Part shown: piece after piece, positions 1-64,000 of the stretch | Layout of the letters: each line of letters opens with the position of its first letter | How positions within the stretch are numbered: position 1 is the stretch's first letter | Source of the DNA: a virus | Lineage: Duplodnaviria > Caudoviricetes | DNA length: 64,000 bases | IMG/VR virus record: IMGVR_UViG_3300029288_000060 | Span: 128,001 to 192,000 of that record | Reading direction: 5' to 3' (one strand) | Position numbers and translations under genes: made by a program | The notes under the pieces: model-generated | Databases searched by the model: none | The model's input: only the letters and a program-made list of their open reading frames with translations | Told to the model about the DNA's origin: nothing

Positions 1-706
1 CAGATACAGGATATCTAATTCCTTCTTCTAACATCTTTTTAATTTCAATATTGTAATAAGCTGCTTCCTCTGTTAATCTATCAATTAGACACTTAGTTAT
101 AAAATAATATTGTCCAAAAAAGCTTGTCCATCTATTTGGATGAGAAAAATTCTTAAAAGTTATATGATTTCCTTCTAAGATCTTACTTTCCATTAAGAAG
201 TTATTTTCTTTGGCGTTTGGCATAAAGTCAATTCTTTTCCATCCGTCATACCAATTTCCCGACAAATCAGTTATAGAAAAATTTCTATAATCACCCACAG
301 ATTCGGAAGTAACAACATTCATATCTTTAATTCTTAGTGAAAATAGAAAAGTTTCTTTATTTGCATTTAGTCCTAAAAGACAACCATGTCTATTATCTTT
401 AGAAACAATCATCTGGCCTTCTTTAAGACGAGTTTTTCTAATTCCTTTATATGTAGGTAAATTAATTACAGCATTTCTATCTGCTAATTCATAAAGAAAA
501 CATGCTAAATCTAAATCCGTTCCCAAAAATGTTCCGTCCTCTTCATAAGCAGGACCAGGTTTTCTAGAAAATAAATCATAAGTCCACCATTTAGAAACTT
601 CATTAATTGTTTCAGTGATATCTAAATTTTTATTTAACACATTTACCATTACTGCATTATCTAAAATTGTTTTTAATGTTTGTGCAACTTTTTTTGGTTG
701 GGTCAT
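1..706 (-). CDS. Hypothetical protein, 3'-truncated by the window edge (not in ORF track)
   Basis: ATG at 706 preceded by GGAG; frame MTQPKKVAQTLKTILDNAVMVNVLNKNLDITET... stays open to position 1. Confidence 0.75.
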   Translation of the reverse strand, partial: MTQPKKVAQTLKTILDNAVMVNVLNKNLDITETINEVSKWWTYDLFSRKPGPAYEEDGTFLGTDLDLACFLYELADRNAVINLPTYKGIRKTRLKEGQMIVSKDNRHGCLLGLNANKETFLFSLRIKDMNVVTSESVGDYRNFSITDLSGNWYDGWKRIDFMPNAKENNFLMESKILEGNHITFKNFSHPNRWTSFFGQYYFITKCLIDRLTEEAAYYNIEIKKMLEEGIRYPVS

Positions 707-718
707 ATTCAGCTCCTG

Positions 719-961
719 TTATAAATCTTCTTCTAGTATTAAATAATGACAATTATATTTATAGACAACTTTTAAAGTTTTAACTTGATATTTTAGGGTT
801 TTTGCTAATGTAACTTCATCCATTCTGTAATCTCTACCTTGATAATCTTTAATGTTAAGATTGCCATTACCAAAATAGTTTTTACATCTGCAAGATAAAA
901 TATCATTTAAATTAAATTCATTTGGATATTCTATTTTACCTGTATAAAGACTTCTTGCCAC
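719..961 (-). CDS. Hypothetical protein
   Basis: 80-aa ORF with GGAGG RBS, packed between neighbours. Confidence 0.6.
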   Translation of the reverse strand: MARSLYTGKIEYPNEFNLNDILSCRCKNYFGNGNLNIKDYQGRDYRMDEVTLAKTLKYQVKTLKVVYKYNCHYLILEEDL

Positions 962-970
962 ATAATCCTC

Positions 971-1825
971 CTAAAAGTAATAACTCCCATCAAATCCGCC
1001 TGGAACGCTCTTCCAAGCTATTGCAATAGCATTTGAAGTATGTAAAGATTCTTCATGAGTACATTTAACAATATAATCATATATAAATGGTTCTTTATTT
1101 AATGCATTACAAATTCTTCTTATACTGTCCTCAACAAACTGAGGATTTTTTGCAGCAACTTCTGCGACATGTTGTTCATCCATTCTTCTTAAAATTGGAT
1201 AAACTGTATTGGATACTGATTTTTCTACTAAATCAATTAATGTCTCTAGCCATATAATATTTTCTGGTTTAACTTCAACCAACAAGTCACAAAAACTTCT
1301 TTGGGCATGTGGATAACCACCAGAACCATTTTCTTTTAAGTGATCACATAATGATGCTGAACATGGACAGTAACTTGCATATTGAACTCGAACTTTTTGA
1401 AAGAATCTAAACTCATAATTATCTAATTTTCCAATAAAACCGCATTTATAATATTGTGGAAATGTTATGTTAGATAATGGTGATTTTTTGGTGATGGGCA
1501 TATCAAAAGTAAATTTAATTAAACTATGTTTGGAATCTGTTTCAACTGCAGTTTTAAATTCTGTAAGTATTTGTTTAATAATGTCATGTTTTAACGGTTT
1601 ACTTAAATACTGCATTATTGTTCGTAAGAGCATGCTCATGCTGATCCCTTTTATTTTAGAACTTAAATCAGTAGACATTTCAATGTTTGCTACTAATTCA
1701 TGATATCCCCCATATAAGCTATCTAGAATAAATGGAACATGAACATTATCAACACCTACCTGATTAATGTATATTTGAAAATCTGGAGTTGTTGAATGTT
1801 GGATATCTGGTAAGTTGTCAATCAT
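971..1825 (-). CDS. folE2: GTP cyclohydrolase I, type FolE2/MptA
   Basis: LPDIQ start, KGISMS, SYCPCS, PHAQRS, NPQFVEDSIR and EESLH motifs of the FolE2 family. Confidence 0.9.
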   Translation of the reverse strand: MIDNLPDIQHSTTPDFQIYINQVGVDNVHVPFILDSLYGGYHELVANIEMSTDLSSKIKGISMSMLLRTIMQYLSKPLKHDIIKQILTEFKTAVETDSKHSLIKFTFDMPITKKSPLSNITFPQYYKCGFIGKLDNYEFRFFQKVRVQYASYCPCSASLCDHLKENGSGGYPHAQRSFCDLLVEVKPENIIWLETLIDLVEKSVSNTVYPILRRMDEQHVAEVAAKNPQFVEDSIRRICNALNKEPFIYDYIVKCTHEESLHTSNAIAIAWKSVPGGFDGSYYF

Positions 1826-1839
1826 TTGTACTTTCTCCT

Positions 1840-2124
1840 TTAATAGTTAAGCGTTTCTTGGATTTTTAAATATTCCATAATACTTTTTTTAAATTTAAGG
1901 ATATTTTCATAATACTTTTTTTGTTCTTCTGGATCGGTTGTTGGATAACAACAAATACATTTATCTTCAATATTAGAACAATAAACGTTAAAATATGGAA
2001 GTTCATCTTCATTATTATCGATCCTATTTATTTTTCCATCTTCATCAATACCAAATGATTTTGTTGGAGTTATAAAATCTACATATAATTCGCTACCACA
2101 ATTAGCGCAAAACATTTTTTCCAT
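1840..2124 (-). CDS. Small zinc-ribbon protein
   Basis: N-terminal CANCGS plus a distal Cys cluster. Confidence 0.55.
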   Translation of the reverse strand: MEKMFCANCGSELYVDFITPTKSFGIDEDGKINRIDNNEDELPYFNVYCSNIEDKCICCYPTTDPEEQKKYYENILKFKKSIMEYLKIQETLNY

Positions 2125-2156
2125 ATGTAAAATCCTTTTTTTAAATTAAGGGAGAT

Positions 2157-5100
2157 TTAATTCCCCTTTTCTAACTCCATGTCTACACCTGTAACCAACA
2201 AAGAGTTTCTTAACAAATTAACTGTTTCTGGAATAGTTGAAATATCTGTATCATCTTTTAAATAATTTGAATCAATAATATTTTTTATGTATTGATTTTT
2301 TAAATCAATACAATCAGATTTGGTTGTTAAGAATTCAGTTAAATTATCCAACGCTCCATGTCCTATTAGAGCGCTTTGTTCCATTTCTCCTAAACGCTGA
2401 CCACCATGATTTTTTCTTCCACCAGGTGGCTGTAATGTCTTTCTATTATACAATGAAATAGACCTAAAAGTCATTTTATTTGCAGCAATATGTATCATTC
2501 TAAAGAAATACATAAAACCAACACATATAGGATTTAATATAAAATCATCTGAAGCATAATCAAAGAGTTTATATTCATGTTTAGTATTAGTATATTTCAT
2601 TGCTTTTAAAACCATATCATAATCAGAAGATTCAAATGGTGGCGCAAGTAAGGTAATGTTATTTAAAAAATCTTCATTTATTTTTTCATTTTTTAATTGC
2701 GCTTTAAATTGTTTATAATACCAATTATTTTTCGTATTATCAATTAATTTAATATAGTACAATAAATTCTTTTTAATTTTAGAAATTCTATCAGATTCAG
2801 ATTCATCGGGATTTAATGGGTCATTAAGCATACATATTAATTGAGTTTTTAAATCATTTAAAGACATCGCAAGGTTTGCTTCAAAAACTTGACCTACATT
2901 CATTCTTGAGATAATTCCCAAAGGATTAATACAAATGTCTACATGTCTACCATCTTCCATTTTTGGCATTTCTTCATGGGGTAAAATTTTTGATATTACA
3001 CCTTTATTTCCATGACGGTTGCCAATTTTATCACCGACCTCAATATTTTTTAAATACATAGCTGACATTTCAACATGTATCCCATTAATTTCTTCACCTT
3101 TGATTTTATACTTTCCTGAATGAGAAAACTTATCTAAATTATTATCTCTAATAAATTGTAAAGCTCTAGATTTTGGTAGTCTTGTATAAATTATATTTTG
3201 AAGATTTTTTTCTTCATCTATTTGACGTTGTTGAGTTTTTTCAACCCATTCTGAATACTGTTTAATTTCTTCATTATATTTGTTTACATATATATCTACA
3301 TTCATGACAAATAACGTATTTTTTGTTAATAATGGAATTTCTTCTTTAAAAATTGAATTATATTCTAATGGATTTCCAGACATTTCTTTTAAAATTGCAT
3401 AAGGTTGTCCACTATTAATTATGTCATATTTCTTTTTAAATCTTTTTTCATCTTGTATAGTGTAAGGTCTTGGTAAGGGTTTATATCTATTTTTTTCTAG
3501 TGATAATAAGATTTTTGATTCTGGAATATTAAATGATAAATCTTTTACATGAACAGATGTAAAAATATTTTCTTTAATTAGTCTATCTGAAATAATGATT
3601 CCATCTTCATAGTTATAACCATCCTTTGGCATAATTGCAGTAAGTAAATTCTTACCAAAATTTATTTCACTATTTTTACAATAATTACTCTCAGCAATTA
3701 TATCACCAGCTTTAACTTTATCGCCTTCATGAACATACACTTCCATTAAATCAACATTTTCTACATATATCTTTCTTGCACCTACATTAATTAAATCAAA
3801 ATCTCCATCATCATATACAATCATAACAAAATCATAATCAACATAGATAACTTCACCATCTTTTTTAGCTCTTTTAATAAATTGAGTATAATCTGTATAT
3901 AATCCTTCACAACCAGTTTTAATCATAGGTTGATCAAAATTAAATAACATTATTGCCTGTCTCATTTGAGAAGATGCCATTTGTAATCTTGTCTGGTCGT
4001 CATTCTCTAAAAATGGCACCATTGTAACAGGAATTGAAATTGGTTGTTCTTTTATTGTCTTTTCAGTAAACTTTAAATTATTATCTAAATTAACATTAGG
4101 TAAAAGACTTTGTAATATACCACAATTTTCTCTATCTGGAGTATCAACAGGACAAATTCTTCCAAACATTGATGGTTGAATATCTCTTAGATAATAAGGA
4201 ACATTTTCTCTATTAAATCCTCCTGGTCCAACTAAACTAGTTCTAGATAACATAGTAAGTTCTTCAATTGGATTAATTGCAAAATCAAACTGAATAATAT
4301 TAGACACATTACAATCAGATAAAATTTGAGAAGAATTAATTCCAAATTTTGGATTTTTTGTTGTTCTATTTGCCATACATAAATCAAAAACTGCTTTTGA
4401 AACTCTGGATAATATTATATATTCAAAACACCTTATTCTTTTATTTATAAAATCTGTATCATCAATATTATTAATTTTTATTACATTGATTAGGTCCCCT
4501 AAAACTGTTCCGGTTGTAAAGAATCTTGCTGATATTAAATCAGTTTTAAGGATTAAATCTAACCCATAAATTAAATCCTCGCCTTTAATCTTATAATCAT
4601 ACTTAGAATAATATTTTCCTGCTTCTTTAATCAGGTCTTCTTTAGTATATTTATAAACTTCGTAACCAAGATAAAACTTCTTTAAATCAAATAAAAGTTT
4701 ATCATAAATATCGTAAGTAATTAATTGAATACTTTCATCATCATTAATTTTATCTTGGTCAAACTCAAACATTTTTTCAATTTCTTCACGGGTATAATAT
4801 GAAAATATTACTAAAGATAAGGGCAATTTTTTTCCAAAAATAGAAATGTGTACATAAGGAAATTCTTTCTCTTCTAAAATCATTAAAGATGTAACATTAG
4901 TTCTCATCTTTATTGTTTTTCCTCTAGTAACAAAAGGAATATCAAATAATTGAAATAAAGGTATTTTCCTTTTACCTCCAATAACTAAATAATTATCATC
5001 CACTAATTTTGGAATAAACATAGATAAATCAATTTCTGATTCGCCTTTTTTTAGTTTAATTACTAAATTTTTCTTTAACGTTCTATATAATTCACCGGAC

Positions 5101-5267
5101 GAAAACTTGGATTCTCTAATTCCAAAATCTGTAATTATAAATCCAAGTTCCTCGGCCGGTCTAAGAATTTCTCTAATTATTGATTCTAGATTTTCATAAT
5201 CTTGTTTTCTCAATGTAAATATATTTCTTTCTTGATTAACTTCATAACCAGGATTTATAAATTTCAA
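2157..5267 (-). CDS. rpoB: Multisubunit RNA polymerase beta-like subunit (set 1)
   Basis: GRICPVDTPD, PFLENDD..R.QM.S.QMRQA, GYNYEDG, GDKIGNRHGNKGVIS, NPLGIISRMNVGQ, GGQRLGEME. Confidence 0.93.
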   Translation of the reverse strand: MKFINPGYEVNQERNIFTLRKQDYENLESIIREILRPAEELGFIITDFGIRESKFSSGELYRTLKKNLVIKLKKGESEIDLSMFIPKLVDDNYLVIGGKRKIPLFQLFDIPFVTRGKTIKMRTNVTSLMILEEKEFPYVHISIFGKKLPLSLVIFSYYTREEIEKMFEFDQDKINDDESIQLITYDIYDKLLFDLKKFYLGYEVYKYTKEDLIKEAGKYYSKYDYKIKGEDLIYGLDLILKTDLISARFFTTGTVLGDLINVIKINNIDDTDFINKRIRCFEYIILSRVSKAVFDLCMANRTTKNPKFGINSSQILSDCNVSNIIQFDFAINPIEELTMLSRTSLVGPGGFNRENVPYYLRDIQPSMFGRICPVDTPDRENCGILQSLLPNVNLDNNLKFTEKTIKEQPISIPVTMVPFLENDDQTRLQMASSQMRQAIMLFNFDQPMIKTGCEGLYTDYTQFIKRAKKDGEVIYVDYDFVMIVYDDGDFDLINVGARKIYVENVDLMEVYVHEGDKVKAGDIIAESNYCKNSEINFGKNLLTAIMPKDGYNYEDGIIISDRLIKENIFTSVHVKDLSFNIPESKILLSLEKNRYKPLPRPYTIQDEKRFKKKYDIINSGQPYAILKEMSGNPLEYNSIFKEEIPLLTKNTLFVMNVDIYVNKYNEEIKQYSEWVEKTQQRQIDEEKNLQNIIYTRLPKSRALQFIRDNNLDKFSHSGKYKIKGEEINGIHVEMSAMYLKNIEVGDKIGNRHGNKGVISKILPHEEMPKMEDGRHVDICINPLGIISRMNVGQVFEANLAMSLNDLKTQLICMLNDPLNPDESESDRISKIKKNLLYYIKLIDNTKNNWYYKQFKAQLKNEKINEDFLNNITLLAPPFESSDYDMVLKAMKYTNTKHEYKLFDYASDDFILNPICVGFMYFFRMIHIAANKMTFRSISLYNRKTLQPPGGRKNHGGQRLGEMEQSALIGHGALDNLTEFLTTKSDCIDLKNQYIKNIIDSNYLKDDTDISTIPETVNLLRNSLLVTGVDMELEKGN

Positions 5268-5333
5268 AGTTATCTTCTCCTTTTACTGAATATTATTACA
5301 TTTCTCACGATAATTTTGTTTATTTAATAAAGA

Positions 5334-8096
5334 TTATAAAGATTCTCCACAAATAATTTTATCAAAAATACCTTTATATTTTCCAGACTTTTGAATACCT
5401 TTAATGATTTGTCTTTTAGGGTTAGAAAATCCTAAACCTAAAATCCAGCTCGCTTTTTCAGGAACAGATTGAATGCTGTAATAAACAGGAACTATTTTAT
5501 TCCTATCTTTTACCAATCTCCATAAATTTTCTTGACCATTATCAATTGCCCACATCATCTGAGATACTATACATTCAAAATGAACATGATGTATATTTCT
5601 GCTCCTGTTATATATTTCATATGAATTATCAACTAAGTCTTTATAATTTTTATCTTTTGTTTGATGAAATAGTCTTGATGCTAAAGTTAAATCCCCAACA
5701 ATATCTTTTTGTTTAGATTCTTTATTTTCCTCTTCTTCATCTTTTCCTAATTTTGCAACCCCCGAGTTGTGGAACGTACGAAGTATAAGCTGAGTATTTG
5801 TTTCTCCCAATGACTGCGCCGCGATAATTCCAATAAAATTACTATGAATATTTTTCCATAAATCTCCGTAACATTTATGACATATTTCTTGACTATTGCA
5901 AAAAATTGGACTTCTTATTTTAATAGTTTTGTTTATTAACTCTATTCTGTTTTTTTCTGTAATTTTTTCAAGCTGGTTTTTTTCATTTAGAAAATATCTA
6001 TCTAATAACATTTTTGATTTTTTATCATCGTTTACATAAACATCAAGAAAATCTTGTGTACCACAATCATCAATATCTTTACTTAGTTCTAAATTTGAGC
6101 CTGTAAATAATAATTTTCTCGATAAGTACCCGGAAGTACCAGTATTTAAGGCAACATCTAAAAGACCTTTTCTACAACCATATGTTGAATTGAAAAATTC
6201 TTCTTGTGTTAATCCCTCCAATAAACTATGTTTAATTGGTTTTTCTTTAATCATTCCATTAAAATCTGAAACAAAACCTCTAGAAAATACAATCTGGGAT
6301 GCTTGTTCCCAACTTCCCCTAGCACCTGATTCGATTAAATAAGAATAATTAAAATTATCTTTTAGGAAATTTATTGTTTCTGGGGAAGTAAGTTTTCTAA
6401 TTTTTTCCAAAATTGTTCCGTTTTCTTCATATATTTTATCTCTTAGTTTACCCGAATTTTTTATTTCAAAAGCTTTTAGGGATAATGTAGGACCAAAAAT
6501 AGTTGAATATTTAAATCCAATTTCTTTAATCTTATCTAAAGTATTTGCAACAATATTTTCCGGGTATATTTCTTTAATATTATTCAATATTTTTAAAAGT
6601 TCTTTTTTTCCAACAGGATAATTTATTAACTCATAATCTTCAGGAAAACAATCATTTAAAATTTTAAGAGATTCAGGAACTTTTTTTCCTTTGTAGTCAA
6701 TTATATTTTGCAATTTTGGGAATTGATTCGTACTTAATGTATATATACCTAAAACTATATCCTGACTTGGTAGTGTTGATAATTCATTATTGGCAGCATT
6801 CGTAAAATTTTTTGTAATAATAACTTTTTCCAATAATTCATCTTTTGTTTTTTTAGAAATAGGTACATATACTGCCATTTGATCACCATCAAAATCCGCG
6901 TTAAATCCTGAACATACCAATGGATGTAGTTTAATTACATTATCTTTAGAAATTTTAATCTTAAATGCCACCATACTTAATCTATGTAATGTTGGTTGTC
7001 TATTTAAGATACATAATTCATTTTTAGATAATTCTTCACAAATATTGTATAATGAAAAGTTAGAAAACGTAACACATTGATCTATATAATCTATTGCTTG
7101 ATTTAATAATTTAAATTTACTAAGTTCTATTAATTTTTTAGCAACTGGTAATTTAAATAACTCTAAAAAACCAACATATGGTAAAGAACATTCATCAATA
7201 TTTAAAGCAGGATCTGGTATAATAACAGCTCTGCCAGAAAAATCAATTCTTTTTCCTAGTATATTACCTCTTATTAATCCTTCTTTTTTAGATAATTTTT
7301 CAATAATATGCTCATACAATTCAGTTGCGTCTTTTTGTAATTGTTTAAAATAAGAATAAAAGAGAGTTTTATCCCTAGTAATATCAATAATAGTATCTTT
7401 CATAGATTCTTTTTTGGTAAGGATTTGCATATAGAATCTATTTATTTTATCCACAATTTGATTATTTCTTTCAACTCCTTTTGCTGCAGGCCTTAAATCT
7501 GGTGGTAAAACTAAGATATTTTGAGTAAATAATTTATCAAGATTATCTAATATATTTTTCCATTTACTATTAGGATCATCCTCAACATACGCCATAGCCA
7601 TATTACTAATTAACTCATATATTGCATCCAATTTTTCCCATCTTAAAACACCTGGCGGAACTTTATCTTCTTCAGTTACAAAATAAAAGTCATCTTTTGT
7701 GTATAACACACTTTTTTCATTTTTCATTAACTTATTCAAATACGCTTTTAATTTATTTCCTGCTATATCAATAACTAAATCATACATAATTGGATTAACT
7801 ATTTGAACTGGTAATACTATTTTAGCAAATCTTTTTCTTCTTACATCGCTATTTACAATATCTACACCACAAATTTTACATGTACCACCTGACCTGGAAA
7901 CACCATGATATACATCACATTGACAAGTATAATTCTTTACAGGCCCAAAAATTTGCTCAGAAAATAACCCTTCTGAATGAAATTTTCTTTTGTCAATAAT
8001 CTTAGAAGATGTTATTTCTTTTAAATCTTCACAAAATGCTCCTAAATCAAGAAGTTTTGGCATCTTTTTTATCGACCTCGCTTTCACTTTTTTCAC
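5334..8096 (-). CDS. rpoC: Multisubunit RNA polymerase beta-prime-like subunit (set 1); true start may be MPKLL near 8063
   Basis: GLFSEQIFGP, CxC...CxxC zinc finger, VLPPDLRP, LGKRIDFSGRAVI, NRQPTLH, catalytic NADFDGDQ, TSGYLSRKL, TQLILRTFH. Confidence 0.95.
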   Translation of the reverse strand: MKKVKARSIKKMPKLLDLGAFCEDLKEITSSKIIDKRKFHSEGLFSEQIFGPVKNYTCQCDVYHGVSRSGGTCKICGVDIVNSDVRRKRFAKIVLPVQIVNPIMYDLVIDIAGNKLKAYLNKLMKNEKSVLYTKDDFYFVTEEDKVPPGVLRWEKLDAIYELISNMAMAYVEDDPNSKWKNILDNLDKLFTQNILVLPPDLRPAAKGVERNNQIVDKINRFYMQILTKKESMKDTIIDITRDKTLFYSYFKQLQKDATELYEHIIEKLSKKEGLIRGNILGKRIDFSGRAVIIPDPALNIDECSLPYVGFLELFKLPVAKKLIELSKFKLLNQAIDYIDQCVTFSNFSLYNICEELSKNELCILNRQPTLHRLSMVAFKIKISKDNVIKLHPLVCSGFNADFDGDQMAVYVPISKKTKDELLEKVIITKNFTNAANNELSTLPSQDIVLGIYTLSTNQFPKLQNIIDYKGKKVPESLKILNDCFPEDYELINYPVGKKELLKILNNIKEIYPENIVANTLDKIKEIGFKYSTIFGPTLSLKAFEIKNSGKLRDKIYEENGTILEKIRKLTSPETINFLKDNFNYSYLIESGARGSWEQASQIVFSRGFVSDFNGMIKEKPIKHSLLEGLTQEEFFNSTYGCRKGLLDVALNTGTSGYLSRKLLFTGSNLELSKDIDDCGTQDFLDVYVNDDKKSKMLLDRYFLNEKNQLEKITEKNRIELINKTIKIRSPIFCNSQEICHKCYGDLWKNIHSNFIGIIAAQSLGETNTQLILRTFHNSGVAKLGKDEEEENKESKQKDIVGDLTLASRLFHQTKDKNYKDLVDNSYEIYNRSRNIHHVHFECIVSQMMWAIDNGQENLWRLVKDRNKIVPVYYSIQSVPEKASWILGLGFSNPKRQIIKGIQKSGKYKGIFDKIICGESL

Positions 8097-8406
8097 TTAA
8101 ACAATCATCTGATTTTTTGTCGTCATCCCAAAAAATATCATTATTATTTTGTTTTTGAGTTATTAAAATAAAATGAGCTATTTCCATAAAATGTTTCTTA
8201 ACATAACTTGCTATTAAAGGATCTATTTCTTTCATTATATCTTTCATTAATATTTTAATATTTTTTTCTTTAAAATAATTTTCTTCATTAATAATACCTT
8301 TAATCATTTCTTTAAATTGTAAATTAACATTATTATTTTCACTTTGCTTTTTCATTTGTACCTCTTTTCTTTTTTCTAGATTCAAATAAACTGGTGATAA
8401 AATCAT
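8047..8406 (-). CDS. Hypothetical protein (probable start MKKQSE at 8355)
   Basis: ORF with GAGG RBS ahead of an internal ATG. Confidence 0.5.
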   Translation of the reverse strand: MILSPVYLNLEKRKEVQMKKQSENNNVNLQFKEMIKGIINEENYFKEKNIKILMKDIMKEIDPLIASYVKKHFMEIAHFILITQKQNNNDIFWDDDKKSDDCLSEKSESEVDKKDAKTS

Positions 8407-8536
8407 TGAATATTTCTTTTATGAATTCTAAAATACTATTACACCCTTTTTTAACTACTGGTTCTAAATCCTCTAAGGTTTCATTTCCTATTTTTTTTAA
8501 ATCTTCTTTATATTTTTGTTTTTTTGATTCATTCAT
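8339..8536 (-). CDS. Hypothetical protein
   Basis: 65-aa ORF with GGAGG RBS, overlapping its neighbours. Confidence 0.5.
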   Translation of the reverse strand: MNESKKQKYKEDLKKIGNETLEDLEPVVKKGCNSILEFIKEIFNDFITSLFESRKKKRGTNEKAK

Positions 8537-8879
8537 TTTTTCTATCCTCCACTATTTTAAAATCTTGCCAAGGTTGATAAAATGCACTATCAAAATTAAA
8601 AATCTTAAACATATTTTCGATAATTTGTATTGTTTCATCATTTACAACGTTATCTTTAATAAAATCTGGAAAACAAAATTCTTTTGTTTTTGGATCACAG
8701 TTTGGATGATTGCCTTTATTAATTATTATTTTTTCAATCTTTTTCATTTCATTCGTATATATAGTAAATTCATTTATAATATAATTAGAATTTAAAATGG
8801 TAATATTATAAAGAATTGAGTTACAAATTAACTTATTTGGAACTATTGTTTTTTCTATAACATTCTGTTCAATAATCAT
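8529..8879 (-). CDS. Small E2/UBC-like protein
   Basis: HPNCDPKTKEFCF resembles the UBC HPN-x7/8-C signature; ATGA overlap with the upstream ThiF gene. Confidence 0.55.
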   Translation of the reverse strand: MIIEQNVIEKTIVPNKLICNSILYNITILNSNYIINEFTIYTNEMKKIEKIIINKGNHPNCDPKTKEFCFPDFIKDNVVNDETIQIIENMFKIFNFDSAFYQPWQDFKIVEDRKNE

Positions 8880-9745
8880 GCAGAACCTGTTTCTGGTAAT
8901 AATTCAACGTAATATTTATTATTATGGATACCAACACTAATAATGTAATAATTGAATTGATACGGAAGGTTTTTGGTAAGGGAGGAAAAACTGAAGATAA
9001 TATCTTGAATTGTACTAAAGGTATTTTTTGGAACTATTTTTGTATTATAAGGTGAATGTTTGTCTCCTAAAGAAACTAATAATTCATTATCTTTATTTAT
9101 ATCAATAAGTGAAGAATAATTATTATTTAAATTAATTAATTTTCCATCAAAATCATTATTGTCATCATAAACTATATCCACATCATTTTTGTCAACTAAA
9201 GCTTTTATTCTTTCTGAAATACAATCAATTGGTATTTCAAAAACTTTACGCTTTTTTACCATTAAATTAATCAAACCTTTTTCAAATAATGTCGTAACAT
9301 TCAAAGCAGCATTTTTTAAGTCAATTCTTGTTAATCTTGATGCGTATTTTCCTTCATGTTGCTTTAAATAATTAACATTTTTTCTGCAATCCATAATAAG
9401 ATTTCTAAAAGATATATATAATCTCATATCTATTAAATCTTTTCTATTATAAGTAAAATCTCTACAATCAATAATTAAATCAAACTTTGGGATTTTTGTT
9501 TCGCCTTCTATAAATTTTTTATTTAAAATATTGACTCGACATTTATTATTTAACTTATCGCAAATAGCTTTTGTTTTTAACTTTCCAATATCTTTTTCAT
9601 CATAAATAGAATTCTTAGTATTTTCTAATTCTACAGTATCATAATCTATTAAAAGTAAATTTTTTGTTGAGTCTAATTCTGAAAGATTTTTAGCTAAAAA
9701 TCCTCCAATAGTACCTAAACCAATTATGCAAATATCACTATACAA
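8876..9745 (-). CDS. ThiF/E1-like adenylating enzyme (second copy) with C-terminal extension
   Basis: IIGLGTIGG nucleotide-binding loop, LIDYDTVE, KLKT, IIDCRD. Confidence 0.8.
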   Translation of the reverse strand: MYSDICIIGLGTIGGFLAKNLSELDSTKNLLLIDYDTVELENTKNSIYDEKDIGKLKTKAICDKLNNKCRVNILNKKFIEGETKIPKFDLIIDCRDFTYNRKDLIDMRLYISFRNLIMDCRKNVNYLKQHEGKYASRLTRIDLKNAALNVTTLFEKGLINLMVKKRKVFEIPIDCISERIKALVDKNDVDIVYDDNNDFDGKLINLNNNYSSLIDINKDNELLVSLGDKHSPYNTKIVPKNTFSTIQDIIFSFSSLTKNLPYQFNYYIISVGIHNNKYYVELLPETGSA

Positions 9746-9795
9746 ATATTGCCTCCTATTTATTTGTTCTATTAATTAAAGAAATTTTCTTAATT

Positions 9796-10038
9796 TTATT
9801 CATTTTCCTTCATAATTTTAATCATTTCGTCAATATTTTCTTTTAAAAAAATCATATCCTTAATTGATAATCTTCCACTAGCTGAATAACCAATAGTGCC
9901 GTCTTTTTTTTCATAACTTCTAGTAAATCCAATTTTCGATGGCCCACCATCATATGAAAAAATTGAACATAATAAACTAGATGAACCTTGTTTTAATTCA
10001 AATAGCTTTATCAATTTATCTTTACTCTCATCATACAT
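9796..10038 (-). CDS. PC4/YdbC-like ssDNA-binding protein
   Basis: 80 aa with SIFSYDGGPSKIGFTR...GRLS pattern typical of PC4-fold proteins. Confidence 0.5.
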   Translation of the reverse strand: MYDESKDKLIKLFELKQGSSSLLCSIFSYDGGPSKIGFTRSYEKKDGTIGYSASGRLSIKDMIFLKENIDEMIKIMKENE

Positions 10039-10066
10039 TGTTTGGCTCCTTTTTCTGTTAAAGAAA

Positions 10067-10114
10067 AAGGAGGATTAGAAAAGGTAAATAAAATATATTT
10101 TTCTAATCCTCCTT
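10067..10114 (-). terminator. Intrinsic terminator-like hairpin
   Basis: 16-bp perfect stem AAGGAGGATTAGAAAA/TTTTCTAATCCTCCTT, 16-nt loop, followed by TTTCTTT on the minus strand. Confidence 0.65.
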
Positions 10115-10122
10115 AATTGTTT

Positions 10123-10635
10123 TTATTTTAATTTAAAAATTTGTATTTCATCTCTTGTCGGTTCTGGTTTAAATTCTGATTTATACTTAAAATATTCTCT
10201 TGTTTTTTCTACTGGATAAATGTAAGGTATCGTGACGAATATTCTTTCATATTTTTCAAACTGTCTTGTAATATGAGTAAAACCTAACTTATTGATTTTT
10301 TGTAAAAGTTCACCTTTTAATTCTTCTGATTTTATTTTGAAACATTTTTGTATATTATACAAATCTCTTGAATCATGTAAATTTGGATAAATTTCATGAG
10401 AATCACTTCCTTTGAATATTGCTTCAGCTGCCCTACTCTTTGAAACCTTTCTAGCAATTTTTTTATTATGAAAGTCAATAATAGAACAAATAGCTACACC
10501 TCTTGCTAAAATCTTTTTATCTTCTGAAAACATAACACAAGCAGTAAAGATATTACCTACAAGAGGACAATTATTATAATAAAATCTGATATCATCAACG
10601 CCGCATTCTTTTAGTTTTTGAGCTAAAGTGTCCAT
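10123..10635 (-). CDS. Phage hypothetical protein
   Basis: 170-aa ORF with GGAG RBS; GVAIC..D.....IARKVS..RA pattern common in small phage proteins. Confidence 0.6.
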   Translation of the reverse strand: MDTLAQKLKECGVDDIRFYYNNCPLVGNIFTACVMFSEDKKILARGVAICSIIDFHNKKIARKVSKSRAAEAIFKGSDSHEIYPNLHDSRDLYNIQKCFKIKSEELKGELLQKINKLGFTHITRQFEKYERIFVTIPYIYPVEKTREYFKYKSEFKPEPTRDEIQIFKLK

Positions 10636-10661
10636 AATATAATCTCCATTAAATAAAAATT

Positions 10662-10695
10662 AGGAAGATGAAAATAATATTATTTTCATCTTCCT
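10662..10695 (-). terminator. Perfect 34-bp palindrome, probable terminator closing the Ubl operon
   Basis: AGGAAGATGAAAATAAT-ATTATTTTCATCTTCCT, 8 nt after the Ubl stop, followed by a T-rich tract on the minus strand. Confidence 0.7.
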
Positions 10696-10703
10696 TTCTT
10701 AAA

Positions 10704-11177
10704 TTAACCCTTTGTACCGGCTTGTCTTACAAATTCTAGTACATCGTTACTCTTTAAAATATATGAATCTTGAACTTCAACGCCATTAACAACTCCAACG
10801 CCATCAGTTTCGATATTCAAAATTTCCCGATATGTAGCTTTTATAAATCCAACAGATCTTCCAACTACAGGATAATTCGATGACGCTGCGCCACATGATA
10901 CAGAAATAAGACTTTTATAAGAATCATCCTTTTCAATAAAACTATGAAGATTGGCAGTAATATAAGGAATTTTGCTATTATCAACAGGCTTTTTTGATAC
11001 GGTTTCCTTTGAATTTGCATTTTTCAAACTTTTATAAAAAGCTCCAATAGCTTCAATAATTACATCTTTCCTTGCTTTTGCCATCTTAGGAATATCATAC
11101 ATTTTACAAATTTCGCGTAATTCAGCAACCGTTTTTTCCAAAAGCTCATCATTGTTAAATATACGGATGTTTGACAT
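10704..11177 (-). CDS. Ubiquitin-like (beta-grasp) protein with N-terminal Rho-N/SAP-like helical domain
   Basis: Start MSNIRIF at 11177 with AGGAG RBS; KTVAELREICKMYDI...RKDVIIEAI helix-extension-helix pattern; C-terminal VVNG...YILKSNDVLEFVRQAGTKG ending in Gly. Confidence 0.8.
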   Translation of the reverse strand: MSNIRIFNNDELLEKTVAELREICKMYDIPKMAKARKDVIIEAIGAFYKSLKNANSKETVSKKPVDNSKIPYITANLHSFIEKDDSYKSLISVSCGAASSNYPVVGRSVGFIKATYREILNIETDGVGVVNGVEVQDSYILKSNDVLEFVRQAGTKG

Positions 11178-11178
11178 A

Positions 11179-11880
11179 TTAAAATCTCCTTGTATTGTTT
11201 TTTGTTTTTGGTACTCTTTTTTTACAATTCGCATTCATAGTTAACAAATCAAAATAAATTTCTGAAAAATTATAATTGTTATTTTCAATTATATTGTAAA
11301 ACGCAGCACACATATAAGAAGCTACCATAAAATTGGTAAAATATAATTGAGGTTTTGAATTAGATAACTCTTCGCAAGACATTTCATTTGGTAATTTATC
11401 TGTAGCGTTTTCAATTTCTGGATGATAATCAGTTAAGCTTGGAGTTATATTTACTCCATCCTTTTTAATAAAAACTTGAACATTACCATCTGTTAATTCA
11501 TTTCCGCCAGAAATGATAACAATATCTTTCAAATTTTCAGCGTACTCTGAAATTATCAGTCTTGTTCTATGGTTATCAACCCCTACAAATACTATTGTAT
11601 TTTCATTTATAATACTAGAAATTGTATTTTCATCAACAAATACTGAATGATCTACAAAATTAATTGATGTAAATTTATCTTTTAATTCAGCACATTTTAT
11701 TTCAGCTTTATTACCAAACCCATTAAATTCTTGTCTTTTGGTATTTTTAAATTCATATTTATCTCCATCAACTAAATTGATAATGGGTTGAGTTATATTG
11801 TCTCTTGTATTAATATATCTTGAAATTGTGTTTGATAATATTGAACCAATACCGCCTAACCCTATGATTGTAATTTCCAT
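11179..11880 (-). CDS. ThiF/E1 ubiquitin-like activating enzyme
   Basis: IIGLGGIGS, LVDGD, NTKRQ, NKAE, GVDNHRTR; candidate catalytic Cys in MSCEE. Confidence 0.88.
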   Translation of the reverse strand: MEITIIGLGGIGSILSNTISRYINTRDNITQPIINLVDGDKYEFKNTKRQEFNGFGNKAEIKCAELKDKFTSINFVDHSVFVDENTISSIINENTIVFVGVDNHRTRLIISEYAENLKDIVIISGGNELTDGNVQVFIKKDGVNITPSLTDYHPEIENATDKLPNEMSCEELSNSKPQLYFTNFMVASYMCAAFYNIIENNNYNFSEIYFDLLTMNANCKKRVPKTKNNTRRF

Positions 11881-11883
11881 TTT

Positions 11884-12873
11884 TCACCATGTCCATAATT
11901 TTTCACTGTCAAAAATGCTGTAATCAAGATTAAAATTATTTTTACAATCTTCCTCTTTTACTTTTTTTACCTCTTCTAAGTTTATTTTTGTAGTTCTATG
12001 GATACAATTGTTACAAACATCATATTTTTTACACTCGGACACCTCCATTTCTTTTGATTCTGTTTTTATTAACTTTGATCCATCGAACATATAAGTTGGA
12101 TATGAATTAAAATCAAATTGAGTGGTTTTATATTCTTTCTTCTTTACTTTTCTTAACCATTCTTTTTTAAAAGTTATTTGATTTGAATAATTAGTTAAAG
12201 CAAAACTAAACGTTGTTTTTACACTTTTATTATAAACTTTCTCTCCATTTATAACTTGAAAACTAGGTTTAAACATATTTGTTGAGTAATTACAATATTC
12301 TACAAATTTTAAGCCTTCAATATAGTCTTCTGAAATAACTGGAACTCTCATTCCATTAACGGCTACAGTTGCAGTTATATCAAAAAACTCTTTATCATTT
12401 AATTTCCCTACAGTAATATGAATTCCATCAAACTTATCTTCATCACTAACATCAGTAGCGGAATGAAATGCCGCCATACTTCCATGACTATGAATTGTAC
12501 CAATCAAGTTATAATTTTTTATAACTATGTTAGCTTTGTAGGATAAAGACGCGGAACTTACCTCTTGCTCTGGAACATAAATTTTGTAATTTTTATTTTT
12601 TTTATTATAGTATAAAAGAACAATTGCTTCACTGGAATATAAATTATACACTTCTCTAAAAAAAGCTAAAATATTTGCAAATACTTTTTCAGGAATTTTT
12701 GGAATATTAATTTTAGCAAAAGTTTGAATATTATCCAGAAATGATATTTTGTCAACGGGTGTGATACTTTCAATTAGATCTAATTTCTTTTTTAAAAAAA
12801 TTCCATCTTTTGCAATTATGTAGCATGTTTCATCCTGTGGTATACTTTTCCCATCATTTATATATACATTCAT
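11884..12873 (-). CDS. JAB/MPN+ metallo-isopeptidase
   Basis: Upstream Glu (SEAIV) and IHSHGSMAAFHSATDVSDE, the HxH-x7-S-x2-D JAMM motif. Confidence 0.9.
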   Translation of the reverse strand: MNVYINDGKSIPQDETCYIIAKDGIFLKKKLDLIESITPVDKISFLDNIQTFAKINIPKIPEKVFANILAFFREVYNLYSSEAIVLLYYNKKNKNYKIYVPEQEVSSASLSYKANIVIKNYNLIGTIHSHGSMAAFHSATDVSDEDKFDGIHITVGKLNDKEFFDITATVAVNGMRVPVISEDYIEGLKFVEYCNYSTNMFKPSFQVINGEKVYNKSVKTTFSFALTNYSNQITFKKEWLRKVKKKEYKTTQFDFNSYPTYMFDGSKLIKTESKEMEVSECKKYDVCNNCIHRTTKINLEEVKKVKEEDCKNNFNLDYSIFDSEKLWTW

Positions 12874-15364
12874 TCAAGCTCCAAGTTGTTCTTGCAAATG
12901 TATGATTCCGCGAATTATTATCTACCAAAATATTTCCAAATATATTCATTTTTCCACGTACGACTGGTATCGATAATAATTCTTTTACAGCATATCTAGG
13001 CAGTAACAAACCATATCTTATTAAATGATTAGTATTTGTTATTGGATGTCCATTTTCAAACTGATAATCATCCGGTGATAAATGTTGATAAAAAGAACAA
13101 TAAGTACTATGGTAAGTTTTGACTAATAATTTATCACTAAGTTTAAATTTAAAAATATCCCCATCCTGAATTTTATTTATTGGTGCAGGCTCGTTTATTT
13201 TAAGTTTATGGAACATTAATTCGTTTGAGTTATAAATATTAAAGTCAGCCTCAATTTGCTCAAATAACAATGTTCTATAATTAGAAAACAATACTAAGGG
13301 TTTTAGATCATCAATAATAAAAGCTTTAATTTCATTGCAGTCTTTCATTGGAAAATCAGCAATACTTTTTTTATTTGCTTTTACCTTCATACCGATTTCA
13401 AGGTTATTTATTTTTTTGCAAACCTGTCTTACAGTGGGAAAATAATTTTTTACTCTAGATTTTTCTTTGTCAAATTTTATAATTGGGTGTTTTAAAGTAT
13501 TATTCTCGTCATCCACTAAAATTAAATAAAAATAATTGTCATCTATTTCAAAACTAGAAATTTTTCTTATGACAAACATTTCTTCTGGTTGTTCCCAATT
13601 TATAACAATTACTTCATCCCCTATATGATAAGATATATCCTTATCATAAGACATAATTGTAAAAAATTCTTTTTTATCTATGCAAATATTTTGAAAATAA
13701 TTTATACATTTATCGATATTACATTCTAAAGATTTGACCGAGTAATCAAAATCATCACTATCAATAAGAAATCCTGAAGTTTTCAAGATATTTACATTAT
13801 GTTCTTTTGATGTATTAGTGAAAAGTTGATCATTGAATCTATATACTTCCTCACTAAAAATATTTTTTTCATCAACAATACTGTAATTTGATTTGTCATT
13901 AAAGTCGATCATAAGTTTAGGGCGGTCTTGATTTTCATGGTCAAATACTAAATAAGCTTTATTATCTAATATTTCTACACAATCATATTTTGTAATATAT
14001 AATTTCACAAAAGTTGAACTAAATCTATTATGATGTTGTATATAATATTTATTATTTTTAATTAAACTAATATTTTGAAATTTAATATCAGTATTATCAA
14101 CTTTTTCAATAAATTTATTTAAAAAAGAAGATAAAAGGTAAAAGTTTGCGCCAATTTTAACCTGAATTGTGTTATCTCTTAATTTTAAAATTTTTTCAAC
14201 TGGTTGAACTGATTCTGAAGCTTTAAAATATATAATATCTCCAATATGTAGTTCTGTTTCTTCATTAATTTTTATAGATTCCATAGTATTTATTTTTTCG
14301 ATAGATTTAAGAATTTCTTCACGGTTTTCACCGTTTAAATCTATTTTTATTATATTATTTTCATTATCTTCTAATCTAACTGTGGTTATATAATTTTCAT
14401 TATCATTATAATGTTTAAAGAAATCACAAACATAGTAATTTACATCTTTGTATTTTATTTCATCTCCGCATGATAAAAATGTAGTTCCCAATGGGATAGA
14501 TTCCATCCGATATTTTCTAATTTTGTTTTTATATTTATTTTTAATTGAATTTTGTAAATTGCTAAATGAGTATTGTCTTGATTGATAAGCTTCATTAATT
14601 AAATTATTTATAGTAAGACCAGAATTTAACCATCTTGTTGAAAATATAAATAATGGATCAATTTTTGTATTGTATGCCCAGGTAAACCAATCACATAGAT
14701 GGGGATTAATTTCATATTTTTTAATAAACATTTCATAATCAGTATTAAATTCATTGAACCAAAATCTATTAGTTAATTCTTCAACTTTTTTAACAATAGA
14801 TGTAGATGACTCTTCATCCACAACTATTTCATCACCCAAACAAGCTTGATAATTACTATCAATATTTGGTAAACATGGAATTAATAAATAGTCTTCTAAA
14901 CTTGATATGGGATGTATTCTAAAAAATATTTTAAAACTTTTATATTGGTTATATCTATCCAATATAATAGCATAAACTATATGTGGAAAAGATAATGAAA
15001 ATCTATAAGGTTTTGTATGAAGAGGAAACTTGTCTAACTGGTACTCCTCATATTTTCCATTTATTTTATGAGCTTCAATTTGATAAGTTAAATCTTTATT
15101 AAGAAGTATAGTTCTTATTTTTGGAGTTTCTTCAATGATAATAATATTATTTTGATTTGGTAATGTTCTTATATATTTACAATTATTTGGCAGAATCTCA
15201 TGTTGCGGAGGAAGAGAGTTGTTATATAATCCATCAAGAAAATCTGTTGTATTCATAGAACTTTGAATAGAATAAGGTTCTGCTTTAACATAGTCTTCAC
15301 TATATAATGACGTTACATTTTTGACAATTGAATCATTAATTACTATTTCATCTATTGTATTCAT
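12854..15364 (-). CDS. Large protein with N-terminal prokaryotic E2-like domain and long C-terminal region
   Basis: LSFPHIVY...LPNIDSNYQACLG...FWFNEFNTD resembles prokaryotic E2 family D; overlaps the JAB gene. Confidence 0.7.
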   Translation of the reverse strand: MNTIDEIVINDSIVKNVTSLYSEDYVKAEPYSIQSSMNTTDFLDGLYNNSLPPQHEILPNNCKYIRTLPNQNNIIIIEETPKIRTILLNKDLTYQIEAHKINGKYEEYQLDKFPLHTKPYRFSLSFPHIVYAIILDRYNQYKSFKIFFRIHPISSLEDYLLIPCLPNIDSNYQACLGDEIVVDEESSTSIVKKVEELTNRFWFNEFNTDYEMFIKKYEINPHLCDWFTWAYNTKIDPLFIFSTRWLNSGLTINNLINEAYQSRQYSFSNLQNSIKNKYKNKIRKYRMESIPLGTTFLSCGDEIKYKDVNYYVCDFFKHYNDNENYITTVRLEDNENNIIKIDLNGENREEILKSIEKINTMESIKINEETELHIGDIIYFKASESVQPVEKILKLRDNTIQVKIGANFYLLSSFLNKFIEKVDNTDIKFQNISLIKNNKYYIQHHNRFSSTFVKLYITKYDCVEILDNKAYLVFDHENQDRPKLMIDFNDKSNYSIVDEKNIFSEEVYRFNDQLFTNTSKEHNVNILKTSGFLIDSDDFDYSVKSLECNIDKCINYFQNICIDKKEFFTIMSYDKDISYHIGDEVIVINWEQPEEMFVIRKISSFEIDDNYFYLILVDDENNTLKHPIIKFDKEKSRVKNYFPTVRQVCKKINNLEIGMKVKANKKSIADFPMKDCNEIKAFIIDDLKPLVLFSNYRTLLFEQIEADFNIYNSNELMFHKLKINEPAPINKIQDGDIFKFKLSDKLLVKTYHSTYCSFYQHLSPDDYQFENGHPITNTNHLIRYGLLLPRYAVKELLSIPVVRGKMNIFGNILVDNNSRNHTFARTTWSLNECIYK

Positions 15365-15367
15365 TTA

Positions 15368-15718
15368 TTACTCACCTCTAACATATTTTAACGTTTCCGC
15401 ATAAAATTTAAGTATCTTTTCTGCTTTGTTTTCTGTAACTTCCCATACTTTTTTTCTTTTTATTTGTTCATTTGTTTTTTTCTTAGACCATAAAGAAATA
15501 ATATAAGTTTCTTTTGATTCTCTTTCTAAACAAAGGAAATTGATTCCGATTTCTTCATTAAATTGAATTGCTAAAAATATATTAGGCCCTACAGGTTGAT
15601 CATTAGGAACTGTAAATTTTGGAGTTTCTTCTATCATAATTTGGTCACAAATTCTTTTTACTTGTTCATCCAATTCAGATTTTGATAATTGTTGAAGTAA
15701 CTCATTTAATATCGGCAT
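15368..15718 (-). CDS. Hypothetical protein
   Basis: 116-aa ORF coupled to neighbours. Confidence 0.6.
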   Translation of the reverse strand: MPILNELLQQLSKSELDEQVKRICDQIMIEETPKFTVPNDQPVGPNIFLAIQFNEEIGINFLCLERESKETYIISLWSKKKTNEQIKRKKVWEVTENKAEKILKFYAETLKYVRGE

Positions 15719-16034
15719 TATTTACTCCATCTTTAATTTTTAATATTATATCATCAAGAAAACTTTTTTGTTTTTCATTATCCATTTCTGTAATTTTTGG
15801 TATTATTAATGATATTATTGTCTCTAAAAAATTACATAATTCTTTATTTTCTAATTCCCCAGCTTGCATATATACATCATTTCCATTAATGTCAATCATT
15901 AAAAACTTCTCTTCTATGTTTTTAAAATTAATGTTTTGAATTCTCATTAAGTAAGATGGACAATTTAACCATATTCGTTTATTTATTGTGTCAATATCTA
16001 ACGTGCCATAAGGAATATTTTTTGATATTATCAA
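15702..16034 (-). CDS. Hypothetical protein
   Basis: 110-aa ORF with GGAGG RBS. Confidence 0.6.
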   Translation of the reverse strand: MIISKNIPYGTLDIDTINKRIWLNCPSYLMRIQNINFKNIEEKFLMIDINGNDVYMQAGELENKELCNFLETIISLIIPKITEMDNEKQKSFLDDIILKIKDGVNNADIK

Positions 16035-16050
16035 CTGTAGCCTCCAAAAC

Positions 16051-16365
16051 TTATTTTAACCTTTCGATCTTATACATTTTTTTTGATGAAGTAACAACAT
16101 ATTCCAATCGATCAAATGGTACAGATCGCCAATCTTGTTTTTCTATATCAAAAACACTTAAAATTTTACTTTTTTGTATTTTTGATAAAATTTTAGTTAA
16201 ATCTATTCCTTTAGGTTTTTTCTCCTTTGGAATTCTATTAAAATCTAAAGTACATTTCATCATTCGAGTTGAACCATCTTTTTTTTCAAATTGTACTGAA
16301 ACTTCTTTTTCATTTTTTATTATTTTTAAGAATTCAATTGCTGATGTGATTGTTTCTTTCTCCAT
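16051..16365 (-). CDS. WYL_2/Sm-like SH3 beta-barrel protein
   Basis: VQFEKKDGSTRMMKCTL and VFDIEKQDWRS motifs. Confidence 0.75.
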   Translation of the reverse strand: MEKETITSAIEFLKIIKNEKEVSVQFEKKDGSTRMMKCTLDFNRIPKEKKPKGIDLTKILSKIQKSKILSVFDIEKQDWRSVPFDRLEYVVTSSKKMYKIERLK

Positions 16366-16386
16366 TTTATCTCCATCTTTTATCTT

Positions 16387-16743
16387 TTACCAACTTTTAT
16401 ATTTATAAACTCTTTGAGGATAAATTTTATTTTTATAATTTCCTTTATCCAATACATCTTCAATCCATCTTATTCCATATTGTAATCTTGGAATAGCAAA
16501 TTTACCTACGTCTAAATCATGAACAGCAAAGAAAACATCATTTCTGTCCCCAGTATTTGGATCATCTTTATCTGGAAAAGTTTTAATTTCTTCAAGGTAT
16601 TGAATTCTTGCACCAAAAGTATCTAACATAAAACTTTCAAATTCTATAATCTTATCATCACCAACTATCGTGGCAGGCCAAACGCATACTTGGGTATAAT
16701 GTTCTTTTAATTTAACATTCTTTGAGCTAGTATTACTCTTCAT
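16387..16743 (-). CDS. Hypothetical protein
   Basis: 118-aa ORF abutting the radical SAM stop codon. Confidence 0.65.
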   Translation of the reverse strand: MKSNTSSKNVKLKEHYTQVCVWPATIVGDDKIIEFESFMLDTFGARIQYLEEIKTFPDKDDPNTGDRNDVFFAVHDLDVGKFAIPRLQYGIRWIEDVLDKGNYKNKIYPQRVYKYKSW

Positions 16744-17781
16744 TTATTCACCTTTTTCATTTCTTACATTTGAATGAATTAAGTTATCTGATGTTTCTTT
16801 ATCATTGGAAATCATTTCGCCCATCATGTAGCATGTATGGTTACATAATTTACAATATTTCTTTTTATCCGCAACTAAAGACTTTTTCAAATTTTTATTT
16901 ATTTCAGCGTTATGATCTAAAACATTAAGAATAGTAAAATTAAGAGCTAAATATTCAGCTCTGAGTCTTAAACATAAGCGCAAACAACCATCTGCATCAA
17001 CACACATTGTATGAAAATCTTTATCTAACTTACAATCATATTCACTTGGAAGGTAATCATACGTCATAGATAATAATGTATCTCTCATATGAACATTTAA
17101 TTTTTCATCAATAATTTTATCTAAAATATCTTTTAGTTCATTACTTTTATTTACTAATAATTTTTCATCTTCAATATTAGAGAAATCATAATATTCAGAT
17201 TTTGAAATATCAATGAACGTAATATCACTGTTAATACCTCTATTAGTTAATTCTTTAACTAATGGATATAAAAACTGATAATTATCATTTGTAACAGTTA
17301 TTTCAGCAACAACGTCATGTATTTTTTCCTTTAATTGTGTAAGTTTTTGTAAACCTTGCAAACTTTTCCTTGCTACGTCAGAATTTGCTCCTTCTATAAA
17401 AATAATTGGATCTACAGATGCAGTATATCCTTGTAAATAATCTACTTTTGATAATAATTCTTCAGTTTTCTTTTCATCAATATTATTACTAATTACTGTG
17501 TAAGCAATATTTTCATTGTTACAATAGTTAACAATCTCATAAAGATCTTCTCTTAGAGTTGGTTCCCCACCATAAAAAATCATAAAACAATCTGGATTAT
17601 GTTCTTTTAGTTTTTCTAAACCATAAATAACGGATTCTGTTGACATTTCATGTTCATGATAGTATCGCATATTAGGATATATGCCTGGTTTTGTTTTATA
17701 ATCTCTTACAAGTCTACAATAATCACACCTTAAATTACATCTTCTTGTGAGAATCCAGTTAACTATTTGAATTTTATTCAT
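16744..17781 (-). CDS. Radical SAM protein with Cys-rich (SPASM/twitch-like) C-terminus
   Basis: CNLRCDYC, YGGEPTL; C-terminal C...VDADG...C...CKLC...C. Confidence 0.88.
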   Translation of the reverse strand: MNKIQIVNWILTRRCNLRCDYCRLVRDYKTKPGIYPNMRYYHEHEMSTESVIYGLEKLKEHNPDCFMIFYGGEPTLREDLYEIVNYCNNENIAYTVISNNIDEKKTEELLSKVDYLQGYTASVDPIIFIEGANSDVARKSLQGLQKLTQLKEKIHDVVAEITVTNDNYQFLYPLVKELTNRGINSDITFIDISKSEYYDFSNIEDEKLLVNKSNELKDILDKIIDEKLNVHMRDTLLSMTYDYLPSEYDCKLDKDFHTMCVDADGCLRLCLRLRAEYLALNFTILNVLDHNAEINKNLKKSLVADKKKYCKLCNHTCYMMGEMISNDKETSDNLIHSNVRNEKGE

Positions 17782-17784
17782 TAA

Positions 17785-18480
17785 TTAATATCCTCCTTCG
17801 CCACTAATAACAATCACATCTTCTGTCTTAATATCTTCTTGTCCAATACCAGTGTCACATAATATTGTTTGCATCAAATCACCATCTTCATCGGATACTT
17901 GAAATTTAAGTAACTTAATTTCTTCAAACATATATTGATCAAATTTATCAGGATCTTCAAATTCACCTAAAATTTCTTTTTTAAGATTTTCATCTGATAT
18001 TGTATGTATATTAAAACATTTATTTAAGTCAAATATAGTAATTTTACAGTTTCGATCCATAAAAACTTCAATTTCTATTGGTTTATTTTTATCTTTTCTG
18101 CAGTCAGCGAGTATAAATGATGTAGAACTACTATTTGTTATAAAATCGCTTTTAAACTTCATTTCATTTCCACCATCCCTAAATAAAATTCTTACAACAT
18201 TTGGTCCTGGTCCTCGTAATCTGCTACCGCGACTAATTACATTTAAATTCAGCCTTGCTTTTACTTCTGCATTAAATTCTTCTGGTATTTGCTTTTCAAT
18301 ATATTCTTTAATATTAATTATTCTTTTTGAAATCAGATGGTTTATACTTTCCATATACCACTTAAAACTTACTCCATTTTTAATTTTGTCAGCATAATCC
18401 GGTTTACCTAATAAATTGCACATATATCTTCTTATTATTTTATATTTTTCAGTACTTTTAAAACCAATTGCCCTACCCAT
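17785..18480 (-). CDS. Hypothetical protein fused in frame to a TNSSS-motif protein (internal start at 18162)
   Basis: Internal MKFKSDFITNSSSTSF preceded by a GGTGG RBS-like sequence. Confidence 0.7.
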   Translation of the reverse strand: MGRAIGFKSTEKYKIIRRYMCNLLGKPDYADKIKNGVSFKWYMESINHLISKRIINIKEYIEKQIPEEFNAEVKARLNLNVISRGSRLRGPGPNVVRILFRDGGNEMKFKSDFITNSSSTSFILADCRKDKNKPIEIEVFMDRNCKITIFDLNKCFNIHTISDENLKKEILGEFEDPDKFDQYMFEEIKLLKFQVSDEDGDLMQTILCDTGIGQEDIKTEDVIVISGEGGY

Positions 18481-18484
18481 TGAT

Positions 18485-18940
18485 TTATACTCCTATAATA
18501 TCTCTCGCCATTTTTTCTAATGAAGGATCTAACCAATCTCTTTTCACTGGTAAATCATTAATAATTTCAGTAAGCACATATTCTAAATCCTCTGCCCTTT
18601 TCTTAATATAACTATCTTTTCTAATAATTTTATAATACTCCTTTTGAGTTAGATCATATTTTAAGCAAAAACATTTTAAACATTTATAATATCTTCCTAT
18701 ACTATCTATACATGGTCCATACCAATCATCATGCTTACACATTAATTGGTTAATAATTGTTTCTTTTGAACCTCCATATAAAACAAAAGATTTCTCTTCT
18801 TCTTCATCTTCAATTTTTCCTATTACTTTAATTGAAGATGATGAAATGTCTAATTCATCTAAAATAAATTGTCGACATGCTTCTTCTTGTTCTTTTTCAG
18901 TATCATATCCATCAAGAAACAAATCAATGATATATTTCAT
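18485..18940 (-). CDS. Hypothetical protein with Cys/His cluster
   Basis: 151-aa ORF, AGGAG RBS, CKH...CLKC. Confidence 0.6.
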   Translation of the reverse strand: MKYIIDLFLDGYDTEKEQEEACRQFILDELDISSSSIKVIGKIEDEEEEKSFVLYGGSKETIINQLMCKHDDWYGPCIDSIGRYYKCLKCFCLKYDLTQKEYYKIIRKDSYIKKRAEDLEYVLTEIINDLPVKRDWLDPSLEKMARDIIGV

Positions 18941-18977
18941 ATTTACTCCTTAAATTAATTTTAATTTAAGAACTTAG

Positions 18978-21185
18978 TTAAAACAATCTCATTGCTTCAT
19001 CTGCTTCAATTGAATCAATATGTCTATGAGAAATGATATTTATTGATTTATCTTCCACTAAGCTTCTTAAAAGGTTTGAAACATAACCAATATTCTGATC
19101 GTCAAGAGTATCAAAAATTTCATCTAATAACAAAATATTAGTTTTCATATCTTGAACACTATTTTGTAAATCACATAAGGATAATAAAATAGCTATATCT
19201 ATTATTCTAGTTTGACCGCCAGATAATTGCTTTCTATTATTAGCTTTAGTTTGAGTATCCAAAACATTTACATTTATTTTATCTCGATATTCCCCTGCTT
19301 TGGTTGTGGATATTGTGTCAAAACTGGCCTTATATCTACCACCAACCATTTCAAGATAATTCTCTACTGCAGCATTTAGAAATGGAATAGATTCATCAAT
19401 TAATAAAGACGGAATTCCAGTGGACGAAAACCCCATTTTCCAAAAATTTAAAACTTCTAATTCAGTCTCTGTTATAATTTTATCATTACTTAATTTTTTC
19501 TTTTCTTCTTCTAACTTTTCTTTTTCAGAAATATATCCAGTTAAAATTGTAAGATTATATTCTTCTTTGTCCTTACTTATAATTAATTGTTTATTTAATT
19601 CTATATCAGATTGAATTCTATTTATATTTTCTTGCCATTCCTTTTTCTTTGCTAATGATTCTAATAAATTATTTTTGTAAGAAAGAAGCTTATTTAAATT
19701 AGAATTCAACCCTTGTTTTTTAGAACTAATGTCTTCTTCTATTTCTTTCTTTTTTTCCATAAAGAGGGTGTTTAATTTTTCTTTTGCTTCGCTATGTTTA
19801 TTTGTTATTTCATGTTCTTTTTGATTAAAAACGTTTTCTGTATCTGTTTTCTTTGTTTCAAAAGATAGTTTTACTTCTTGAAATAAATTTGTTAACTGAT
19901 TTATTTTTTTATTTAATTCATAAATTGAAGTACGAGAATTCTTATTTTCTTCTTCTAATTGAGAATTTATTTTAATAAAATTTTCTAATGTATCAGTTAG
20001 ATGCTTTTTAATATCATCGTCTGTTAGTTTTTTACCGCAAGTAGGACATGTAGCTTCTGTTTTATTTAATGAGGTTTTTAATTTTAGAATTTCATCTTCA
20101 TTCTTTTTTATTTCTTTTTGGTTTGCGTCAATGGAATTTGTAAGTTGGATTTTATTATTATTTAGTTCTGTTTTGTCTCTATCTAGATTACTAGAATATT
20201 CTTGAAACTTTTTGGTCTCTTCTGAAATTAAATTTGTTTTATTTAACTTCTCTGTTGATATTAATTCTAAGGATTTATTATTAAACTCAGATTCCTTTAA
20301 ACTTTTCATACTCATTAAAGCATTTATTTTACTATTTAATTCTAAATCTATTTTTTCAATTTCACTTTGAATTGATGAAATTTTATCATTTGTATCATTC
20401 AACTCTAAATCATTGATATTATCAAAAAGTTTTTGTTTGTTATTTAACTCAGATAATTCTGCTTTTAATTGATTGATTTTTTGAGTTAAGCTATTAATTT
20501 CTTCATTTTTTCGTAAATAAAAGTTTCTTTTATCTTCCTCTGAAATGCAAATATTGTTTATAACATTCTCTATAAACTTACTATTTAAAACAATATTCTT
20601 ATCAATTTCATCTAATTTTAAAGTAACCTGTTTAATTCTTTTATTTGTTTCATCTTGATACATAACATAATTATCAAGTTGTAAAACTTTTCTAAAAATT
20701 TCTTTTCTATCAGAATCAGGTAAATCAGTAAAGAAATCCTTAACTTTTTGACCAAATAATAAAGTATTAGTAAATAATTTTTGAGGTATTAATATCTTTT
20801 CAATTTCAGGTAATACTTCTTTTTGACCTTTTTTATAAGGTGCGGTCATATCATTTTTAAAAAGAAGAACTGTATCCCCAAATTTTGAGTGTTTTACATA
20901 TCTATCAACTCTATAATTATCAAGAATCCCATTTAATTCAGATGTAAATTCAAGATATGTATGACAATTCTTTCCTACTGTATTATTAATCAAATCTGAT
21001 GAACGTGCGCCTTTGTCCGTTTCACCAAATAAACTAAATTGAACGCTAGCAAACATACTTGATTTTCCTGCTCCATTGGGACCTGTAATCAAAATAACTT
21101 TATTATTTTTAAATTCATATTCCATCAACTCTTTATAACAACAGAAATTTTCCATTCCTGTTTTTATAAAATTAATATTCTTCAT
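18978..21185 (-). CDS. Rad50/SbcC/gp46-like recombination ATPase
   Basis: Walker A GPNGAGKS, coiled coils with CPTC zinc hook, LSGG signature, LLLDE Walker B, ISH. Confidence 0.93.
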   Translation of the reverse strand: MKNINFIKTGMENFCCYKELMEYEFKNNKVILITGPNGAGKSSMFASVQFSLFGETDKGARSSDLINNTVGKNCHTYLEFTSELNGILDNYRVDRYVKHSKFGDTVLLFKNDMTAPYKKGQKEVLPEIEKILIPQKLFTNTLLFGQKVKDFFTDLPDSDRKEIFRKVLQLDNYVMYQDETNKRIKQVTLKLDEIDKNIVLNSKFIENVINNICISEEDKRNFYLRKNEEINSLTQKINQLKAELSELNNKQKLFDNINDLELNDTNDKISSIQSEIEKIDLELNSKINALMSMKSLKESEFNNKSLELISTEKLNKTNLISEETKKFQEYSSNLDRDKTELNNNKIQLTNSIDANQKEIKKNEDEILKLKTSLNKTEATCPTCGKKLTDDDIKKHLTDTLENFIKINSQLEEENKNSRTSIYELNKKINQLTNLFQEVKLSFETKKTDTENVFNQKEHEITNKHSEAKEKLNTLFMEKKKEIEEDISSKKQGLNSNLNKLLSYKNNLLESLAKKKEWQENINRIQSDIELNKQLIISKDKEEYNLTILTGYISEKEKLEEEKKKLSNDKIITETELEVLNFWKMGFSSTGIPSLLIDESIPFLNAAVENYLEMVGGRYKASFDTISTTKAGEYRDKINVNVLDTQTKANNRKQLSGGQTRIIDIAILLSLCDLQNSVQDMKTNILLLDEIFDTLDDQNIGYVSNLLRSLVEDKSINIISHRHIDSIEADEAMRLF

Positions 21186-21212
21186 ATAATTAAACCTTTC
21201 CTTTTAAAATAG

Positions 21213-21755
21213 TTAATCCCATAAATTCATATAATATTTTGCAAAAAGATTAAGACCATTTTGAAGTCTGTCGTAGTATTGATCTCTCTCTTCTTTATTA
21301 AGGTTATAGCTATCATCATATAAATCATCATGAATTTGCTGAAATGACCAAATCATTTCACCTAAAACCCAATCCCATCTTTTGAAAAAATTATCATCAT
21401 CTTCCCATTTTTCCACAGGTGCTGCTTCAGTCGATCTCAATCCAATTCCTTCTGGTACATCTTCGTCGGAAACGGGAGGAGCTCCGTGTTTTTCTTCATT
21501 GAACTTTTTTAACATTGGATAAATAATTTTTGATAATGTAAAATCCATTGACCATGTATCATAATTGTCTATTCTAATTTTTGTTTTAATTTTTTTCTTA
21601 TCTTGAATCCACTGACAAAAGTCTTTTACCCATGTATTCGATAACCATTTACCAATTTTATTACAGGTTTCTTGTGAAACACCTACTTTCTGTAACAACT
21701 CCGCAATTTGATATGGACCAATCCAATCCTTATAAGGACCAATATAAACTTTCAT
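21213..21755 (-). CDS. Phage hypothetical protein
   Basis: 180-aa Trp-rich ORF between the Mre11 and Rad50 genes. Confidence 0.65.
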   Translation of the reverse strand: MKVYIGPYKDWIGPYQIAELLQKVGVSQETCNKIGKWLSNTWVKDFCQWIQDKKKIKTKIRIDNYDTWSMDFTLSKIIYPMLKKFNEEKHGAPPVSDEDVPEGIGLRSTEAAPVEKWEDDDNFFKRWDWVLGEMIWSFQQIHDDLYDDSYNLNKEERDQYYDRLQNGLNLFAKYYMNLWD

Positions 21756-21763
21756 AATTTCTC

Positions 21764-22765
21764 CTATAATTCACAGTTATTCATAATATCTAAAGCTATA
21801 TTCTTATATAATTCTCTTTTATCAATTGATATTTCTTTTATTTCTAAAAATCTATCTATTTTATCAGAAGAACTCATTCCAGATGTAATTCCTCTATTAG
21901 TAATATCTTTTTCTCTTTTATCAATTACATCAAAAGATTTTTCAATATCACTCATATCTAAATCATCTGTTTTATTTAACTTGATATAATGTCCTTCCGT
22001 TTTAATTTTTAATATTTTTTTCATTACATCATCTTTATTTTCTTTTGTAACATCAAATTCAAAATATTTTTTATAACCAGTACTTGGTACTGAAAAATCT
22101 GCACCTGATTCAAAATCAATTACTTTAAAAAACTTTTCTTGATTTTTATCATTCCAATCCAGTTGAATTAAAGAACCTACATATTCACAATTACCAACAA
22201 TTTGTGGAGTATGATAATGTCCTAAATATACTTTCTTATACTTTTTTAAATCTTTTAGTCCAATATCCGAAACTAAAGAAATCCCACTACTTAAAGTAGC
22301 TTCATTTAAACCTAAATGAGCAATTGCATAATCCGCATCTCCATTTTTTAAGTCGTTAATCATTGTTGTAGGATTCCACGGAACAAATAACACATTTTCA
22401 ATTTTAATTGTTTCATGTATTGTGGTTACATTTATTTCATTGTCTAAACATTTAATCGCGGAAACTCCATTGCCAGTCATTGAACTTAGATCATGATTCC
22501 CTGACATAATTATCCAATGAATATCTTTATTGTTTCTTATAATATCTAACAAAATAGACTGAGCTACTGAATAAATAATTGACTTATTATGGAATATGTC
22601 TCCTATGATAATTATTTTATTAATTTTATTATCTCTGGCATAATTGATCATATTTAGAATTGCTAAGTATATCCCACTCAATCTCTCGGGAAGACCAGTA
22701 TTTGAATCAATTTTATCATTATTATAAGCACTTAAATGTAAATCTGCACATGCTATAGCTTTCAT
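21764..22765 (-). CDS. Mre11/SbcD/gp47-like metallophosphoesterase nuclease
   Basis: ADLH, GDIFH, GNHD and GHYH motifs. Confidence 0.92.
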   Translation of the reverse strand: MKAIACADLHLSAYNNDKIDSNTGLPERLSGIYLAILNMINYARDNKINKIIIIGDIFHNKSIIYSVAQSILLDIIRNNKDIHWIIMSGNHDLSSMTGNGVSAIKCLDNEINVTTIHETIKIENVLFVPWNPTTMINDLKNGDADYAIAHLGLNEATLSSGISLVSDIGLKDLKKYKKVYLGHYHTPQIVGNCEYVGSLIQLDWNDKNQEKFFKVIDFESGADFSVPSTGYKKYFEFDVTKENKDDVMKKILKIKTEGHYIKLNKTDDLDMSDIEKSFDVIDKREKDITNRGITSGMSSSDKIDRFLEIKEISIDKRELYKNIALDIMNNCEL

Positions 22766-22773
22766 ATCAACTC

Positions 22774-23892
22774 CTATTTTATTTGTGTTAATTCTGGAAA
22801 TGGTGATTTACTAATAAAAATATTTTTTACATTATGAATATTATTTTTAAGTATATGTATAAAATCTTCTTCTGAATATTCACAAAATAATTCTCCTTCA
22901 TACATAAAAGAAAAATCTTGAAGTAAATCTAAGCAAGTAACAACTAAATTAATAGGAGATTTTTTTATATAATCGTCTTTACTTATTGCGTAATTTATTA
23001 AATCTAAATCTAATATCCCCTTTCTAAAATAACCCTGAAATTCGTTATAATCATTTTTTTCATAAGCATTATCTTCAATTTTTGATTCAATATATTCAGT
23101 TGTCATTGGACCATTTCCATGTCTAGTTTGGTATGCTCTCGTAACTAACCATACTTCTGGTTTAAATCCCATTTCTAATATATTTTTACTTCCTGTATTT
23201 GATCTTGTGACATGAGGGAAAAAACCAAAATTTTGATCTAGCATTAAACCTTGAGATCCTTCAAAAATTAAAGTTGATGGTTGAAGAATTTCAATAGTTT
23301 TATATATATCATCACAACAAATTATATTTTTAGATTGTCTTATTTTTTCACATGATGATAAAAACTTATCTGTATGGTTTTCAGCTAAATGCATAGAGTA
23401 ATATTGTGCTAATAGATTCAGTTTTATTTTTAATATAGAGGGATAATGAATATCTTCAAATAATATTGAATGGTGATCTTCTTCTCTTTGAAACGTTTGT
23501 CCTACTCCAACCCCGCAGCTTCCATGTTTACGACCTAATTTATTTACTTCTATATTATATGCTTTTTCATAGGTGGTTGTCAATGGACATTTTTTATCTA
23601 CATAGAGTATTGGATTTACTTTTGTTTTTAAAATATCTAATTCATTAAGTACTCCAACAGGATCAAAAGTACAATATTTAGTCCAATAAGTAGGAATAGA
23701 TTGCAAACCCCCACTTCCAAAATTTGAAAAAACATGTTCTGAACCATTTTCTAACATAACATGGTGTCCAGCTTGTTGACCGCCTGAAAATCTAACTACT
23801 AATGATTTTTTATTTAATGAACAAAGATAACTTACAACTTTTCCCTTTCCTTCATCACCAAACCCGCTTCCAAATACTGCGACGTATTGCAT
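22774..23892 (-). CDS. purA: Adenylosuccinate synthetase-like protein
   Basis: FGDEGKGK, RFSGGQQAGH, GSCGVG, FEGSQG, FPHVTRS, TRHGNGP. Confidence 0.85.
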   Translation of the reverse strand: MQYVAVFGSGFGDEGKGKVVSYLCSLNKKSLVVRFSGGQQAGHHVMLENGSEHVFSNFGSGGLQSIPTYWTKYCTFDPVGVLNELDILKTKVNPILYVDKKCPLTTTYEKAYNIEVNKLGRKHGSCGVGVGQTFQREEDHHSILFEDIHYPSILKIKLNLLAQYYSMHLAENHTDKFLSSCEKIRQSKNIICCDDIYKTIEILQPSTLIFEGSQGLMLDQNFGFFPHVTRSNTGSKNILEMGFKPEVWLVTRAYQTRHGNGPMTTEYIESKIEDNAYEKNDYNEFQGYFRKGILDLDLINYAISKDDYIKKSPINLVVTCLDLLQDFSFMYEGELFCEYSEEDFIHILKNNIHNVKNIFISKSPFPELTQIK

Positions 23893-23910
23893 AATATAAC
23901 TCCTTAATTG

Positions 23911-23945
23911 AAATCATAGGGAGATTTTAGATCTCCCTATGATTT
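23911..23945. terminator. Intergenic hairpin between the vWA and purA-like genes
   Basis: 15-bp perfect stem AAATCATAGGGAGAT/ATCTCCCTATGATTT, 5-nt loop. Confidence 0.55.
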
Positions 23946-23951
23946 ATAAGA

Positions 23952-24821
23952 TTACAGTATCATATCATCATTATTTTCTTTTATATCATTTTTAATTTTA
24001 TTAACCTCAACAATATTATTACTTATTGATTTGTTTACAACATTAATTATGCTTTGAACAACATCTTCTTTTTTCTCTATAATAATAAGATTATCTTTAC
24101 CTATTAACTGCATCCAACCATCCATCACTGATTGTCGTCTGCCATTAGTACCCTGCTTCATATGAATATGATATACTTCATATTTTTCTCTTGCTTTATC
24201 TAGCAAAAACACATCTTCATATGTTTCACATTGACCAGGTCCCATTATATTTTCTAAAGATCTTTTTGGAAGACATTTCAGCGTAGGCTCATCGCCTATA
24301 GTAATAAGAATTCCTTTTTGTCCTCTTTTTTCAAAACAATCTATCGATGTATGTTTCCATGCAAAATACCAGGCTAGTAAATAACTTTCACCAGCATTTC
24401 CTCCACCGCCACTTTCAATCCATAAACTAGTCAACCAATGATCCAGTAATTTATCGCTTGATTCAAATTGTCCTATTTGTAGAGGTGACCGATCACATTC
24501 ATGATCACCAATACCAGTAAATAATACTTGTGTATCATTAATACCAGAATCCATAATTCCCTTCATAATTTCTGGTAAACCTTCTTTTACCAAATAATGT
24601 GGAATTGAACCCATTGATCCAGTGACGTCTAAGGCTAAAAACAAAGCCAAACTCAATGGATGTTCTTCAGAATCTCTGGATTCACGAATTTCTACACCAT
24701 TTGGATCCATTGCATTATTCACTGAACGCTGCTTAAATATTTCAGTTGGTGATTTAGTTGTGTATCCCATATCATGGGACCGCAAAGCTCTATCATAATA
24801 TGAATACGCGCCACTACCCAT
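23952..24821 (-). CDS. von Willebrand factor A domain protein
   Basis: MIDAS-like DVTGSMG, GGGGNAGESY, ITIGDE. Confidence 0.82.
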   Translation of the reverse strand: MGSGAYSYYDRALRSHDMGYTTKSPTEIFKQRSVNNAMDPNGVEIRESRDSEEHPLSLALFLALDVTGSMGSIPHYLVKEGLPEIMKGIMDSGINDTQVLFTGIGDHECDRSPLQIGQFESSDKLLDHWLTSLWIESGGGGNAGESYLLAWYFAWKHTSIDCFEKRGQKGILITIGDEPTLKCLPKRSLENIMGPGQCETYEDVFLLDKAREKYEVYHIHMKQGTNGRRQSVMDGWMQLIGKDNLIIIEKKEDVVQSIINVVNKSISNNIVEVNKIKNDIKENNDDMIL

Positions 24822-25177
24822 TATTCACCTCCAAATAAATAAGCATATCTTCTTTTTGCAATTTCAAGTTTGATTTCTTCATTTCTAATTTTAACACCAA
24901 GATCAAGATCTTTAATTACATAAGCATCTGCATCAAAATCTTTTGCAGGTTTGAGATTTAAAGCATTATCTGGACTAAGATCTAACATATTTTCTTGTTC
25001 TCGTCTCCATCGTTTAATTCCAATTTCAAGATTTTCAATTTCTCGTTTATAAAGTAGCTCAACATCCTCTGTTATTGCTACTGCGCGATCTCCCCTTATC
25101 TGCTTATTATTTCTGGTAAGACTTTGTACAAATGCACCTTTTAATTCTTGAGTTTCATTTTGTTCATTTGTTTCCAT
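24821..25177 (-). CDS. Coiled-coil protein coupled to the vWA gene
   Basis: Heptad-like sequence; 1-nt overlap with the vWA start. Confidence 0.65.
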   Translation of the reverse strand: METNEQNETQELKGAFVQSLTRNNKQIRGDRAVAITEDVELLYKREIENLEIGIKRWRREQENMLDLSPDNALNLKPAKDFDADAYVIKDLDLGVKIRNEEIKLEIAKRRYAYLFGGE

Positions 25178-25213
25178 GATATTCTCCTTTTTTAATAGAA
25201 TTACACAATTCTC

Positions 25214-25537
25214 TTACTTTTCATTTAAAATTTTTAAAATTTTTTGTGACATAGATTTATTTCCAATATTAATATAGGTTGGTTCATTATCTGGTCCATA
25301 AGTTTCTTCAATAACATAACCCATCTCTTCAATAATTTTATGCATTTTAAAAAACTCATCATATTCAATATACTCATCAAAGTTAATATAATAATTTTGA
25401 AGCGTTCTAATTAATTCATCTGTACCTATATCTACATGTATATCTTTTAACTTATCATATAATTTTGTTGGATCTGGTATACATACAATAAATGAACAAG
25501 AACTACTATTGGTTACAAAATCTTGCTTAATTTTCAT
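25214..25537 (-). CDS. TNSSS-motif protein
   Basis: MKIKQDFVTNSSSCSF N-terminus. Confidence 0.75.
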   Translation of the reverse strand: MKIKQDFVTNSSSCSFIVCIPDPTKLYDKLKDIHVDIGTDELIRTLQNYYINFDEYIEYDEFFKMHKIIEEMGYVIEETYGPDNEPTYINIGNKSMSQKILKILNEK

Positions 25538-25743
25538 TGTTTACCTCCTTGAGTAATTAACTTTATTAAATCTTTTTCAGATATAGTTAATTCTAAAATG
25601 TTTGGTACAGTACAACACCCAGCACTATAACATGAAAGGTGATAATAATACCCAAACGAATGATATGTCGCTTTAATTATTTTTAATTTATGACCTAGAA
25701 AATAAACTAATTCTCCTTTTTTATAAATGTTTTTCATACTCAT
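25534..25743 (-). CDS. Small hypothetical protein
   Basis: 69-aa ORF overlapping neighbours, YKKGELV start. Confidence 0.5.
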   Translation of the reverse strand: MSMKNIYKKGELVYFLGHKLKIIKATYHSFGYYYHLSCYSAGCCTVPNILELTISEKDLIKLITQGGKQ

Positions 25744-26092
25744 TAATAAGTAATTCCATTTTGTTTTTCATTCGTTCACTGTTTATGTTTATTATCATGT
25801 CTGAATAATCAGCTCCATGGTCACTACGCACTATAGAATATTTATCTAATATATTGTATATTTCATCATAGAATTGTTTAAGTTCATTATAATCAGTAAA
25901 ATAAATATTATACTCCGCGTAATCTGCTTCCATACCATAGTCAACTACCCCACCACTTTTTATATAATTCAAATATTTTTCTAATTTTATATTTAAATCA
26001 TTATCTTCAGATTTTACTTGAATATCCATTGGTAATGCAATTATATAACAGGTAGAACTACTATTAGTTACAAAATCTTGTTTGATTTTCAT
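25721..26092 (-). CDS. TNSSS-motif protein
   Basis: MKIKQDFVTNSSSTCY N-terminus. Confidence 0.75.
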   Translation of the reverse strand: MKIKQDFVTNSSSTCYIIALPMDIQVKSEDNDLNIKLEKYLNYIKSGGVVDYGMEADYAEYNIYFTDYNELKQFYDEIYNILDKYSIVRSDHGADYSDMIININSERMKNKMELLINEYEKHL

Positions 26093-26422
26093 TTAATCAC
26101 AACTCAATATTTCAGCATTATGTTTTTCTAAAAATGGTTTTAACGATCTTATTTCAGCTCCTCCATATGGTATAGAGAACTGAATAATACTTCCATTATT
26201 TATTATAATATCATTCATTCTAATAAATAATTCATCCTCTTCTTCTAATTCAAAATCATCTATGATAGATTGTAATTCTTCTTTATTTGAACAAATTTTT
26301 GTATATGTCAAACAATTTAAGAGATCAAATAAAGGGTTATTCTCCTTTTCTATTTGTGTTGAACAAGAGATTATATATGATGTACTAGAACTATTAGTTA
26401 CAAAATCCTGCTTAATTTTCAT
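26093..26422 (-). CDS. TNSSS-motif protein
   Basis: MKIKQDFVTNSSSTSY N-terminus. Confidence 0.75.
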   Translation of the reverse strand: MKIKQDFVTNSSSTSYIISCSTQIEKENNPLFDLLNCLTYTKICSNKEELQSIIDDFELEEEDELFIRMNDIIINNGSIIQFSIPYGGAEIRSLKPFLEKHNAEILSCD

Positions 26423-26426
26423 TGAT

Positions 26427-27857
26427 TTACTCCTTTAAAATCTCAATGACTTTAGTTTCATCCAATAACATCTTTTTTCCATCATCTGATATAAATAAAT
26501 AATTAATCCCCCAATTTTTCTTTTTATAAAAATTTATTCTATTAAATAATGTTTGACGTATTTCTTTTACTCCAATATCCACTATATCAATTATTATTGG
26601 TTGTGATTTTCCCTCTTTAATTCTTAAGACTCTCCCGCACATTTGTTCAATATTAGATATTGGGCTTGTCATAATTAAACAATCTTTTTCGACGAGGTCT
26701 ACTCCATCTCGACATTTACCAGGAGTAGAAAATGTTAATTGTGGTTTTGTCTGATCTAATTTAGCACTGCCTACAAACATTCCTTTATCAATAGATTTAA
26801 AATCTTTATATAATAATTCTAATAATTTTATTCTCTCCGCCATAAATATAATTTGTTTATCTTCTTTACAAAACTTATTTATTAAAGCTTTACATATAGA
26901 TATAAACAACTTAGATTTTTTTAATATTGTAAGATATCTAGATTTTTGAAAAAATCCTCCATAGTATAAATAATAATAACTTTTTGGTAATATTCCAAAA
27001 TTAGTTAGTAAAACAGTTACTCTTGCATCCATTGTAGATGATTTACCTTCTGGTACATAAACTTTTCCAAGATGATATTCAATTATATCACCATTACCAT
27101 CCCATCGATATGGAGTTGCGCTAAGACCGAATACTATTTTTGCAGGGATGTGAATAGAACATTCTGCAAAAGTAGGTGCCCCTACAGTGGTATGTACCTC
27201 ATCAGCAATAAAAATTCCAATTTTTGCTTTATTTAATTCTATTAAAAATTCTTCTCTTTTACTTTTTAAAATAGAAGTAAATGTTTGATCTGTACAAATG
27301 ATAATAGATTTTGATAAAACCTCTTTAAAATTATTTGAGCTTAACCTTCCAATTTCATTTTTATCAATATCTGTATAACCTAAAAAACCTTGTTTTTTGT
27401 CTTGTTCACCAGGGCCTATCCATTGTTGAACAAGTGAATCCCTATGCACTAAAATAAAAGTTTTCTTTTTTAACTCAGCACAAACATATACACTAATAAC
27501 AGTTTTTCCAGAACCAGGATTAGCTTGAATAATTCCATTATTATGTGTAAGCATATAATCTACAATAGTTTTTTGTAAATCATCTCTTAATTGAATATTA
27601 TGGTTTATGTTAATATCTAGACCATCAGGGATATTTTCATTAATTTTAAAGTCCTTAATATATTCTTCTATTGGAAAAAATCTTGGAATCTTTAATACAT
27701 TAGGACCTTCAAGAAAATAATGATTTGTGATAAATGTTGACCTTTGGTATTCTTTGCTATGTCTTGTTAATTTTCTTTTAATATCATCATACCATTGGTT
27801 TTCTTCAAATTTTTTTCTTGAAATAACTATTCCTGATGTTTTATCTAATATTATCAT
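26427..27857 (-). CDS. Superfamily 2 helicase (UvsW/XPB-like)
   Basis: PGSGKT, DEVH, LSATP.R.DG and EQMCGRVLR motifs. Confidence 0.88.
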   Translation of the reverse strand: MIILDKTSGIVISRKKFEENQWYDDIKRKLTRHSKEYQRSTFITNHYFLEGPNVLKIPRFFPIEEYIKDFKINENIPDGLDININHNIQLRDDLQKTIVDYMLTHNNGIIQANPGSGKTVISVYVCAELKKKTFILVHRDSLVQQWIGPGEQDKKQGFLGYTDIDKNEIGRLSSNNFKEVLSKSIIICTDQTFTSILKSKREEFLIELNKAKIGIFIADEVHTTVGAPTFAECSIHIPAKIVFGLSATPYRWDGNGDIIEYHLGKVYVPEGKSSTMDARVTVLLTNFGILPKSYYYLYYGGFFQKSRYLTILKKSKLFISICKALINKFCKEDKQIIFMAERIKLLELLYKDFKSIDKGMFVGSAKLDQTKPQLTFSTPGKCRDGVDLVEKDCLIMTSPISNIEQMCGRVLRIKEGKSQPIIIDIVDIGVKEIRQTLFNRINFYKKKNWGINYLFISDDGKKMLLDETKVIEILKE

Positions 27858-27887
27858 ACTAATATTCCTTTATAATTCTAAATTATT

Positions 27888-28298
27888 TTATTCCTTATAT
27901 TCAGCTTTTGAATCTGGAGCTTCCCATATAATAATAGAATGAATTTCAACATTTTCTGGCAATATGTTTTCTGTTTTAAATTTATTATACAACCACTTAC
28001 AAAGATTTTCAGCTGTTGGATCTCCTTTAAAATAATTAATAAAACATAAATCCGGATTTATACTTTTATCATTTTCATTTATACACATGCCATGATCCCA
28101 ACTTGAAAGCATATTATTTACTAATACTTTTAGTTCAGAAAAATCCATAACCATATCAAATTTATTTAAAATATTTGACTTTATTGTAACCTCTACTTGA
28201 AACAGATGACCATGAAACTTAGAACATTTACTCAATCCTTCAAGTTTACTTAATCTGTGGCCCATTGGAAATGAAAATATCTTAGTCACGTAATACAT
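27888..28298 (-). CDS. queD: 6-carboxy-5,6,7,8-tetrahydropterin synthase
   Basis: Start MYYVTK at 28298 with GAGGAG RBS; GHRL, CSKFHGH, MVMDFSELK, WDH, PTAENL, IWE. Confidence 0.9.
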   Translation of the reverse strand: MYYVTKIFSFPMGHRLSKLEGLSKCSKFHGHLFQVEVTIKSNILNKFDMVMDFSELKVLVNNMLSSWDHGMCINENDKSINPDLCFINYFKGDPTAENLCKWLYNKFKTENILPENVEIHSIIIWEAPDSKAEYKE

Positions 28299-29199
28299 TA
28301 ATAACTCCTCCTTCATCTTTATACTCAACAATATTATTTTCTGTCAATATTCTTATAACAACAACATTAATATTTAGTTTTCTTAACATAACAAATAAAT
28401 AAAATACCATATTTTCAACTTGAAGATTTTGATTTGTATTTATTTTTTCAACAACCAAATTTTTTAAAATTATTGATATTTCATCAAAATCTATATTTGT
28501 AAAATTATTAAAATCTACTCTTTTACCTATAGCTAATTCTAATATAATTTTTTTATCTATTGTATAAGATAAATCATAATTCATGTCCAATTCTATTTTT
28601 TTGTATATTGTAATCTTTGGACCAGAATGGATTTTCCTATGACAACTCTCACATAATAATATTAAATTTTCTTCAGTATTGTTTCTATGATTTTCATCTA
28701 AATGGTGAACTCTCAACGATTCAAAACTATTACAAATTGCACACTGATTGCCATATTTATTTCTTATTTTATCTCTATAATTATTTTTATTAGTAAGTTT
28801 TTTATTTTTGCAAACTTTTGATGCACATTGACGACTACAAAACCTAGCTTTAGACGTGATTTTTGTATAAAAAGCTTCACCGCAATATTCACAGTTTACC
28901 GAAATAATAGGTGTTTTTTTAAATTCTGCTGCGCATTTGACTGAACAAAATGCTTGATTCCATTTTATTGGATTTCCACAACACTTACATAGATTTCTTT
29001 CATTGCTGTATTGAACTTTAATTTGATTTTCTATACATATTTTTGATAATTTTTCACTTCTGAAAATCATGTTTGGGTATTCTTCTCTGAATAATTTAAA
29101 CGTTTTACCATGGGTTTTTAAATGAGCTTCTGTTATTTGTTTTGTTTTTTTACCACAATAAGGACACTCCACATAATCAATACCATTTATTTCTTCCAT
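28282..29199 (-). CDS. Zinc-finger HNH endonuclease fused to a degenerate QueD-like domain
   Basis: CPYC..H...H finger, two FCSxxC motifs, CAIC..VHHLD.N..NN...NL..LC..CH...H; the last ~110 aa align by eye with the adjacent QueD. Confidence 0.75.
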   Translation of the reverse strand: MEEINGIDYVECPYCGKKTKQITEAHLKTHGKTFKLFREEYPNMIFRSEKLSKICIENQIKVQYSNERNLCKCCGNPIKWNQAFCSVKCAAEFKKTPIISVNCEYCGEAFYTKITSKARFCSRQCASKVCKNKKLTNKNNYRDKIRNKYGNQCAICNSFESLRVHHLDENHRNNTEENLILLCESCHRKIHSGPKITIYKKIELDMNYDLSYTIDKKIILELAIGKRVDFNNFTNIDFDEISIILKNLVVEKINTNQNLQVENMVFYLFVMLRKLNINVVVIRILTENNIVEYKDEGGVINVLRD

Positions 29200-29278
29200 T
29201 TTATCTCCTTTCTTATTTTTGTTCTATTTAGAAAGGAGGATTGTTATTTTTAATCCTATGCCCTACGCATAAAAATAT

Positions 29279-29599
29279 TTAAACCTCCTTTGAGCCATAC
29301 ATAATATTGTAGTGTTTGTCTTTAGTCTCATCGTAATTAGTTATATTAATTTCTACATGATAACCATTTGATTTACAATAATCTTGTAAACACTGCATTA
29401 AAATACTAAGATTGTTTTTTACACACTCATCCTTATATTTTGCTCTTTTACCTATGGCTTTTTCTAACCAATTTAGTTTCTTTCCGTCACCATGACACTT
29501 TTTACATGTCTCATATAAATTAATTGTTCTAATTATTTTAGTTCCTTTACCATTACATTCTTCACAAGTTTTCATATTGATCCACCACAAATTGTTCAA
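29279..29599 (-). CDS. DnaJ-type zinc finger protein
   Basis: Two CxxCxGxG repeats (CEECNGKG, CKKCHGDG). Confidence 0.65.
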   Translation of the reverse strand: MNNLWWINMKTCEECNGKGTKIIRTINLYETCKKCHGDGKKLNWLEKAIGKRAKYKDECVKNNLSILMQCLQDYCKSNGYHVEINITNYDETKDKHYNIMYGSKEV

Positions 29600-30875
29600 T
29601 ATTATTGATGTTATCTTTTATACTTTTAAGTTTCTCAGATAATTCATTGAAGTCTGCTTTAAAAGATAAAAGTTTGGTTATCCTATATTTTTGAAATAAT
29701 TCTTTAATTTTTATTGTTTCTTCTTTAATTTCATCTGAAATTAAACGAATTATCTCATCTGTGTCTAATTCTTTATTTGTTAAATACTTTTTTAAGGATG
29801 GTTTCACTTTTTCTAATAATTTTACTTCAATAATTGAGTCTATTAACTTCAATTCAATAGATTTTAACATTTTCATATTTACTTTTGTATAAATTTCAAA
29901 AGTATTTTTTATCATTTTATCAATAGATATATTTTTTACATTTTTTGTTTTATGATCTACAACCACCGTATCAAAAGTTAAACTACTTGTCATTACATCA
30001 TTTAATTTCTTAGCAAAAGATTTGAAAATTTGATCTCTATTTCTTGATTTTAACACTTCAAAAACAATATGAGTACCACCATTTTCAGATGAAGATTCAT
30101 CTATCCAACCAATATCTTGATTAGTTAATTCTTTTTCAAATTTACCTAAAATTGTTTCAAACTTTTTTCCAGGTGGGAATGTTTTAATTACTGCTTTGCA
30201 TTTAGATGGTTCCAATTTAAAAATTCCTTGAAAACTTATTTGTCCTTTTCCAGTCGTTAAAAGATTTTCAAAATCTTTATCAGTTGACAATAACTTACAA
30301 TTAGTTAAAGGTTTAATTATTGGATTTTCCTTTTTCTTTCCTAATAAAAATAATAATCTATCTCTTAAATCTTTAATACTATAACAAGGAATTAATGTTT
30401 TATAACCAAATCCAATTCCTGTTGTATAATCTTTTCCTAGAAAACATAAAGGAAACATAGTTGGAAAATATTCTGGTTCATCATCTAATTCTGCTTCCAC
30501 CCAGTCCACATAATCAACTAATCTTAAAGAAATATCATAAATTTGTTTATTTAATTTACATTCAGTGTATCTCATAGCAGCAGGAGGAGATGGCTCAACA
30601 CCAATATTATTTCCAAAGTTTCCTTGTCCATCTAAAAAACCTTGATTTACTAATTGACATATTGTTCCATATGAACTTGCGTGTGGATGCCATCTACCTA
30701 AAGTATTGCCATCTACTCTTGCTGATTTGACAAATTTATCTTTTGCCATTGTATACGCTGATAATAAAACTCTTCTTTCAACGGGTTTTAATCCATCAAT
30801 ATCTAGAGGAAATGCTCTAGAATGGTTAACATATTTACCATATTCTTTATATAAACTTGGAATTAATTTATCCAA
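29562..30875 (-). CDS. Type IIA topoisomerase subunit A (GyrA/ParC/gp52-like), no C-terminal pinwheel
   Basis: DGLKPVERR, KSAR, HPH, GQGNFG, AAMRYTE catalytic Tyr; only 437 aa. Confidence 0.92.
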   Translation of the reverse strand: MDKLIPSLYKEYGKYVNHSRAFPLDIDGLKPVERRVLLSAYTMAKDKFVKSARVDGNTLGRWHPHASSYGTICQLVNQGFLDGQGNFGNNIGVEPSPPAAMRYTECKLNKQIYDISLRLVDYVDWVEAELDDEPEYFPTMFPLCFLGKDYTTGIGFGYKTLIPCYSIKDLRDRLLFLLGKKKENPIIKPLTNCKLLSTDKDFENLLTTGKGQISFQGIFKLEPSKCKAVIKTFPPGKKFETILGKFEKELTNQDIGWIDESSSENGGTHIVFEVLKSRNRDQIFKSFAKKLNDVMTSSLTFDTVVVDHKTKNVKNISIDKMIKNTFEIYTKVNMKMLKSIELKLIDSIIEVKLLEKVKPSLKKYLTNKELDTDEIIRLISDEIKEETIKIKELFQKYRITKLLSFKADFNELSEKLKSIKDNINNIEQFVVDQYENL

Positions 30876-31126
30876 TTTTCTTCTCCTCTGTAAACAATTT
30901 CATCTAAATATCTCTCTAAGGATGCTGATCCTTTTCCAGTTAAAATTTCTACATCATTTTTATAATATGTCCAATCAGACATTCTTACATCAACTTTTTC
31001 TTCATTCTTTATCCATTGATGCGACCAAGTTTTTTGACCTACCCCATTATAAGTAAATTCATATTTTCTTAAAATTTTATTATAATTTTCAATTTCAATT
31101 ATAATATCAGTAAGGTTAACATTCAT
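30863..31126 (-). CDS. Hypothetical protein
   Basis: 87-aa ORF between the topoisomerase genes. Confidence 0.55.
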   Translation of the reverse strand: MNVNLTDIIIEIENYNKILRKYEFTYNGVGQKTWSHQWIKNEEKVDVRMSDWTYYKNDVEILTGKGSASLERYLDEIVYRGEENWIN

Positions 31127-31377
31127 TCAATATCTCCATTTTCTCTAATTTTCGTATTTTCATATGGAGATACAATTCTTCTATAAAATTCTAATTTCGC
31201 GCATTCAATTTCACCTATTATAGAAGATATTGTACTAAACTTTTTATTTCGTTCAGTCAACTTCTTAAAAATTGAATATAAACAATATGTTAACTCACCT
31301 GGTTTATCAATCACTTCAACTAAATTTTCTATTTGTTTATCAAATATTTTCCTAGAATCTTCTTTTATATATGGCAT
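31123..31377 (-). CDS. Small phage protein
   Basis: MPYIK...GELTY...ECAKLEFYRR....YE...I..NGD pattern seen in small phage proteins. Confidence 0.65.
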   Translation of the reverse strand: MPYIKEDSRKIFDKQIENLVEVIDKPGELTYCLYSIFKKLTERNKKFSTISSIIGEIECAKLEFYRRIVSPYENTKIRENGDIE

Positions 31378-31379
31378 AT

Positions 31380-33167
31380 TTACCCTTTTAATAATTCTCT
31401 TTTAATATTTACATCAGAAAATAATTGAGTAATTTTTTCTATATTTTCTGTATATTCAACTTTTTGTAGTTTTCTAGTTTTCTCATCAAGACAACATATT
31501 TTTAATTGCCATGAATTCAACTCTCCTAACCCTTTCAATCTTATAATATTTTTTCCTTCTTGTCTTGATTTAGTTAATTCTTCTGCTGTCCACAATGGAG
31601 TAAAAGATTTTTTTTCATTAATTGCATATAATGGAATTAATGATAGATAAAAATGACCTTGTTTAATTACTTCAGGAACTAATATTGCTAAAGCAATTGT
31701 CATTAAACAAAAGATATGTCCACCATCTGCATCAGGATCTGTTGTACAAATAATTTTATCATATTTTAACTTTGTTATGTCAAAATTTGGACCAATTCCA
31801 GTACCTAATGAACCTATTAATTCACTTATTTCTTTATTTTTTAAAATATCATCTTTATTATTAATAATGGATGGAATTTTACCCCTTAATGGTAATACAG
31901 CATGTAACCTAGAATTTCTACATTCAATAAAACCGCCACCAGCAGAGTCTCCTTCAACTACATATAATTCACCACTGTTCCCTGTACAATCTCTTAGTTT
32001 TGTAAACTTAGTTGAAGCACGTTTACCATTAATTGGTCCAGTTTTTATTTTTTTGGAATCTAATTTCCTTCGATAATCATTAAAAAACTCTAAAAGAGAT
32101 TTTAAATCTTCTGGATTTTGATTAAAATATTTATCCAGCTCCATTTTAATTTTTGGCATAAGATTATTAAATGTATCTTTTCTACTAATTAACTTACATT
32201 TATTTTGAGCTGAATAATCTGGCTTTTCCAGTTCTAAAGAAAAATATATTCTTAATCCAGATAAACTATCCCCAGGTTGAAATTTAAAATCAGTTTTTTT
32301 AGTTTTATTAATAAAATAATCTTTAAGGATATCATAAAAACAGTTAACATGTGTCCCACCATCATCCACCGGTAAAAGATTAATAGATGAAATAATTCTT
32401 GGAGTTATAGAACCATCGAAGGAATAACAAAATCTAACATTGAATTTTTCAAAATTATCTTTTGTGTTAATATCAATAATTTTAGAAAGCTCACTATCTC
32501 CATTTAAACAATATTTTTTAAAAAATTCATCTTTTGTTAACTTAATAACTTCTCTTTTATCATCAACATTTAATACTAGTGTTGTATCTGGAATCTCAAC
32601 AGATGCTATTAATAATCTTTTTCGTACTCTATCAATATCTGGAATTATTGATTCGAAAAATTTTCTGCTTGGTTTAAACATTATTTTTGTTGAAAATGGT
32701 GGATCTCCATTAAAATCTTCAATTTCTTTTTGTTTTAATTTAGTATCTTCAAATATATATTTGGCATGCTTTTTATCTCTATATATTTCAATAATATAGA
32801 AATCTGATAAAGCTAATATTGTGATTAACCCTATTCCATTTTTTCCTGCAACAATTTTATAAGCAGTTTTTGATGAATTGAATTTTGCGCCTGTATGTAA
32901 TTTAGAAGAAATTAATATAGGGATATCATTTTCTAATGGTATTCCTCTCCCATTATCCATCACACTGCATATATTAGTTTTTGTATCAATGTTAACAGCA
33001 ATAATTTTTGCATATCCAGAAATTGCTTCATCAAGAGCATTATCAAGAGCTTCCTCAATTAAATGAACAGGATTGGATGTTATTCCTATATACATTCCTG
33101 TAGATTCTTGAACATGTTCAATATCAGTTAGAGTTTTAATATCTTTATGTGTATAAGTCTTTGTCAA
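31380..33167 (-). CDS. Type IIA topoisomerase subunit B (GyrB/ParE-like)
   Basis: GMYIG, EALDNALDE, DNGRGIP, GGTH, EGDSAGG, PLRGK, DPDADGGHI, KGLGE. Confidence 0.94.
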   Translation of the reverse strand: MTKTYTHKDIKTLTDIEHVQESTGMYIGITSNPVHLIEEALDNALDEAISGYAKIIAVNIDTKTNICSVMDNGRGIPLENDIPILISSKLHTGAKFNSSKTAYKIVAGKNGIGLITILALSDFYIIEIYRDKKHAKYIFEDTKLKQKEIEDFNGDPPFSTKIMFKPSRKFFESIIPDIDRVRKRLLIASVEIPDTTLVLNVDDKREVIKLTKDEFFKKYCLNGDSELSKIIDINTKDNFEKFNVRFCYSFDGSITPRIISSINLLPVDDGGTHVNCFYDILKDYFINKTKKTDFKFQPGDSLSGLRIYFSLELEKPDYSAQNKCKLISRKDTFNNLMPKIKMELDKYFNQNPEDLKSLLEFFNDYRRKLDSKKIKTGPINGKRASTKFTKLRDCTGNSGELYVVEGDSAGGGFIECRNSRLHAVLPLRGKIPSIINNKDDILKNKEISELIGSLGTGIGPNFDITKLKYDKIICTTDPDADGGHIFCLMTIALAILVPEVIKQGHFYLSLIPLYAINEKKSFTPLWTAEELTKSRQEGKNIIRLKGLGELNSWQLKICCLDEKTRKLQKVEYTENIEKITQLFSDVNIKRELLKG

Positions 33168-33187
33168 TGTATTGTAATCCTCCTAAT

Positions 33188-33775
33188 TTATTTAGAGTAA
33201 TCTATAAACGTCCATAAATCATTTCTTCTAACTATTTTCCCAACTTTATTTTCATTTATTTCTAAATCATATATGGTCGAATATTGTCCCATAGGATCTC
33301 CAGTATCCCAGCCGTCTCCCATGATTTTAGAAGGATGTTGAGCAAAAGAAAATTCTAAATCACCTTCTACTTCTTTGAATGCCTCTTTAAAAATTTCAAT
33401 AATTTTATCTATATAAAAATAACCGGGAGACTCAGTTAATATGTCTGATAATAAAGAAATAGAACAAAATAATTCATTAACAATTCCTTCTACATCAGCT
33501 AATGAATAACTAGAAATTTCCATTCCAAAATCAAGATAACCATTATTTTCATCATTTGAGTAATTACTAACAATTTTTGCTTTTAAAAAACATGCATTAT
33601 CAAAATTAGAAATTTTAGAAGGCTTTTCAATAGAGAATTTTTCATCAATATTATTTATAATTTTCTCTAAACATATTTCATTTTTTAAATTATGAGGTTT
33701 TAAGGAACAATTATATTGTAAAATAAAACTTGTACTAGAACTATTTGTTACAAAATCAGTTTTGATTTTCATCAA
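33188..33775 (-). CDS. TNSSS-motif protein
   Basis: MKIKTDFVTNSSSTSF N-terminus. Confidence 0.75.
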   Translation of the reverse strand: MMKIKTDFVTNSSSTSFILQYNCSLKPHNLKNEICLEKIINNIDEKFSIEKPSKISNFDNACFLKAKIVSNYSNDENNGYLDFGMEISSYSLADVEGIVNELFCSISLLSDILTESPGYFYIDKIIEIFKEAFKEVEGDLEFSFAQHPSKIMGDGWDTGDPMGQYSTIYDLEINENKVGKIVRRNDLWTFIDYSK

Positions 33776-34074
33776 TAATTCCTTTTTATTATTTTTATTC
33801 CTCTAAGAGATCGCTTAATTTGTTCTTTATTTTTTACAATTAATTCTATAAATTCAGGTATAACATTTTCATTATTTTCAAATAATTCAGTCAATTTTTG
33901 TTTTAAAATACTTTCCTGCTCTGCATTTTTTTCTGCAATTTTCCTGTCTCTTTCAATCATTCTTGCTCTCATTGTGTTATTTCTCATATGATTTATTGCT
34001 TCTCTACTTGAATGAAATTTATATCCATCAGGTGTTGTATAAAATTTATTTATACCAAATTCATATAATGTCAT
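33772..34074 (-). CDS. Hypothetical protein
   Basis: 100-aa ORF with AGGAG RBS. Confidence 0.6.
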   Translation of the reverse strand: MTLYEFGINKFYTTPDGYKFHSSREAINHMRNNTMRARMIERDRKIAEKNAEQESILKQKLTELFENNENVIPEFIELIVKNKEQIKRSLRGIKIIKRNY

Positions 34075-35074
34075 TTTTATCTCCTTTATTTAAAAAAGCC
34101 TTTAATTCTTTATTTGTCACAGTCGCAGTTCCTAATTTTGAAACAACAATTCCGGCAGCAAGATTGGATATTTCTGCAGCCTCTAAAAAAGTAGAATCAG
34201 TTGCAAGACACAATGAAAAAGTTGCAATTACTGTATCCCCAGCACCACTAACGTCAGACACATCTACCACTCTTGCTGGAAAATATGTATGAATTATTTC
34301 TTTATTCTTCCTTTCAAAGAGACTCATTCCTAATTCGCCTCTTGTGATTAATATAGATCTAAAATTCATTCTTGATAATAGTATTTTGCCTATTTTTACT
34401 ATATCTGTTTTTTCTCCAAAATTTAAACCACACTTTTCTGCTTCATAATGATTTGGTGTAATAACGTCTACACCATTATAAAATGATAAATCTATACGTT
34501 TTGGGTCTGCACAAACTATAATATTTGTTTTTAAAGTTATTTTTATTATTCCTTCTATTAAACTTTTTGTTATTGTACCTTTTCCATAATCAGAAATTAT
34601 AATAACATCAATTTCTTCTTTTTTTGACTGAATATATTGTAGAATTTTTTTAGTAATTTTTGGAATTACATTTTTTTTAGTTTCTTGGTCAAATCTTGCA
34701 ACTTGTTGGTTATGTGAAATAATTCTTGTTTTTAATGTGGTTTGTCTAGTATCATCAACTATAATCCCATCTGTATTAATTTTTCTCCTTTCAAATTCTT
34801 GAAAAATTACTTTTGATATATCATCTTTTCCAACAAGACCAGTTGCGTATACTTTACCACCCAACTCAAAAATATTATTGATTACATTTCCGCTTCCACC
34901 TAAAAAAATTTTACTATTTTGAACATCCACAATAGGTACAGGGGCTTCAGGTGAAATTCTAGATGTTACTCCATAGATATAATGATCAACCATTAAATCA
35001 CCCACAACAAGAATGGATGTATTTGAAAAGTTGTCAATAATGGTTAGTGCTCTATTAATATCTATGATTTTCAT
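34061..35074 (-). CDS. hldA: D-glycero-beta-D-manno-heptose-7-phosphate kinase (HldA/RfaE domain I)
   Basis: VGDLMVDHY, RISPEAPVP, TTLKTR, SDYGKG, DPK, TPN, DVSGAGDTV. Confidence 0.9.
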   Translation of the reverse strand: MKIIDINRALTIIDNFSNTSILVVGDLMVDHYIYGVTSRISPEAPVPIVDVQNSKIFLGGSGNVINNIFELGGKVYATGLVGKDDISKVIFQEFERRKINTDGIIVDDTRQTTLKTRIISHNQQVARFDQETKKNVIPKITKKILQYIQSKKEEIDVIIISDYGKGTITKSLIEGIIKITLKTNIIVCADPKRIDLSFYNGVDVITPNHYEAEKCGLNFGEKTDIVKIGKILLSRMNFRSILITRGELGMSLFERKNKEIIHTYFPARVVDVSDVSGAGDTVIATFSLCLATDSTFLEAAEISNLAAGIVVSKLGTATVTNKELKAFLNKGDKNDII

Positions 35075-35105
35075 TTTTTACTTTGCTATCCTTTCAAATT
35101 TTTTA

Positions 35106-35180
35106 TCGGGATGGTTGGATTTGAACCAACAACTTCATGATCCCAGGTCATGATCTCTATCCAAATTGAGTTACACCCCG
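35106..35180 (-). tRNA. tRNA-Pro(UGG), atypical
   Basis: Acceptor CGGGGTG/CATCCCG + A73, anticodon arm CATGA-CCTGGGA-TCATG, T arm GTTGG-TTCAAAT-CCAAC; no encoded CCA. Confidence 0.85.
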
Positions 35181-35187
35181 AATTTGT

Positions 35188-36453
35188 TTATTTTGGTATT
35201 CTGACTATGTAACCTGTTCTATCAATATTTTTACTTATTCCATTATTTGTTAATACATAAATTATTTTTTTTGGCAATAACATTCTGTTTTCTTGGTTTA
35301 AATCGTCACAATACCCATCTGTAAATACTAATGTTACATCCGTGTTTAGCTCTCTACATCTAATAAGAGCTGGAAGTAATATAGTTCCGCCCCTACCTTT
35401 TATATCAAATTGAATATCTTTTATTTTTTTAACTTTATATTCTTTTTGAATTTTAGCGTCTGATTCAAGAACTGTAGTTAAGCAATCTTTATCATTCTCA
35501 ATTATGTTTTTAATTCCTGAAAGACCCTCCATGATATCTTTAATGTTCATACTTCCCGAGGTATCTAATACTATAGAAATATTAAATGAATAATCTTTAG
35601 TCTTACCTGGAAAAGGTGAAATAATTGGTACATTTTTATCTTTAATAAAAAATGAATATATTCTTTTTTTATTAATTCTTGTATAAGCTCTCTTTTGTTT
35701 TGATAATCTGCTTCCTTTAACTAATTTTTTAATTATATCATAATAAGGAAGTTGGGGAGGATTTAACAGTTCATTAATTTTATCTGTAATATATGATGGG
35801 ATATTTCCTTTGTTTCTTACATTGTTATATGATTCTTCTAGAGCTTGTTCTGTATATTGTTCTAATCTACTTGCTAACGAACCAATATCAGAAACTTTTG
35901 AAATGTTTTTTTGCCAGGAATCATGATCATCTATATTACAAACCTCATTTTGTTGATTTTTCCCTTCTTCTTCTTTATCATCTGGAATATTCTGATTGTA
36001 AAAATCAGCAGTTTTCTTTAAAGGTAATTTATACATATCAGGATGAATAATTCGAACCTGCGTGGTTCCTAATGTATATGTTTTATTTATTTTAATAATA
36101 GAATTAACTGCACAGTCAGAAGCTAAATTCCATCTTTTTATTTTTTTACTTTTTTGCTCAAGATTTACTTCATCTGAAATTATTCTTAATAATCTTGGAA
36201 TATGATTATTTAAAAGATGTGTTCCTTCGTGCTCAATTGCTATTTTTAAAAAATCATCATCCATCAAATCAATAAATTGTGGGTTATATAAAAGAATTAT
36301 TGAACCATCTATTTCTGCACCAACACCCATAGGACATGACAATGTAGTATCTCTAGCTCTATTAATTCTAGAAAATAAATAACCCCAATAATCATCTTTA
36401 AAAATATATTCTGTTATTAAGTTTTTAATTCTCTCAGATGGTTCTGTTTTCAT
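35188..36453 (-). CDS. Metallopeptidase-vWA protein (DUF2201-like)
   Basis: HEGTH (HExxH), WNLASDCAVN, DDH..W, LDTSGSM, GRGGT, FTDG. Confidence 0.85.
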   Translation of the reverse strand: MKTEPSERIKNLITEYIFKDDYWGYLFSRINRARDTTLSCPMGVGAEIDGSIILLYNPQFIDLMDDDFLKIAIEHEGTHLLNNHIPRLLRIISDEVNLEQKSKKIKRWNLASDCAVNSIIKINKTYTLGTTQVRIIHPDMYKLPLKKTADFYNQNIPDDKEEEGKNQQNEVCNIDDHDSWQKNISKVSDIGSLASRLEQYTEQALEESYNNVRNKGNIPSYITDKINELLNPPQLPYYDIIKKLVKGSRLSKQKRAYTRINKKRIYSFFIKDKNVPIISPFPGKTKDYSFNISIVLDTSGSMNIKDIMEGLSGIKNIIENDKDCLTTVLESDAKIQKEYKVKKIKDIQFDIKGRGGTILLPALIRCRELNTDVTLVFTDGYCDDLNQENRMLLPKKIIYVLTNNGISKNIDRTGYIVRIPK

Positions 36454-37697
36454 TGTTGATTAACCCTACGATTTATTGAAATCATAGACTCATAAAAATT
36501 TGTTTTATATTCTGGAAATTTTGCTACCAATGAAACATGTATACCAGTAACATATTTAAATTCCTCAGATTTTACATCAAACGTATGTAATCTAGATAAA
36601 AAAGTTACGCCAATATCAGATGGAATATCTGTTAAAAATAATGAAATATTTTTTAATTCAACATCTCCATATTTTGGTTTTGAAGTTGTTAAAAAGGTTA
36701 CAAAAGATTCAACTAATTGACCCATTTTAATATTATCAGAATTTTTAGCAAAATTAAGAATATCATTTCTTACTTTATCATAATTATAAAAAACATCTTT
36801 TGGACTGATATCTTTTCTATCTCTAATAAAACTAATAAACATTCTGGTCATTGATTGATTTAATAGACCAGAAAATAAAGTATTTAAAATATCCAAATTT
36901 TTAAGAATACCGTCATCTTTATCATAACCCCAAAGAATATTTGAAACTCTTTCATAGCTGGCTGGATTTGCGTATATCATACCTATTTTTTGAGCGTTAA
37001 AATCATAAAGGTAGTCTGGATGTATTTGTATAAATTCAATTACTAATGGATGAAAATTAGATTTAATACCATGATCTAAAAATGCTTTTACATTTACTTC
37101 TGAATATAAATGTAGAACTCTTCTTAACCCAGCTGCGTCTTCAATCATATTTAAAGAATATTCTTGATCTTCTGGATTATCTAAACAAAGTACAAACCAC
37201 CCTTTCGGAAGTTCTTTTGTATGTATTCTACATTCATTTTGAACCGCCCATAATAATTGTTGTAATGATGAATCGCCTCTTGATAATTCATCTATAATAA
37301 ATAAACCATAAGAATCATTATCTAAAGGTACAAAGTCAGAATATAACATTTTAAATTTTGAATTACCATTATCAATAACAGGAAAAGGACATAAAAAATC
37401 ATCTCTTGATAAAACTGGAGCTTTAATTAAAATATGTTTAAAATCAATACCTGTCTCTTCACTTAATTCTTTACATATTTGCAATGAAATTTGAGTCTTG
37501 CCTATTCCAGCAGGTGATACTATACGAAAAGTCTGCTTTTCTATATCTAACCCATTTCTCCAGCATTGAATTGTATTTTTAATGTTTGTTTTAACTATCT
37601 CTTTGATATTATCAATTGAAACTGGAATAATTCCTAATTTTTGATAATATTTTTTCTCTTCTCTTTTATCACCATTCGCCATAAATTCACCCTTCAC
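36450..37697 (-). CDS. MoxR-like AAA+ ATPase
   Basis: PAGIGKT Walker A, FIIDELSR Walker B; coupled to the vWA-peptidase gene. Confidence 0.82.
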   Translation of the reverse strand: MKGEFMANGDKREEKKYYQKLGIIPVSIDNIKEIVKTNIKNTIQCWRNGLDIEKQTFRIVSPAGIGKTQISLQICKELSEETGIDFKHILIKAPVLSRDDFLCPFPVIDNGNSKFKMLYSDFVPLDNDSYGLFIIDELSRGDSSLQQLLWAVQNECRIHTKELPKGWFVLCLDNPEDQEYSLNMIEDAAGLRRVLHLYSEVNVKAFLDHGIKSNFHPLVIEFIQIHPDYLYDFNAQKIGMIYANPASYERVSNILWGYDKDDGILKNLDILNTLFSGLLNQSMTRMFISFIRDRKDISPKDVFYNYDKVRNDILNFAKNSDNIKMGQLVESFVTFLTTSKPKYGDVELKNISLFLTDIPSDIGVTFLSRLHTFDVKSEEFKYVTGIHVSLVAKFPEYKTNFYESMISINRRVNQQ

Positions 37698-37709
37698 ACT
37701 ATTTATTTT

Positions 37710-37742
37710 GGGATTGTATATATAAATATTATATACAATCCC
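37710..37742. terminator. Intergenic hairpin
   Basis: 13-bp stem GGGATTGTATATA/TATATACAATCCC, 7-nt loop. Confidence 0.55.
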
Positions 37743-37763
37743 TTCAATACTTATTCTATTTCT

Positions 37764-38669
37764 TTAAAATTCTACGTCCTCAAGTGAAAATTCATTTTGT
37801 TTTACATTATTTACAGATTGTTCAGGAGCAGAATTATTAAAATCAAACTTTTGACTTTCTTGAACAGGGTGCGAAGAGTAATCAGAGTTACCTGTTTTGG
37901 ACCAGTCAAATTTTTCTTTAAATTTACCCAATGTTTCTTTACTTTTATTAAGAACTGATTTTACTGTATCATTTGAAAGTGGCGCACCTGTCGTATTCAT
38001 CTCAAAAACATCTTTTAAACCATAATTCGTTGATTGTTTTGCAACAGTCACTTTGGTTATATATCTTTTATTATTAACATGAGCTCTTTCAAATTTCTTG
38101 CTTTCATCAGTTACTGGAGTGACAATTGGTTCAAAATCATCTTTTTTAGCTAAATCAGATAGATAATTTGCAACGTTACCATATTTTACTCCCTTTGCCC
38201 TAATAAAAACAAACGAAGGTTTTCCATTAACCATAAATGGTTTTCCTGTTGCTTCATCAATATATATACCACTAATAATAAGTTGCGACCTACAATCCTT
38301 ACAATATGGATCAGCTGCACGTTCAGTTGAATTTTTCCCGCACGTATGTCCGCTCGTTCCTTTCCAAGGCGGTGTTCCTGCCTGATAAGAAAAACACTCC
38401 ATCCTTTCCCTATTATTATCACCTCTTACGGATTTAACTAAAACTGATTTTACATTAACAATTATCATGTTAATTTCATCCAAGTTACTTCTAAGGCCTC
38501 TGATTTGAAGTTTTCCTGGCATTTCAGTCTCACCAATATGATTCTGCCTTTGTTGTCCAGAAATATAAATTGCATGAAAAAATTCATCCTCTGGTGCTAC
38601 TGGAGCTTTTACATCAAACCCACTTTCATTTGCCAATTCAGAATAATCTGAAAAATCAATACCTGACAT
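37764..38669 (-). CDS. Putative single-stranded DNA-binding protein
   Basis: About 300 aa, Cys cluster, low-complexity linker and acidic-aromatic tail SLEDVEF typical of phage SSBs. Confidence 0.45.
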   Translation of the reverse strand: MSGIDFSDYSELANESGFDVKAPVAPEDEFFHAIYISGQQRQNHIGETEMPGKLQIRGLRSNLDEINMIIVNVKSVLVKSVRGDNNRERMECFSYQAGTPPWKGTSGHTCGKNSTERAADPYCKDCRSQLIISGIYIDEATGKPFMVNGKPSFVFIRAKGVKYGNVANYLSDLAKKDDFEPIVTPVTDESKKFERAHVNNKRYITKVTVAKQSTNYGLKDVFEMNTTGAPLSNDTVKSVLNKSKETLGKFKEKFDWSKTGNSDYSSHPVQESQKFDFNNSAPEQSVNNVKQNEFSLEDVEF

Positions 38670-38727
38670 TTTTAATCTCCTTTTTAAGTAGTTTTTTAAG
38701 CATTATACAAAATAAGAAAAATATTTC

Positions 38728-39378
38728 TTAATGATTAGGAATCAAACACCAGTTAGATGAATTTCTATCTTCCGGCAACGTTACAATTGAAAAATTGTCA
38801 TCAAACCAACATTTCATATATGAATCTAATAAATCATTTGAACTAAAACTAATAATATTTTTATATTCTTTCATGGTTGTTGATAAATTAGGATCATCAA
38901 TTGTTATCGGACTTACTTTTCTCACATTAGAATCGGTATATTCCTCTCCTAAAATTTTTATTAATTTCGGGTGAGGACAATACACAATTACTAACCTATT
39001 ATCATCAACTTTTCTAAAAATTTCATTTTTATAGAAAAAAGTTTTTGTATCCAAATCATATGCTACATTTTCTCCATTTAATACTCTATTAATCGAGGTA
39101 TGCTGTCTACATGTATCATGTTTATTTTTTTTACGTTTACATAATTCACAATCAGTATTATCAACTAGAAATTTATATCCTCTTAATTCAAAATCACTAT
39201 TAGTTGCATAATTAAAATAAGATAGTATTTTTCTTTTATTCAGTAAAAATTTAATAAATGTGATAGGATATACCTCAACTCCTAGTTTCTCTACAAATTT
39301 TTCTGTTGATATTTGTTTCATTTTAATCTCCTTAATTGTATTAACAACAAAAACTTTCATAAAATATACTTTCCGCAT
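38728..39378 (-). CDS. Hypothetical protein with CxxC...CxxH cluster (probable start MKQIST at 39320)
   Basis: AGGAG RBS before the internal ATG. Confidence 0.6.
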   Translation of the reverse strand: MRKVYFMKVFVVNTIKEIKMKQISTEKFVEKLGVEVYPITFIKFLLNKRKILSYFNYATNSDFELRGYKFLVDNTDCELCKRKKNKHDTCRQHTSINRVLNGENVAYDLDTKTFFYKNEIFRKVDDNRLVIVYCPHPKLIKILGEEYTDSNVRKVSPITIDDPNLSTTMKEYKNIISFSSNDLLDSYMKCWFDDNFSIVTLPEDRNSSNWCLIPNH

Positions 39379-39432
39379 GATGCATTGCTAATCTAGAATT
39401 TTTAATTCATGAATTAGCAATGCATCATGCGG
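39373..39432. terminator. Long intergenic hairpin
   Basis: 20-bp perfect stem CCGCATGATGCATTGCTAAT/ATTAGCAATGCATCATGCGG. Confidence 0.55.
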
Positions 39433-39471
39433 CGCTATTCTTTTTAATAAGACTAATATATAATTTTATAA

Positions 39472-39687
39472 TTATTCTTTTTCTTTTTCCTGCGGTGTTA
39501 TATCTAATAACGTTGCAAGTGCTAAAATCTTTTCCGGTGGTAAATCCTTTCTCAATTTTTCTTCTATTTTTCTTCTTATTTTTTTAGTTTTTTCATCATG
39601 AACATTTTCAATGATATTATTCACCTCCTTTTTTAACAAAAATAATTTCAACGGATTAAAAGAAATACTAATAAATCTTTTAATCAA
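39472..39687 (-). CDS. Hypothetical protein
   Basis: 71-aa ORF, TTG start with AGGTGAG RBS. Confidence 0.55.
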   Translation of the reverse strand: MIKRFISISFNPLKLFLLKKEVNNIIENVHDEKTKKIRRKIEEKLRKDLPPEKILALATLLDITPQEKEKE

Positions 39688-39699
39688 CTCACCTTAGTT

Positions 39700-39724
39700 T
39701 TATTTCAATAATTAATATATGTAG
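39700..39724 (-). promoter_or_regulatory. Candidate phage promoter motif, copy 1
   Basis: CTACATATATTAATTATTGAAATAA, 22/25 identical to the intergenic copy at 50599-50623. Confidence 0.5.
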
Positions 39725-39746
39725 GTCTTTATTTTTAAATGAATTT

Positions 39747-40013
39747 TTATTTATTTCCTGTGGGTTCTACTATTACAGGTCTATTATAATCTAGCAAATC
39801 AAAAATTAAGTTTGCAGTTGGAAAACTGTTAGATGTATTTCTAATAATATCTTTTGTATGTATTGGCATATACTGATCTGTGTAGTAAACTTGAAAACCG
39901 CCTTTAAATGTAAACACAACACCATCATGACTTTGTTCTGCGGTAATCAAATTAGATCTGTCTGTTTTGATTAACTCCATTGTTCCTTTTTTAATAACAA
40001 TAGTATCTTTCAT
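39747..40013 (-). CDS. Hypothetical protein
   Basis: 88-aa ORF. Confidence 0.6.
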   Translation of the reverse strand: MKDTIVIKKGTMELIKTDRSNLITAEQSHDGVVFTFKGGFQVYYTDQYMPIHTKDIIRNTSNSFPTANLIFDLLDYNRPVIVEPTGNK

Positions 40014-40014
40014 T

Positions 40015-40611
40015 TTACAATTCTCCTTCTAAAGATTTTAATACAATCAACATTTTATCTTTTTCTAACTTACTTTTTAAAAAAGTAATTAACCCTTCTT
40101 TAGTATTTGTTCTAAGAAAAATAGAAATTAACTCATTATTTTCATTTTTAATTAAATTGTTAATCATTATATTAATTTTATCAAAGTTTAATAATAGAAA
40201 CTTATCTACATCCTTTTTTAATAGATCAAAATCTAAACCTGTTATAATCTTTGCAATAATACCTATATATTCATATTCTAAAAATTCAATAAACTTTAAA
40301 AAATTATTGATATCTTCAATGTTATCAAAAGTTAAACTGGGTGTAAACTCAAAATTATATATTTCAGTTACTTTATCATTTAACTTTTGACATAATTCTC
40401 TCTGTCTTTCAAAATCAAGAGAATTTATTTCATTGATTAAATTTAAAAATATAAACTTAAATTCTTCCGTCCCTAAATGATTAATAATATCTATAAAATC
40501 AGCATCAATTTCTGCTTCCGGAATCATATAATCTAAATTAGATTCTTCTTCGTCATCAACTTCATCTAACGGAATTGATGTCCCTATTAAAATCTTTTCA
40601 TAATCAGACAT
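40015..40611 (-). CDS. Acidic hypothetical protein abutting the set-2 beta gene
   Basis: 198-aa ORF starting immediately after the beta stop. Confidence 0.65.
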   Translation of the reverse strand: MSDYEKILIGTSIPLDEVDDEEESNLDYMIPEAEIDADFIDIINHLGTEEFKFIFLNLINEINSLDFERQRELCQKLNDKVTEIYNFEFTPSLTFDNIEDINNFLKFIEFLEYEYIGIIAKIITGLDFDLLKKDVDKFLLLNFDKINIMINNLIKNENNELISIFLRTNTKEGLITFLKSKLEKDKMLIVLKSLEGEL

Positions 40612-43600
40612 TTATGTTCTCTCCAATATCAATGAAATAAAATATGAATTTAATAAATCCTTTGCAGGTGATATTTTTGCATCTCTATAATTTGCAGATC
40701 CTGTTTGAACAATATCCGAAATAATTTCATTTTTAGTTGTTAGATCATCACTTAAAGGCCCCATTAGTTCTGATAATAAAGTTGGACAATTGTATGAAAT
40801 TAAAGAATATGTGTCTGCTTCACCTAACCTCTGTCCACCTTCTCTTCTTTTTCCTGATGTAGGTTGTAATGTTTTTCCAGTAACTGGGCCTGTACTTCTT
40901 CCATGCAATTTCATATCCGCCATATGCTCTAATTTACTAAAATACATATATCCTACTGGTACTTCACTTTTTGTTTTTGTTCTATATTGTGGTAAAAATA
41001 ACTCATACCCAGGTTTTAAACCCAAAAAAGACAAAGCTCTTTTAATTTGGTCTTGTTTTGGAGCTTGAAATGGTGGAATTATAATTGGAACAAAAGCTGT
41101 ATTTTTTATCTGGTTTATTAAATTTAAAAACTCTTTATCGCTTAAAACAGATAAATTTGCTATCAATCTGCTTGTAAATTGTTTATTAGGGGAACTATCT
41201 AAAATTGAATAAACAGATTTCATTAAAGTTAAAATTTTATCTTTTCTATTTAGTTGACTAATTCTTATTGCTAAATCTTTTGCAATTAACCCACAATACA
41301 ATTCATATAATTGTCCTATATTACTTCTTCCAATAATACCAATAGGATTAACAATTATATCCATTGTTTCAGACCACGGGGCTGGAGTTCTTGGCATATT
41401 TTCATCTTTTTCTACTAAACATATAATTCCTTTTGCTCCAAATCTGTTACAAAGTTTATCACCAAGATTAATTTTTAATTCTTGCTCAATTTTAAATCTT
41501 ATTAAGATACCATGTATTGTATTACCTTTAACTGAAAATTTTTCTGTTAGAGTGGTTTGATACTTTTTCCTTGTCCTATTAATTAATTCTTGTAGTATTG
41601 GAAATTTATTCTCATCAAGATTTGAAAAAACATCAATGTCAACAATTTTCCCTCCAGGACTTTTCTTAATAAATTGTTGACCTATAACTTCTTCTCCCTC
41701 TTCTTCAGAAAATCCGAGCAATTGTTCAATTTCACCCATCGTTTTCTTTAGAATTGGTTTACCTTTTTCAACATATTCACCAATTTTTGCGATCTCTAAA
41801 ACTCTATCCTTTTCAAAGATTAAAACTTCATCAATTATACCATGAATAGATGTTAATTTATCTTGGTTAATTAATCTTTCATTAATAACAATACCATCTT
41901 CAAAGTTATACCCATCGTAGGGCATTACCGCAGTTAATAAAGTTCTTCCTAAAGAAATGGTTCCATTTGAAATACAACTACCTTCAGCAATAATTTGATT
42001 TGTATGAACATTTTGATTTACTTTAACAATTGGGTTAAAAATGCTAAGAGTATTTTTACCGGTTCCTGACTTTAAGTGTATGGGGCTAATAGGAATTTCT
42101 AAAGTTTTTTTATCTTTACATAAAATAGTAATTGAATCGTTTGTAATATTTATAATTTTGCCATCACAAGGAGCTTTTTTAATAAAATTTTCTGATAAAC
42201 CATTTGTAAACAAAGACTCGTAACCAGATCTTACTACAGGTGGTTCTGGATTTTTTAATGGAATCATCTGTTTAGCTTGGTTTGTAGCCATTATAATTCT
42301 AGCGCCATCATTATTTTCAATAAATGGAATCATACTTGAGGCAACTGATAATATACCAGACTTTTCATTATCAGAAAAAGCTTTTTTAGAAAACAAACCT
42401 CTGGCAGATGTTATAGAAGCACCAATAGATAATTGTTGAGAGATACCAATCATTTCACCTTCTGGAGTATCTAATGGGTCAATATTTCCATAATAGGAGG
42501 GATGAATATTTCTCGCTTCATTTTGTATAGATCTTTTATCGGGAATACCACCAATATTTTTTCCGATGGGTGAAATTCTAGTCATGACTGCCATTTCTTC
42601 GATTGGATTGGCGAATTCCATATTTGCAACTATTTCGGATCTATTAAATTCACTAAGTAGTTTAGTTTGGTTTATTTCAAACTTTGCATTTTTATTACCT
42701 GATATAATTTGTTGTTTATAAATTGTATAGGCAGCTAAAATTTGTTTTTGAACTAGATGAACTAAAACTTCAGATCCTCTAATTCTTTGGTTTAGAATAT
42801 CATTACGATCTTCAACATAACCAATAATTATTTTATATGACATATAATACATAATATCTTTTAACGTTGAAGGTAATTGTTGATTAATTAAAACTTGTTT
42901 TGCAACAGGATCAACAATATTTTCTAAATTTGATAAAATTAAAAATGTTGTGTTAACTTTACCTGTTAACTTAAAAATAACTTCATTAAAATATTCTACA
43001 CTAGCAAATTCTTTTTTAATATCTAATGTATCAATTTTAGCAACAGAAAAGGATGTTATTAATTCTTTCTTTAATTCACTATCTACATTATCAAAATAAA
43101 TATAATTTATATTATCAATTTTAACTACATATTGTTGAGTCTTTTTAGGTTTATCTTGACTAATTTTATATGTTATTCCATACTGAGCTAAAATATGTTC
43201 AAACCCAAAACTAAAAAATAATAGAATTGATAATGGTAACCATGTATTTGCGATAAATATTTCTAAATATTGTAAATTTCTAGTTCTTTTACTTCTTATT
43301 CTAAAAACAGAATACGAGCTTTCAAACCTAGATTCAAACTTTTTAGGAAAAGTTATTGGACATAAAACAATTTGGTTAACTAAACATTTTCTTTGACCAT
43401 TAACTCTAAACGTTCCCGTCTTTTCATCAATTCTTGGAATCTCGATTTGTATATAATGTACTTTTCCATCTTTATCTGTTACAGTTGTTTTTATTAAATT
43501 AATATCTGATTTTTCAATTTCTCCAGCTTTTTGCCTTTTTCCAACTATTTCAATAGGACCTATTTTTAATGGTAATTCTTTAGTCTCTAGTACTTTAAAA

Positions 43601-44732
43601 GAATTTTCTAAATCTTTTTTCAAATTTACTTCAAAATCTATTAATCTTTTTTGAAATAAATGTTGCGGAGACTTATCAGAAACTACTTTTGGAACATTAT
43701 AGGATTTTACAATTGCATCATTTGAAGTATTTATAGGTTTTTGCTGAGTTAATATCTGATCAGAATATTGACTATCAATAATTTTTAGTGAATTACCAAC
43801 TTTTTTTTTGATATGGAATTTGTAATTTTTTTAGCTTTGTTTACATCTCCACTAACTTTACTTAAAATAGAGGCAACCCCAACTTTTTCAAGCCCACTTG
43901 CAGATACTTGTTTTGAGGCTATTTTTTCTTTGGCGACAGGATCTTTTTGTAAATATGATTGAACAGCATCTCTTACTTGTTCTTTATTTTCTGGTTTGAT
44001 TTTAGCATGTATTGTATTCATCACTTGGTCAACAATCTGATCTGTTTCGTCATCCTCTACTTCATCACTTGTATCTAACGAAGTTTCAATTTTACCTGAT
44101 TTAATTGTTTTTAAGATTGTTACAATTCTTTCAAACTTAAAATTTTTATTCTTAACTAATAATCTATATCTAACACCAGACGAAGTGATTAAACATAATA
44201 TTAGATGATCAAATTCAAAAGTTCCTTCTTTAAGTTGTTGAACAATAGGAAAGAATTTTCTATCAACAAATTTATTTAAGTTGTCTTTCGTTAAATCTAT
44301 AGTATACATCAAAACTTTTTCAAAATTATTAAAATCTGAATAAGATTGATTTACAATATTTTTTATAAACAAACTTAATCTTTGACGATAATTGGAAGGA
44401 TTAAAAGTTGAGTCAATAGCATTTAAATAAACAGTTAAATCATAAAATACATTTTTAGATGTAGGAACTTTCATAATTGAAGAATATGAATATATTCCAT
44501 ATTTTTTAAATGCTTTGATTAAATTTTGAGTTATTCTAGTTCTAGGAATTCTAGTCACTGGAATTATATTAATTTTTATATCTACAAGTTTTAAATTTAA
44601 TTTTGGATAGTCTTCTAAAAAACTAGAATTTTCAGAAAAATATGTAACTATGAAATTCTCACCTGGTTTATTAGGAAACCTTATTCCATCAACAACATGT
44701 GTATATTGTCTTAGAGACTTAAATTGAATCAT
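40612..44732 (-). CDS. rpoB: RNA polymerase beta-like subunit (set 2), encoded as two ORFs (43785-44732 and 40612-43623) joined by a -1 shift at an A9G run
   Basis: DTPEG, PFIENNDGAR, GYNFEDG, GDKLCNRFGAKG, GGQRLGE; the beta frame stays open 59 codons upstream of its annotated TTG, back to the A9 run. Confidence 0.85.
43800..43809 (-). other. Slippery A9G run (TCA AAA AAA AAG)
   Basis: Nine T at 43801-43809 on +; contains A_AAA_AAG in phase; lies in the short overlap of the two reading frames. Confidence 0.65.
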
Positions 44733-44747
44733 TTTTTAGACTCCTTT

Positions 44748-47700
44748 TTAATCTTCTATTTCTTTTTTCTCAACTAAAGTACCAGTTAACAATCTTTCTA
44801 AGACTGAAGGTGGTAATTCAGTTGTAGTAATCAATCCAGTATTTAGAGCATTATTTACATTCTCAAAAGCTAATCCTTGTAATAATCCGCTATTAAATAT
44901 ATTTTTCTTTATATTCATTAAAACTGGTTTTAATGGATCTTTTCCAACTCTTGCTGGAATAACAGGATTATTACTATCTCTTAAAACTTGACTAATTAAT
45001 ACTTCCATATGCACTAAATCAATACTAGAAATATCACTATATATTTTATAAAATTTTAAAAATAAATGGTTAATATCTTTAAATCTTTCTTTACCAGACA
45101 TTAATCGTTCAACATATAAAACTATTTCTTTTAAATCCTGCTTTTGTAAAGGAACTTCTAACATTTCATAATCTTTATTAAACAATAAATTAATAACATC
45201 TTTAGTCTTATTTATAATTTTAGAATATTTAATAATAACAGGGTAATCTAATATTAAATCAAATGATAAATCTGGAAAGTTTACCTTTGAAATTAAACCA
45301 TTTAAATAGATAGTGTTTTCTTCTTCATTAATAATAAAATTATCACCAATTTCATAACTTTCTAAATCTATTATCATAGAACATAAATCTGTACAATATA
45401 AATTATTTTCGATTTGGTTTAATTTTGTTTTAAGTTGGTTAATATTTAATAAAGGATCATTTTCAAAAATATCTTTTAGAATATCTCTTGTAATAACTTT
45501 AATTGCGGTTGAATGAAATGTACGCATTATCAACTGAGTATTTCGTTCTGCAATATTCTGCGCAGCAATGATTCCAATGTATGGACTTTTATGTACTTGT
45601 AAAAGTTTACCATAACAAGTATGACAAATTTTTAATGATTTACAAAAAATTGGACTTCTTAAATGAATTAAATCACCTGATTTAAAATTAGATGCTTTAA
45701 ATTCTTCTAACTTACCCCTTCTTATTATAAATCTTCCATTAAGTCTGCTGATAATATCTTCATTAAGTTTTATATCCAATGTTAAATCAGTTCCACAATC
45801 TTTTAATGTCCAATCCAATTCAACAGAATTTAGCAAATATGCTAATTTTCTTGCAGTATATCCAGTATCTGCAGTATTAATAACTCTATCAATTATTCCT
45901 GCCCTACTACCACCTGCAGCATTAAAGTATTCTGTCGGAGTTAAACCATCAGATAAAGAACCTTTAATTGGTGGCAAAATTTTACCAGTTGGATCTGCCA
46001 TAATACCCTTTGCAACTAAAATTTGTATTGGTTGATCCCACCCTTTTGTAGAACCCGACTCAACTAAACTATATAACCCAGTATCTTTTAAATGGTTAAT
46101 CATTATTGCTCTCATTTTACTAATTATTTCAACTGCTTCTTCAGTTGTCGCTTTATCTAAATTCTTTTTAAGTTCATATATTTCTGGTGGTATTGTAATT
46201 TCATCTAAATTTAATGATGGTGCTAATAATGTCGAAAATTTAAAACCAATATTTTTTAAACTATTTGCCACTTCTCTGCCTTTTTCATCACCATATTTAT
46301 TAACAACTTCAAAGATTAATTTATTTACAACTTTTTTAGTTACTAAATCGTTTATAAATCTAAAATCTTTTGGAAAGCAATTATTTAAAATTGCTTTTCC
46401 CATTGTTGTATTTTCATTTTTATAAATTACTGGAATATAAGGGTTTGTTGCATTATCTAAATCATCTTGTGATACTTTTATTGGTGATTTAAATTCCTTT
46501 TTGCTGTCTTTTGTTAATAAATATAAACCAACGCACATTTCCTTACTTAATTCAAAAGTGATACTTGTAAACGAATTAGATGACCTTGCTAACATCATTC
46601 TTTTTTTTGCTTCTTCTTGAGATTCAATTGTTAATGGATGAAAAATCGCCATTTGGTCACCATCAAAATCTGCATTAAAACCGCCAACAACAAGTGATGA
46701 AATTTGAACAGAATTACCTTCAACTATAACCGGGTAAAAAGCTCTAACAGATTCCGCATGTAAAACAGGATCTCTTTTTGCTAAAACTACTCTATCTCTT
46801 GATGCTAAAACTGTGGCTTCAAAAAAGATATTATATAATTTATCTGGAACAGTATCATTATTCTTTAAACTTCTTAAAATAATTGAAATACTATTTGTTG
46901 ACAAATCCAAATTTGTAAAATCTTTAATTAAATTCTCAAGTTCTATTTTATTTATCTTGCCAGAATATAATAGAATATGTATAATAAAAGGTTCAAATAA
47001 ACTTAAAGCTAATCTAAATGGAATCCCAATCTGGTCGGCTTTTAATTTGGGATTACCTATAATTACAGCTCTGCCAGAAAAATCTGTTCTTTTACCTAAT
47101 AATTGAGATCTAATTAAACCAAACTTTTTTCCTATTTTTGTTCTTATATAATCATCTAAATCATTAACTGATTTTTGTAATGACCAATTCATTAAATCGA
47201 ACATTGTACCTTCTGTTCCAAATGATTTAATAGAAATGGCTTTTCTTAGTATAGTCAAATATAAATCATTAATTTTATCTTGACTATATCTTCCAGTTTC
47301 ATCTTTATAAATTGGTCTTTGTTCTGGAGGTATTATCGGTACATATTTTATAAATAATGTTTCATTTTGATATGATTCTTGTAGAACTTTTATAAATTTA
47401 TCTCTATCTTCTGATTCACCTCTTATAGATAATTTTGGGTATAATTTTATAAATTCACTTATACCAGTTACTCCACTATCTTCTGATAACAATAATTCAT
47501 TACTATCCAATCTAAAAAAATTTTCTGTAGAAAACATTTTTTCTAACTTTCTGTCTAATCTTAAAAAAATTTTAAATGCAGTTGGATGAATAACTTGCGT
47601 ATTTAAATTTATATAAGAAAAAGTTTTCTTTCTTGCAAGAGAATTTTGGACTCCAAATATTCTCTCAGAAAAGATTCCATCCGGATGAAACTCTTCTGTA

Positions 47701-47777
47701 CGAGTATGGATTAAAGTACTTGTAACTGGTTTTAAACTTTTTACAAAATCATCCAGATTTAAAAATTTTAATGGCAT
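44748..47777 (-). CDS. rpoC: RNA polymerase beta-prime-like subunit (set 2)
   Basis: GIFSERIFG, LLGKRTDFSGRAVI, KRDPVLH, catalytic NADFDGDQ, TADTGYTARKL, TQLIMRTFH; no N-terminal Cys4 finger. Confidence 0.94.
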   Translation of the reverse strand: MPLKFLNLDDFVKSLKPVTSTLIHTRTEEFHPDGIFSERIFGVQNSLARKKTFSYINLNTQVIHPTAFKIFLRLDRKLEKMFSTENFFRLDSNELLLSEDSGVTGISEFIKLYPKLSIRGESEDRDKFIKVLQESYQNETLFIKYVPIIPPEQRPIYKDETGRYSQDKINDLYLTILRKAISIKSFGTEGTMFDLMNWSLQKSVNDLDDYIRTKIGKKFGLIRSQLLGKRTDFSGRAVIIGNPKLKADQIGIPFRLALSLFEPFIIHILLYSGKINKIELENLIKDFTNLDLSTNSISIILRSLKNNDTVPDKLYNIFFEATVLASRDRVVLAKRDPVLHAESVRAFYPVIVEGNSVQISSLVVGGFNADFDGDQMAIFHPLTIESQEEAKKRMMLARSSNSFTSITFELSKEMCVGLYLLTKDSKKEFKSPIKVSQDDLDNATNPYIPVIYKNENTTMGKAILNNCFPKDFRFINDLVTKKVVNKLIFEVVNKYGDEKGREVANSLKNIGFKFSTLLAPSLNLDEITIPPEIYELKKNLDKATTEEAVEIISKMRAIMINHLKDTGLYSLVESGSTKGWDQPIQILVAKGIMADPTGKILPPIKGSLSDGLTPTEYFNAAGGSRAGIIDRVINTADTGYTARKLAYLLNSVELDWTLKDCGTDLTLDIKLNEDIISRLNGRFIIRRGKLEEFKASNFKSGDLIHLRSPIFCKSLKICHTCYGKLLQVHKSPYIGIIAAQNIAERNTQLIMRTFHSTAIKVITRDILKDIFENDPLLNINQLKTKLNQIENNLYCTDLCSMIIDLESYEIGDNFIINEEENTIYLNGLISKVNFPDLSFDLILDYPVIIKYSKIINKTKDVINLLFNKDYEMLEVPLQKQDLKEIVLYVERLMSGKERFKDINHLFLKFYKIYSDISSIDLVHMEVLISQVLRDSNNPVIPARVGKDPLKPVLMNIKKNIFNSGLLQGLAFENVNNALNTGLITTTELPPSVLERLLTGTLVEKKEIED

Positions 47778-47832
47778 AAACTATTCTCCAATGACAATTA
47801 AAAAAACTACAATTTTTATATAATTATATATT

Positions 47833-48315
47833 CTAACTTTCATCTTTATTTCTCAATATATTAATATTTTTCTTTAATAGAATCATTGCTTTTGTTAAAT
47901 TAGCTTTTCTTGCTGCAACATTTGGTGGAGTAGGAATATCTTTTGAATATGAGGTATTTAACCTATTCAATTTCCTAATAGAAATTTCTAAAAAGCCCCT
48001 ATCAACATCTTTTCTTCCAGCTAAACGATTTGCTAACTTCAAAGAAAATGCAATCATATTTTTATCTGTTGCACCATTTCTATTACATATTGGTAAAATC
48101 ATATGATCTGTATTTCCAAGCCGAACAGGAAGCCAACATTTTGGATGTTTTTCACATAAACTTTTTCGTGTTTGTTTATCCATTACTGTTCTCAATTCAT
48201 CTCTAAATGAAATTGGAGAAACTATGTCGTTAACTTTTTGAATAAATTCAGATAATTTATCTACTTCATTTAATATTTCTTTCGTTTTCATATTTATTTC
48301 CTCCAAAATAAACAA
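47833..48315 (-). CDS. Hypothetical protein (probable start MKTKE at 48291)
   Basis: GGAGG RBS before the internal ATG. Confidence 0.6.
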   Translation of the reverse strand: MFILEEINMKTKEILNEVDKLSEFIQKVNDIVSPISFRDELRTVMDKQTRKSLCEKHPKCWLPVRLGNTDHMILPICNRNGATDKNMIAFSLKLANRLAGRKDVDRGFLEISIRKLNRLNTSYSKDIPTPPNVAARKANLTKAMILLKKNINILRNKDES

Positions 48316-48373
48316 AAAAATATAAAATTTAATATTTATAATTTGTTCTAAAATTTTGTTAAATTCACATGGA

Positions 48374-48424
48374 AAAATACCATTGTAAGATTTTAATATT
48401 CAATAAATCTTACAATGGTATTTT
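48374..48424. terminator. Long intergenic hairpin
   Basis: 20-bp perfect stem AAAATACCATTGTAAGATTT/AAATCTTACAATGGTATTTT, 11-nt loop, 5 nt after a stop codon. Confidence 0.6.
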
Positions 48425-48429
48425 CTTTT

Positions 48430-48690
48430 TTACTCAAACCTTAAAAAAATTAAATCTGTATACATACAGGTTAAATCCCAATTCCTGTATGAATGACATT
48501 CTTTTGATTTATACCCAAGCTCGCCTAGTTGTAAATCATGACTATTTAAAATTTTTTTAGCATTTTCACAACTATCAATTACCGCTAATTCTACGGTATA
48601 ATTTATAAAACATAATTCAGTATTCTTGACCTCTTGATTGTTCTTCCTGTCATAAAATACTGCAATCAGACCTTTATTTTTGTTTTTCAT
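48430..48690 (-). CDS. Hypothetical protein
   Basis: 86-aa ORF with AGGA RBS. Confidence 0.55.
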   Translation of the reverse strand: MKNKNKGLIAVFYDRKNNQEVKNTELCFINYTVELAVIDSCENAKKILNSHDLQLGELGYKSKECHSYRNWDLTCMYTDLIFLRFE

Positions 48691-48712
48691 TTTTTATCCT
48701 TTCAAATTTTAT

Positions 48713-49114
48713 TTATAACAATGGCAAATGACCAGTTATTTCATTAATTTTTTCATTATAATCTGGGCCAATCGCACAACAAGTTAATGTTTTAACTCCA
48801 TTAAATTCTGTTAAACCAGAATCTTCAATTAAAGCGCATATCATTTTTTCATGTTTTGCTTTGTTATAAATATCTAGTAATTCTTTTTCGCTATTTACAT
48901 ATACTACAATCTTGGTGAAAAGATTTATAAGCCATTCATCAATTATATTTATTTTAAAAGATACTTCATCATTCCATAACACATTACTTCTAAAATTTTT
49001 TGGTGCGTAATTTAAATCTAATAAACATTTCATACTTGCATGCGCGCACTGAGAAGCTACCTTCCCCATTCTCATATGTAAATCTTTTCTAACAATTATA
49101 ACTTGCTTTAGCAT
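48713..49114 (-). CDS. pth2: Peptidyl-tRNA hydrolase, Pth2 family
   Basis: KQVIIVRKDL.M..GK...QCAHAS, KIVV, DSGLTE, TCCAIGP, ITGHLPLL. Confidence 0.92.
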   Translation of the reverse strand: MLKQVIIVRKDLHMRMGKVASQCAHASMKCLLDLNYAPKNFRSNVLWNDEVSFKINIIDEWLINLFTKIVVYVNSEKELLDIYNKAKHEKMICALIEDSGLTEFNGVKTLTCCAIGPDYNEKINEITGHLPLL

Positions 49115-49115
49115 A

Positions 49116-50567
49116 TTAAAAATCCTTATACATTAACTCTTTCATTTGATTGAATTCTTTTTCAAGCTTATTTCCAAAAAACATTGTGTAAAATTGAATC
49201 ATTTCCATTTCAATTCTACTTAATGGCACACCCATTAAATTATTCCCATCAAAAATATTCACAAATTCAACTCTAGATATTCTTCCAATAAAATACCCAA
49301 GCATATTAGCAAATAATAATTTGCTTTCAAAACCAAAGAAATTATTGATGGATTGTGATATATCAATAAACTCTTCCATTGCTTTAACTTTATAAGTTGT
49401 AGCAACAGCAGTTTCTTTCTTTGGATAGTAACTTAATAAAGAAAATAAATTTTTATATTCTGATAAATTAAATACTCTTCTTAATAGATTCTGAGTATAA
49501 ACAGATAAAACCATTGCATGGTCAGGTGCTAAAGTTTTGAAGTGAACAAAAGGAATTGAAGTTATCTTTGAGAGAACTGGGTAAACTAAAGATTCACACA
49601 ATGGAGAAATAAATTCAATCTTACCAATTCTATTTTGAAAATTAACAATTGATTGATCTGTATTATCATAATTAGCAGAAAATAAAAGAATTGAAGATCT
49701 TTCTAAATTATCATAAATTTGTTCAAACGCAATACCTTTTAACCTTCCTAAAGTATCATTGTAAGTATATGTTTTTAAATTGTCTACTGTAGAGCCATGA
49801 ATATCTTCTGTACTAATAGTATCATCATAAATTATTTGACTTTTATAAACAGATCTTAAAAACCAATTTATAGATTCTTGAACTACAGAAGAAAAGTAAA
49901 TTATTGGGTTTTTATCTTCCTCACATAAAAGTAAAATTGAGTTCATAATAAAATTAAAAATTTCAATGATATGAACATCAATTGTTTTACAATGAATCAT
50001 TTTAATATAATCCCACATATATTTATCAGTTAGATTATATCTAAATGTTTTTGTACTTATCATATTAAATATTTTTGTAATTACTTCACAGTCTTTATCT
50101 AATATCTCCGCAGCAAATTCATTATAAACTTTTTTATGCAATCTAGCATCTAATTTTAATTTTTCACTGTTGGAGATTAATGCATAAATTTTTAAATAAC
50201 AAGATAATCTTATTATTTTTTCAATTTCTTCTACGTTAAATAAAATACTTGTTTTCTTAGCTTTTGTTTCATCCACAAACTTTTTAGTATCTATATTTTT
50301 TACCTTTAAATAATCATCCACATATTTTTTAATTACAGGAATATTTTTTTCAATAATTAGATATTTTTCGACCTCTGTAGTATATTCAATCAAAAAATTA
50401 CAAAACCAATCATTAAAACCTTCACATGTTTTAGATACATTTTCAATAAAATTAGTTATAATAAAAAATTTATTTGTAACAGTACTTGAAATTAAATTAA
50501 TTGTTAAAAGATCTTCTTCATCATTAAAAATTTGTAGTTTTTTTTCCGCTAAATTGAATCTCACCAT
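49116..50567 (-). CDS. Large helical hypothetical protein
   Basis: 483-aa ORF with AGGAG RBS, no recognised motif. Confidence 0.7.
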   Translation of the reverse strand: MVRFNLAEKKLQIFNDEEDLLTINLISSTVTNKFFIITNFIENVSKTCEGFNDWFCNFLIEYTTEVEKYLIIEKNIPVIKKYVDDYLKVKNIDTKKFVDETKAKKTSILFNVEEIEKIIRLSCYLKIYALISNSEKLKLDARLHKKVYNEFAAEILDKDCEVITKIFNMISTKTFRYNLTDKYMWDYIKMIHCKTIDVHIIEIFNFIMNSILLLCEEDKNPIIYFSSVVQESINWFLRSVYKSQIIYDDTISTEDIHGSTVDNLKTYTYNDTLGRLKGIAFEQIYDNLERSSILLFSANYDNTDQSIVNFQNRIGKIEFISPLCESLVYPVLSKITSIPFVHFKTLAPDHAMVLSVYTQNLLRRVFNLSEYKNLFSLLSYYPKKETAVATTYKVKAMEEFIDISQSINNFFGFESKLLFANMLGYFIGRISRVEFVNIFDGNNLMGVPLSRIEMEMIQFYTMFFGNKLEKEFNQMKELMYKDF

Positions 50568-50598
50568 TCACTATTCTCCTTAAGAAAGTATTATTTTA

Positions 50599-50623
50599 TT
50601 ATTTCATAAATAAATATATGTAG
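50599..50623 (-). promoter_or_regulatory. Candidate phage promoter motif, copy 2
   Basis: CTACATATATTTATTTATGAAATAA upstream of the 483-aa gene. Confidence 0.5.
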
Positions 50624-50647
50624 TTGATATTTCTATAATTAAAAATA

Positions 50648-51382
50648 TTATTCATCATCGTCATCATCCGCAAATAAAGCTTTTAATCTATCAATTCCTG
50701 CTGAAAATGAATTTTCTATCTGAGTATTAACATATGATATTTGATTTGTAACTCTATTGATTGATTGAATTGTAGGTCCAGGAATTCCTTGATTACTCAA
50801 AAACTCATCAGTATTAAAATTTCCATATGTATCAATATTAAACATTGTTAAAAAAGATTCTAATTGAAATAATCTTGAAGTTATATCAGTTCCACAAATA
50901 TTGCTCATACAAGTTAAATCTTGTAATGATTCAGGAACTAATAAATTCATTTTAGATGAATCAAGATAATCTGTTAAATTTGTAATTGTGTTTGCTAAAT
51001 TAAACTCTGTTGGTAATGCAGTAGCTAAACTGCCTAAAACATTATTTGCATTTAATTTAACAGAGTCCATAATACTTCTCGCTAATGTTGATGGTTTTGA
51101 TAACATAGAATCATTTTTTGTAAATTGACAAGAATTTGCTAAAGTAGGAATTTCATTAAATTGAGCTATATCTGGAACCATAGAACTTAAATTAGATACC
51201 ACATCTAATTCAAATTGTTTAATTGCAGAATGTGGAGAAAAACCGCTTGATGTGGCTATATCTAATTTTAAAATATTAGTAAAACTAGTTATTTGATTAC
51301 CTGTACAGGTAATCAAATTTAATCTTTTATCAAATTCATCAGTCAATTTAGAACAAAATCCTTGTTTTAATACACTAAACAT
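50648..51382 (-). CDS. Hypothetical protein, possibly virion-associated
   Basis: 244 aa, Ser/Thr/Asn-rich and Lys-poor, next to the baseplate spike gene. Confidence 0.55.
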   Translation of the reverse strand: MFSVLKQGFCSKLTDEFDKRLNLITCTGNQITSFTNILKLDIATSSGFSPHSAIKQFELDVVSNLSSMVPDIAQFNEIPTLANSCQFTKNDSMLSKPSTLARSIMDSVKLNANNVLGSLATALPTEFNLANTITNLTDYLDSSKMNLLVPESLQDLTCMSNICGTDITSRLFQLESFLTMFNIDTYGNFNTDEFLSNQGIPGPTIQSINRVTNQISYVNTQIENSFSAGIDRLKALFADDDDDE

Positions 51383-51402
51383 AAAAACTCTCCTATAAAA
51401 AT

Positions 51403-52299
51403 TTACCTGTCACCACTCGGAGTTGCACCTGTAGCACTAGTTGCTGGTCCAGCAGCCCCACAATTTTCATTTATTTTAGAACCATCCATATTAACTGGAC
51501 CACCTGCTAATTCATTTATATTACCTCCTGCTTGTATATTTACATTTCCGTCTCCTTTGTTATTTATATTTCCTGCTGCGTGTAAATTAATATCTGCCCC
51601 TGCTTTAAAGTGAATACTATCAGCAGCTTTCATATAAATACTTCCATTAGATTTAATATGAATATCTGACTGTACGGAAATTTGTAATTTCTGATTCTCC
51701 ACATCAAAATTTATATAATCCCCTTTGTGACTTCTAAATAAAATTTTTTCCTTGCCTGCTCTTTCATCAATTAAAATTGTTGTTTGATTGCCATCAATGG
51801 TATAAACAGACGATGTATCACCAACTGGTGGCGATGACAATTGTCTCTTTTTTCCAGTAATCTCAACTCGCTCATCAGAGGTATCATCAGAAATTACTAT
51901 CGTTCTGCCAGAATGACTTTTATATATAACCCATTTTTTTTCTGGACTACCACCCAATTGACATTCTGGTAAAACTTTTGTATTTTCTAAATCTAGTCCA
52001 CATAAATAATATGGTTTACTTGGGTTTTCATTTTCAAAAAACACCAATACCCAACTTCCTATAGGAGGGACATAACATGACCCAGCATAAAAATGTTGTT
52101 CATTTCCACTAGCATTTAAACCTGATATTGGATTATTTGCAGGTCTTGCCCATGCAACCTCATTACCAGTAACACCTGGCATAGTATCAGGAATTTTAAC
52201 CCTAACTCTTCCATGCATCTGGGGATCTTTATTATCAGTTACTTCTGCTCTAAAGAACCCACTTAATTTAGATTTATCTTCTTTTTCAGTTCCCATCAT
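51403..52299 (-). CDS. Baseplate hub/spike protein (T4 gp5/VgrG OB fold plus beta-helix repeats)
   Basis: VTDNKDP...GRVRVKIP, WARP, VPPIGSWVLVFFE; C-terminal 8-residue repeats (INLHAAGN, VNIQAGGN). Confidence 0.85.
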   Translation of the reverse strand: MMGTEKEDKSKLSGFFRAEVTDNKDPQMHGRVRVKIPDTMPGVTGNEVAWARPANNPISGLNASGNEQHFYAGSCYVPPIGSWVLVFFENENPSKPYYLCGLDLENTKVLPECQLGGSPEKKWVIYKSHSGRTIVISDDTSDERVEITGKKRQLSSPPVGDTSSVYTIDGNQTTILIDERAGKEKILFRSHKGDYINFDVENQKLQISVQSDIHIKSNGSIYMKAADSIHFKAGADINLHAAGNINNKGDGNVNIQAGGNINELAGGPVNMDGSKINENCGAAGPATSATGATPSGDR

Positions 52300-52311
52300 A
52301 TCTTTATATTC

Positions 52312-53208
52312 CTATTTAAAAAATAACTTTGAAATTTCAATAATTCTCAAAAAACTATCCTCATTATATTTTGAAATGTATGTTGGAACTATATTAGATC
52401 CTTTCATACTGATAGATGTCATGATACAAATAAATCTAGCAAAATCCTCAAGAGCAGGTAAAAAACTTATTCCTGTAGTTCTAAAAAATTTACTAGTAAA
52501 TGAATATTTATCAATTCCTGGCATAACACCAAAATCAGATAATGATTTAATAAAATTTTCAATATTAGTAAAATCAAAAGTGTTTAGTTTATCTTCAATA
52601 TCACTATAATTAAAAGAAGATACTGCTGATGCTAATTTGTAAGATTTATTTCCTGTAACTCCAAAAAATGATGACAATACATAACAATTAACTAGAAAAT
52701 TCAAAATACCAATATTTGATGAATACATTCCTAGTAATCCATATTCTTTTCCAAATAAACCAATTATCATACTAAAAAGGAAATTAGCAATAGGAATAAA
52801 ATTGTTGGTTTTAATTTTTTGACTGGATTCAATTAAATTTTTAAATAGAATACCATAAACTAATTGAGTATATATATTTTTCGGATCTGGTTCTGTTGAA
52901 TAGATATCATCTACATTAAAGGGAGATAAATTTAATATAATTTGTTTTGTAGGTTTATTATATGAAACATGTAAATTATATGAAGGATGATTAATAACAG
53001 CAACTATTTTTCTTTTTTCAAGATCAGAAATTAACTTATAAACTTTATCTTTGGTATAATGATTAATCCTATTTTTATTTAGTTCTAAAACAATAAAAAT
53101 TTTTCTTGGACCATTTGATACTGAATAACTTTTTATTTCTTTTGAACTTAAAGTTAAAATATTAGGTACACCTTTTAATAAAATAAAATTTTCTTTTATA
53201 GTTACCAT
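52312..53208 (-). CDS. Hypothetical protein
   Basis: 298-aa ORF. Confidence 0.65.
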   Translation of the reverse strand: MVTIKENFILLKGVPNILTLSSKEIKSYSVSNGPRKIFIVLELNKNRINHYTKDKVYKLISDLEKRKIVAVINHPSYNLHVSYNKPTKQIILNLSPFNVDDIYSTEPDPKNIYTQLVYGILFKNLIESSQKIKTNNFIPIANFLFSMIIGLFGKEYGLLGMYSSNIGILNFLVNCYVLSSFFGVTGNKSYKLASAVSSFNYSDIEDKLNTFDFTNIENFIKSLSDFGVMPGIDKYSFTSKFFRTTGISFLPALEDFARFICIMTSISMKGSNIVPTYISKYNEDSFLRIIEISKLFFK

Positions 53209-53597
53209 TCAATTTTCTCCAATGTATCAACATCATCTTTTTTACTAAATTTATCATCACAAATTTGAATTATAGATTCTATTGTAGGTAAAACAACTTT
53301 AGAAACATCAAAATCCTCAGGAGAAAAAACACCATTTACATACATCAATAAGTACTCAAGTGTGACAACACCGTATTGATCATAAGATAATAACCAAGGT
53401 TTTCTGATATATTTTGGTTCTAAATCAACCTCAATAGAATTCTTTAAAAGAAAAAATAGATTTTTTTCAATTGTCCATAAGGAAGGTGAAGTAAACGTAT
53501 ATATCCCATTTGAAGTTTGATATCGATCAGCCATAAAATCAAGATCAAGTGGAATCCTAATTCTTTGGTTTACTTCAGCATCAATAGTTTTTGACAT
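53202..53597 (-). CDS. Baseplate wedge gp53/LysM-like protein
   Basis: KPWLLSYDQYG...LEYLLMYVNG...P pattern. Confidence 0.6.
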   Translation of the reverse strand: MSKTIDAEVNQRIRIPLDLDFMADRYQTSNGIYTFTSPSLWTIEKNLFFLLKNSIEVDLEPKYIRKPWLLSYDQYGVVTLEYLLMYVNGVFSPEDFDVSKVVLPTIESIIQICDDKFSKKDDVDTLEKIEW

Positions 53598-53598
53598 T

Positions 53599-54207
53599 TT
53601 ATTTAACCATTTCCTCCAAACCAGGATAATTATCTGCAGACCAATTACAATTATGATCAGTTATCGACAATCTATTATTAATAATTTCTAAATCCTCTTC
53701 ATCTAAATATTTAGAATATTCTTCTAAATATGCAGTAAAATTACCTTTGATTAAACTTTTAGGAATATTTAAAAACCCATTATGAAATTTTTCGTGGATT
53801 GATGAAACTAAAACAGTAAAACCTATCCAATTTTTAAAATGTAATTCAATGGTTTTCATTGCAATATCAAAACTACAAAATGGTTCTTCTTTTTCTAATT
53901 TTTCATTTACTAAAGATTTCACAACTGTAAATAAACTAACTGGATGATGATGTATCTCAATTCCACACTGATCCATTCTTTCTTCTGTTATAGCACAAGA
54001 TTGGATTTGTAAAACATCAGTTATATAATTTCTCCATAATTTATATTCTAAACAACCTCGAATCAATTTTTCACAATTCTTTATAAATTTATTATAACCT
54101 GCTTCATCTTCAAAATTTTGAATTCTCAAAGATAAATTAAATGGATAATTATCACTATATAATTCTAGTTTTTCTACATTACTTTTAATTTCATTTTCTT
54201 CTGTCAT
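53599..54207 (-). CDS. HNH-like phage protein
   Basis: CAIT...IEIHHHP...HEKFH. Confidence 0.5.
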   Translation of the reverse strand: MTEENEIKSNVEKLELYSDNYPFNLSLRIQNFEDEAGYNKFIKNCEKLIRGCLEYKLWRNYITDVLQIQSCAITEERMDQCGIEIHHHPVSLFTVVKSLVNEKLEKEEPFCSFDIAMKTIELHFKNWIGFTVLVSSIHEKFHNGFLNIPKSLIKGNFTAYLEEYSKYLDEEDLEIINNRLSITDHNCNWSADNYPGLEEMVK

Positions 54208-54208
54208 T

Positions 54209-55240
54209 TTAAGAAATCCTCTTTAGGTAATTAGATATAGTTTGTTTTGATTCTCCTACAAGTTTTTTAATTGAAACAGATGTTTTAAAGAATGGACTAG
54301 ATGCTCTCTTGATATCTTCTAATTTTTCATATACTTTTCCTTGTTCTTTACCAAGGGATGAATAAATGAATTGGTATGAAACAGTGGAACATAATCCATG
54401 AAATTCTTTCATACAAAAAATAGCTCGTTTATTTACATCATCCATAGCAACAAATGAATTCCAACCTAGTTTATGAAGTTTATGAATTCCTCCTGCATTC
54501 TTAAAAAATTGACTATCAGTCATGTCTGCATAATTTAATAAACAAAAAACAAATCTTTTATGGAATGTTGATGCCCATAAAATATCTTTTTCTGGATCAC
54601 CAGTTATAACTCTATCTTTTAAAAATGGTACTCTTAGTCCTCTACATAATGACCAAAAAGATCTAATTACTTTTCTATAAATTCGTAAACCTAAAACATC
54701 AAAAAACTTCATAGATGCATCTACCGTTAATAAATCTGCCAAGGAATAATCATCTTTTGATTTAACTGGAACTGGTATAACTTTAACACCGATTATTCTT
54801 GTACCTGTTGTGGTTGTGACTATTGTATAAGTAGGTTCTAAGGAAAGATTTTGATCATCAGGCATATCAACTCTAACTGTTCCTAAATCTCTAAGACTTC
54901 TTGTTGTATCTAATGCAGTTTGTATACTTGAAGATTTCTTTTCTCTTTCATATTTGTCCACATCCATAGCAAATTTTATTTTTTCTCTTTCTTCTTGTTC
55001 TGGAGTCTTCATCTTGTCTTCTGATAAAACATTACTTGATTCATTAGCAGTTTTTGCCACAATACTCGAAGCTGCAGCTGCAGCAAGTTTACCACCAACT
55101 TGTAAAATTTTTAACCCTGTTATTTTCATAATTGCATCTAATTCATATATTAAAACAAATCTTTCTAGAGCTTTACACACTCCAGGAAGTGCATTTAATG
55201 ATACACTCTCATCAGTAAGCATAGGAAACACAACAATCAT
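54209..55240 (-). CDS. Hypothetical protein
   Basis: 343-aa ORF with GGAGG RBS. Confidence 0.65.
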   Translation of the reverse strand: MIVVFPMLTDESVSLNALPGVCKALERFVLIYELDAIMKITGLKILQVGGKLAAAAASSIVAKTANESSNVLSEDKMKTPEQEEREKIKFAMDVDKYEREKKSSSIQTALDTTRSLRDLGTVRVDMPDDQNLSLEPTYTIVTTTTGTRIIGVKVIPVPVKSKDDYSLADLLTVDASMKFFDVLGLRIYRKVIRSFWSLCRGLRVPFLKDRVITGDPEKDILWASTFHKRFVFCLLNYADMTDSQFFKNAGGIHKLHKLGWNSFVAMDDVNKRAIFCMKEFHGLCSTVSYQFIYSSLGKEQGKVYEKLEDIKRASSPFFKTSVSIKKLVGESKQTISNYLKRIS

Positions 55241-55269
55241 TTATTTGTCCTCCAATTAATAATTTAAAA

Positions 55270-56241
55270 TCATAACAAAAATATAGATTCTTTTTTTGTT
55301 TCTGGTTGAATTTCTTCAAAAGAAATATCTATTTGTTTTTCTTTAATTTTTTTCTCTTTTTTACTATAAGGTTTATTCATTTTTGATTCATCTTTTTCAC
55401 AATATGATACATAAGGACACCATTTACATTGTTCCATATTTGAATTTATTGGTTCTGGTACTATTTTTGTATTAACACAATTATGTAACAAAACTGCATA
55501 TTCTAAAAAAGAAATAGCAACTTTATCATCAATAGGTAAATCAATAGTGTAAGGTCTTCTTTTTAAATTATCTCTAAAAAAATAAACTAATGTTATAGTT
55601 TTAATATCATAATTATATTCTGTATTTAATATATAAGCATAAATAATTGGTTGGTAATAATGTTCTGTTATATATTTTCCAGAAAATTTTGATTCATCTA
55701 ATGTTTTAAATTCATATAAAACTTTATCATTAATTGCATCACATCTGCCTTTAACTTTATATTTTTCACTTACTATTGTTTTTTCTATTTCTGTAAAATT
55801 GTATATTTCTTGTACATAATCATGGACTGTATTACCAACTGCATTAATCAAATCTAAATATGCAAAATTAAATTGTTTCTTTAAATCAGTAGAATACTTT
55901 AATCTTGAATAATATGATTTTCTTAAACAGTAAAATAATTCAGATACAGATATATAAGGTCTTTCATAACTTTGTAATTTTTTATAATTATCTATTAGTT
56001 TTGATCTCATTAATGTTTCAAATTTTTCAACATCAAAACCAACGGAATTACTTGAAAGTTGAGGAGTGTCAAGACTAGTTTTTTCTTGGCACTCCTCAAT
56101 TATTTTCTTTGTAGAAGTAAGTTCTGTTTTCTTTGAAATATCTTCAAAGCTTTTAATTTTGTTTATCTCATTTTTTTTAGTTTTAAAACTAGGTCTGTTT
56201 TGTTTATCTAAATAAGATAACAAAATTTCATATTCATTCAC
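55270..56241 (-). CDS. Cas4-like PD-(D/E)XK exonuclease with Fe-S Cys motif
   Basis: CLRK, G...H, GRCDA, YEFKT, Q...Y, CKWCPYVSYC. Confidence 0.82.
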   Translation of the reverse strand: MNEYEILLSYLDKQNRPSFKTKKNEINKIKSFEDISKKTELTSTKKIIEECQEKTSLDTPQLSSNSVGFDVEKFETLMRSKLIDNYKKLQSYERPYISVSELFYCLRKSYYSRLKYSTDLKKQFNFAYLDLINAVGNTVHDYVQEIYNFTEIEKTIVSEKYKVKGRCDAINDKVLYEFKTLDESKFSGKYITEHYYQPIIYAYILNTEYNYDIKTITLVYFFRDNLKRRPYTIDLPIDDKVAISFLEYAVLLHNCVNTKIVPEPINSNMEQCKWCPYVSYCEKDESKMNKPYSKKEKKIKEKQIDISFEEIQPETKKESIFLL

Positions 56242-56277
56242 ATACGCCCTCGCTATATTATTAAATCATTTTGTAAC

Positions 56278-57065
56278 TTATACTAGTGCAGCCATTGCTT
56301 CTGGTAAACTCTTTCCTGTTGCATTTGCAAGTCTTTGTCCAAAACGTAACTTTAAAGCATGTAAACTAGATGGATTTAATTTACCTGCAGCAGACAACGA
56401 ATTTCTTTGGTTTTTGAACATACTTATTATAGGTTTTACAAAAGGACCTGTTATACCTTCATCAACAATTTCTTCGTCATCTACTTTTTTTTTATTTCTT
56501 CATCAACATCATTTTCAAGAATATTCATTGCTGCTTCTACAAGATTATCCCTTAAAATTTTATAGGCGTCTTCAATGATTTTTCCATTCCAAGTATTTAG
56601 TTTATTAATTTTCTTTGATTCAGTAATAGCCCGACCAATTAAAAGATTATCTATAGCTAATGAAAATGCTTTTGTTCGAATTTTTTCCTGGACAATCTTT
56701 TCAATATCAATCTTGTTATTTTTTATCTTAGAAATAGATTCACGTAATTCAGTTTTGACACTTTTTCTTCCTTGTTTTGAGGTTACCAACTTTTTACAAT
56801 TTTCTCTTGCAATAATAGCACTTTCCCTTGCCATTTTTCTTAAACCACTAGCATCTACCTTTTCAGTCAGCGTAGATGGATTATGTTTTACTAATTTATA
56901 CATTTCAATAACAAGAGACATTAAAGCACCTTTTATTGAAAAATACTCCTCTACAAAAACAGGGCAACAAACGTTTACCTTAGATACAGGTTTACCAAAT
57001 AAAACATAATCTAATGAATAAAAATTTTCAAGCACTCTGATCTTTGATTCTTTTTTCAATTTCAT
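56278..57065 (-). CDS. Hypothetical protein (194 aa) with a 68-aa -1 frame extension after an A9G run
   Basis: Ends ATA AAA AAA AAG TAG; the -1 frame continues VDDEEIVDEGITGPFVKP...LPEAMAALV to TAA at 56278-56280. Confidence 0.65.
56484..56493 (-). other. Slippery A9G run (ATA AAA AAA AAG TAG)
   Basis: Nine T at 56485-56493 on +, same codon phase as the site at 43800. Confidence 0.65.
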
Positions 57066-57096
57066 TTCTATCCCTCCGTAAAGTTATTACTTTTTT

Positions 57097-57396
57097 TTAT
57101 TCTTTTGGTCTTATTTTGAAAGCTGATTTTTCATCATCAATAATTTCAATAAAAATATCTTTCTTATCACCTGTAAATTTAGTGTTCTTAGCTGCTATGG
57201 TAATAATTTTAATTGATTCTATACATCTACCTTTACGACCAATTATTTTTCCAAAATCAATTGGATTGGCAACTATTTGGACTAGAATTGATTTTGTTGT
57301 TGATGTAACTTGAATATTTACTTCATCTGGTTTATCAACAATTTCTTTTACTAAATACTCAACCAATGTTTTTATTGATTCTGTTATTTCATTCAT
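57097..57396 (-). CDS. khpA: KH-domain RNA-binding protein (KhpA-like)
   Basis: LVEYLVKEIVDKPDEV, DFGKIIGRKGR (GxxG loop). Confidence 0.85.
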   Translation of the reverse strand: MNEITESIKTLVEYLVKEIVDKPDEVNIQVTSTTKSILVQIVANPIDFGKIIGRKGRCIESIKIITIAAKNTKFTGDKKDIFIEIIDDEKSAFKIRPKE

Positions 57397-57501
57397 ATTA
57401 AACTCCTTATTCGAAATTCATATTTTTACTAGATTTATTATTTGTTCTTAGAATAAGTTAGAATCAGTATCTCAAGTTTGTTTCTTGTAGATACAGTATT
57501 T

Positions 57502-57690
57502 TTATTGTAAAGGTTCATGTAATTTTTTATATGTCTTTGTTTTAAATAATTTACTAAAAAAACCAACAGGACCACTCAACAACCATTTTGCAAATTCAGG
57601 ATCTAATTCTTCAAGTGTTCTCGCTCCTGCTTCCCATCTCTTATTAAATTCTTCACTCGTCAATTGTAGAGGTGGCGGTACGAATCCCAT
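57502..57690 (-). CDS. Small hypothetical protein
   Basis: 62-aa ORF with AGGAG RBS. Confidence 0.55.
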   Translation of the reverse strand: MGFVPPPLQLTSEEFNKRWEAGARTLEELDPEFAKWLLSGPVGFFSKLFKTKTYKKLHEPLQ

Positions 57691-57712
57691 ATAATTCTCC
57701 TTAATATTTATT

Positions 57713-59206
57713 TTACTTCAATTCTTTTTCTAAATCCATTAGTGCTGACCATAAAGAAGGAATTGTTTTTTCATGTCTTCCTTTTAAATAAAAACTTTTT
57801 CCACCATCTGCAATAGTTCTTACAAGTATTGTCTTCCATGGTCTAAAAAAGTTTAAAGGTTCATCTTTCATAGGTAATGAATTTATATTTTCTGGTAAAT
57901 CATGTAAATCACAAACCAATGTGGTAAAATTATTTAACTTCTCTGATTTTTGATTACTTACATTTCTTGACATACTCAATGCTTTTAAAAAAACTTCTGG
58001 AGCCATTGTTGCGCTACCAAAACTCATCAACACTCCATTTTCAAGTTTACTTACATGATTTGTAAATTTTAAAAAATCAGTGTAGGACATTTCTCCAGTT
58101 GCTGCACCATTAAAATTTGGATGTTCATGAATAATATCATATCCGATTCCTACATGAACAGTTATTGGTATATTTAAACTAAAACATGTACCAAAAATAC
58201 TAAGTTTCTTATTTGGGTAATTTGATTTCCAAATTTCTTTTCCTACAGCTTCACCAATTCCAATATATTCTTTTTTTAAAAAACTTTTATTTATAATTTC
58301 GTTTATATTTCCAGTTTCTTTCCATAAACCAAATTGTCCATCTGATATATATGTTGATACATTCTCTGATGTTGCTCCAATTAAAGAAAATTCATAATCA
58401 TGAATAAGACAGGCCCCATTTGTAGCAATACAAGTTATATAACCCCTTTTTAATAGATCAATAATATATTTTTGCATGCCAGTTTTTATAACGTGAGCGC
58501 CCATCATAAAAATAATTTCTTTATGTTTTTTCTTTGCTTTTATAATCTCAATAGCAACAGTTCTTGTATCATTATTATATAAACTAGTTTTTGTTAACTT
58601 TTTTATATTAGATAAATTATAATCATGTTTTCTTTCTGAAAGTGATTTTAGAATTAACTTATCTCTATTAAATAAATTATTTTCTTTTCCATACCATATA
58701 TATTCTAATATATCTTGCCAAGTTTTCGCTAAAAAATCTGGTTTAATAGAAAAATTTTCTACAGAATTATTATTAAATAATATAGTTTTACAACCTGCAT
58801 TTTTTCCAGCTTCAATATCTGTTAATCTATCACCAATCATATATGATTTTGTCAGGTCAATTTTATATTTTGAGGATGCCCAGAAGAACATTGTAGGTGA
58901 AGGTTTTCTACAAATACAATGTTCTTCTGGTTTGTGTGGACAATAATAAACAAAATCAATTTTTATATCATGTTCTTTTAAAAGTGAAATAACTTTAAAA
59001 TGTACAGCTTTAAATTGTTCTGATGTTATTTTACCTCTATTAATACCAGATTGATTACTAATAATTATCAATTTAAACTTTGTTTGTAAAATTTTTAAAG
59101 TATCTATAATTCCTGGTATAAGATTCGCATGGTCTGGATTACTTAAATAATTCAAATCTTCTATTATTGTACCATCTCTATCAAGAAATATTGCACGATT
59201 AGTCAT
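57713..59206 (-). CDS. GmhB-like heptose-1,7-bisphosphate phosphatase fused to a deoxyhypusine-synthase-like domain
   Basis: FLDRDGT, SNQSG, CPH...C.CRKP, IGDR..D in the first ~170 aa; MGAHVIK, IATNGA..IHD.E, TVHVGIG.DI.H.HP, GSA...PEVFLKA in the rest. Confidence 0.8.
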   Translation of the reverse strand: MTNRAIFLDRDGTIIEDLNYLSNPDHANLIPGIIDTLKILQTKFKLIIISNQSGINRGKITSEQFKAVHFKVISLLKEHDIKIDFVYYCPHKPEEHCICRKPSPTMFFWASSKYKIDLTKSYMIGDRLTDIEAGKNAGCKTILFNNNSVENFSIKPDFLAKTWQDILEYIWYGKENNLFNRDKLILKSLSERKHDYNLSNIKKLTKTSLYNNDTRTVAIEIIKAKKKHKEIIFMMGAHVIKTGMQKYIIDLLKRGYITCIATNGACLIHDYEFSLIGATSENVSTYISDGQFGLWKETGNINEIINKSFLKKEYIGIGEAVGKEIWKSNYPNKKLSIFGTCFSLNIPITVHVGIGYDIIHEHPNFNGAATGEMSYTDFLKFTNHVSKLENGVLMSFGSATMAPEVFLKALSMSRNVSNQKSEKLNNFTTLVCDLHDLPENINSLPMKDEPLNFFRPWKTILVRTIADGGKSFYLKGRHEKTIPSLWSALMDLEKELK

Positions 59207-59268
59207 TAATCTTTTACCTTTAATATTGATTGCCCTAATCCTATAAACATCTTTCAGATTTCAATCTA

Positions 59269-60723
59269 TTAAATATTTAATTCCAATTCAGTAGTTTCCT
59301 CTATTTGAGTTGAATTTGCTTTATTGAAAACTCCTTCAAAACTATATTTATCAAGAATCTCAGATTGAATTGTTTCTTTAACAGCTTTATCAAAGCCCTC
59401 TTTAAAAATCAAATTTGTTCTGTACACTTCAGGAAAGTCCTTAGTCCTCATTTTCACGGTTGGTAAGTCCACCAAATAATTCCACGCTCCTGTAGCCATT
59501 CTTTTATTATCTACTAAAAATTTGTAATTTGTGTGCAGATTGCTAAAACCTGTAACAAAATTACCAGCAATACTAATTTTGATATTCGGAGAAAATAATT
59601 TATTTTTGACACAATGTACTTCTGCAAAATAACCATCAAATCCTTGTTTTTCTATTGTAGTGGATTCTTTAGCTTTCATTTCTAATAAGTGAAAAGCATT
59701 AAATTTTAAAGCATTTCCGCCAGGCATAGTTTTACCTTGAGACATATACTTTAGTTCTTTTGCTGGCGCAAAGTTGCCAATACTGATTACATCTCTTAAC
59801 TGATTTACTGCTATTAAACAAATATTATATGTTGCCAATTTAGCAACATATTTTGGAATTAACAATGATAATAGTCTACCCTTATAACCAATTACTGAGT
59901 TAATATCCTCCACTTCTCTTTCTTTTTGAGTTAATGTATTTGCAACAGAATCCCACAAAATAATTGAAGGTGTGTCAATAATACCTTTTAATTCTTTATA
60001 TAAACACATTCCTTCAAGAAATTTAAAAACTTTTTCGACTGTAATATCATTATAAGGTTTTATTTTTGGATTTCTTACTCCTAGATTTGAACATCTAATT
60101 GTGGTGGTAGCTTCTTCTGAGTCTAACATTGAAACTAAAATATTACCGTTATATTTCCTCTGTGCCGCCCCCATAACCTGAATCGCAATCATTGACTTCC
60201 CAGAACCAGGATTTCCAGTTATGACTTCCATAGCGCCAATTGCAAAACCACCACCCAATATTGCATCTAACAAATCTATTCCTGTAGGAATAGTTTCTTT
60301 GATTCCTGTATCAGATTTAATATCAGTTTTATCTTCTAAAAAACTATTAAACTCCATATATAAATCTTTAGTTTTTTGATCCATACCATCAGAAATTTCT
60401 TCATCAGTCATTTCATAGTTAACTTCTTTTGGAGTAGGAATATCTTTTTTGACCGTTCCTGGTTTTCTTCCTGGTTTTTTCTTTTCTGGAGGTGGAGGCA
60501 CTTCTGCATTATATTTTTCTTTATCTTCCGCTGAAATATCTATTTTGAGCGAGCTAATACTTTTATTTATTTCTGCTAGATCTACTTCTGGAAATGGTTC
60601 TTCCGTATTTTCAGAATTCTCTTCATATATTTCTTCGTTCTCATTTACTATTTCAACTTCTTTGTTCTCTTTTTCTTCGTTATTCTCAATATTCACATTA
60701 TCTGTAATCAATTCTTCCATCAT
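59269..60723 (-). CDS. RecA/UvsX-like recombinase with long acidic N-terminal extension
   Basis: TGIDLLDAILGGG, GNPGSGKS, WDSVA, VNQLR, PGGNALKF, VKNK. Confidence 0.88.
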   Translation of the reverse strand: MMEELITDNVNIENNEEKENKEVEIVNENEEIYEENSENTEEPFPEVDLAEINKSISSLKIDISAEDKEKYNAEVPPPPEKKKPGRKPGTVKKDIPTPKEVNYEMTDEEISDGMDQKTKDLYMEFNSFLEDKTDIKSDTGIKETIPTGIDLLDAILGGGFAIGAMEVITGNPGSGKSMIAIQVMGAAQRKYNGNILVSMLDSEEATTTIRCSNLGVRNPKIKPYNDITVEKVFKFLEGMCLYKELKGIIDTPSIILWDSVANTLTQKEREVEDINSVIGYKGRLLSLLIPKYVAKLATYNICLIAVNQLRDVISIGNFAPAKELKYMSQGKTMPGGNALKFNAFHLLEMKAKESTTIEKQGFDGYFAEVHCVKNKLFSPNIKISIAGNFVTGFSNLHTNYKFLVDNKRMATGAWNYLVDLPTVKMRTKDFPEVYRTNLIFKEGFDKAVKETIQSEILDKYSFEGVFNKANSTQIEETTELELNI

Positions 60724-60731
60724 AATCTCCT

Positions 60732-61145
60732 TTACCTTCCTAGTTCACTGACTAAATTACCAGTTATTTTATTATCGTTTTCTTCAATTTTTTGTTCTAC
60801 TTTTTCCTTTTCTTTTCTTAAACGATCAACTTTTTCAGCTAACTTTTTAATATCAAATATTCCTTCTATATCATCCTCATCTTTACCAATTATTTTTCTT
60901 CTTAATTCAAATTCATCTTTAGTAACTTTAGATATCTCTTTTCTCATATCTAGAATTGTTTTAAATAACTCAGTAACTGTTTTTATCTTTTCTTCAAAAA
61001 ATCTCATATATCTTTTATCAAGAGAATCTGGTAAAATTGTATTAACTTTATCTTTAAATTTTTCCAAATCTTCAATCATTTTCTTCAGAGCATTTCTTTG
61101 CTCTGAAAATTCTAAAATCAAATCATCAAACTCATCTTCTTTCAT
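60732..61145 (-). CDS. Coiled-coil hypothetical protein
   Basis: 137-aa charged helical ORF. Confidence 0.6.
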   Translation of the reverse strand: MKEDEFDDLILEFSEQRNALKKMIEDLEKFKDKVNTILPDSLDKRYMRFFEEKIKTVTELFKTILDMRKEISKVTKDEFELRRKIIGKDEDDIEGIFDIKKLAEKVDRLRKEKEKVEQKIEENDNKITGNLVSELGR

Positions 61146-61155
61146 TCTTAATTCC

Positions 61156-61437
61156 TTAAATAATTTCTTTAGAATTTACATCATGAACTAAACAAACTTT
61201 TTTACATTTTAGTGTTAATTTAATATTTTTTAAATCATCTATTTCAGTTTCAAACCAAGATAACATCTTAACTTTTCCAATTTCAATTTTATCTAATTGC
61301 TCGTCAAAGGGCTTTAGTTCCATGTTACAATTTATATAATTTTCAATGTCTGTGAAATCTCTTGGTTTAATTTCTAAACTATCATACCAATTTTTTAATT
61401 CATCATATGTTCCATATAAAATCAATTCTTCTTTCAT
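61156..61437 (-). CDS. Hypothetical protein
   Basis: 93-aa ORF. Confidence 0.55.
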   Translation of the reverse strand: MKEELILYGTYDELKNWYDSLEIKPRDFTDIENYINCNMELKPFDEQLDKIEIGKVKMLSWFETEIDDLKNIKLTLKCKKVCLVHDVNSKEII

Positions 61438-61454
61438 TTCTAACCATCCTTTAT

Positions 61455-61664
61455 CTATTCTTGTATCACCTTCATTTTTCCTGTTTCATCATGTTTACTT
61501 CTATATTTATTTTCAATAAAAGCACCTTGTTCTGTAACAAAATCACATGTAAAAATAGATTCTCTAGTTGAATCAGCACCTTTACAAAATGAATTTGTTG
61601 AATTATTATATGGACAAGCAGTTGAAAATGGACATACTTGTTTTGGTTTTAAAAACAATGACAT
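61455..61664 (-). CDS. Small four-Cys protein
   Basis: CPF...CPY...C...C; GGAGG RBS; directly after the reductase gene. Confidence 0.55.
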   Translation of the reverse strand: MSLFLKPKQVCPFSTACPYNNSTNSFCKGADSTRESIFTCDFVTEQGAFIENKYRSKHDETGKMKVIQE

Positions 61665-61666
61665 TT

Positions 61667-63454
61667 TTATATCGCCTCCTTTGATATTGCAATTTCACAT
61701 GCCTCAGCTTCATCATCTGTACTTTTTTGACAATTGCATTCAATATCACCATCATCAATTGAATCAGAAAATCCAATAGTTTGTTGACTAACTATATCAA
61801 AAAGTTCATCCTCACCAATTTTATTATATACCTGTCCTCCTCTTGATTCATCAACATATATTGTAACCCCTTTTAAATCTCTAATATATTCTAAAAGATA
61901 ATTATTTAATTGTTCTGAAGTTGTTCCTTTGGGCATATTAATAGTTTTTGAAACAGCGCCATCTGTATATTTTTGTACAATAGCTTGGACTTCAAAATGA
62001 TCTTTTGGAGTTAGATCAGATGACTCAACAAACCAATCTGGAATATTTTCACCAGATAAAAGTAATTGTTTATATTTAGGATGAATATAAATTCGTTCTC
62101 CAACCCTATCATTTCTTCTGTATGCTTTAAACATTAATGGTTCAATACCTGACGTTACTTCTGGTAATAGTGAGATTGTGCCATTAGGAGCCATTGCCAT
62201 TCCTGATACACATCTTACTCCATATTTTTTAATATCCATTCTTAATTGCGCAGGAAGTTTTCTAATAAAAGATGCGTTACCATATTGAACTGGTTCAAAT
62301 TTTGGAAATGACCCTTTCTCAACAGAAAGTTCAATCAATGTTTGGTAAACTGTATCACGAATAAATCTCATTAATTTTTCTATTTCAAGTATTGCTTCTT
62401 TTGAACCATATCTTAATTCTTTAGCAAATAAATATTCAGCCAAACCCATCATTCCAAGACCAATTCTTCTAGAATTATGTGTTTTGATGTCTATTTCTTT
62501 TAAAGAGTATTTATTAGCATCAATTACATTGTCTAAAAATCTTACTGCTAATTTAATAGTATTTTCTAATTTTTTCCAATTTGTATTTACATTACCTGTA
62601 ATAAAATTTGGTAATACTAATGAACCTAAATCACATGATTCATAATTTGACAAAATTGCTTCTCCACATGGGTTAGTAGAAACTACAGGATCATAATAAT
62701 AAGAATTATTTTTATACAAATTTGTTTTATTTAAAAGACCTGGTTCAGCCTTTGAAATCATATTATTTACAATTAAATTCCATATTTCTCTCGCCTTAAT
62801 TTTTTCATATTCTTTTTGTTTAAATTTAAACGTCCAAACTGAGTCAGATTCTACCGCTTGAATAAATTCTTCATCAACTAATACTGAAATATTAAAATGA
62901 GATATTTCTCCTTCTACTAACTTTGAATTAATAAAATTCATTATTTCAGGATGAGAAACATCACAGCAAGCTAAAGCAGCCGCTCTTCTTTGACCGCCGC
63001 TTTCAATAGTTTTTGAAACTGAATCTGCAGCTTTAATAAAACTTACCATACCAGAAGACTTTCCACCCTTTCCCAAAATTGGTGTATCTTTTGGTCTCAA
63101 AGGTGAAAAATTGCATCCTACTCCACCTCCTTCACTCCATAATGTTAAACTATCAGCTATAAATTTTCCAATTTCTTCAATTGAATCACCTATAGGAACA
63201 ACATAACAGTTCATTAAACTACCTTTTGATCTAGAAGCATTTCTTAAAATTCTTCCAGCAGGGATAAAATCCATATAATAAATCATTTCTGCGAATTTTT
63301 CTGCCCAACTACTTTTATTTTTTGTTTCCACTTCCGCTATTGAATCAGCAACTCTTTCTGTACATGGTTCCCAATTTTCCCCTTCATTAAAATATCTGGT
63401 TTTTGCTACCGTTTCTGAATTTTTTGATAAAATCACTTTTTTACTAGTTGTCAT
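61667..63454 (-). CDS. nrdJ: Class II (adenosylcobalamin-dependent) ribonucleotide reductase
   Basis: NCYV, GGGVG, GGQRRAA, GEISHFNISV, STNPCGE, CDLGS, RRIGLG, APNGTIS, SGIEP, AVSKTIN. Confidence 0.88.
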   Translation of the reverse strand: MTTSKKVILSKNSETVAKTRYFNEGENWEPCTERVADSIAEVETKNKSSWAEKFAEMIYYMDFIPAGRILRNASRSKGSLMNCYVVPIGDSIEEIGKFIADSLTLWSEGGGVGCNFSPLRPKDTPILGKGGKSSGMVSFIKAADSVSKTIESGGQRRAAALACCDVSHPEIMNFINSKLVEGEISHFNISVLVDEEFIQAVESDSVWTFKFKQKEYEKIKAREIWNLIVNNMISKAEPGLLNKTNLYKNNSYYYDPVVSTNPCGEAILSNYESCDLGSLVLPNFITGNVNTNWKKLENTIKLAVRFLDNVIDANKYSLKEIDIKTHNSRRIGLGMMGLAEYLFAKELRYGSKEAILEIEKLMRFIRDTVYQTLIELSVEKGSFPKFEPVQYGNASFIRKLPAQLRMDIKKYGVRCVSGMAMAPNGTISLLPEVTSGIEPLMFKAYRRNDRVGERIYIHPKYKQLLLSGENIPDWFVESSDLTPKDHFEVQAIVQKYTDGAVSKTINMPKGTTSEQLNNYLLEYIRDLKGVTIYVDESRGGQVYNKIGEDELFDIVSQQTIGFSDSIDDGDIECNCQKSTDDEAEACEIAISKEAI

Positions 63455-63587
63455 ATTTATTTTTTCTCCCTTATATTTATTAATTATTCAATTAAGTATA
63501 TATTTGTTCATAAAAATAAAAATAGTTTCTAAAATGGCATGAAACTAACGTAAAACCTACAAGATTGTAACTAAGAAGTAATAAATT

Positions 63588-63616
63588 GGATTTTAAAACG
63601 GCGGGATTTTAAAACG
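63588..63616. repeat. Tandem 13-bp direct repeat GGATTTTAAAACG x2 (16-bp period)
   Basis: Copies at 63588-63600 and 63604-63616 in the intergenic region upstream of nrdJ. Confidence 0.6.
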
Positions 63617-63646
63617 AGGTTTTTATATTAAACATAAATTTCTATA

Positions 63647-64000
63647 CTATTTTTCAACTTTACCTTTAAAAAATGCGTATACTTTTTTAGAATAATTTCT
63701 GGATTTTGAGAATGTTGCTGTATTTACAAAATGATAAATTCCTTTAAGTTTCTTTCCTTTAAAGTCAACAACTATATGAGCATTTGTATATTTTATTACA
63801 TTACAATTTCCTTTATCAACTTCTTTGATTGTTCCTGCACCATACTGTCCTTCAGGAATTTTTCCTGTAAATAATGCTTCTTGTTCACTATGATCGTTAC
63901 TGCGCGGGATATAGATTCTTTTCCCAGGTTCTGTAGGTGGAAATGTGTTCATTGAAAAACTTGCCCAATTTTTTGAGTTAGGAATTTGAAATCTAAGATC
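63647..64000 (-). CDS. LigD-type 3'-phosphoesterase module, 5'-truncated by the window edge
   Basis: Frame open to 64000 (DLRFQIP...WASF); DH......F.G.IPEGQYGAG.I...D.G and F.G.KLKG.Y motifs. Confidence 0.8.
   Translation of the reverse strand, partial: DLRFQIPNSKNWASFSMNTFPPTEPGKRIYIPRSNDHSEQEALFTGKIPEGQYGAGTIKEVDKGNCNVIKYTNAHIVVDFKGKKLKGIYHFVNTATFSKSRNYSKKVYAFFKGKVEK

Follow-up and report, generated by a model that had tools for sequence, protein, structure and literature searches.

An uncultivated giant phage, represented by a 268,812-bp (269-kb) IMG/VR contig with a GC content of 26%, is confirmed to encode two complete bacterial-type RNA polymerases (RNAPs) with unsplit big subunits. 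Both look like intact counterparts of the virion and non-virion polymerases of phiKZ/AR9-type phages, and we consider it probable (roughly 60%) that the phage carries unsplit equivalents of both multisubunit RNAPs of these jumbo phages. The sets lie within a 64,000-nt stretch of the contig (the window, in which all positions are given) that otherwise encodes mostly replication and nucleotide-metabolism proteins. The contig is metagenomic, lacks terminal repeats, and is ~74% complete by CheckV estimate; genes for a terminase and for a capsid protein of the Gp23 type are found on it together with both RNAP sets.

Two complete beta'/beta pairs

Both pairs are encoded on the minus strand and are recognized by Pfam Rpb1 and Rpb2 domains; their order is beta' then beta, as the first-pass annotation of the sequence had described. 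Set 1 comprises beta'1 (positions 5334 to 8063; 909 aa; Rpb1 domains 2, 3, and 5), the proposed non-virion large subunit, and beta1 (2157 to 5267; 1036 aa; Rpb2 domains 3, 6, and 7). The beta'1 open reading frame (ORF) runs to position 8096, the extent initially assigned to the gene, but alignment with beta'2 indicates that the most likely start is the ATG at 8063 (MPKLLDLG). Set 2 comprises beta'2 (44748 to 47777; 1009 aa; Rpb1 domains), the proposed virion RNAP large subunit, and beta2 (40612 to 44732; ~1,380 codons in two frames; Rpb2 domains). Identity between the sets is 32% for beta' and 28% for beta. No further Rpb1 or Rpb2 match was detected by Pfam in the whole contig, and the absence of a recognizable alpha or omega gene, noted earlier for the window, extends to the contig at its ~74% completeness, in which RNA_pol_L (alpha), Rpb6 (omega), and Sigma70_r2 gave 0 matches.

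The NADFDGDQ motif reported for both pairs is indeed present in both beta' proteins, its core being invariant as DFDGD in the set 2 family and as D-x-DGD in that of set 1 (~900 aa; 463 related stretches in IMG/VR). Conserved sequences in beta1 include GYNYED, RHGNKGVISK, and GGQRLGEME. Alignment also bore out that set 1 keeps an N-terminal zinc finger (CxC...CxxC, with C47, C49, C62, and C65 invariant) and that set 2 is without it, the deletion in set 2 corresponding exactly to the segment kept by set 1.

Each set has conserved neighbors. Upstream of beta'1 are a ThiF/E1-like 289-aa gene (PF00899) and a 116-aa ORF (8529 to 9745, minus strand), present in 75/80 and 61/80 related loci, respectively; downstream of the set, a GCHY-1 (FolE2-type GTP cyclohydrolase)-like gene (971 to 1825, minus strand; 284 aa; PF02649) accompanies it in 70/80. 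Candidate accessory proteins of set 2 are encoded by a 160-aa ORF located 55 nt upstream of beta'2 (47833 to 48315, minus strand), found at the same position in 7 relatives (28 to 68% identity), and by 198-aa and 88-aa ORFs that abut the beta2 stop (39747 to 40611, minus strand) and are kept downstream of beta2 in 6 relatives. Neither the 160-aa nor the 198-aa ORF had a Pfam or PHROG match.

Kinship of the two sets to virion and non-virion RNAPs

Profile comparisons, with the virion and non-virion roles of the AR9 and phiKZ genes taken from the annotation of their own records, separated the two sets consistently. The AR9 virion beta' N-terminal protein g145 scored 5.8e-51 with the set 2 profile versus 4.2e-20 with that of set 1, and the phiKZ head protein PHIKZ180 8.9e-34 versus 6.7e-13 with the respective beta' profiles. 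Conversely, the non-virion proteins AR9 g270 (beta' N-terminal) and PHIKZ055 scored 4.1e-45 and 8.7e-15 with the set 1 beta' profiles versus 7.9e-31 and 3.4e-6 with those of set 2. For beta, the virion proteins PHIKZ178 (2.5e-31) and AR9 g189 (1.9e-24) were matched only by the set 2 profile, and the non-virion AR9 g105 (beta N-terminal; 2.1e-23) only by that of set 1. Virion and non-virion enzymes are not cleanly told apart by the C-terminal halves of either subunit. The zinc-finger deletion of beta'2 recurs with the same boundaries in the virion beta' proteins of both AR9 and phiKZ, as well as in beta' of Fusobacterium phage JD-Fnp1.

In the beta' phylogeny, all phage sequences formed a clade apart from cellular ones (SH-aLRT 99 to 100), neither set falling inside cellular RpoC, and set 2 was sister to the virion RNAP clade (SH-aLRT 93). 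The non-virion RNAPs have very long branches and no settled placement in the trees; a single clade of set 1 plus the non-virion RNAPs was not rejected (p-AU 0.37). Together, the profiles, the shared zinc-finger deletion, and the tree support set 2 as an orthologue of the virion RNAP, in line with the first-pass guess that it might be the virion enzyme, and it is from this orthology that we infer its packaging and injection. Set 1 is tied to the non-virion polymerases of AR9 and phiKZ by the profile scores of beta' and beta alike.

A gp226-like protein encoded next to set 2

Upstream of set 2, a minus-strand gene (49116 to 50567) encodes a 483-aa protein predicted to fold like AR9 gp226, the fifth, promoter-recognizing subunit of the non-virion RNAP, and to be a structural homologue of AR9 gp226 and phiKZ gp68. 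Its AF2 model is of middling confidence (pLDDT 68). The top Foldseek matches were 7um0_A (3e-4; the only one at E <= 0.001) and 7s01_A and 8que_B (2e-3), the next being at 0.3. VIA-align superimposed nearly the whole model on AR9 chain A (Z 17.0 and 16.9 across 382 to 394 residues); the next family was phiKZ gp68 (Z 6.6), no other coming close. The protein is kept upstream of set 2 in 7 relatives (48 to 77% identity), and its gene adjoins set 2, not set 1.

Promoter-like motifs and a possible transcription program

Two conserved promoter-like motifs are present. Motif 1 (TTAGAACAAATTATAAAT, 48335 to 48352, minus strand), a candidate late promoter, heads the operon formed by the 160-aa ORF, beta'2, and beta2, and TAGAACAAAWTATAAA occurs at the same place before the set 2 operon in 7/7 relatives examined. 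It is also found at the head of the terminase operon and of putative structural blocks, with a TAGAACATAT variant before the major capsid gene, and, as ATAGAACAAATAAATAGG (9755 to 9773, minus strand), at the head of the operon encoding the ThiF-like, 116-aa, 65-aa, and 102-aa proteins, beta'1, and beta1. Among related set 1 loci, 24/76 have AGAACAAA within 3 kb upstream of beta'1, several of them at ~1.2 to 1.8 kb as in the window. A terminator-like hairpin (48372 to 48424, minus strand; perfect 21 bp ending in a U-run; -24 kcal/mol, z -8.0) separates the transcription unit of the gp226-like gene from the set 2 operon.

Motif 2, which may serve the virion RNAP as an early promoter, has two copies in the window by position weight matrix (PWM), both on the minus strand: CTACATATATTTATTTATGAAATA (50600 to 50623), 45 nt upstream of the 483-aa gene, and another at 39701 to 39724, 26 nt upstream of ORF 39472-39687. 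It resembles the mapped early promoter of the AR9 virion RNAP, AAATATATATTAT-N6-G (PMC5312081); AR9 g226 is likewise preceded by an early promoter, and CTAYATATAT elements occur upstream of the gp226-like gene also in L009, L010, and L011, three relatives of the contig. The promoter role of motif 2 is not secure, since its 21 to 23 copies in the contig are all on one strand and 4 or 5 of them lie inside arrays of opposite-sense genes.

In the reading that we favor, a TAGAACAAAWTATAAA-type promoter would drive late synthesis of set 2, which would be packaged in the head and injected along with the DNA. With no need of alpha, omega, or sigma, set 2 would next begin early transcription, probably at the long AT-rich motif CTAYATATATTAATWTTTGAAA. 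Set 1 and the gp226-like protein, as the non-virion RNAP orthologue, would be made after infection and would use TAGAACAAAT-type promoters to express middle and late genes, among them the capsid gene and the set 2 and terminase operons. The assignment of motifs to enzymes within this scheme is provisional. Both RNAP operons carry motif 1 and no copy of motif 2 was found upstream of set 1, which leaves unexplained how the presumed non-virion enzyme would be expressed early.

The same arrangement would also fit an alternative that we consider unlikely, in which the phage packages neither enzyme and makes both after infection. Transcription of the earliest genes would fall to host RNAP, and the phage enzymes would then take over successive middle and late classes, as a multisubunit version of a T7- or N4-like relay. 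The virion assignment of set 2 comes from orthology, and its surroundings accord with this alternative: the baseplate genes said to lie near set 2 reduce to one gp5/VgrG-like gene (51403 to 52299), the sole baseplate-type gene nearby, in a window otherwise devoted mostly to replication and nucleotide metabolism. However, both set 2 subunits are specifically akin to annotated head or virion proteins of phiKZ and AR9, with which set 2 has the zinc-finger deletion in common; no phage sigma factor or recognizable host-RNAP modifier was found in the contig; and sigma-70-like sites are not enriched.

A conserved frameshift in beta2

The beta2 gene had initially been taken to encode 1003 aa. This was wrong, as the 315-aa ORF at 43785 to 44732 (minus strand) is its N-terminal part. 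The C-terminal part (40612 to 43623, minus strand) lies in a frame that is open up to 43830, and the single gene is interrupted by one frameshift at a run of nine A residues followed by G (A9 run, 43801 to 43809; with the G, 43800 to 43809; minus strand) that contains the slippery heptamer A_AAA_AAG at 43806 to 43800. The two frames are joined either by a -1 shift at this heptamer or by the addition of one A to the mRNA, and the shifted reading (...SISKKK|VGNSLKIID) agrees with the relatives, where beta2 is a single ORF of 1354 to 1371 aa. In L008 to L011, one ORF of 1361 to 1370 aa aligns to both frames, with the join at the A-run. We infer that full-length beta2 would be produced by a -1 ribosomal slip at A_AAA_AAG or by transcriptional slippage adding an A; with no slip, only the 315-aa N-terminal product would result. 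No stimulatory RNA structure was found downstream of the slip site.

With the ORF intact in eight relatives, the frameshift might instead mark a polymerase that is being lost in this strain, set 1 alone being functional. We think this very unlikely. The identical A9 frameshift is present in an independent contig, L190, 98.8% identical to this one (1.2% divergence), and since the two strains split both beta'2 (dN/dS = 0.02; 11 synonymous changes versus 1 non-synonymous) and the C-terminal part of beta2 (dN/dS = 0.07; 14 versus 4) have been under strong purifying selection. Moreover, the break falls exactly on a classic -1 slip site, and conserved sequence is still encoded in the 161 nt that separate the two ORFs.

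As to an artifact, whether a chimeric contig or bacterial rpoBC in mis-binned sequence, the missing terminal repeats and the bacterial rpoC sequences among the best cultured-organism matches (~30% identity) could be taken to suggest one, but it is refuted by the uniform GC content and skew of the window, an independent ENA assembly identical over 18 kb, the co-occurrence of both sets, ~30 to 40 kb apart, on at least 4 other IMG/VR contigs (and on more in the mReC supplementary table discussed below), the capsid and terminase genes on the same contig, and the position of both sets outside the cellular sequences.

Comparison with known systems

With the bacterial RNAP core (alpha2-beta-beta'-omega), the phage enzymes share the double-psi beta-barrel active site, NADFDGD, GYNFED, the GxKG lysine, GGQRxGE, and the second zinc cluster of beta'. 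Unlike it, they come without an alpha, omega, or sigma gene, have only ~30% identity, branch outside cellular sequences, and have the gene order beta' then beta. Both sets have other residues in place of D516 and H526 of the rifampicin pocket (E. coli numbering), and rifampicin insensitivity is predicted.

The lineage is the published "mReC" clade of multimeric-RNAP-encoding Caudovirales (Weinheimer & Aylward 2020, Nat Commun 11:4506, PMC7481178). The subunits are whole, as first noted, but the lineage is not novel and its intact subunits have been known since 2020. The closest relative, L009 (77 to 80% identity), is mReC contig 3300014204_Ga0172381_10000022. It encodes beta and beta' unsplit, with NADxDGD, along with a PF03237 terminase and a capsid protein of the Gp23 type, on an AT-rich, jumbo-sized contig. 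Supplementary Dataset 2 of that study lists contigs with both pair types (beta ~1365 plus beta' ~1005, and beta ~1015 plus beta' ~900). The paper used RNAP as one phylogenetic marker and never read the pairs as two enzymes, neither "virion" nor "two copies" occurring in its main text (PMC7481178); a passage in Sokolova et al. 2020 states that its authors omitted phiKZ-type enzymes from the analysis. Relative to the literature searched, what is new here is the link of each pair type to either the virion or the non-virion RNAP, together with the presence of a gp226-like subunit, the promoter motifs, and the frameshift in beta2.

In Pseudomonas phage phiKZ, the virion RNAP genes (PHIKZ178, 180, 080, and others) and non-virion ones (PHIKZ055, 071 to 074, 068, and 123) give the same kinship pattern in profile scores, and gp68 resembles the 483-aa model (Z 6.6, above). 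Unlike here, its subunits are split; the capsid of the present phage is of the Gp23 type. PhiKZ also builds a chimallin nucleus, whereas no PHIKZ054 or PhuZ homologue was detected at E <= 1e-5 in this ~74% complete contig.

The DNA of Bacillus phage AR9/PBS1 (Lavysh et al. 2017, PMC5312081; structures 7S01 and 7UM0) contains uracil, to which nothing points here; sequence identity is ~22 to 35%; and the position of the gp226-like gene beside set 2 is unlike that in AR9. Like the present phage, AR9 has two paralogous beta/beta' sets, lacks alpha, omega, and sigma, and has a fifth subunit of the gp226 type; in its virion enzyme, too, beta' is devoid of the zinc finger and beta carries a long extension at the N terminus. 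The likeness extends to an extended AT-rich early motif, an AACA-containing late motif, and some genes with tandem early and late promoters. The beta' and beta of AR9, however, are each split into at least two genes and broken by introns, whereas here each is encoded by one gene.

Two polymerase gene pairs on a single phage contig

The window covers positions 128,001 to 192,000 of a single linear IMG/VR viral contig of 268,812 bp, with a CheckV completeness of ~74% and a coding share of 93.5% (code 11). Along the window, GC content runs between 23 and 30%, GC skew is negative throughout (composition scan), and every large ORF lies on the minus strand. Among these are two beta'/beta pairs, in both of which beta' comes first and beta second. 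Set 1, the proposed non-virion RNA polymerase (RNAP), consists of beta'1 (5334 to 8096, minus; 909 aa; Pfam Rpb1 domains 2, 3, and 5), whose start is most likely the ATG at 8063, and beta1 (2157 to 5267, minus; 1036 aa; Rpb2 domains 3, 6, and 7). Set 2, the proposed virion RNAP, consists of beta'2 (44748 to 47777, minus; 1009 aa; Rpb1 domains 1, 2, 3, and 5) and beta2 (40612 to 43623, minus; 1003 aa as called; Rpb2 domains 3, 6, and 7). A Pfam search of the whole contig found no Rpb1 or Rpb2 domain beyond these four ORFs, and alpha (PF01193, RNA_pol_L), omega (PF01192, Rpb6), and sigma (PF04542, Sigma70_r2) gave no match at E ≤ 10 in this ~74%-complete contig.

The paralogues share 32% (beta') and 28% (beta) identity. 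Both beta' subunits contain NADFDGDQ, and both beta subunits retain GYN(F/Y)ED, the GxKG lysine, and GGQRxGE. The N-terminal CxC...CxxC zinc finger is retained in set 1, where it is invariant in 15 family members, whereas set 2 lacks exactly this segment and keeps the second zinc cluster. Domain searches and alignments thus bear out the first-pass annotation as regards the two pairs, their gene order, the NADFDGDQ motif, and the zinc finger; its failure to recognize alpha or omega in the window now extends to the whole contig, and to sigma. Residues D516 and H526 (E. coli numbering) of the rifampicin pocket are replaced in both sets. From the known resistance positions, both RNAPs are predicted to be insensitive to rifampicin.

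Affinity of the two sets to virion and non-virion polymerases

A Pfam family search overlooked most of the phiKZ/AR9 RNAP pieces. All reading frames of the phiKZ and AR9 genomes were instead scored with family profiles of set 1 and set 2, the virion or non-virion roles of the genes being those annotated in their records. The N part of the AR9 virion beta' (g145) scored 5.8e-51 with the set-2 profile and 4.2e-20 with the set-1 profile, and that of the non-virion beta' (g270) 7.9e-31 and 4.1e-45, respectively. The same polarity was seen in phiKZ, where PHIKZ180 (beta', annotated as "structural head protein") scored 8.9e-34 with set 2 and 6.7e-13 with set 1, and the non-virion beta' PHIKZ055 scored 3.4e-6 and 8.7e-15. 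Among the beta pieces, PHIKZ178 (a head protein; 2.5e-31) and the AR9 virion beta g189 (1.9e-24) were matched by the set-2 profile only, and the N part of the AR9 non-virion beta (g105; 2.1e-23) by the set-1 profile only. The C part of the latter subunit (g089) scored 2.1e-45 with set 1 versus 2.6e-35 with set 2, C-terminal pieces being in general poorer discriminators of the two classes.

In a multiple alignment, the zinc finger is missing with the same boundaries (...FSERIFG / S-x-x-R-x-x-F-x-Y-I-x-L...) from the beta'2 family, the AR9 and phiKZ virion beta', and the beta' of phage JD-Fnp1, and is retained in set 1, bacteria, the phiKZ non-virion enzyme, RHph_Y65, and YerA41. PHIKZ178, AR9 g189, and beta2 alike carry a long N-terminal extension ahead of the conserved beta core. 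A model of the beta2 extension (pLDDT 76) gave merely generic alpha/beta matches (SRP54 NG, PPK2, and aminotransferases; TM 0.2 to 0.3).

Phylogenies of beta' (LG+C20 PMSF, quick search, NCLDV sequences left out) were built from 64 rows and from a better-aligned set of 25 rows, on which the AU test was also run. The named cellular anchors were the rpoC genes of Salmonella and of Staphylococcus, taken from contaminated "phage" entries, plus Vidania, identified among the cellular representatives. All phage beta' fell outside the cellular sequences in both trees (SH-aLRT 99 to 100), with set 1 and set 2 as separate, well-supported clades. The first-pass annotation had named nesting within ordinary bacterial RpoB/RpoC as one outcome that would speak against it; neither set nests in bacterial RpoC. 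In the 25-row tree, the virion RNAP clade (phiKZ, AR9, and JD-Fnp1) was sister to set 2 (SH-aLRT 93). Non-virion RNAPs had very long branches and formed a polytomy; forcing them together with set 1 cost 1.2 log-likelihood units (p-AU 0.37), and a single group of the two appears compatible with the alignment.

Taken together, these comparisons suggest that set 2 and set 1 are orthologous to the virion and non-virion RNAPs, respectively, to which we assign a probability of about 0.75. Actual packaging of set 2 in the virion is a further step, with somewhat better than even prospects; for it, and for an infection that would not depend on host RNAP, the orthology and the replaced rifampicin-pocket residues are indirect evidence. 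Two non-packaged enzymes acting in sequence would also account for a pair of paralogous sets; set against the selective matches of the set-2 profiles to phiKZ head proteins, this alternative seems possible but less likely.

Two cultured phages came up in these comparisons. Fusobacterium phage JD-Fnp1 (ON464759.1; 180 kb) encodes an unsplit 930-aa beta' (L013:6001-8793) that is annotated as "subunit alpha," has no zinc finger, and clusters with the virion beta' of AR9 (SH-aLRT 99, 64-row tree); work on an unsplit virion RNAP could be tractable in this phage. Rhizobium phage RHph_Y65 (L012, MN988525.1; 207 kb) has a lone 1128-aa beta', for which no beta partner turned up when the whole genome was searched with Pfam Rpb2.

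The beta2 gene is interrupted by a frameshift

The first-pass annotation described the subunits as largely unsplit. This holds for beta'1, beta1, and beta'2, each a single ORF; beta2 is interrupted by a frameshift at a run of nine adenines (A9). The 315-aa ORF between beta'2 and beta2 (43785 to 44732, minus), earlier taken as a separate unknown gene, is in fact the N-terminal part of beta2. In four related loci (L008 to L011), one ORF of 1361 to 1370 aa directly follows beta'2, and the 1370-aa protein of the nearest IMG/VR relative, L009, aligns over residues 1 to 310 with the 315-aa ORF and over 310 to 1370 with the beta2 frame. Both alignments meet at the A9 run (43801 to 43809), away from the split sites described for phiKZ/AR9-type subunits. 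The zero frame reads TCA AAA AAA AAG TTG ... TAA; shifting by -1 at A_AAA_AAG, or adding one A to the transcript, yields ...SISKKK-VGNSLKIID..., which equals the sequence of the relatives and gives a beta2 of ~1,380 aa. At the corresponding site, L010 has SKKKPENALKIID.

An assembly slip was ruled out as the source, the A9 run and both ORFs being identical in a second strain (L190, NCBI MAG contig GCA_043955465.1) that is 98.8% identical (192 substitutions in 16.9 kb). Between the two strains, beta'2 differs by 11 synonymous changes and 1 nonsynonymous change (ratio 0.02) and the C part of beta2 by 14 and 4 (ratio 0.07). Decay of set 2 would explain a broken reading frame; given this strong bias to synonymous changes, we regard it as very unlikely and consider the frameshifted beta2 gene functional by its substitution pattern. 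Downstream of the slip site no stimulatory RNA structure was found (z -0.4), so slippage on the A-homopolymer itself would be the likeliest means of rescuing full-length beta2. L190 also has an additional 244-aa gene (L190:17169-17903) exactly between beta2 and the 198-aa ORF, indicating that this junction tolerates insertions.

A gp226-like protein encoded upstream of set 2

Upstream of set 2 lies a gene for a 483-aa protein (49116 to 50567, minus) that is conserved in seven relatives at 48 to 77% identity and has no Pfam or PHROG match. Its AlphaFold model (8 sequences, pLDDT 68) was compared with the PDB by Foldseek. The top three matches, with probability 1.0 and E values of 3e-4 to 2e-3 (next match, E 0.3), were 7um0_A, 7s01_A, and 8que_B; the first two are the 459- to 463-residue chain, gp226, of the AR9 non-virion holoenzyme and the third is phiKZ gp68. 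VIA-align gave Z scores of 17.0 and 16.9 for 7um0_A and 7s01_A over 382 to 394 residues, spanning the whole chain, with lower values for phiKZ gp68 (Z 6.6) and sigma region 2 (Z 4 to 5, residues 108 to 242). The likeness to gp226 emerged by fold comparison only, the family profile reaching a best E of 0.16 against the AR9 and phiKZ frames. From the modeled fold, we read the protein as a putative promoter-recognition subunit of the gp226/gp68 type that, by analogy, would partner set 1. The stretch separating the gp226-like gene from the set 2 operon contains a gene for an archaeo-eukaryotic-type peptidyl-tRNA hydrolase (PTH2; 48713 to 49114, minus).

Two promoter-like motifs

Two recurrent motifs are candidate promoters. 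The first, motif 1, is TAGAACAAAT(A), and the contig has 79 exact copies of its octamer AGAACAAA. The octamer is found in 25 of 134 gene-upstream regions, where it is ~9-fold enriched. Intergenic copies share the orientation of the genes and typically lie 15 to 70 nt ahead of a start codon. One at 9770 heads an operon of a ThiF-like gene, three small ORFs, beta'1, and beta1; another at 48349, preceded by a perfect 21-bp terminator-like hairpin (-24 kcal/mol, z -8; 11-nt loop), heads the operon of a 160-aa ORF, beta'2, and beta2. At the head of the latter operon, TAGAACAAAWTATAAA is found in 7/7 relatives examined, down to ~50% protein identity. Further copies of motif 1 stand at the head of the terminase operon and of putative structural blocks, and a variant, TAGAACATAT, precedes the Gp23-type capsid gene, a distribution in keeping with late promoters. 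AR9 late promoters have an AACA core (PMC5312081), which motif 1 shares, possibly by coincidence.

Motif 2 (TTTCAAAWATTAATATATRTAG) is AT-rich, ~22 nt long, and highly conserved, with 21 to 23 copies on the contig versus 0 to 4 exact-core matches in shuffles. Nearly all copies are intergenic, and 21 to 23 are on the plus strand versus 0 to 2 on the minus strand, irrespective of the direction of the neighboring gene. Read on the minus strand, the motif is CTAYATATATTAATWTTTGAAA: ATATATTA, with a conserved G 6 nt further, and closely resembles the promoter mapped for the virion RNAP of AR9, AAATATATATTAT-N6-G(+1) (PMC5312081). In this reading, it lies 26 to 50 nt upstream of minus-strand genes in 16 to 18 cases. 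One of the two copies in the window (39701 to 39724 and 50600 to 50623), the second, precedes the gp226-like gene, just as AR9 g226 has an early promoter, and CTAYATATAT-like elements stand ahead of the gp226-like gene in L009, L010, and L011. Several genes have motif 2 followed 50 to 65 nt on by motif 1, reminiscent of the tandem promoters of continuously expressed AR9 genes. No motif 2 was found upstream of set 1, even when weaker copies were searched (best extra match in the window, 25258, score 14), and 4 to 5 copies lie inside plus-strand gene arrays. The strand bias of motif 2 might reflect early transcription in one direction, nick sites specific to one strand, or a signal for replication or packaging. 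As candidate promoter classes, motif 1 and motif 2 would fit late and early transcription, respectively. A sigma-70 promoter scan gave counts no higher than in shuffled sequence and is thus uninformative in DNA of 26% GC.

Neighboring genes

A GCHY-1/FolE2-type GTP cyclohydrolase gene (971 to 1825, minus) lies directly 3' of beta1, as in 70/80 relatives, with a radical-SAM gene nearby (16744 to 17781, minus); together they may reflect 7-deazaguanine-type DNA/RNA modification tied to the non-virion polymerase operon. The ThiF/E1-like gene (8876 to 9745, minus) heading the set 1 operon, the second of its kind in the region, is kept there in 75/80 relatives. A 372-aa protein (22774 to 23892, minus) matches PHROG 1211, the PurZ-type adenylosuccinate synthetase of the 2-aminoadenine pathway (E 4e-53), and the phage might modify its adenine. 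The neighboring ORFs of 160, 198, 216, 244, 298 (52312 to 53208), and 301 aa had no Pfam or PHROGs match.

Lineage and distribution

The mReC (multimeric-RNAP-encoding Caudovirales) lineage was defined (Weinheimer & Aylward 2020, PMC7481178) by beta and beta' that are each a single protein of ≥800 aa, with NADxDGD in beta', by RNAPs branching apart from cellular ones, and by a Gp23-type capsid protein together with a PF03237 terminase. Both sets consist of single beta and beta' subunits of ≥800 aa with NADxDGD; they lie apart from cellular homologues (SH-aLRT 99 to 100) and with listed members, the closest relative (L009, contig 3300014204_Ga0172381_10000022; 77 to 80% identity) being in the mReC data set. 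The contig also encodes a Gp23-type major capsid protein (contig positions 23704 to 24879; PF07068, E 3.8e-35) and a large terminase (contig positions 120284 to 120964; PF03237, E 6.2e-7). The phage therefore belongs to a known lineage, mReC.

At least four other IMG/VR records carry both sets on one contig, ~30 to 40 kb apart. As composition is uniform too, a chimeric contig, which the first-pass annotation had raised against itself, is excluded, as is an artefactual origin of the two sets. The beta'1 and beta'2 families each comprise >120 clusters above 50% identity in metagenomes, with single-ORF beta and beta' here and in >100 relatives of each family. IMG/VR holds 463 beta'1-like stretches, and none of 50,697 phage records gave a cultured phage with >60% identity.

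Supplementary Dataset 2 of PMC7481178 enters several contigs twice, as an "a" pair (beta ~1365, beta' ~1005) and a "b" pair (beta ~1015, beta' ~900), so the co-occurrence of both sets was already public. The main text uses RNAP purely as a marker, and "virion" and "two copies" are absent from it; according to a review from 2020, the mReC analysis omitted the RNAPs of jumbo phages (PMC7598289). Unsplit subunits and both pairs are thus already published, and what is added here is their functional reading, a purely computational one. The literature searched, which is not exhaustive, contained no link of the mReC pair types to virion and non-virion enzymes and no report of a gp226-like subunit in mReC.

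Evolutionary implications and comparison with phiKZ/AR9

In the proposed scheme, the virion enzyme would come from set 2, and the non-virion enzyme from set 1 with the 483-aa protein. If so, the earliest 5' ends should lie a few nucleotides past CTAYATATATTAATWTTTG, independent of protein synthesis, and later ones at TAGAACAAAT. Our best reading is that this phage, like mReC phages as a whole, follows the two-polymerase program of phiKZ/AR9 with unsplit subunits.

It is debated whether split subunits are primitive or derived, and whether a duplication or two acquisitions gave rise to the virion and non-virion enzymes. The many-piece phiKZ-like RNAPs have been viewed as primitive (Iyer et al. 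2021, PMC7824862); the opposite view, derivation by gene fission, appears as an intron-mobility proposal quoted in Sokolova et al. 2020 (PMC7598289). With a large sister lineage in which the counterparts of both enzymes are unsplit, phylogeny and structure can be used to test either question. In relatives, mobile insertions that may represent intermediate stages occur inside the polymerase genes: a ~1-kb in-frame insert at beta'2 residue ~770 (L010:12320-13303), a ~1.5-kb insert close to the catalytic NADFDGD region (L011:8452-10000), and inteins (PF14890) in the beta'1 homologues P0125, P0139, P0171, and P0235. Insertions of this type have been proposed to have split phiKZ-type genes. We tentatively propose, at somewhat less than even odds for the whole, that the virion/non-virion split occurred once, before mReC and phiKZ/AR9 diverged; that mReC keeps the original unsplit enzymes plus a gp226-type subunit; that the phiKZ/AR9 pieces are derived, introns or inteins most likely having driven the fission of their genes; and that this strain makes beta2 only via -1 frameshifting or transcriptional slippage, giving 315-aa and full-length products.

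According to the review from 2020, virion multisubunit RNAPs had yet to be purified at that time (PMC7598289), and a two-gene virion enzyme should express more readily than a five-piece one. Given the abundance of these families in metagenomes (hundreds of clusters), a host-independent strategy with two polymerases may be far more common than cultured phiKZ-like phages suggest.

Set beside phiKZ and AR9 themselves, the ~74%-complete contig gave no phmmer match (E ≤ 1e-5; all ORFs against the phiKZ/AR9 frames) to chimallin PHIKZ054, a protein family that diverges fast. It does encode an AAA ATPase and zincin-vWA pair (35188 to 37697, minus) homologous to, and collinear with, AR9 g028/g029; its second gene carries the PHROGs label HNH endonuclease family. 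Like phiKZ/AR9, the phage has two paralogous beta/beta' sets, one akin to the virion and one to the non-virion enzyme, and lacks alpha, omega, and sigma homologues in the ~74% of the genome at hand. A counterpart of the gp68/gp226-type fifth subunit of the non-virion RNAP is suggested by the modeled fold. The two motif classes are candidates for the extended AT-rich early promoters and the distinct late promoters of such a system. What sets the phage apart is that it has single ORFs in place of the phiKZ/AR9 hallmark of beta and beta' each divided into at least two polypeptides, four to five per enzyme.

Follow-up and report, generated by a model that had tools for sequence, protein, structure and literature searches.

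Does a huge bacteriophage encode its own ubiquitin-like protein-tagging pathway? This question is raised by four tightly packed genes in a 64,000-nucleotide stretch of virus DNA (hereafter the window; Duplodnaviria; Caudoviricetes), which corresponds to positions 128,001 to 192,000 of IMG/VR record IMGVR_UViG_3300029288_000060, a 269-kb virus contig. An earlier note, made from the sequence alone, proposed that these genes encode an E2, a JAB protease, an E1 and a ubiquitin-like protein (Ubl) constituting a reversible tagging system. We find that the observation holds and that the interpretation is supported, with the identity of three of the four parts confirmed computationally and the fourth likely, although conjugation itself, its targets and any anti-defence role are inferred.

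Organization of the four-gene operon

All four open reading frames are on the minus strand, and the locus contains the following features:

15203..15364 (-), N-terminal ~54-residue beta-rich module of the E2-like protein, with a weak PC4/Sub1-like resemblance
12854..15364 (-), giant E2-like protein, 836 aa
14615..15202 (-), UBC/E2-like catalytic domain (residues ~55-250), with the LPN-x7-C active-site motif at 14840-14872
12857..14590 (-), C-terminal ~578-residue extension of the E2-like protein, of unknown fold, with repeated small 'GD' modules
11884..12873 (-), JAMM/JAB metalloprotease with a PRTRC_A-type N-terminal domain, 329 aa; JAMM core at 12451-12492 and E82 at 12628-12630
11179..11880 (-), minimal E1-like ThiF adenylyltransferase, 233 aa; GLGGIG at 11845-11862 and invariant Cys169 at 11374-11376
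10704..11177 (-), candidate ubiquitin-like modifier, 157 aa; Rho-N/SAP-like head (11016-11159), linker, and ThiS-like C-terminal domain (10707-10961) ending AGTKG
10662..10695 (-), intrinsic-terminator-like hairpin closing the operon

The E2-like gene overlaps the JAB gene by 20 nt, and the JAB and ThiF genes are 3 nt apart. The smallest gene requires one correction, as the 176-aa open reading frame starting at 11234 overlaps ThiF; all homologues start at the internal ATG at 11177, which has an AAGGAG ribosome-binding site and lies 1 nt after the ThiF stop, and the candidate Ubl is therefore 157 aa. The closing palindrome described in the earlier note is real; it has a 15-bp stem and a 4-nt loop, starts 8 nt after the Ubl stop codon and is followed by a T-rich run, and it is one of three terminator-like sites in 8.5 kb, against 1.6 expected. 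The genes are not an isolated four-gene unit at their 5' end, as the upstream gene (15368-15718) ends 3 nt before the E2 start.

The 836-aa protein has a predicted E2/UBC domain

The AlphaFold2 model of residues 1–258 of the 836-aa protein has a pLDDT of 94.1, and in a VIA-align search against 48,161 chains nearly all of the top 24 rows are E2/UBC enzymes (Z 4.0-5.0, ~115 residues aligned, rmsd 4.2-5.6, model residues 55..231; best 1zdn_A with Z 5.0, rmsd 4.9, 115 aa), including the bacterial BubB, CdnG-E2 and Cap2. These structural Z-scores are modest, Foldseek found nothing, and the 836-aa protein itself hits no E2 model directly; however, 66 of 138 relatives hit Pfam Prok-E2_D (best 5.8e-9) and 24 of 138 hit PRTRC_B (best 1.3e-4). 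The LPN-x7-C motif occupies residues 165-175, and N167 and C175 are invariant in the 138 relatives, as are P59, E78, P127, W202, Y217, F671 and R790. The protein has Leu in place of the HPN His, and it also lacks the invariant downstream His described for type 6d E2s.

Residues 1-55 weakly resemble PC4-family ssDNA-binding domains (VIA-align Z 3.6-3.9), which we regard as a lead only. The C-terminal extension has no Pfam, NCBIfam or PDB-sequence hit but is conserved along its whole length in the family, and hhalign shows internal similarity of residues 283-350 with 562-640 (prob 83%) and with 352-425 (62%). A role for this extension as a built-in substrate selector is pure inference.

The JAB and E1 proteins retain their catalytic motifs

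The 329-aa protein matches Prok-JAB (3.4e-5) and, over residues 16-178, PRTRC_A (7.7e-13), and its profile hits RPN11/PSMD14 at 4e-4. The JAMM motif E82...H128-x-H130-x7-S138-xx-D141 is invariant in nine sequences, as are C287 and C290. The 233-aa protein matches ThiF (PF00899) at 8.7e-15 with 54.9 bits against a cut-off of 28.1, and PDB profile hits include a ThiF-type protein (9egc, 3.3e-10), Uba4, UBA5, MoeB and ThiF. The GLGGIGS motif, R21, D38/D40, R49, Q50, K58, D102, N103, R107, C169 and C191 are all invariant, although this is a minimal E1 with no recognisable ubiquitin-fold domain to recruit an E2 and no CxxC zinc motifs.

The small protein is a likely ubiquitin-like modifier

The head of the 157-aa protein matches Rho_N (8.6e-6), and its model aligns with Rho 1a62 (VIA-align Z 8.2, rmsd 2.1, 48 aa). 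Residues 76-152 have the strand and helix order beta-beta-alpha-beta-beta-beta, and family members give weak but convergent hits to the beta-grasp families TGS (21 of 39), ThiS (14 of 39) and Ub-Mut7C (5 of 39), against two for TrkA_C. A beta-grasp fold is likely but is not established; the C-terminal domain is modelled with pLDDT of ~70-84, RCK_C/TrkA_C domains score somewhat higher (Z 5.0-5.8) than ubiquitin (Z 4.1-4.2), and Foldseek gives SUMO1 only at E 0.047. The C-terminal AG-x-KG is invariant in 39 relatives, of which 35 end exactly at Gly and four carry 1-2 extra residues, as in Ubl precursors.

To further explore the relationship between the small protein and the E1, we predicted the complex of an E1 dimer with Ubl residues 66-157. 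The complex scores 0.84, whereas the best of three controls scores 0.00; this mark was reached by 58 of 80 solved complexes and 2 of 110 mismatched pairs, although these counts hold only roughly here because we used our own alignments and a three-chain prediction. The runs agree in at least 97% of contacts with partner pLDDT of at least 79, and Ubl residues 150-157 touch E1 residues 9-12 (the GxGxxG loop), 100-104, 107 and 125-133, placing the tail, in this prediction, in the E1 adenylation pocket. We note that ThiF-ThiS and MoeB-MoaD complexes are solved, so this result shows likeness to them and not binding.

An alternative explanation is that the small protein is a ThiS/MoaD/TtuB-type sulfur carrier, which the E1 activates for conversion to a thiocarboxylate that donates sulfur to, for example, tRNA or DNA bases or a cofactor, with the JAB protease only maturing the carrier and the E2-like protein having some other role. 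The ThiS hits, the resemblance of the E1 to ThiF, MoeB and Uba4, and the predicted docking are consistent with this, TtuB-type carriers may perform both jobs, and there is one borderline PP-loop ATPase (ATP_bind_3, 26.1 bits, 9.6e-7) in the same record. However, this gene is unlinked, about 115 kb away, an E2 domain with invariant Asn and Cys is strictly linked to the set in every contig examined, and we found no ThiG, MoaE or rhodanese, either on the E1 or elsewhere in the record, which is about 74% complete. We consider this explanation unlikely.

The operon is conserved in every contig examined

The full-length giant E2 family contains 1634 clusters at 50% identity. The E2, JAB, ThiF and Ubl genes are adjacent in all eight contigs with DNA, down to ~24% E2 identity, and in the gene list of one more contig without DNA. 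These genomes are collinear over 15+ kb, so the linkage is not independent evidence of a functional unit. All catalytic residues of E1, E2 and JAB and the terminal Gly are invariant across deep divergence, and all of the open reading frames are intact in every locus. It is therefore very improbable that the genes are a degenerate relic of a PRTRC-like cassette, even though scores to the curated PRTRC models are far below their cut-offs.

Countering host Ubl defences was raised in the earlier note as one possible role; if this were the main job of the operon, the JAB could strip host modifiers from phage proteins, with the phage Ubl, E1 and E2 acting as decoys or capping vulnerable lysines. Host Bil systems tag phage tail proteins with a Ubl, CBASS Cap2/Cap3 use E1-E2/JAB chemistry (bioRxiv 10.1101/2023.09.04.556158; PMC10097602), and the phage JAB is a bona fide JAMM enzyme. 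However, no PADLOC Bil or Cap model hits the E2, JAB or Ubl, a lone JAB would be enough for stripping, and the retention of the operon at a fixed place in a very large, deeply diverged family looks like a core function rather than a patchy accessory anti-defence gene. We thus regard a primary role in counter-defence as doubtful.

Relationship to known systems

The suggestion in the earlier note that the system may be undescribed holds only in part, as the operon is a remote relative of the PRTRC cassette (TIGR03734-03742) and operon type 6d of Iyer, Burroughs and Aravind 2006 (PMC1779556). It shares with these a small Ubl with a conserved C-terminal Gly, a JAB protease with an extra N-terminal domain, a rhodanese-less ThiF E1, and a Prok-E2_D/PRTRC_B-type E2 lacking the His of HPN, and like PRTRC it sits on a mobile genome. 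However, there is no ParB-related gene and no match to PRTRC C, D, E or F, and the scores are far below the curated cut-offs (48 against 102 bits for A; 32 against 145 for ThiF). In addition, the E2 is fused to the ~580-residue extension, the Ubl carries a Rho-N/SAP head and resembles ThiS/TGS rather than Prok_Ub, and the genes are a core set of a lytic-type huge-phage clade, not a plasmid or ICE cassette.

Related, simpler cassettes are present in cultured phages. Bacillus jumbo phage vB_BauM_KLEB27-3 (OM634661) gp194-gp199 include a 255-aa Prok-E2_D-like protein (hhalign to the E2 profile of the window, prob 76%, with Asn and Cys aligned), a PRTRC_A-type JAB, a ThiF, a protein with four Prok_Ub repeats (5e-27) instead of a Rho-N-ThiS-like modifier, and an unrelated 559-aa neighbour. 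Salmonella phage Arash (OQ632216) gp246c-gp248c are E2-like (prob 46%), JAB (98.9%) and ThiF (98.2%) proteins in the same order, with no Ubl recognised next to them. In both phages the E2s are stand-alone proteins of ~250 aa, and the records label these genes hypothetical, 'structural', or merely 'PRTRC_A domain' or ThiF, with none annotated as part of a Ubl system.

The bacterial antiphage Bil system (BilA Ubl, BilB E2, BilC JAB, BilD E1) has the same four-part logic with separate genes, and conjugation through a terminal Gly has been shown experimentally for Bil; however, Bil is host-encoded and has no giant E2 extension and no Rho-N head. Type II CBASS Cap2 (E2-E1 fusion) and Cap3 (JAB) and the Bub operons use E1, E2 and protease chemistry on a C-terminal tail, and Cap2 (7to3) and BubB (9eav) are among the structural matches to the E2 domain. 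Cap2 is a fusion that conjugates a CD-NTase rather than a Ubl, and Bub uses a serine E2 and a different protease, whereas here E1 and E2 are separate and the E2 keeps an invariant Cys. The ThiF-ThiS, MoeB-MoaD and TtuC-TtuB sulfur-carrier pairs share a minimal E1, a small ThiS-like partner with a terminal Gly, and the predicted tail-in-pocket docking, but here an E2 and a JAB are strictly linked. Lambda/T1 tail-assembly TAPI (Ubl) and TAPK (JAB + NlpC/P60) also pair a phage-encoded Ubl having a conserved Gly with a JAB peptidase (PMC1779556), but that pair has no E1 or E2 and sits in the tail module, whereas this set lies among RNA polymerase and DNA-metabolism genes.

A proposed conjugation cascade

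We favour, with moderate confidence, the interpretation that the four genes encode a self-contained and probably functional Ubl-conjugation cascade belonging to the core gene set of the phage, although the steps are inferred from homology, no thioester, conjugate or target having been shown for this operon or, in the papers consulted, for any PRTRC-type cassette. In this view, the JAMM protease trims any residues after the terminal Gly and later removes the modifier from targets. The ThiF E1 binds the AGTKG tail, adenylates Gly157 and probably takes the modifier onto Cys169, from which it passes to Cys175 of the UBC-like domain. The C-terminal extension of the E2-like protein then acts as a substrate-recognition (E3-like) part, directing transfer onto target lysines of phage or host proteins.

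It is also possible, although we consider it unlikely, that an active cascade loads the modifier onto a non-protein acceptor (nucleic acid end, lipid or small molecule), or only onto the giant E2 protein itself as an assembly or regulatory switch. The Rho-N/SAP-type head, the weak PC4-like module, the neighbouring nucleic-acid enzymes (RNA polymerase, SbcCD and WYL_2) and the lack of an evident E3 or target are consistent with this, but there is no precedent within E2_D/PRTRC-type sets and no direct evidence, and apart from the Rho-N head the structural hints of nucleic-acid binding are weak. Under the favoured interpretation, because the modifier carries a Rho-N/SAP-type helix-extension-helix head, tagging would attach a nucleic-acid- or protein-docking handle rather than a bare Ubl.

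Genomic context and organization of the gene set

The 268,812-bp IMG/VR virus record that contains the window is rated 74% complete by CheckV. The window has about 26% G+C and nearly all of its genes are on the minus strand. The genes of interest lie between a block of DNA-metabolism genes (SbcC-like ATPase, radical SAM, WYL_2) and the phage's own RNA polymerase beta'/beta genes. The earlier note had proposed that four coupled genes here form a phage-encoded ubiquitin-like conjugation operon, and the motifs it listed (LPN-x7-C, a JAMM motif, a ThiF enzyme and a small protein ending GTKG) are all present. The features are as follows.

12854-15364, minus strand: 836-aa protein with a predicted E2/UBC-like domain
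11884-12873, minus strand: 329-aa JAB protein
11179-11880, minus strand: 233-aa ThiF-type E1-like protein
10704-11177, minus strand: 157-aa candidate ubiquitin-like modifier (Ubl)
10695..10662: perfect 15-bp stem with a 4-nt loop and a T-rich tail

The first two ORFs overlap by 20 nt, and the ThiF gene follows the JAB gene after 3 nt. A mechanical ORF list gives 176 aa for the last gene, but its homologues all begin at an internal Met; this ATG, at 11177, has an AAGGAG site 7 nt upstream and lies 1 nt after the ThiF stop, and the gene product is therefore 157 aa. The stem begins eight nucleotides after its stop codon. At the 5' end the set is not isolated, as the upstream 116-aa gene ends 3 nt before the E2 start.

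The 836-aa protein has a predicted E2/UBC-like domain

The 836-aa protein has no direct hit in Pfam, NCBIfam, PHROGs or PADLOC, and tblastn against 50,697 phage records gave no match; an IMG/VR pattern scan also confirmed none. It nonetheless belongs to a very large family, and a profile search of 1.84 billion cluster representatives found 1634 at E <= 0.001 and 277 at E <= 1e-30, almost all of them full length at 800-950 aa. In 138 aligned members the only invariant residues are P59, E78, P127, N167, C175, W202, Y217, F671 and R790. N167 and C175 are the Asn and Cys of LPN-x7-C, which has the spacing of the E2 HPN...Cys signature, although the His is replaced by Leu. Of the 138 N-terminal domains, 66 hit Pfam Prok-E2_D (PF14460; best 5.8e-9) and 24 hit PRTRC system protein B (best 1.3e-4), and hhalign links the family profile to a phage protein that itself hits PF14460.

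With this alignment AlphaFold2 gives a confident model of residues 1-258 (pLDDT 94.1, pTM 0.79). Foldseek against PDB found nothing at E <= 0.001, and a PDB sequence-profile search gave nothing for either the E2 domain or the full-length family. However, an exhaustive VIA-align comparison with 48,161 chains returns E2/UBC/UEV proteins in nearly all of the top 24 rows (Z 4.0-5.0, 105-131 residues aligned and typically about 115, rmsd 3.4-5.6), covering model residues 55-231; these include the bacterial BubB, CdnG-E2 and Cap2, and UEV/FANCL-type inactive E2 folds. The Z-scores are modest, but the near-uniform family content of the hit list, the Pfam hits in relatives and the invariant Asn and Cys together make a catalytically competent E2 domain the clear reading. 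BFVD holds four uncharacterised phage proteins of 241-621 aa with the same fold as the E2 domain (E 2e-7 to 1e-6). A search for shorter stand-alone forms of the domain in a 5.8-billion-protein index found none at the sensitivity of that search.

Residues 1-54 weakly resemble PC4-type ssDNA-binding modules (Z 3.6-3.9). Residues 259-836 match nothing known: a PDB sequence-profile search with the C-terminal 578 residues gave no hit, and Pfam searches of 75 C-terminal extensions revealed no shared family. This region contains at least two, perhaps four, related ~60-residue 'GD' modules (hhalign probability 83% and 62%).

The JAB and E1-like proteins

The JAB protein hits Prok-JAB (PF14464; 3.4e-5), although at 24.1 bits this is just under the 25-bit cut-off, and over residues 16-178 it hits PRTRC system protein A (7.7e-13), also below that model's cut-off; PHROGs gave nothing. 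The metal-site residues E82, H128, H130, S138 and D141 are invariant in nine sequences, down to 35% identity, as is a C-terminal C-x2-C. Its profile finds the proteasomal deubiquitinase RPN11 in PDB (4e-4).

The E1-like protein hits ThiF (PF00899) with 54.9 bits against a cut-off of 28.1. The nucleotide loop GLGGIGS, R21, D38/D40, R49, Q50, K58, D102, N103 and R107 are invariant, as are two cysteines, C169 and C191. The protein is short (233 aa), with no rhodanese domain and no CxxC pairs. PDB relatives include Uba4, UBA5, MoeB and ThiF, but the closest by sequence profile is an unnamed 'THIF-type NAD/FAD binding fold domain-containing protein' (9egc, 3.3e-10), deposited as 7- and 14-chain assemblies (9egb, 9egc, 9egd). 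We found no paper on these entries, which may represent a solved member of a related system.

The small protein is a candidate ubiquitin-like modifier

We found 39 relatives of the small protein, all unnamed and all from metagenomes. The N-terminal 50 residues are a Rho-N/SAP-type helix-extension-helix module (Pfam Rho_N in 39/39; VIA Z 8.2, rmsd 2.1, 48 aa, 27% identity to Rho 1a62), and this head was the only part of the protein matched in a PDB sequence-profile search. After a variable linker comes an ~85-residue domain with the predicted order beta-beta-alpha-beta-beta-beta and a flexible tail of low pLDDT. The tail AG-x-K-G is invariant; 35 of 39 proteins stop at the Gly and four carry one or two further residues, the pattern of Ubl precursors that need a maturing protease. 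The invariant Lys before the terminal Gly means that trypsin would leave only a +57 Da mono-Gly remnant, which standard diGly proteomics would miss and which can be confused with an iodoacetamide artefact.

A beta-grasp fold is likely for the C-terminal domain, although the structural comparisons did not settle it. Individual members give weak hits to the beta-grasp families TGS (21/39), ThiS (14/39) and Ub-Mut7C (5/39), and far fewer to TrkA_C (2/39). In contrast, RCK_C/TrkA_C chains score Z 5.0-5.8 in the VIA comparison and ubiquitin chains Z 4.1-4.2, and Foldseek against PDB found nothing at E <= 0.001.

We then predicted the complex of an E1 dimer with Ubl residues 66-157. The score was 0.84, against 0.00 for the best of three controls; this mark was reached by 58 of 80 solved complexes and 2 of 110 mismatched pairs, although these counts hold only roughly here. 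The runs agree in at least 97% of contacts, and partner pLDDT is at least 79. Ubl residues 150-157 lie against the E1 GxGxxG loop (9-12), D102-H104, R107 and 125-133. Because ThiF-ThiS and MoeB-MoaD complexes are solved, this prediction shows that the pair looks like an E1 with its cognate tail, not that it binds. Interestingly, the modifier also has an invariant S-C-G-A-x-S loop (10882-10899, Ubl residues 94-99) that touches E1 residues 209-218 in the predicted complex; it includes an invariant Cys95, which is unusual for a Ubl.

The main alternative is that the small protein is a sulfur carrier of the ThiS/MoaD kind. The record contains no ThiG, MoaE or rhodanese, although it is only ~74% complete, and all three searches were positive in control genomes. 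It does contain a single unlinked, borderline PP-loop ATPase (ATP_bind_3, 26.1 bits; positions 258714-259214 of the record, outside the window), which is relevant only as a possible partner if the Ubl were a sulfur carrier. The strictly linked E2 with its invariant Cys argues for transfer to an acceptor.

Conservation of the gene set and its neighbours

To examine linkage, we retrieved contigs for nine family members spanning 47% to about 24% E2 identity. All eight contigs with DNA (L002-L009) carry E2-JAB-ThiF-Ubl in this order; one further contig, represented only by a gene list, has the same four in the same order, and another is cut after the third gene. Genes that always travel with the set are:

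16051-16365: WYL_2 (Pfam 1.6e-11), preceding the set
15368-15718: ~116-aa protein ending ...KYVRGE, preceding the set
10123-10635: ~170-aa protein
9796-10038: ~80-aa protein, following the set

Apart from the WYL_2 match none of these has a family hit, and a PDB profile search gave no support for the ~80-aa protein being a PC4/YdbC-type ssDNA binder. These genomes are collinear over long stretches; the linkage therefore shows that the set is a stable core feature of the clade, but it is not independent proof of a functional unit. One difference among them is that the RNA polymerase beta' gene of the related phage contig L005 (14139-17450) encodes 1341 aa and carries an intein (PF14890), whereas the beta' of the window is 920 aa and has none. 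A pure anti-defence role fits poorly with the deep, positionally fixed conservation, and decay of the set is made very unlikely by the invariant catalytic residues.

A second E1-like/E2-like pair lies just downstream (8529-9745, minus strand). It comprises a 289-aa ThiF protein (Pfam 1.2e-13), of which only the N-terminal Rossmann half matches, and a 116-aa protein that it overlaps, with invariant H58-P59-N60-x8-C69. The best defence-library hits of the ThiF protein are the E1 domains of CBASS Cap2 (3e-12) and BilD (4.8e-5). The pair is conserved in the related contigs L005, L006 and L007, and also in a gene list without DNA. The ThiF protein ends in an invariant ...YVELLPETGSA (8879-8905) in all four sequences compared, and a conserved tail of this kind could itself be a processed or conjugated end, as with CD-NTase tails in CBASS.

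Relationship to known systems

The closest class is operon type 6d of Iyer et al. 2006, which has a Ubl with a terminal Gly, a JAB with an extra N-terminal domain, an E1 and a His-less E2. We equate this with the NCBIfam PRTRC cassette (TIGR03734-03742) on the strength of the PRTRC_A, PRTRC_B and PRTRC_ThiF hits, although we did not see that equation stated in a source. The set described here is not a PRTRC member by the curated models: PRTRC_A scores 48.4 against 101.8 bits and PRTRC_ThiF 32 against 144.75, PRTRC_B gives no hit for the 836-aa protein itself, neither the Ubl nor the neighbours match components C-F, and there is no ParB-type hit by Pfam or NCBIfam among the ORFs from 8047 to 16743. 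It also departs from type 6d, in which the E2 lacks the HPN His but has an absolutely conserved His after the Cys. Here the HPN His is likewise absent (Leu165), but no invariant His follows C175, the invariant columns being W202 and Y217.

By PADLOC and by architecture this is not a Bil, CBASS or Bub system. PADLOC gives no hit for the E2, JAB or Ubl, and the E1 gives only weak Cap2-type hits (7.9e-5). Type II CBASS has an E2-E1 fusion, whereas here E1 and E2 are separate genes with a JAB gene between them.

A 2026 paper notes a canonical PRTRC cassette in a Burkholderia prophage, and states that the cassette had otherwise not been recorded in phages and that its function is unstudied (PMC13366799). 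The 2021 comparative review of 224 jumbo phages mentions no E1, E2, JAB or Ubl, and nor does the 2026 Jug-phage paper, although our reading did not extend to Burroughs et al. 2011 (PMC5938088), which may already list phage E2_D examples.

Related cassettes in cultured phages

Bacillus phage vB_BauM_KLEB27-3 (OM634661, 160827-175354) encodes a protein, gp199, with four tandem Prok_Ub repeats (5e-27), three genes upstream of a trio comprising a 255-aa Prok-E2_D protein, whose Asn and Cys align with N167 and C175, a PRTRC_A-type JAB and a ThiF. The record labels these only as hypothetical, 'PRTRC_A domain' or ThiF, not as a Ubl system, and we found no paper on this phage. A neighbouring 559-aa protein is not the split-off counterpart of the E2 extension (hhalign probability 0.1%).

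Salmonella phage Arash has E2-like, JAB and ThiF genes in the same order. The two small adjacent ORFs that we examined as Ubl candidates do not end in Gly. Proteins numbered Gp246-248 were detected by mass spectrometry in particle preparations (PMC10585845), although that numbering may not match the locus tags; the preparation also contained many enzymes, so 'structural' should not be taken literally.

Discussion

The interpretation in the earlier note of a phage-encoded E2/JAB/E1/Ubl set is supported, and the set is most likely a working conjugation cascade, although we hold this with only moderate confidence and everything about targets and biological role is inference. It is related to the PRTRC/type 6d class, but what is new is its status as a core operon of a very large clade of huge phages, the giant E2 with a 580-residue body of unknown nature, and the Rho-N-headed modifier.

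It is difficult to exclude a more far-reaching possibility, although we consider it unlikely on present evidence, that a whole clade of huge phages runs its own ubiquitination-like pathway as a core function. In this view a giant E2 with a built-in substrate-selecting body would attach a modifier carrying a Rho-N/SAP nucleic-acid-docking head onto host or phage proteins of the transcription/nucleoid machinery; the operon sits directly upstream of the phage RNA polymerase genes and is followed by the second E1-like/mini-E2-like pair. This would make it the first complete, virus-encoded E1-E2-DUB-Ubl cascade described in bacteriophages, with an E2-E3 fusion architecture.

Ubiquitin-like conjugation in prokaryotes has so far been shown experimentally only for host defence systems (Bil, CBASS Cap2/3, Bub), and the PRTRC-type class predicted in 2006 is still functionally blank. 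Here the same chemistry appears on the virus side, in a conserved core operon of a very large group of uncultured huge phages, with simpler relatives in cultured Bacillus and Salmonella phages. If the cascade conjugates, it would give PRTRC-type cassettes their first function, and it would show that phages, like eukaryotic viruses, use their own ubiquitin-like tagging to take over the cell.

Follow-up and report, generated by a model that had tools for sequence, protein, structure and literature searches.

A conserved N-terminal tail on dissimilar small proteins of a jumbo phage and its linkage to radical SAM enzymes

Several small genes of a jumbo phage encode proteins which begin alike and then diverge, and one of them ends immediately before a radical SAM gene: is the common beginning a portable tag, and are radical SAM enzymes, the adjacent one in particular, its partners? 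The window analyzed here is the whole stretch of 64,000 nucleotides corresponding to positions 128,001 to 192,000 of the virus record IMGVR_UViG_3300029288_000060. An earlier note on this DNA had proposed that the tail is a modification or processing tag, and the neighboring enzyme its maturase. The evidence described below makes it moderately likely that dedicated radical SAM enzymes recognize, and probably modify, a portable N-terminal tail, the enzyme of the window being possibly a second one acting on the same tail. The features of the window are the following:

16744–17781, minus strand: radical SAM enzyme of 345 aa, jumbo-phage clade A2 (Pfam Radical_SAM)
17785–18162, minus strand: tagged protein 1, 125 aa, body subfamily cluster 4 (tag scan)
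18163–18480, minus strand: stop-free segment of 106 codons, upstream of tag 1 and in frame with it (open reading frame)
25214–25537, minus strand: tagged protein 2, 107 aa, cluster 6, after the helicase gene (tag scan)
25721–26092, minus strand: tagged protein 3, 123 aa (tag scan, alignment)
26093–26422, minus strand: tagged protein 4, 109 aa, cluster 8 (tag scan)
33188–33772, minus strand: tagged protein 5, 194 aa, body subfamily cluster 5 (tag scan)

The tail and the proteins that carry it

A six-frame scan of the window for NSSS preceded by MK[IF]KxDF[VI]T returned exactly five occurrences, all in minus-strand genes whose start codons lie at 18162, 25537, 26092, 26422 and 33772, the same positions given in the earlier note; five more copies, found elsewhere, bring the total to 10 in the whole 268,812-bp genome. 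In an alignment of the 10 proteins no variation is seen at M1, K2, K4, D6, F7, T9, N10, S11, S12 and S13, and hardly any at I17, while nothing is conserved past about residue 17, as expected for proteins said to be alike only at their N-terminus. The consensus is MK(I/F)KxDF(V/I)TNSSS, the shared piece being a free N-terminal tail of 13–17 residues, and its core reads, with the following residues, D-F-(V/I)-T-N-S-S-S-(T/S)-S-(F/Y). The bodies, already described as dissimilar and acidic, are indeed all acidic (pI 4.3–4.6, total lengths 107–194 aa), and show 21–30% identity in forced global alignments. Orthologs of tagged protein 2 occupy the same position in related phages.

Among the codons of the three invariant serines both the AGY and the TCN type occur, and synonymous variation is also seen at K, D, T and N: selection therefore acts on the tag peptide, not on the DNA. 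A DNA- or RNA-level element behind the conserved start was also considered, and is ruled out by codon usage. The tag profile matches 4,744 protein clusters, clustered at 50% identity, and in nearly all of the best 150 of these the tag begins at residue 1; longer fused forms, when looked for, were represented by two weak matches only, both without domains. In the window, the reading frame containing the first tag is open upstream to 18480, for a total of 231 aa, with the tag profile matching from residue 107 (P0247), and gene callers give this fused form. Its first 106 residues are similar to a separate 112-aa gene of a related phage (BLASTP 2e-9, L018:9685-10023), located there directly upstream of the radical SAM gene. 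Since the segment is a separate gene in that phage, tagged protein 1 would be, judging from sequence, either a fusion of 231 aa or the product of translation from an internal start at 18162.

No family was found for the tagged proteins in Pfam, NCBIfam or PADLOC, and PHROGs gave only a weak N-terminal match to phrog_7397, of unknown function. When 50,697 cultured-phage records were searched by tblastn with a tagged protein, the matches were at chance level only, probably because the low-complexity filter masks the serine run. A literature search for this tag found no paper, "TNSSS" leading to unrelated uses only.

The AF2 models of tagged protein 5 (pLDDT 89.8, pTM 0.85) and tagged protein 1 (pLDDT 78.6) both feature a confident body, preceded by a low-confidence, unstructured tail: tag residues 1–9, which score below 50 in the latter, lie ahead of a first strand spanning residues 15–24 and 13–20, respectively. 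The earlier suggestion to look for a common fold was followed for these two bodies, with differing results. For tagged protein 5 the best matches are to the AdoMetDC fold (Z 8.8, rmsd 2.8 over 107 aa), Foldseek of the same 194-aa model against the PDB giving weak matches only (TM ≤0.34); for the 125-aa model of tagged protein 1 nothing was found above Z 4.2. Tagged protein 5 also contains a second conserved motif, GDGWDxGDPMGQY, near its C-terminus, and a Gly/Asp-rich motif is seen near the C-terminus of several tagged bodies.

One could suppose that there is no portable tag, and that a single old family has its N-terminus merely as its best-conserved piece. The conserved stretch does extend into strand 1 (residues 13–20), the Gly/Asp-rich motif recurs, and the body of tagged protein 1, compared with the tag masked, has its homolog in the protein that carries the tag in the bacterial cassettes described below (hhalign 89%, E 2e-6), cluster 4 and the bacterial family having a C-terminal core in common. 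However, when eight body subfamilies were compared profile to profile, probability did not exceed 10% for any pair, and this, along with the disagreement between the two modelled folds, makes a single family very unlikely. The tag is thus portable, as had been proposed, being found on dissimilar bodies in phages, bacteria and archaea.

Linkage of the tail to radical SAM genes

The association of the tag with radical SAM genes, suspected from a single adjacency, turned out to be tight in phages, bacteria and archaea. Bacterial and archaeal bins seeded by the tag provided 26 loci, 22 of which are not phage-like, and in 20 of these 22 a radical SAM/SPASM gene lies directly downstream of the tagged gene. 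Bacterial cassettes have the order Avs2-like STAND NTPase, tagless paralog, tagged protein, radical SAM enzyme, and their hosts include Clostridia, Bacteroidales, Nitrospiraceae, Sulfurimonas and Anaerolineae, among others. Viral loci seeded by the tag contain a radical SAM gene of either clade within 10 kb in 39 cases out of 45, and stored stretches of a pattern-only viral sample in 50 out of 80: both are raw counts, any background frequency of radical SAM genes included, and many of the counted viral loci come from related phages and are not independent. Once contig names were cross-referenced in the pattern-only sample, a radical SAM gene was present in 61 of 73 distinct contigs; 11 of the other 12 are fragments, 1–34% complete, and the twelfth is 14 kb long, with no completeness estimate. 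In the reverse search, starting from the canonical clade, tagged genes were present in all eight loci, from 1 to 6 per locus.

In phage T4, diverse internal proteins have only a short N-terminal capsid-targeting sequence in common, a leader which the prohead protease cuts off, the proteins themselves ending up in the virion. The present tail likewise lies at the N-terminus, lacks structure and recurs on many paralogs, and it might be a sorting or processing signal apart from radical SAM chemistry, either a capsid-targeting leader or a protease or degradation signal. We consider this most improbable, because bacterial cassettes outside phages have the tail too, next to genes for an Avs2-like NTPase and a radical SAM enzyme, and because the radical SAM link holds both ways, from tag-seeded and from enzyme-seeded searches.

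The radical SAM genes linked to the tag belong to two clades, and the same phage genome contains a second enzyme, outside the window:

94,548–95,540 of the genome: radical SAM/SPASM enzyme of the canonical clade (E 3e-79)

Members of the canonical clade, as defined by alignment A3, share an N-terminal extension of about 45 residues, GGGNPNQHP and PCSF motifs and a full SPASM domain. This clade provides the neighbor of the tagged gene in the 20 non-phage loci counted above, and it also occurs in most of the viral contigs with a tag. The enzyme at 94,548–95,540, surrounded by three further tagged genes, is a member, while the enzyme of the window falls outside. A window-clade HMM found 0 of 16 canonical members, and hhalign gave 26% over 75 core columns; at this level of comparison the two tag-linked clades have no detectable specific relation, and at least one of the two tag links could therefore be secondary. 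The most complete genomes carry both clades, so that the role of the window enzyme is inseparable from that of the canonical one.

The radical SAM enzyme of the window

The window enzyme scores 47.3 bits for the radical SAM superfamily (PF04055), above the cut-off of 29.5. Its CxxxCxxC motif, formed by C15, C19 and C22, is invariant in 36 homologs; the extra C-terminal cysteines previously noticed are seven, five of them invariant in the same 36 sequences. SPASM/twitch domains, which hold one or two auxiliary 4Fe-4S clusters, follow the pattern C-x9-15-G-x4-C ... C-x2-C-x5-C-x3-C ... C, and the C-terminus of the window enzyme partly resembles it: C250-x14-G265-x4-C270 and C310-x2-C313-x3-C317 are conserved, the end of the motif being absent. 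The Pfam SPASM model (PF13186) gave no match at E ≤ 1, and all NCBIfam matches (44 at E ≤ 0.1) are far below their cut-offs. Homologs number 492 at E ≤ 0.001, the best 120 of the 492 being 47–71% identical; no match was found by tblastn in the 50,697 cultured-phage records at 1e-5. The clade is specific to jumbo phages.

Tagged gene 1 ends with GGA GGA TAT TAA, followed by three bases, TTA, and by the ATG of the radical SAM gene, which confirms the reported 3-nt spacing (TAA-TTA-ATG). The Shine-Dalgarno sequence of the latter, GAAGGAGGA, sits within the end of the tagged gene, and the window enzyme is translationally coupled to this one tagged gene. In the window clade as a whole, a tagged gene is directly upstream in 28 of 74 members, and 46 have no directly adjacent one.

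These figures bear on a possible, though less probable, explanation, namely that the canonical radical SAM/SPASM enzyme alone serves the tag, while the window enzyme acts elsewhere in a replication/nucleotide module, on a nucleotide, a cofactor or another protein, and adjoining tagged genes show where a syntenic block tolerates insertions. Besides the 46 members, this would account for the location of the window clade within a conserved block (topoisomerase, PTPS, helicase, SbcD, SbcC, radical SAM enzyme, WYL_2 protein), whether tags are present or not, and for the closest relatives of the window enzyme, in which a non-tagged gene, or SbcC itself, is directly upstream. Three window-clade records feature neither tags nor a canonical enzyme; they are 48%, 59% and 82% complete, and the last of these, having the window enzyme and no tag, also speaks in its favor, as does the lack of relation to the canonical clade. 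In contrast, an insertion spot fits poorly with the tight adjacency of the two genes, ranging from −46 to +21 nt in 25 measured members, with a Shine-Dalgarno sequence lying within the tagged gene and an orientation which is always the same. Moreover, the slot is occupied by three different body subfamilies, with 7 or more changes of state along the tree of the enzyme, and the tagged protein adjacent here is homologous, in its body, to the one encoded by the bacterial cassettes. The proposal that the window enzyme is the maturase of the tag is thus upheld in part: the linkage between tag and radical SAM genes is strong, but the main partner belongs to a different clade and the link to the window clade is partial.

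A complex prediction for the window enzyme, with two 4Fe-4S clusters and SAM, and the adjacent tagged protein gave a score of 0.00, which weighs neither way. The tail might also be a docking handle rather than a substrate, tagged proteins being exchangeable adaptors or regulators which guide the radical SAM enzyme to targets bound by their bodies, in the manner of F-box proteins and ubiquitin ligases. A single invariant short handle on many diversified bodies, several tagged genes per enzyme and the combination of a tagged protein with a tagless paralog in bacterial cassettes would all be in agreement with such a role. It is nevertheless rather improbable, as a strictly invariant T-N-S-S-S at a free N-terminus resembles a reaction site more than an epitope, and known radical SAM/SPASM enzymes modify their neighboring small proteins (PMC13128918, PMC13692751).

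In the reading that we prefer, a MKIKxDF(V/I)TNSSS tail, which precedes the first beta-strand in small acidic proteins that have no other relation to one another, most likely acts as a recognition site, and probably as a modification site, for dedicated radical SAM enzymes, which, we infer, would bind it and change it covalently. The phage would then have two tag-linked enzymes, the canonical one and the divergent one of the window, and the latter may be a second enzyme on the same tail, just as two radical SAM enzymes act on one HXS protein. Small, acidic and diversified as they are, the bodies may belong to proteins that bind or inhibit factors of the host or of the phage. More tentatively, and with considerable doubt, a general protein-tagging system may be envisaged, in which one or two radical SAM enzymes covalently change a 13-residue tail, thus arming or switching dozens of unrelated small proteins; the change could consist in a cross-link, in the oxidation of a serine or in the addition of a reactive group. 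Jumbo phages would have up to ten substrates per genome, and, since Avs2-like defence cassettes employ the same tail, one modification code would be common to both sides of the conflict.

Comparison with known systems

Radical SAM/SPASM enzymes are mostly known for small peptide natural products, and few act on whole proteins; the linkage described here points to an undescribed system modifying whole proteins. A short, strictly conserved tail is present on thousands of protein clusters, shared between large phages and bacterial operons of immune type. If this tail is modified, phage-host conflict would involve a widespread post-translational modification that has gone unstudied, and enzyme and tag might be of use as a pair. 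Tests should be easy, as the tag is short, the substrates are small and soluble, and a single genome provides two candidate enzymes.

AtsB/anSME are likewise SPASM-type enzymes, oxidising Ser or Cys of a folded protein; neither serine oxidation of this kind nor a cut at TNSSS gains support from the present analysis. The tag does not contain the sulfatase motif (C/S)-x-(P/A)-x-R, as none of its serines is followed by Pro/Ala-x-Arg, and no anSME model is among the listed 25 of the 44 NCBIfam matches (E ≤ 0.1) to the window enzyme. The radical SAM/SPASM maturases of RiPPs (PapB, StrB/SuiB, PqqE, MftC) and the CrpC/CrpA pair are also similar, featuring an enzyme with auxiliary-cluster cysteines beside small proteins with a conserved recognition segment, and CrpC/CrpA indicates that such enzymes act on proteins, not on peptides alone (PMC13692751). 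Unlike RiPP precursors, which are short and unstructured, the presumed substrates are folded proteins of 107–194 aa, with bodies confidently predicted in both models; no RRE/PqqD domain was matched in the window enzyme or its neighbors, and the conserved 13-residue tail contains no cysteine, thioether chemistry being therefore unlikely. The Ophion radical SAM defence system was discarded because of its different architecture, which includes radical SAM, PHP and PRTase proteins.

The peptide-processing modules of NTP-dependent conflict systems described by Kaur, Burroughs, Iyer and Aravind in 2020 (PMC7159879) likewise place a radical SAM-SPASM gene beside variable small proteins with a short conserved peptide, near STAND/AP-ATPase genes. 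In those modules, however, the conserved peptide is C-terminal (FxSxx, RxD, acidic) and tied to vWA-MoxR systems, while the present system has an N-terminal TNSSS, Avs2-like NTPases and a great expansion in jumbo phages.

In the HXS antiphage system, HxsA is matured by the radical SAM enzymes HxsB and HxsC (Nat Commun 2026, PMC13128918). The window enzyme matches HxsB and HxsC weakly (E about 1e-6), with 26 bits in both cases against cut-offs of 370 and 268, and no HxS repeats occur in the tagged proteins. Both systems would involve a whole protein matured by radical SAM enzymes in phage-host conflict, and HXS has two such enzymes for a substrate processed at its N-terminus. The HXS substrate, with its His-Xaa-Ser repeats and peptidoglycan-binding domain, is exported, whereas here one N-terminal tail is found on many unrelated, cytoplasmic-looking proteins, most copies of which are encoded by phages.

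The N-terminal tag and the bodies that follow it

The window spans bases 128,001-192,000 of one viral contig (268,812 bp, 27.8% G+C), in which a short N-terminal tag, MK(I/F)KxDF(V/I)TNSSS, occurs in ten copies. Five lie in the window, and a six-frame scan confirmed that they begin at the minus-strand start codons named by the earlier note (18162, 25537, 26092, 26422 and 33772). Only M1, K2, K4, D6, F7, T9, N10 and S11-S13 are invariant across the ten-copy alignment, I17 being nearly so; since AGY and TCN codons both serve for S11-S13, and adjacent codons differ synonymously, constraint acts on the peptide. A tag-dominated profile matched 4,744 protein clusters (50% identity level, E <= 0.001): in the best 150 of them the match starts, nearly always, at residue 1 and lengths range from 74 to 288 aa. 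Long fused forms are rare. The first window copy is preceded by 106 in-frame codons homologous to a free-standing gene of a relative, and would therefore be either a fusion or an internally started gene.

The bodies, i.e. the remainders of the tagged proteins, are indeed dissimilar and acidic, as first read, with 21–30% identity in forced alignments and pI of 4.3–4.6. Comparison of 123 tagged ORFs, drawn from 80 related loci as well as this genome, after removal of the first 20 residues, resolved about 11 multi-member subfamilies; among the eight larger ones, compared pairwise, no pair exceeded 10% hhalign probability. Two window proteins were modelled with AlphaFold2:

33188-33772, minus strand: 194-aa protein; pLDDT 89.8, pTM 0.85; tag residues 1-9 below pLDDT 50; first strand 15-24
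17785-18162, minus strand: 125-aa protein; pLDDT 78.6, pTM 0.70; tag residues 1-9 below pLDDT 50; first strand 13-20

In both models the NSSS turn runs straight into the first strand and, the tag ahead of it having low pLDDT, the tail looks like a free appendage. Fold searches with the 194-aa model returned AdoMetDC-type sandwiches in six of the top eight rows, with a best Z of 8.8, which is middling, so that the match is taken only as a common arrangement; the 125-aa model gave nothing above Z 4.2. Models and fold searches showed no sign of a fold common to the two bodies.

Linkage of the tag with radical SAM genes

Seeding prokaryotic genomes with the tag selected 26 loci, 22 of them non-phage-like. 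Of the 22, 20 share one gene order: a large Avs2-like STAND NTPase (PADLOC Avs2, 2e-24) comes first, next a tagless paralog and then a tagged protein, each of ~135 aa, and last a radical SAM (rSAM)/SPASM enzyme (~350 aa). This cassette is carried by many phyla (loci L093-L116, in genome bins of bacteria and archaea) and has the appearance of a defence-type operon not described before; its tagged-protein body matches the subfamily of the 125-aa, rSAM-adjacent window protein (hhalign 89%, E 2e-6). In some cassettes the NTPase gene is preceded by separate genes for a trypsin-like protease and a metallo-beta-lactamase.

The cassette enzymes belong to A3, the canonical tag-linked rSAM/SPASM clade, whose phage members are encoded shortly upstream of arrays of 1–8 tagged genes. 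Of 45 tag-seeded viral loci, 31 have A3 and 8 more have A2, the jumbo-phage clade of the window enzyme; reciprocally, all eight A3-seeded loci carry tags. The viral samples are limited to exactly this form of the tag and to stored stretches that differ in length; in the one selected by the tag DNA pattern alone, A2 or A3 occurs in 50 of 80 stretches. When contig names were cross-referenced by hand, an rSAM gene was present somewhere in the record for 61 of 73 distinct contigs; the remaining twelve are eleven fragments, estimated 1–34% complete, and a 14-kb contig lacking such an estimate. A 63-kb contig of a Promethearchaeota bin (L092) carries six tagged genes within 5 kb, and HMMs detected neither A2 nor A3 within 10 kb: it is possibly an exception to the linkage, or the site of a third enzyme type.

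The window enzyme (16744-17781, minus strand) has 492 homologs at E <= 0.001, the best 120 being 47–71% identical. A2 is carried by 80 IMG/VR loci; in 45 of them one or more tagged genes lie within 10 kb, always upstream on the same strand, either after the helicase gene or directly before the enzyme. The latter slot is tagged in 28 of 74 informative members, window counted, with gaps of -46 to +21 nt (25 measured pairs); in the window the junction reads TAA-TTA-ATG, the Shine-Dalgarno sequence lying within the end of the tag gene. Three body subfamilies occupy the slot, with at least 7 state changes on the enzyme tree; in the closest relatives (59% identity) it holds a non-tagged 109-aa gene, and in other members SbcC. 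A2 and A3 have only the generic core in common (hhalign 26% over 75 columns). The suggestion that the tag is tied to radical SAM enzymes is partly supported: the tag is strictly conserved, sits at a free N-terminus and is linked, in both directions, with rSAM genes, but these belong to two clades, and adjacency to A2 is confined to the above fraction.

The source genome and its two enzyme clades

Nearly all genes of the region are on the minus strand; together they make up a block for replication and recombination (topoisomerase II subunits, PTPS/QueD-like gene, HNH protein, helicase, adenylosuccinate-synthetase homolog, SbcD, SbcC). The same gene order recurs in related metagenomic contigs of 100–277 kb, which also contain multisubunit RNA-polymerase genes: the source is therefore a jumbo phage. 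Outside the window, the genome carries a second enzyme with its own tagged genes:

genome 94,548-95,540, minus strand (L162:4548-5540): A3-type radical SAM/SPASM gene, E 3e-79
genome 95,857-96,390: flanking tagged gene
genome 92,569-92,916: flanking tagged gene
genome 92,192-92,572: flanking tagged gene

Within 22 large A2-bearing records, the tag DNA pattern is found in 15 (in two by a single match, not spelling the full motif) and A3 in 13; a complete 277-kb genome has both clades, ~55 kb apart. Three records, 48%, 59% and 82% complete, have A2 with neither tags nor A3. Because A2 and A3 co-occur, genomic evidence cannot separate the role of the window enzyme from that of the canonical one, and the chances that the former acts on the tail are put at about even.

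Other features of the genome are:

window 22774-23892, minus strand: adenylosuccinate-synthetase homolog in the replication module (Pfam 1.8e-47)
window 25534-25743, minus strand: 69-aa ORF between two tagged genes, overlapping each by a few bases; no family match
window 27888-28331, minus strand: PTPS/QueD-like gene (4e-29)
window 28282-29199, minus strand: zinc-ribbon-rich HNH protein, 305 aa, its ORF overlapping the PTPS gene start by ~50 nt
genome 3,634-4,335, plus strand: small CxxxCxxC-motif ORF, which could be QueE-like
genome 78,908-79,657, minus strand: CxxxCxxC-motif ORF
genome 241,045-242,301, plus strand: CxxxCxxC-motif ORF

The PTPS/QueD-like gene and the candidate QueE-like ORF hint at a 7-deazaguanine pathway; were both further CxxxCxxC ORFs genuine radical SAM genes, the phage may have up to five such enzymes. 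In the related jumbo phages of loci L006, L010 and relatives, two ThiF-like genes and a JAB-like gene, parts of ubiquitin-like conjugation, lie 5–10 kb downstream of the rSAM gene, and multisubunit RNA-polymerase genes are likewise near the rSAM module.

Proposed maturation and published systems

We propose that the feature is a variant form of rSAM-dependent protein maturation, in which the enzymes would dock on K2/K4/D6/F7 of the tail, with T-N-S-S-S, immediately outside the folded body, as their site of action. The main mechanistic rival is an adaptor model, where the tail would be a handle and not a substrate. Under maturation, the chemistry may be serine or threonine oxidation, formation of an ether or carbon-carbon cross-link, or epimerisation; thioether formation is unlikely, since no cysteine is conserved in the tail. 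Membership in the anSME family was rejected on the substrate motif.

A literature search found no paper mentioning the tag. The nearest published systems to the tag-rSAM pair are HXS, a protein effector matured by two rSAM enzymes (PMC13128918), CrpC/CrpA, where an rSAM/SPASM enzyme acts on a whole protein (PMC13692751), and the modules of Kaur et al. 2020 (PMC7159879), in which, in contrast to the N-terminal tag described here, the conserved peptide is C-terminal.

Follow-up and report, generated by a model that had tools for sequence, protein, structure and literature searches.

A phage RNA polymerase beta gene in two reading frames, probably joined by slippage at a nine-adenine tract

The locus described here raises a simple question: is the beta gene of a phage multisubunit RNA polymerase (RNAP) really divided in two, or is it one gene that is read in two frames? 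The window, meaning the whole stretch of 64,000 nucleotides that was analysed, corresponds to bases 128001-192000 of a 268,812-bp IMG/VR virus record (IMGVR_UViG_3300029288_000060), with a GC content of 27.8% and a completeness estimated by CheckV at 74%. Nearly all long ORFs of the window lie on the minus strand, and among them are two beta-prime/beta pairs of multisubunit RNAP, called set 1 and set 2 (Table 1). The question concerns the beta gene of set 2.

Table 1. Positions of the polymerase genes and of the elements at the set-2 beta junction, in window coordinates.
Feature	Position	Strand	Remarks
Set-1 RNAP pair	5334..8096 and 2157..5267		
Set-2 RNAP pair	beta-prime 44748..47777, beta 40612..44732	minus	
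Set-2 RNAP beta-prime, 1009 aa	44748..47777	minus	Pfam Rpb1_1, _2, _3, _5
Shine-Dalgarno AAGGAG of ORF1	44741..44746	minus	8 nt 5' of the ATG at 44732
ORF1 (P0001), 315 aa	44732..43785	minus	set-2 beta N-terminal domain plus four out-of-frame residues, LVIH
ORF1 stop codon TAA	43787..43785	minus	
A9 run (T9 on the plus strand)	43801..43809	minus	proposed slippage site; exactly nine
A_AAA_AAG heptamer	43800..43806	minus	phase right for -1 ribosomal frameshifting; alternative or additional mechanism
Startless segment, 59 codons of the -1 frame (VGNSL...DFEVN)	43624..43800	minus	no ATG/GTG/TTG, no SD-like core
RNAP beta body as ORF-called, 1003 aa from TTG	40612..43623	minus	Pfam and PHROG matches

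The set-2 beta gene and its junction

The stop codon of the set-2 beta-prime gene and the ATG of ORF1 are 15 nt apart. At its 3' end ORF1 reads TCA AAA AAA AAG TTG GTA ATT CAC TAA, and the A9 run begins with the third base of the TCA codon. A TAA at 43833..43831 closes the -1 frame, which is then open for seven codons before the run and for 1062 codons after it, to a stop at 40614..40612 on the minus strand. If one A were added, 311 codons of the first frame and 1062 of the second would give a predicted product of 1373 aa. Its junction would read ...ITNSISKKK-VGNSLK..., and the junction peptide would contain SISKKKVGNSLK. Re-reading of the sequence thus agrees with the preliminary description, which had reported a 315-aa ORF ending at an A9G site, a -1 frame closed at 43831-43833 and then open with 59 extra codons, and a protein of about 1373 aa upon addition of one A; the computed product is colinear with the 1368-aa ORF of a relative.

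The junction stands out from its genomic background. Across the whole 268.8-kb genome there are 150 same-strand junctions of ORFs of at least 80 codons. This one has a startless gap of 161 nt, by far the longest between long ORFs, and is the sole junction of the 150 with a 9-nt homopolymer. For both reasons it is not a chance juxtaposition. The genome holds six homopolymer runs of nine and none longer; at its approximately 55 runs of eight and 315 runs of seven, no further broken gene is found. Judged from the DNA and its translations, the set-2 beta gene is one gene in two frames, joined at the A9 tract.

The larger part of this gene is recognizable as a polymerase subunit. The beta body matches PHROG RNAP beta families and the Pfam families Rpb2_3 (PF04565, 9.2e-10) and Rpb2_6 (PF00562, 7.2e-47), while its match to Rpb2_7 (PF04560, 1.3e-3) falls under the curated cut-off. 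By these three families, the fork, hybrid-binding and clamp-anchor domains of RpoB/Rpb2 are present.

The N-terminal part forms a domain of its own. An AlphaFold2 model of ORF1 (pLDDT 91.3, from a 41-sequence alignment) shows an alpha/beta domain at residues 1-210 and a helical domain at 227-309, with a disordered acidic linker between them at 214-226. The A9 run encodes part of a variable Lys-rich linker that follows residue 309 and connects the N-domain with the beta body. ORF1 has no match in Pfam or PHROGs, and its model aligns to PDB structures with TM below 0.3 (Foldseek). With VIA-align, the best matches are P-loop-like alpha/beta folds (zeta toxin, SRP GTPases) at Z 7.3, a score within the background range of the tool; no Walker motif is evident, and none of the solved structures is a convincing relative. 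In BFVD the model matches large jumbo-phage proteins, including a 921-aa protein of Bacillus phage PBS1 and one of 1393 aa, as well as a protein from a Myoviridae contig named RNAP subunit alpha. The beta profiles of PHROG 3148 bear a comparable N-terminal extension, and the set-1 beta (1036 aa) is without one. The N-domain is thus a phage-specific module of this beta lineage.

A different kind of interruption is seen in the neighbouring gene of the closest IMG/VR relative (L001, IMGVR_UViG_3300039154_000181). There, the set-2 beta-prime is broken after about residue 774 by an insert of approximately 985 nt (L001:4282-5265), which encodes a Cys-rich ORF of 333 aa with an HNH-like HPIDH...N motif. 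The flanks of 779 aa and 230 aa jointly match the unbroken 1009-aa beta-prime of the window. The insert is likely a homing-endonuclease intron or insertion.

Recurrence of the run and the break in related phages

Relatives of the gene exist in two states, fused and split. The same closest relative, at 68% identity, has a single beta ORF of 1368 aa (P0003). ORF1 aligns to residues 1-309 of P0003, and the -1 frame carries on from the next residue without a gap. The frame switch relative to P0003 falls exactly at S-K-K-K (S-K-K-K, then V/P-G/E-N-S/A-L-K-I-I-D...). An exhaustive HMMER search with ORF1 returns 83 homologues. Many are fused full-length betas of 1343-1502 aa, and further ones are short, stand-alone ORFs (about 310 aa) with an identical end point. 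A word-indexed search followed by clustering at 90% adds eleven stand-alone clusters of 311-324 aa (P0087-P0096, P0004) from Logan, ENA, NCBI and JGI, nine of which end a few residues past K-K-K and two (P0093, P0096) past K-K-N. Five split clusters are known by protein alone; P0089, P0090, P0092 and P0094 end after KKK, and P0096 after KKN. The metagenome scan for relatives used a 5-sequence alignment.

Wherever the DNA of a split gene was read, the site is the same. All nine such lineages, on more than 20 contigs from Logan, ENA, NCBI and JGI and at 37-72% amino acid identity, carry C-A9-(G/C) and need the same -1 shift. They are the window itself (TCA9GTTGGT), L070/L071 (two SRA runs), L058 (the one contig read of four that carry its ORF, P0088), L033/L034, L067/L068, L003/L036, L069, L059-L062 (GCA9C, from four different samples) and L004/L005 (GCA9C, 37% identity, two to three NCBI assemblies). 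No A8 or A10 allele occurs at the site in any contig read. The run is also found in frame in some fused genes, namely in L001/L032, where it reads TCA AAA AAA AAG CCT (P0003, in 13 contigs), and in L030, where it reads AAT AAA AAA AAA GTT. Fused and split clusters are never more than 78% identical, so the split species are consistently split.

The history of the two states can be followed in a 53-row maximum-likelihood tree built from the N-domain. A clade with 100/99 support contains 20 rows: 13 split, two fused with A9 and five fused without a long run. Counted by clusters, this close clade has 12 fused and 13 split members. Split members occupy both its deepest and its shallowest branches. 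A further split lineage, L004, stands apart from this clade: its sister is the fused L023, and it lies amid approximately 100 distant fused clusters. By our own reading of the tree, the state has changed at least five times.

The preliminary description had proposed recoding at the A9G site, and the recurrence of run and break in nine lineages, with purifying selection on the startless segment (see below), upholds the proposal. It had also named as contrary evidence close relatives with a continuous ORF and no conserved A run. Such relatives do exist (L006, L008, L035, L039 and L040), while about half of the close clade keeps both the run and the break. Since these five fused lineages do without a slippery run, a free N-domain is not universally required. 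By all indications, the A9 run and the break together are an evolutionarily maintained recoding site.

Isolated phages provide little material for comparison. DNA and protein searches of an isolate-phage collection with the junction and ORF1 gave no match. The beta body has only distant matches there, in Yersinia phages YerA41 and phiR1-37 and Staphylococcus phage S6, at 22-30% identity. When IMG/VR was scanned for the pattern of the site with A8-A11, only chance matches in AT-rich giant-virus MAGs turned up. In one sample, the contig of the homologue P0010 (313 aa) stops at the Lys run and then continues into adaptor-like sequence (...IPKKIGRASCRERV); in that sample the assembly broke at the homopolymer.

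Slippage, frameshifting and the remaining alternatives

Evidence that the two frames make a single protein is provided by the codons just after the run. In the window, the -1 frame continues as VGNSLKIIDSQYSDQ...DFEVN, and its first ATG, GTG or TTG is the TTG at 43623. This codon encodes a Leu within the motif SPxHLFQKRxxDFExNLKKD, which is conserved across all relatives, and is therefore not a credible start. The earlier remark that the TTG lacks a clear ribosome binding site holds, as no GGAG, GAGG or AGGA core is present anywhere in 43600-43840. For the genome as a whole, 73% of ORFs of at least 150 aa have an SD-like core at -20..-4, compared with 7% of random positions. Across six split lineages, 59-252 codons of the -1 frame pass after the run before a canonical start appears.

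The startless codons are nevertheless those of a working protein. The -1 frame is open all through in DNA of 26-28% GC, and the segment shares 59-67% protein identity with its counterparts in four more split members of the close clade. Pairwise comparison of the first 58 codons after the run between split lineages gives dN values of 0.07-0.49 and dS values of 0.8-2.2. Three pairs are saturated, and those with a finite dS have dN/dS ratios of 0.07-0.33. Purifying selection, in combination with the lack of a start and of a Shine-Dalgarno sequence, argues that these codons are translated through the junction. They are reachable only from ORF1, and recoding at the run would therefore be required in these phages. 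On the evidence of selection and gene structure, then, the startless codons are translated via recoding from ORF1. The same selection rules out pseudogene decay. An alternative genetic code was ruled out as well, because the two parts differ in frame and not in the reading of a stop.

The favoured model for this recoding is transcriptional slippage. Under standard decoding, translation would yield a 315-aa N-domain protein that stops four codons past the run. In a fraction of expression events, a shift at the run would bring the -1 frame into use and give the full 1373-aa beta. For this to happen, the transcribing multisubunit RNAP would re-align the nascent transcript on a T9 template that matches the RNA:DNA hybrid in length, and insert one A. 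The resulting A10 mRNAs would then be translated straight into the frame of the beta body. Ribosomal -1 slippage on A_AAA_AAG may add to the output. Most of the product would be the 315-aa protein of the zero frame, with full-length beta a fraction thereof. Overall, it is probable that one gene in two frames is recoded at the A9 tract, mostly by transcriptional slippage, and supplies both an N-domain protein and a 1373-aa beta.

The main rival is programmed -1 ribosomal frameshifting of the dnaX type, in which tRNA-Lys in the P and A sites slips on an unedited A9 mRNA. A ribosomal shift and the insertion of one A predict an identical 1373-aa product, which in either case is exactly colinear with the fused homologues. 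The heptamer A_AAA_AAG is present in the correct phase in seven of the nine DNA-read lineages (the window, L003, L033/L034, L058, L067, L069 and L070), and it is the most shift-prone heptamer in E. coli. The other two, L004/L005 and L059-L062, carry A9C and thus only the weak heptamer A_AAA_AAC, and AAC is a poor A-site shift codon in bacteria. Nor is there a sign of a stimulator. For six lineages, RNAalifold predicts 0 pairs in the roughly 90 nt downstream and 80 nt upstream of the run, and neither a conserved downstream stem-loop nor an upstream SD-like element is found. Unstimulated frameshifting alone would give a low yield of an essential polymerase subunit.

The length of the run also bears on the mechanism. 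It is always nine, which fits the 9-10 bp hybrid, and every lineage keeps three A's 5' of the heptamer that frameshifting does not need. Bacterial RNAP is known to slip efficiently at nine A/T, with an RNA:DNA hybrid of 9-10 bp (PMC5009743). Two further points favour slippage: another A9G run lies at 56485-56493 in an identical codon phase, and the phage encodes no tRNA-Lys (ARAGORN), so that the idea of a phage tRNA-Lys promoting ribosomal frameshifting was dropped. Together these arguments make transcriptional insertion of one A the likelier route, with moderate confidence, and frameshifting as the main mechanism quite unlikely. The preliminary description had offered both mechanisms. Its heptamer is borne out and lies in the correct phase, and the evidence leans to slippage over a dnaX-type shift. 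The shift itself would occur at the RNA level.

A second rival is an error of sequencing or assembly, with a true A10 in the DNA and an intact gene. Homopolymers are classic sites of indel errors, and the species of the window is seen in one contig only. The preliminary description regarded this as the main alternative, and the recurrence among relatives contradicts it: A9 and the break are shared by more than 20 contigs of nine divergent lineages, from independent samples, assemblers and repositories. Nowhere else in the genome is a gene's frame broken at a homopolymer. The in-frame A9 of the fused relatives is just as consistent, as in the 13 contigs with P0003. A systematic miscall of length cannot explain both sets, since A9 occurs in frame as well as out of frame; it would merely swap which set is broken. 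An error is thus very improbable.

A third rival, equally improbable, is a true split, in which the N-domain and the beta body are made as distinct subunits, the second being initiated at a non-canonical codon or by reinitiation once ORF1 has terminated. In every split contig, gene callers do mark the beta ORF downstream as a gene of its own, and jumbo-phage RNAP subunits are often divided into separate genes. Against this, the codons between the run and the called starts have no start codon or SD-like core and are under purifying selection. The called starts fall within conserved motifs, the TTG of the window being the Leu of NLKKD. Moreover, the break always lies at the A9 run, which an ordinary gene split does not predict. 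Within the limits of such comparisons, an independent second gene and an assembly error can both be taken as excluded.

Least probable of all is phase variation at the DNA level, with the tract flipping between A9 (off) and A10 (on) and the contigs recording the off allele: the state is evolutionarily labile, as the changes in the tree indicate, but no contig has an A10 or A8 allele, no fused cluster comes closer to a split one than the identity given above, all four samples of one species (L059-L062) have A9, and the DNA-read fused relatives of the close clade differ by substitutions near the run (AAG CCT in L001) and not by its length.

Other sites in the genome have similar features. The run at 56485-56493 belongs to a 194-aa ORF (56481..57065, minus) that ends ATA AAA AAA AAG TAG, with the -1 frame open for 71 codons. 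A relative at 79% identity (G001/L063) keeps TCA-A9-G-TAG and a -1 frame open for about 80 codons; the sequence of the extension is poorly conserved. The zero-frame stop at this second site is a TAG. ARAGORN finds a tRNA with a CTA anticodon, of the amber suppressor type, at genome 263759-263829 (plus strand, outside the window), which hints that TAG read-through is possible in this phage. The other tRNAs found are Gln(CTG), Leu(TAA) and Pro(TGG), the last at window 35105-35181.

Outside the window, two further A9 runs lie in phase in ORFs of the plus strand, at genome 19585-19593 and 18620-18628: one encodes Y-K-K-K-Y inside an ORF of about 391 codons, and one encodes ...EDKKK right before a TAA. 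Truncated or extended variants of these proteins would be expected as well if slippage at A9 is efficient. A further pair of ORFs, of 652 and 723 codons from stop to stop, is found at genome 86817-90924 (plus strand, outside the window). Their frames overlap by 17 nt, the first canonical start comes 70 nt past the upstream stop, and there is no long homopolymer. This could be another split or recoded gene.

Known systems and the meaning of the break

An example of slippage at a run of the same length can be found in dnaX of Thermus thermophilus, where a run of nine A's gives a yield of about 50% (Larsen et al. 2000, reviewed in PMC5009743). Both cases have exactly nine A's, need no RNA stimulator and affect a gene of the nucleic-acid polymerase machinery. 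In both, a multisubunit RNAP would add the A's (for the phage, this follows from the model above), and the two products share an N-terminus, with one ending soon after the run. They differ in the direction of the switch. The zero frame of Thermus dnaX encodes the long product, and the short one arises by slippage, whereas in the split beta lineages the short product comes from the zero frame and the long, presumably essential one would depend on slippage. The fused relatives L001 and L030 have the Thermus-like arrangement with the long form in the zero frame.

Another example is tssM, which is interrupted at an A11 run and restored by transcriptional slippage, resulting in two length variants (Gueguen et al. 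2014, PMC4256274). As in tssM of Citrobacter rodentium and Yersinia pseudotuberculosis, a stop lies just past the poly-A run, slippage would restore the full length in addition to the short form, and the device is conserved beyond one species. However, tssM has A11 and encodes a membrane protein of a bacterial T6SS, while the beta gene has A9 and encodes the catalytic subunit of a phage RNAP. Both variants of TssM have been shown to be required; the short form of beta is dispensable at least in the fused relatives without a run.

Frame-broken genes are also known from Shigella flexneri, where the two ORFs of mxiE are fused by slippage, and from Buchnera and Blochmannia, where poly(A) tracts rescue interrupted genes (PMC5009743). 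Like these, the beta gene is broken in an AT-rich context and would yield one protein through the infidelity of RNAP at a homopolymer. Tolerated decay is the usual reading of the endosymbiont cases, whereas the break in beta is kept across lineages with dS above 0.8 and with purifying selection downstream.

E. coli dnaX shares with the beta gene the heptamer A_AAA_AAG, its phase and a short product that ends soon after. It differs in having an upstream SD-like element and a downstream hairpin; in the beta genes, two lineages have AAC, and the run is three A's longer. The features expected of a -1 ribosomal site are thus found in part, with the heptamer in phase present and a conserved stem-loop, pseudoknot or SD-like stimulator absent. 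Those of programmed slippage that can be read from sequence are found: A9 at the junction, a one-A join that matches the unbroken homologue, and conservation of the run, the break and the selection downstream. The break is counted in 13 split clusters of the close clade (five protein-only) and in the separate L004 lineage.

In jumbo phages of the phiKZ and AR9 type, the split pieces of beta and beta-prime are separate genes with their own starts. The phage of the window resembles them in being a jumbo phage with two multisubunit RNAPs and a beta in two ORFs. It differs in that its second beta piece has no start or ribosome binding site, and in that the frame changes at a homopolymer within a continuous coding sequence. 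Full-text literature searches returned no paper that describes slippage or frameshifting in a multisubunit RNAP gene of a phage. The sole candidate for a precedent of recoding in a jumbo-phage RNAP, the PaBG paper, concerns dnaX only and was set aside.

The finding has a direct consequence for annotation. In 14 of the 14 split lineages found, gene callers give a hypothetical protein of 313 aa and an N-terminally truncated beta. As far as sequence comparison can tell, the correct product is a beta of about 1370 aa made via recoding. What would be new is a conserved and phylogenetically replicated case of homopolymer-dependent recoding in the catalytic subunit of a viral multisubunit RNAP.

The tract could also act as a self-referential control. 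In this proposal, which is tentative and rather doubtful, the rate at which the transcribing phage polymerase slips would govern how much full-length beta is made, and with it the amount of one of the two RNA polymerases of the phage, and the free N-domain would be a second functional product. Efficient slippage on T9 by the unsplit RNAPs of jumbo phages would lead to repeated flips of the frame (at least five changes in 20 taxa), and the device would be reused at 56485-56493. If this were true, it would imply a phage-wide regime of A9 recoding tied to the properties of a non-canonical RNAP.

Alternatively, the split may be near-neutral and tolerated, and not an adaptive device. Repeated flips of state would fit this reading, made possible by efficient slippage. 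An adaptive reading, if true, would mean a set ratio of products or self-limitation of the polymerase. The clade itself supplies natural controls, with A9 in frame, A9 out of frame and no run at all, which make slippage by jumbo-phage RNAP testable. These controls bear on whether such breaks are adaptive, fixing product ratios as in dnaX and tssM, or are tolerated as near-neutral.
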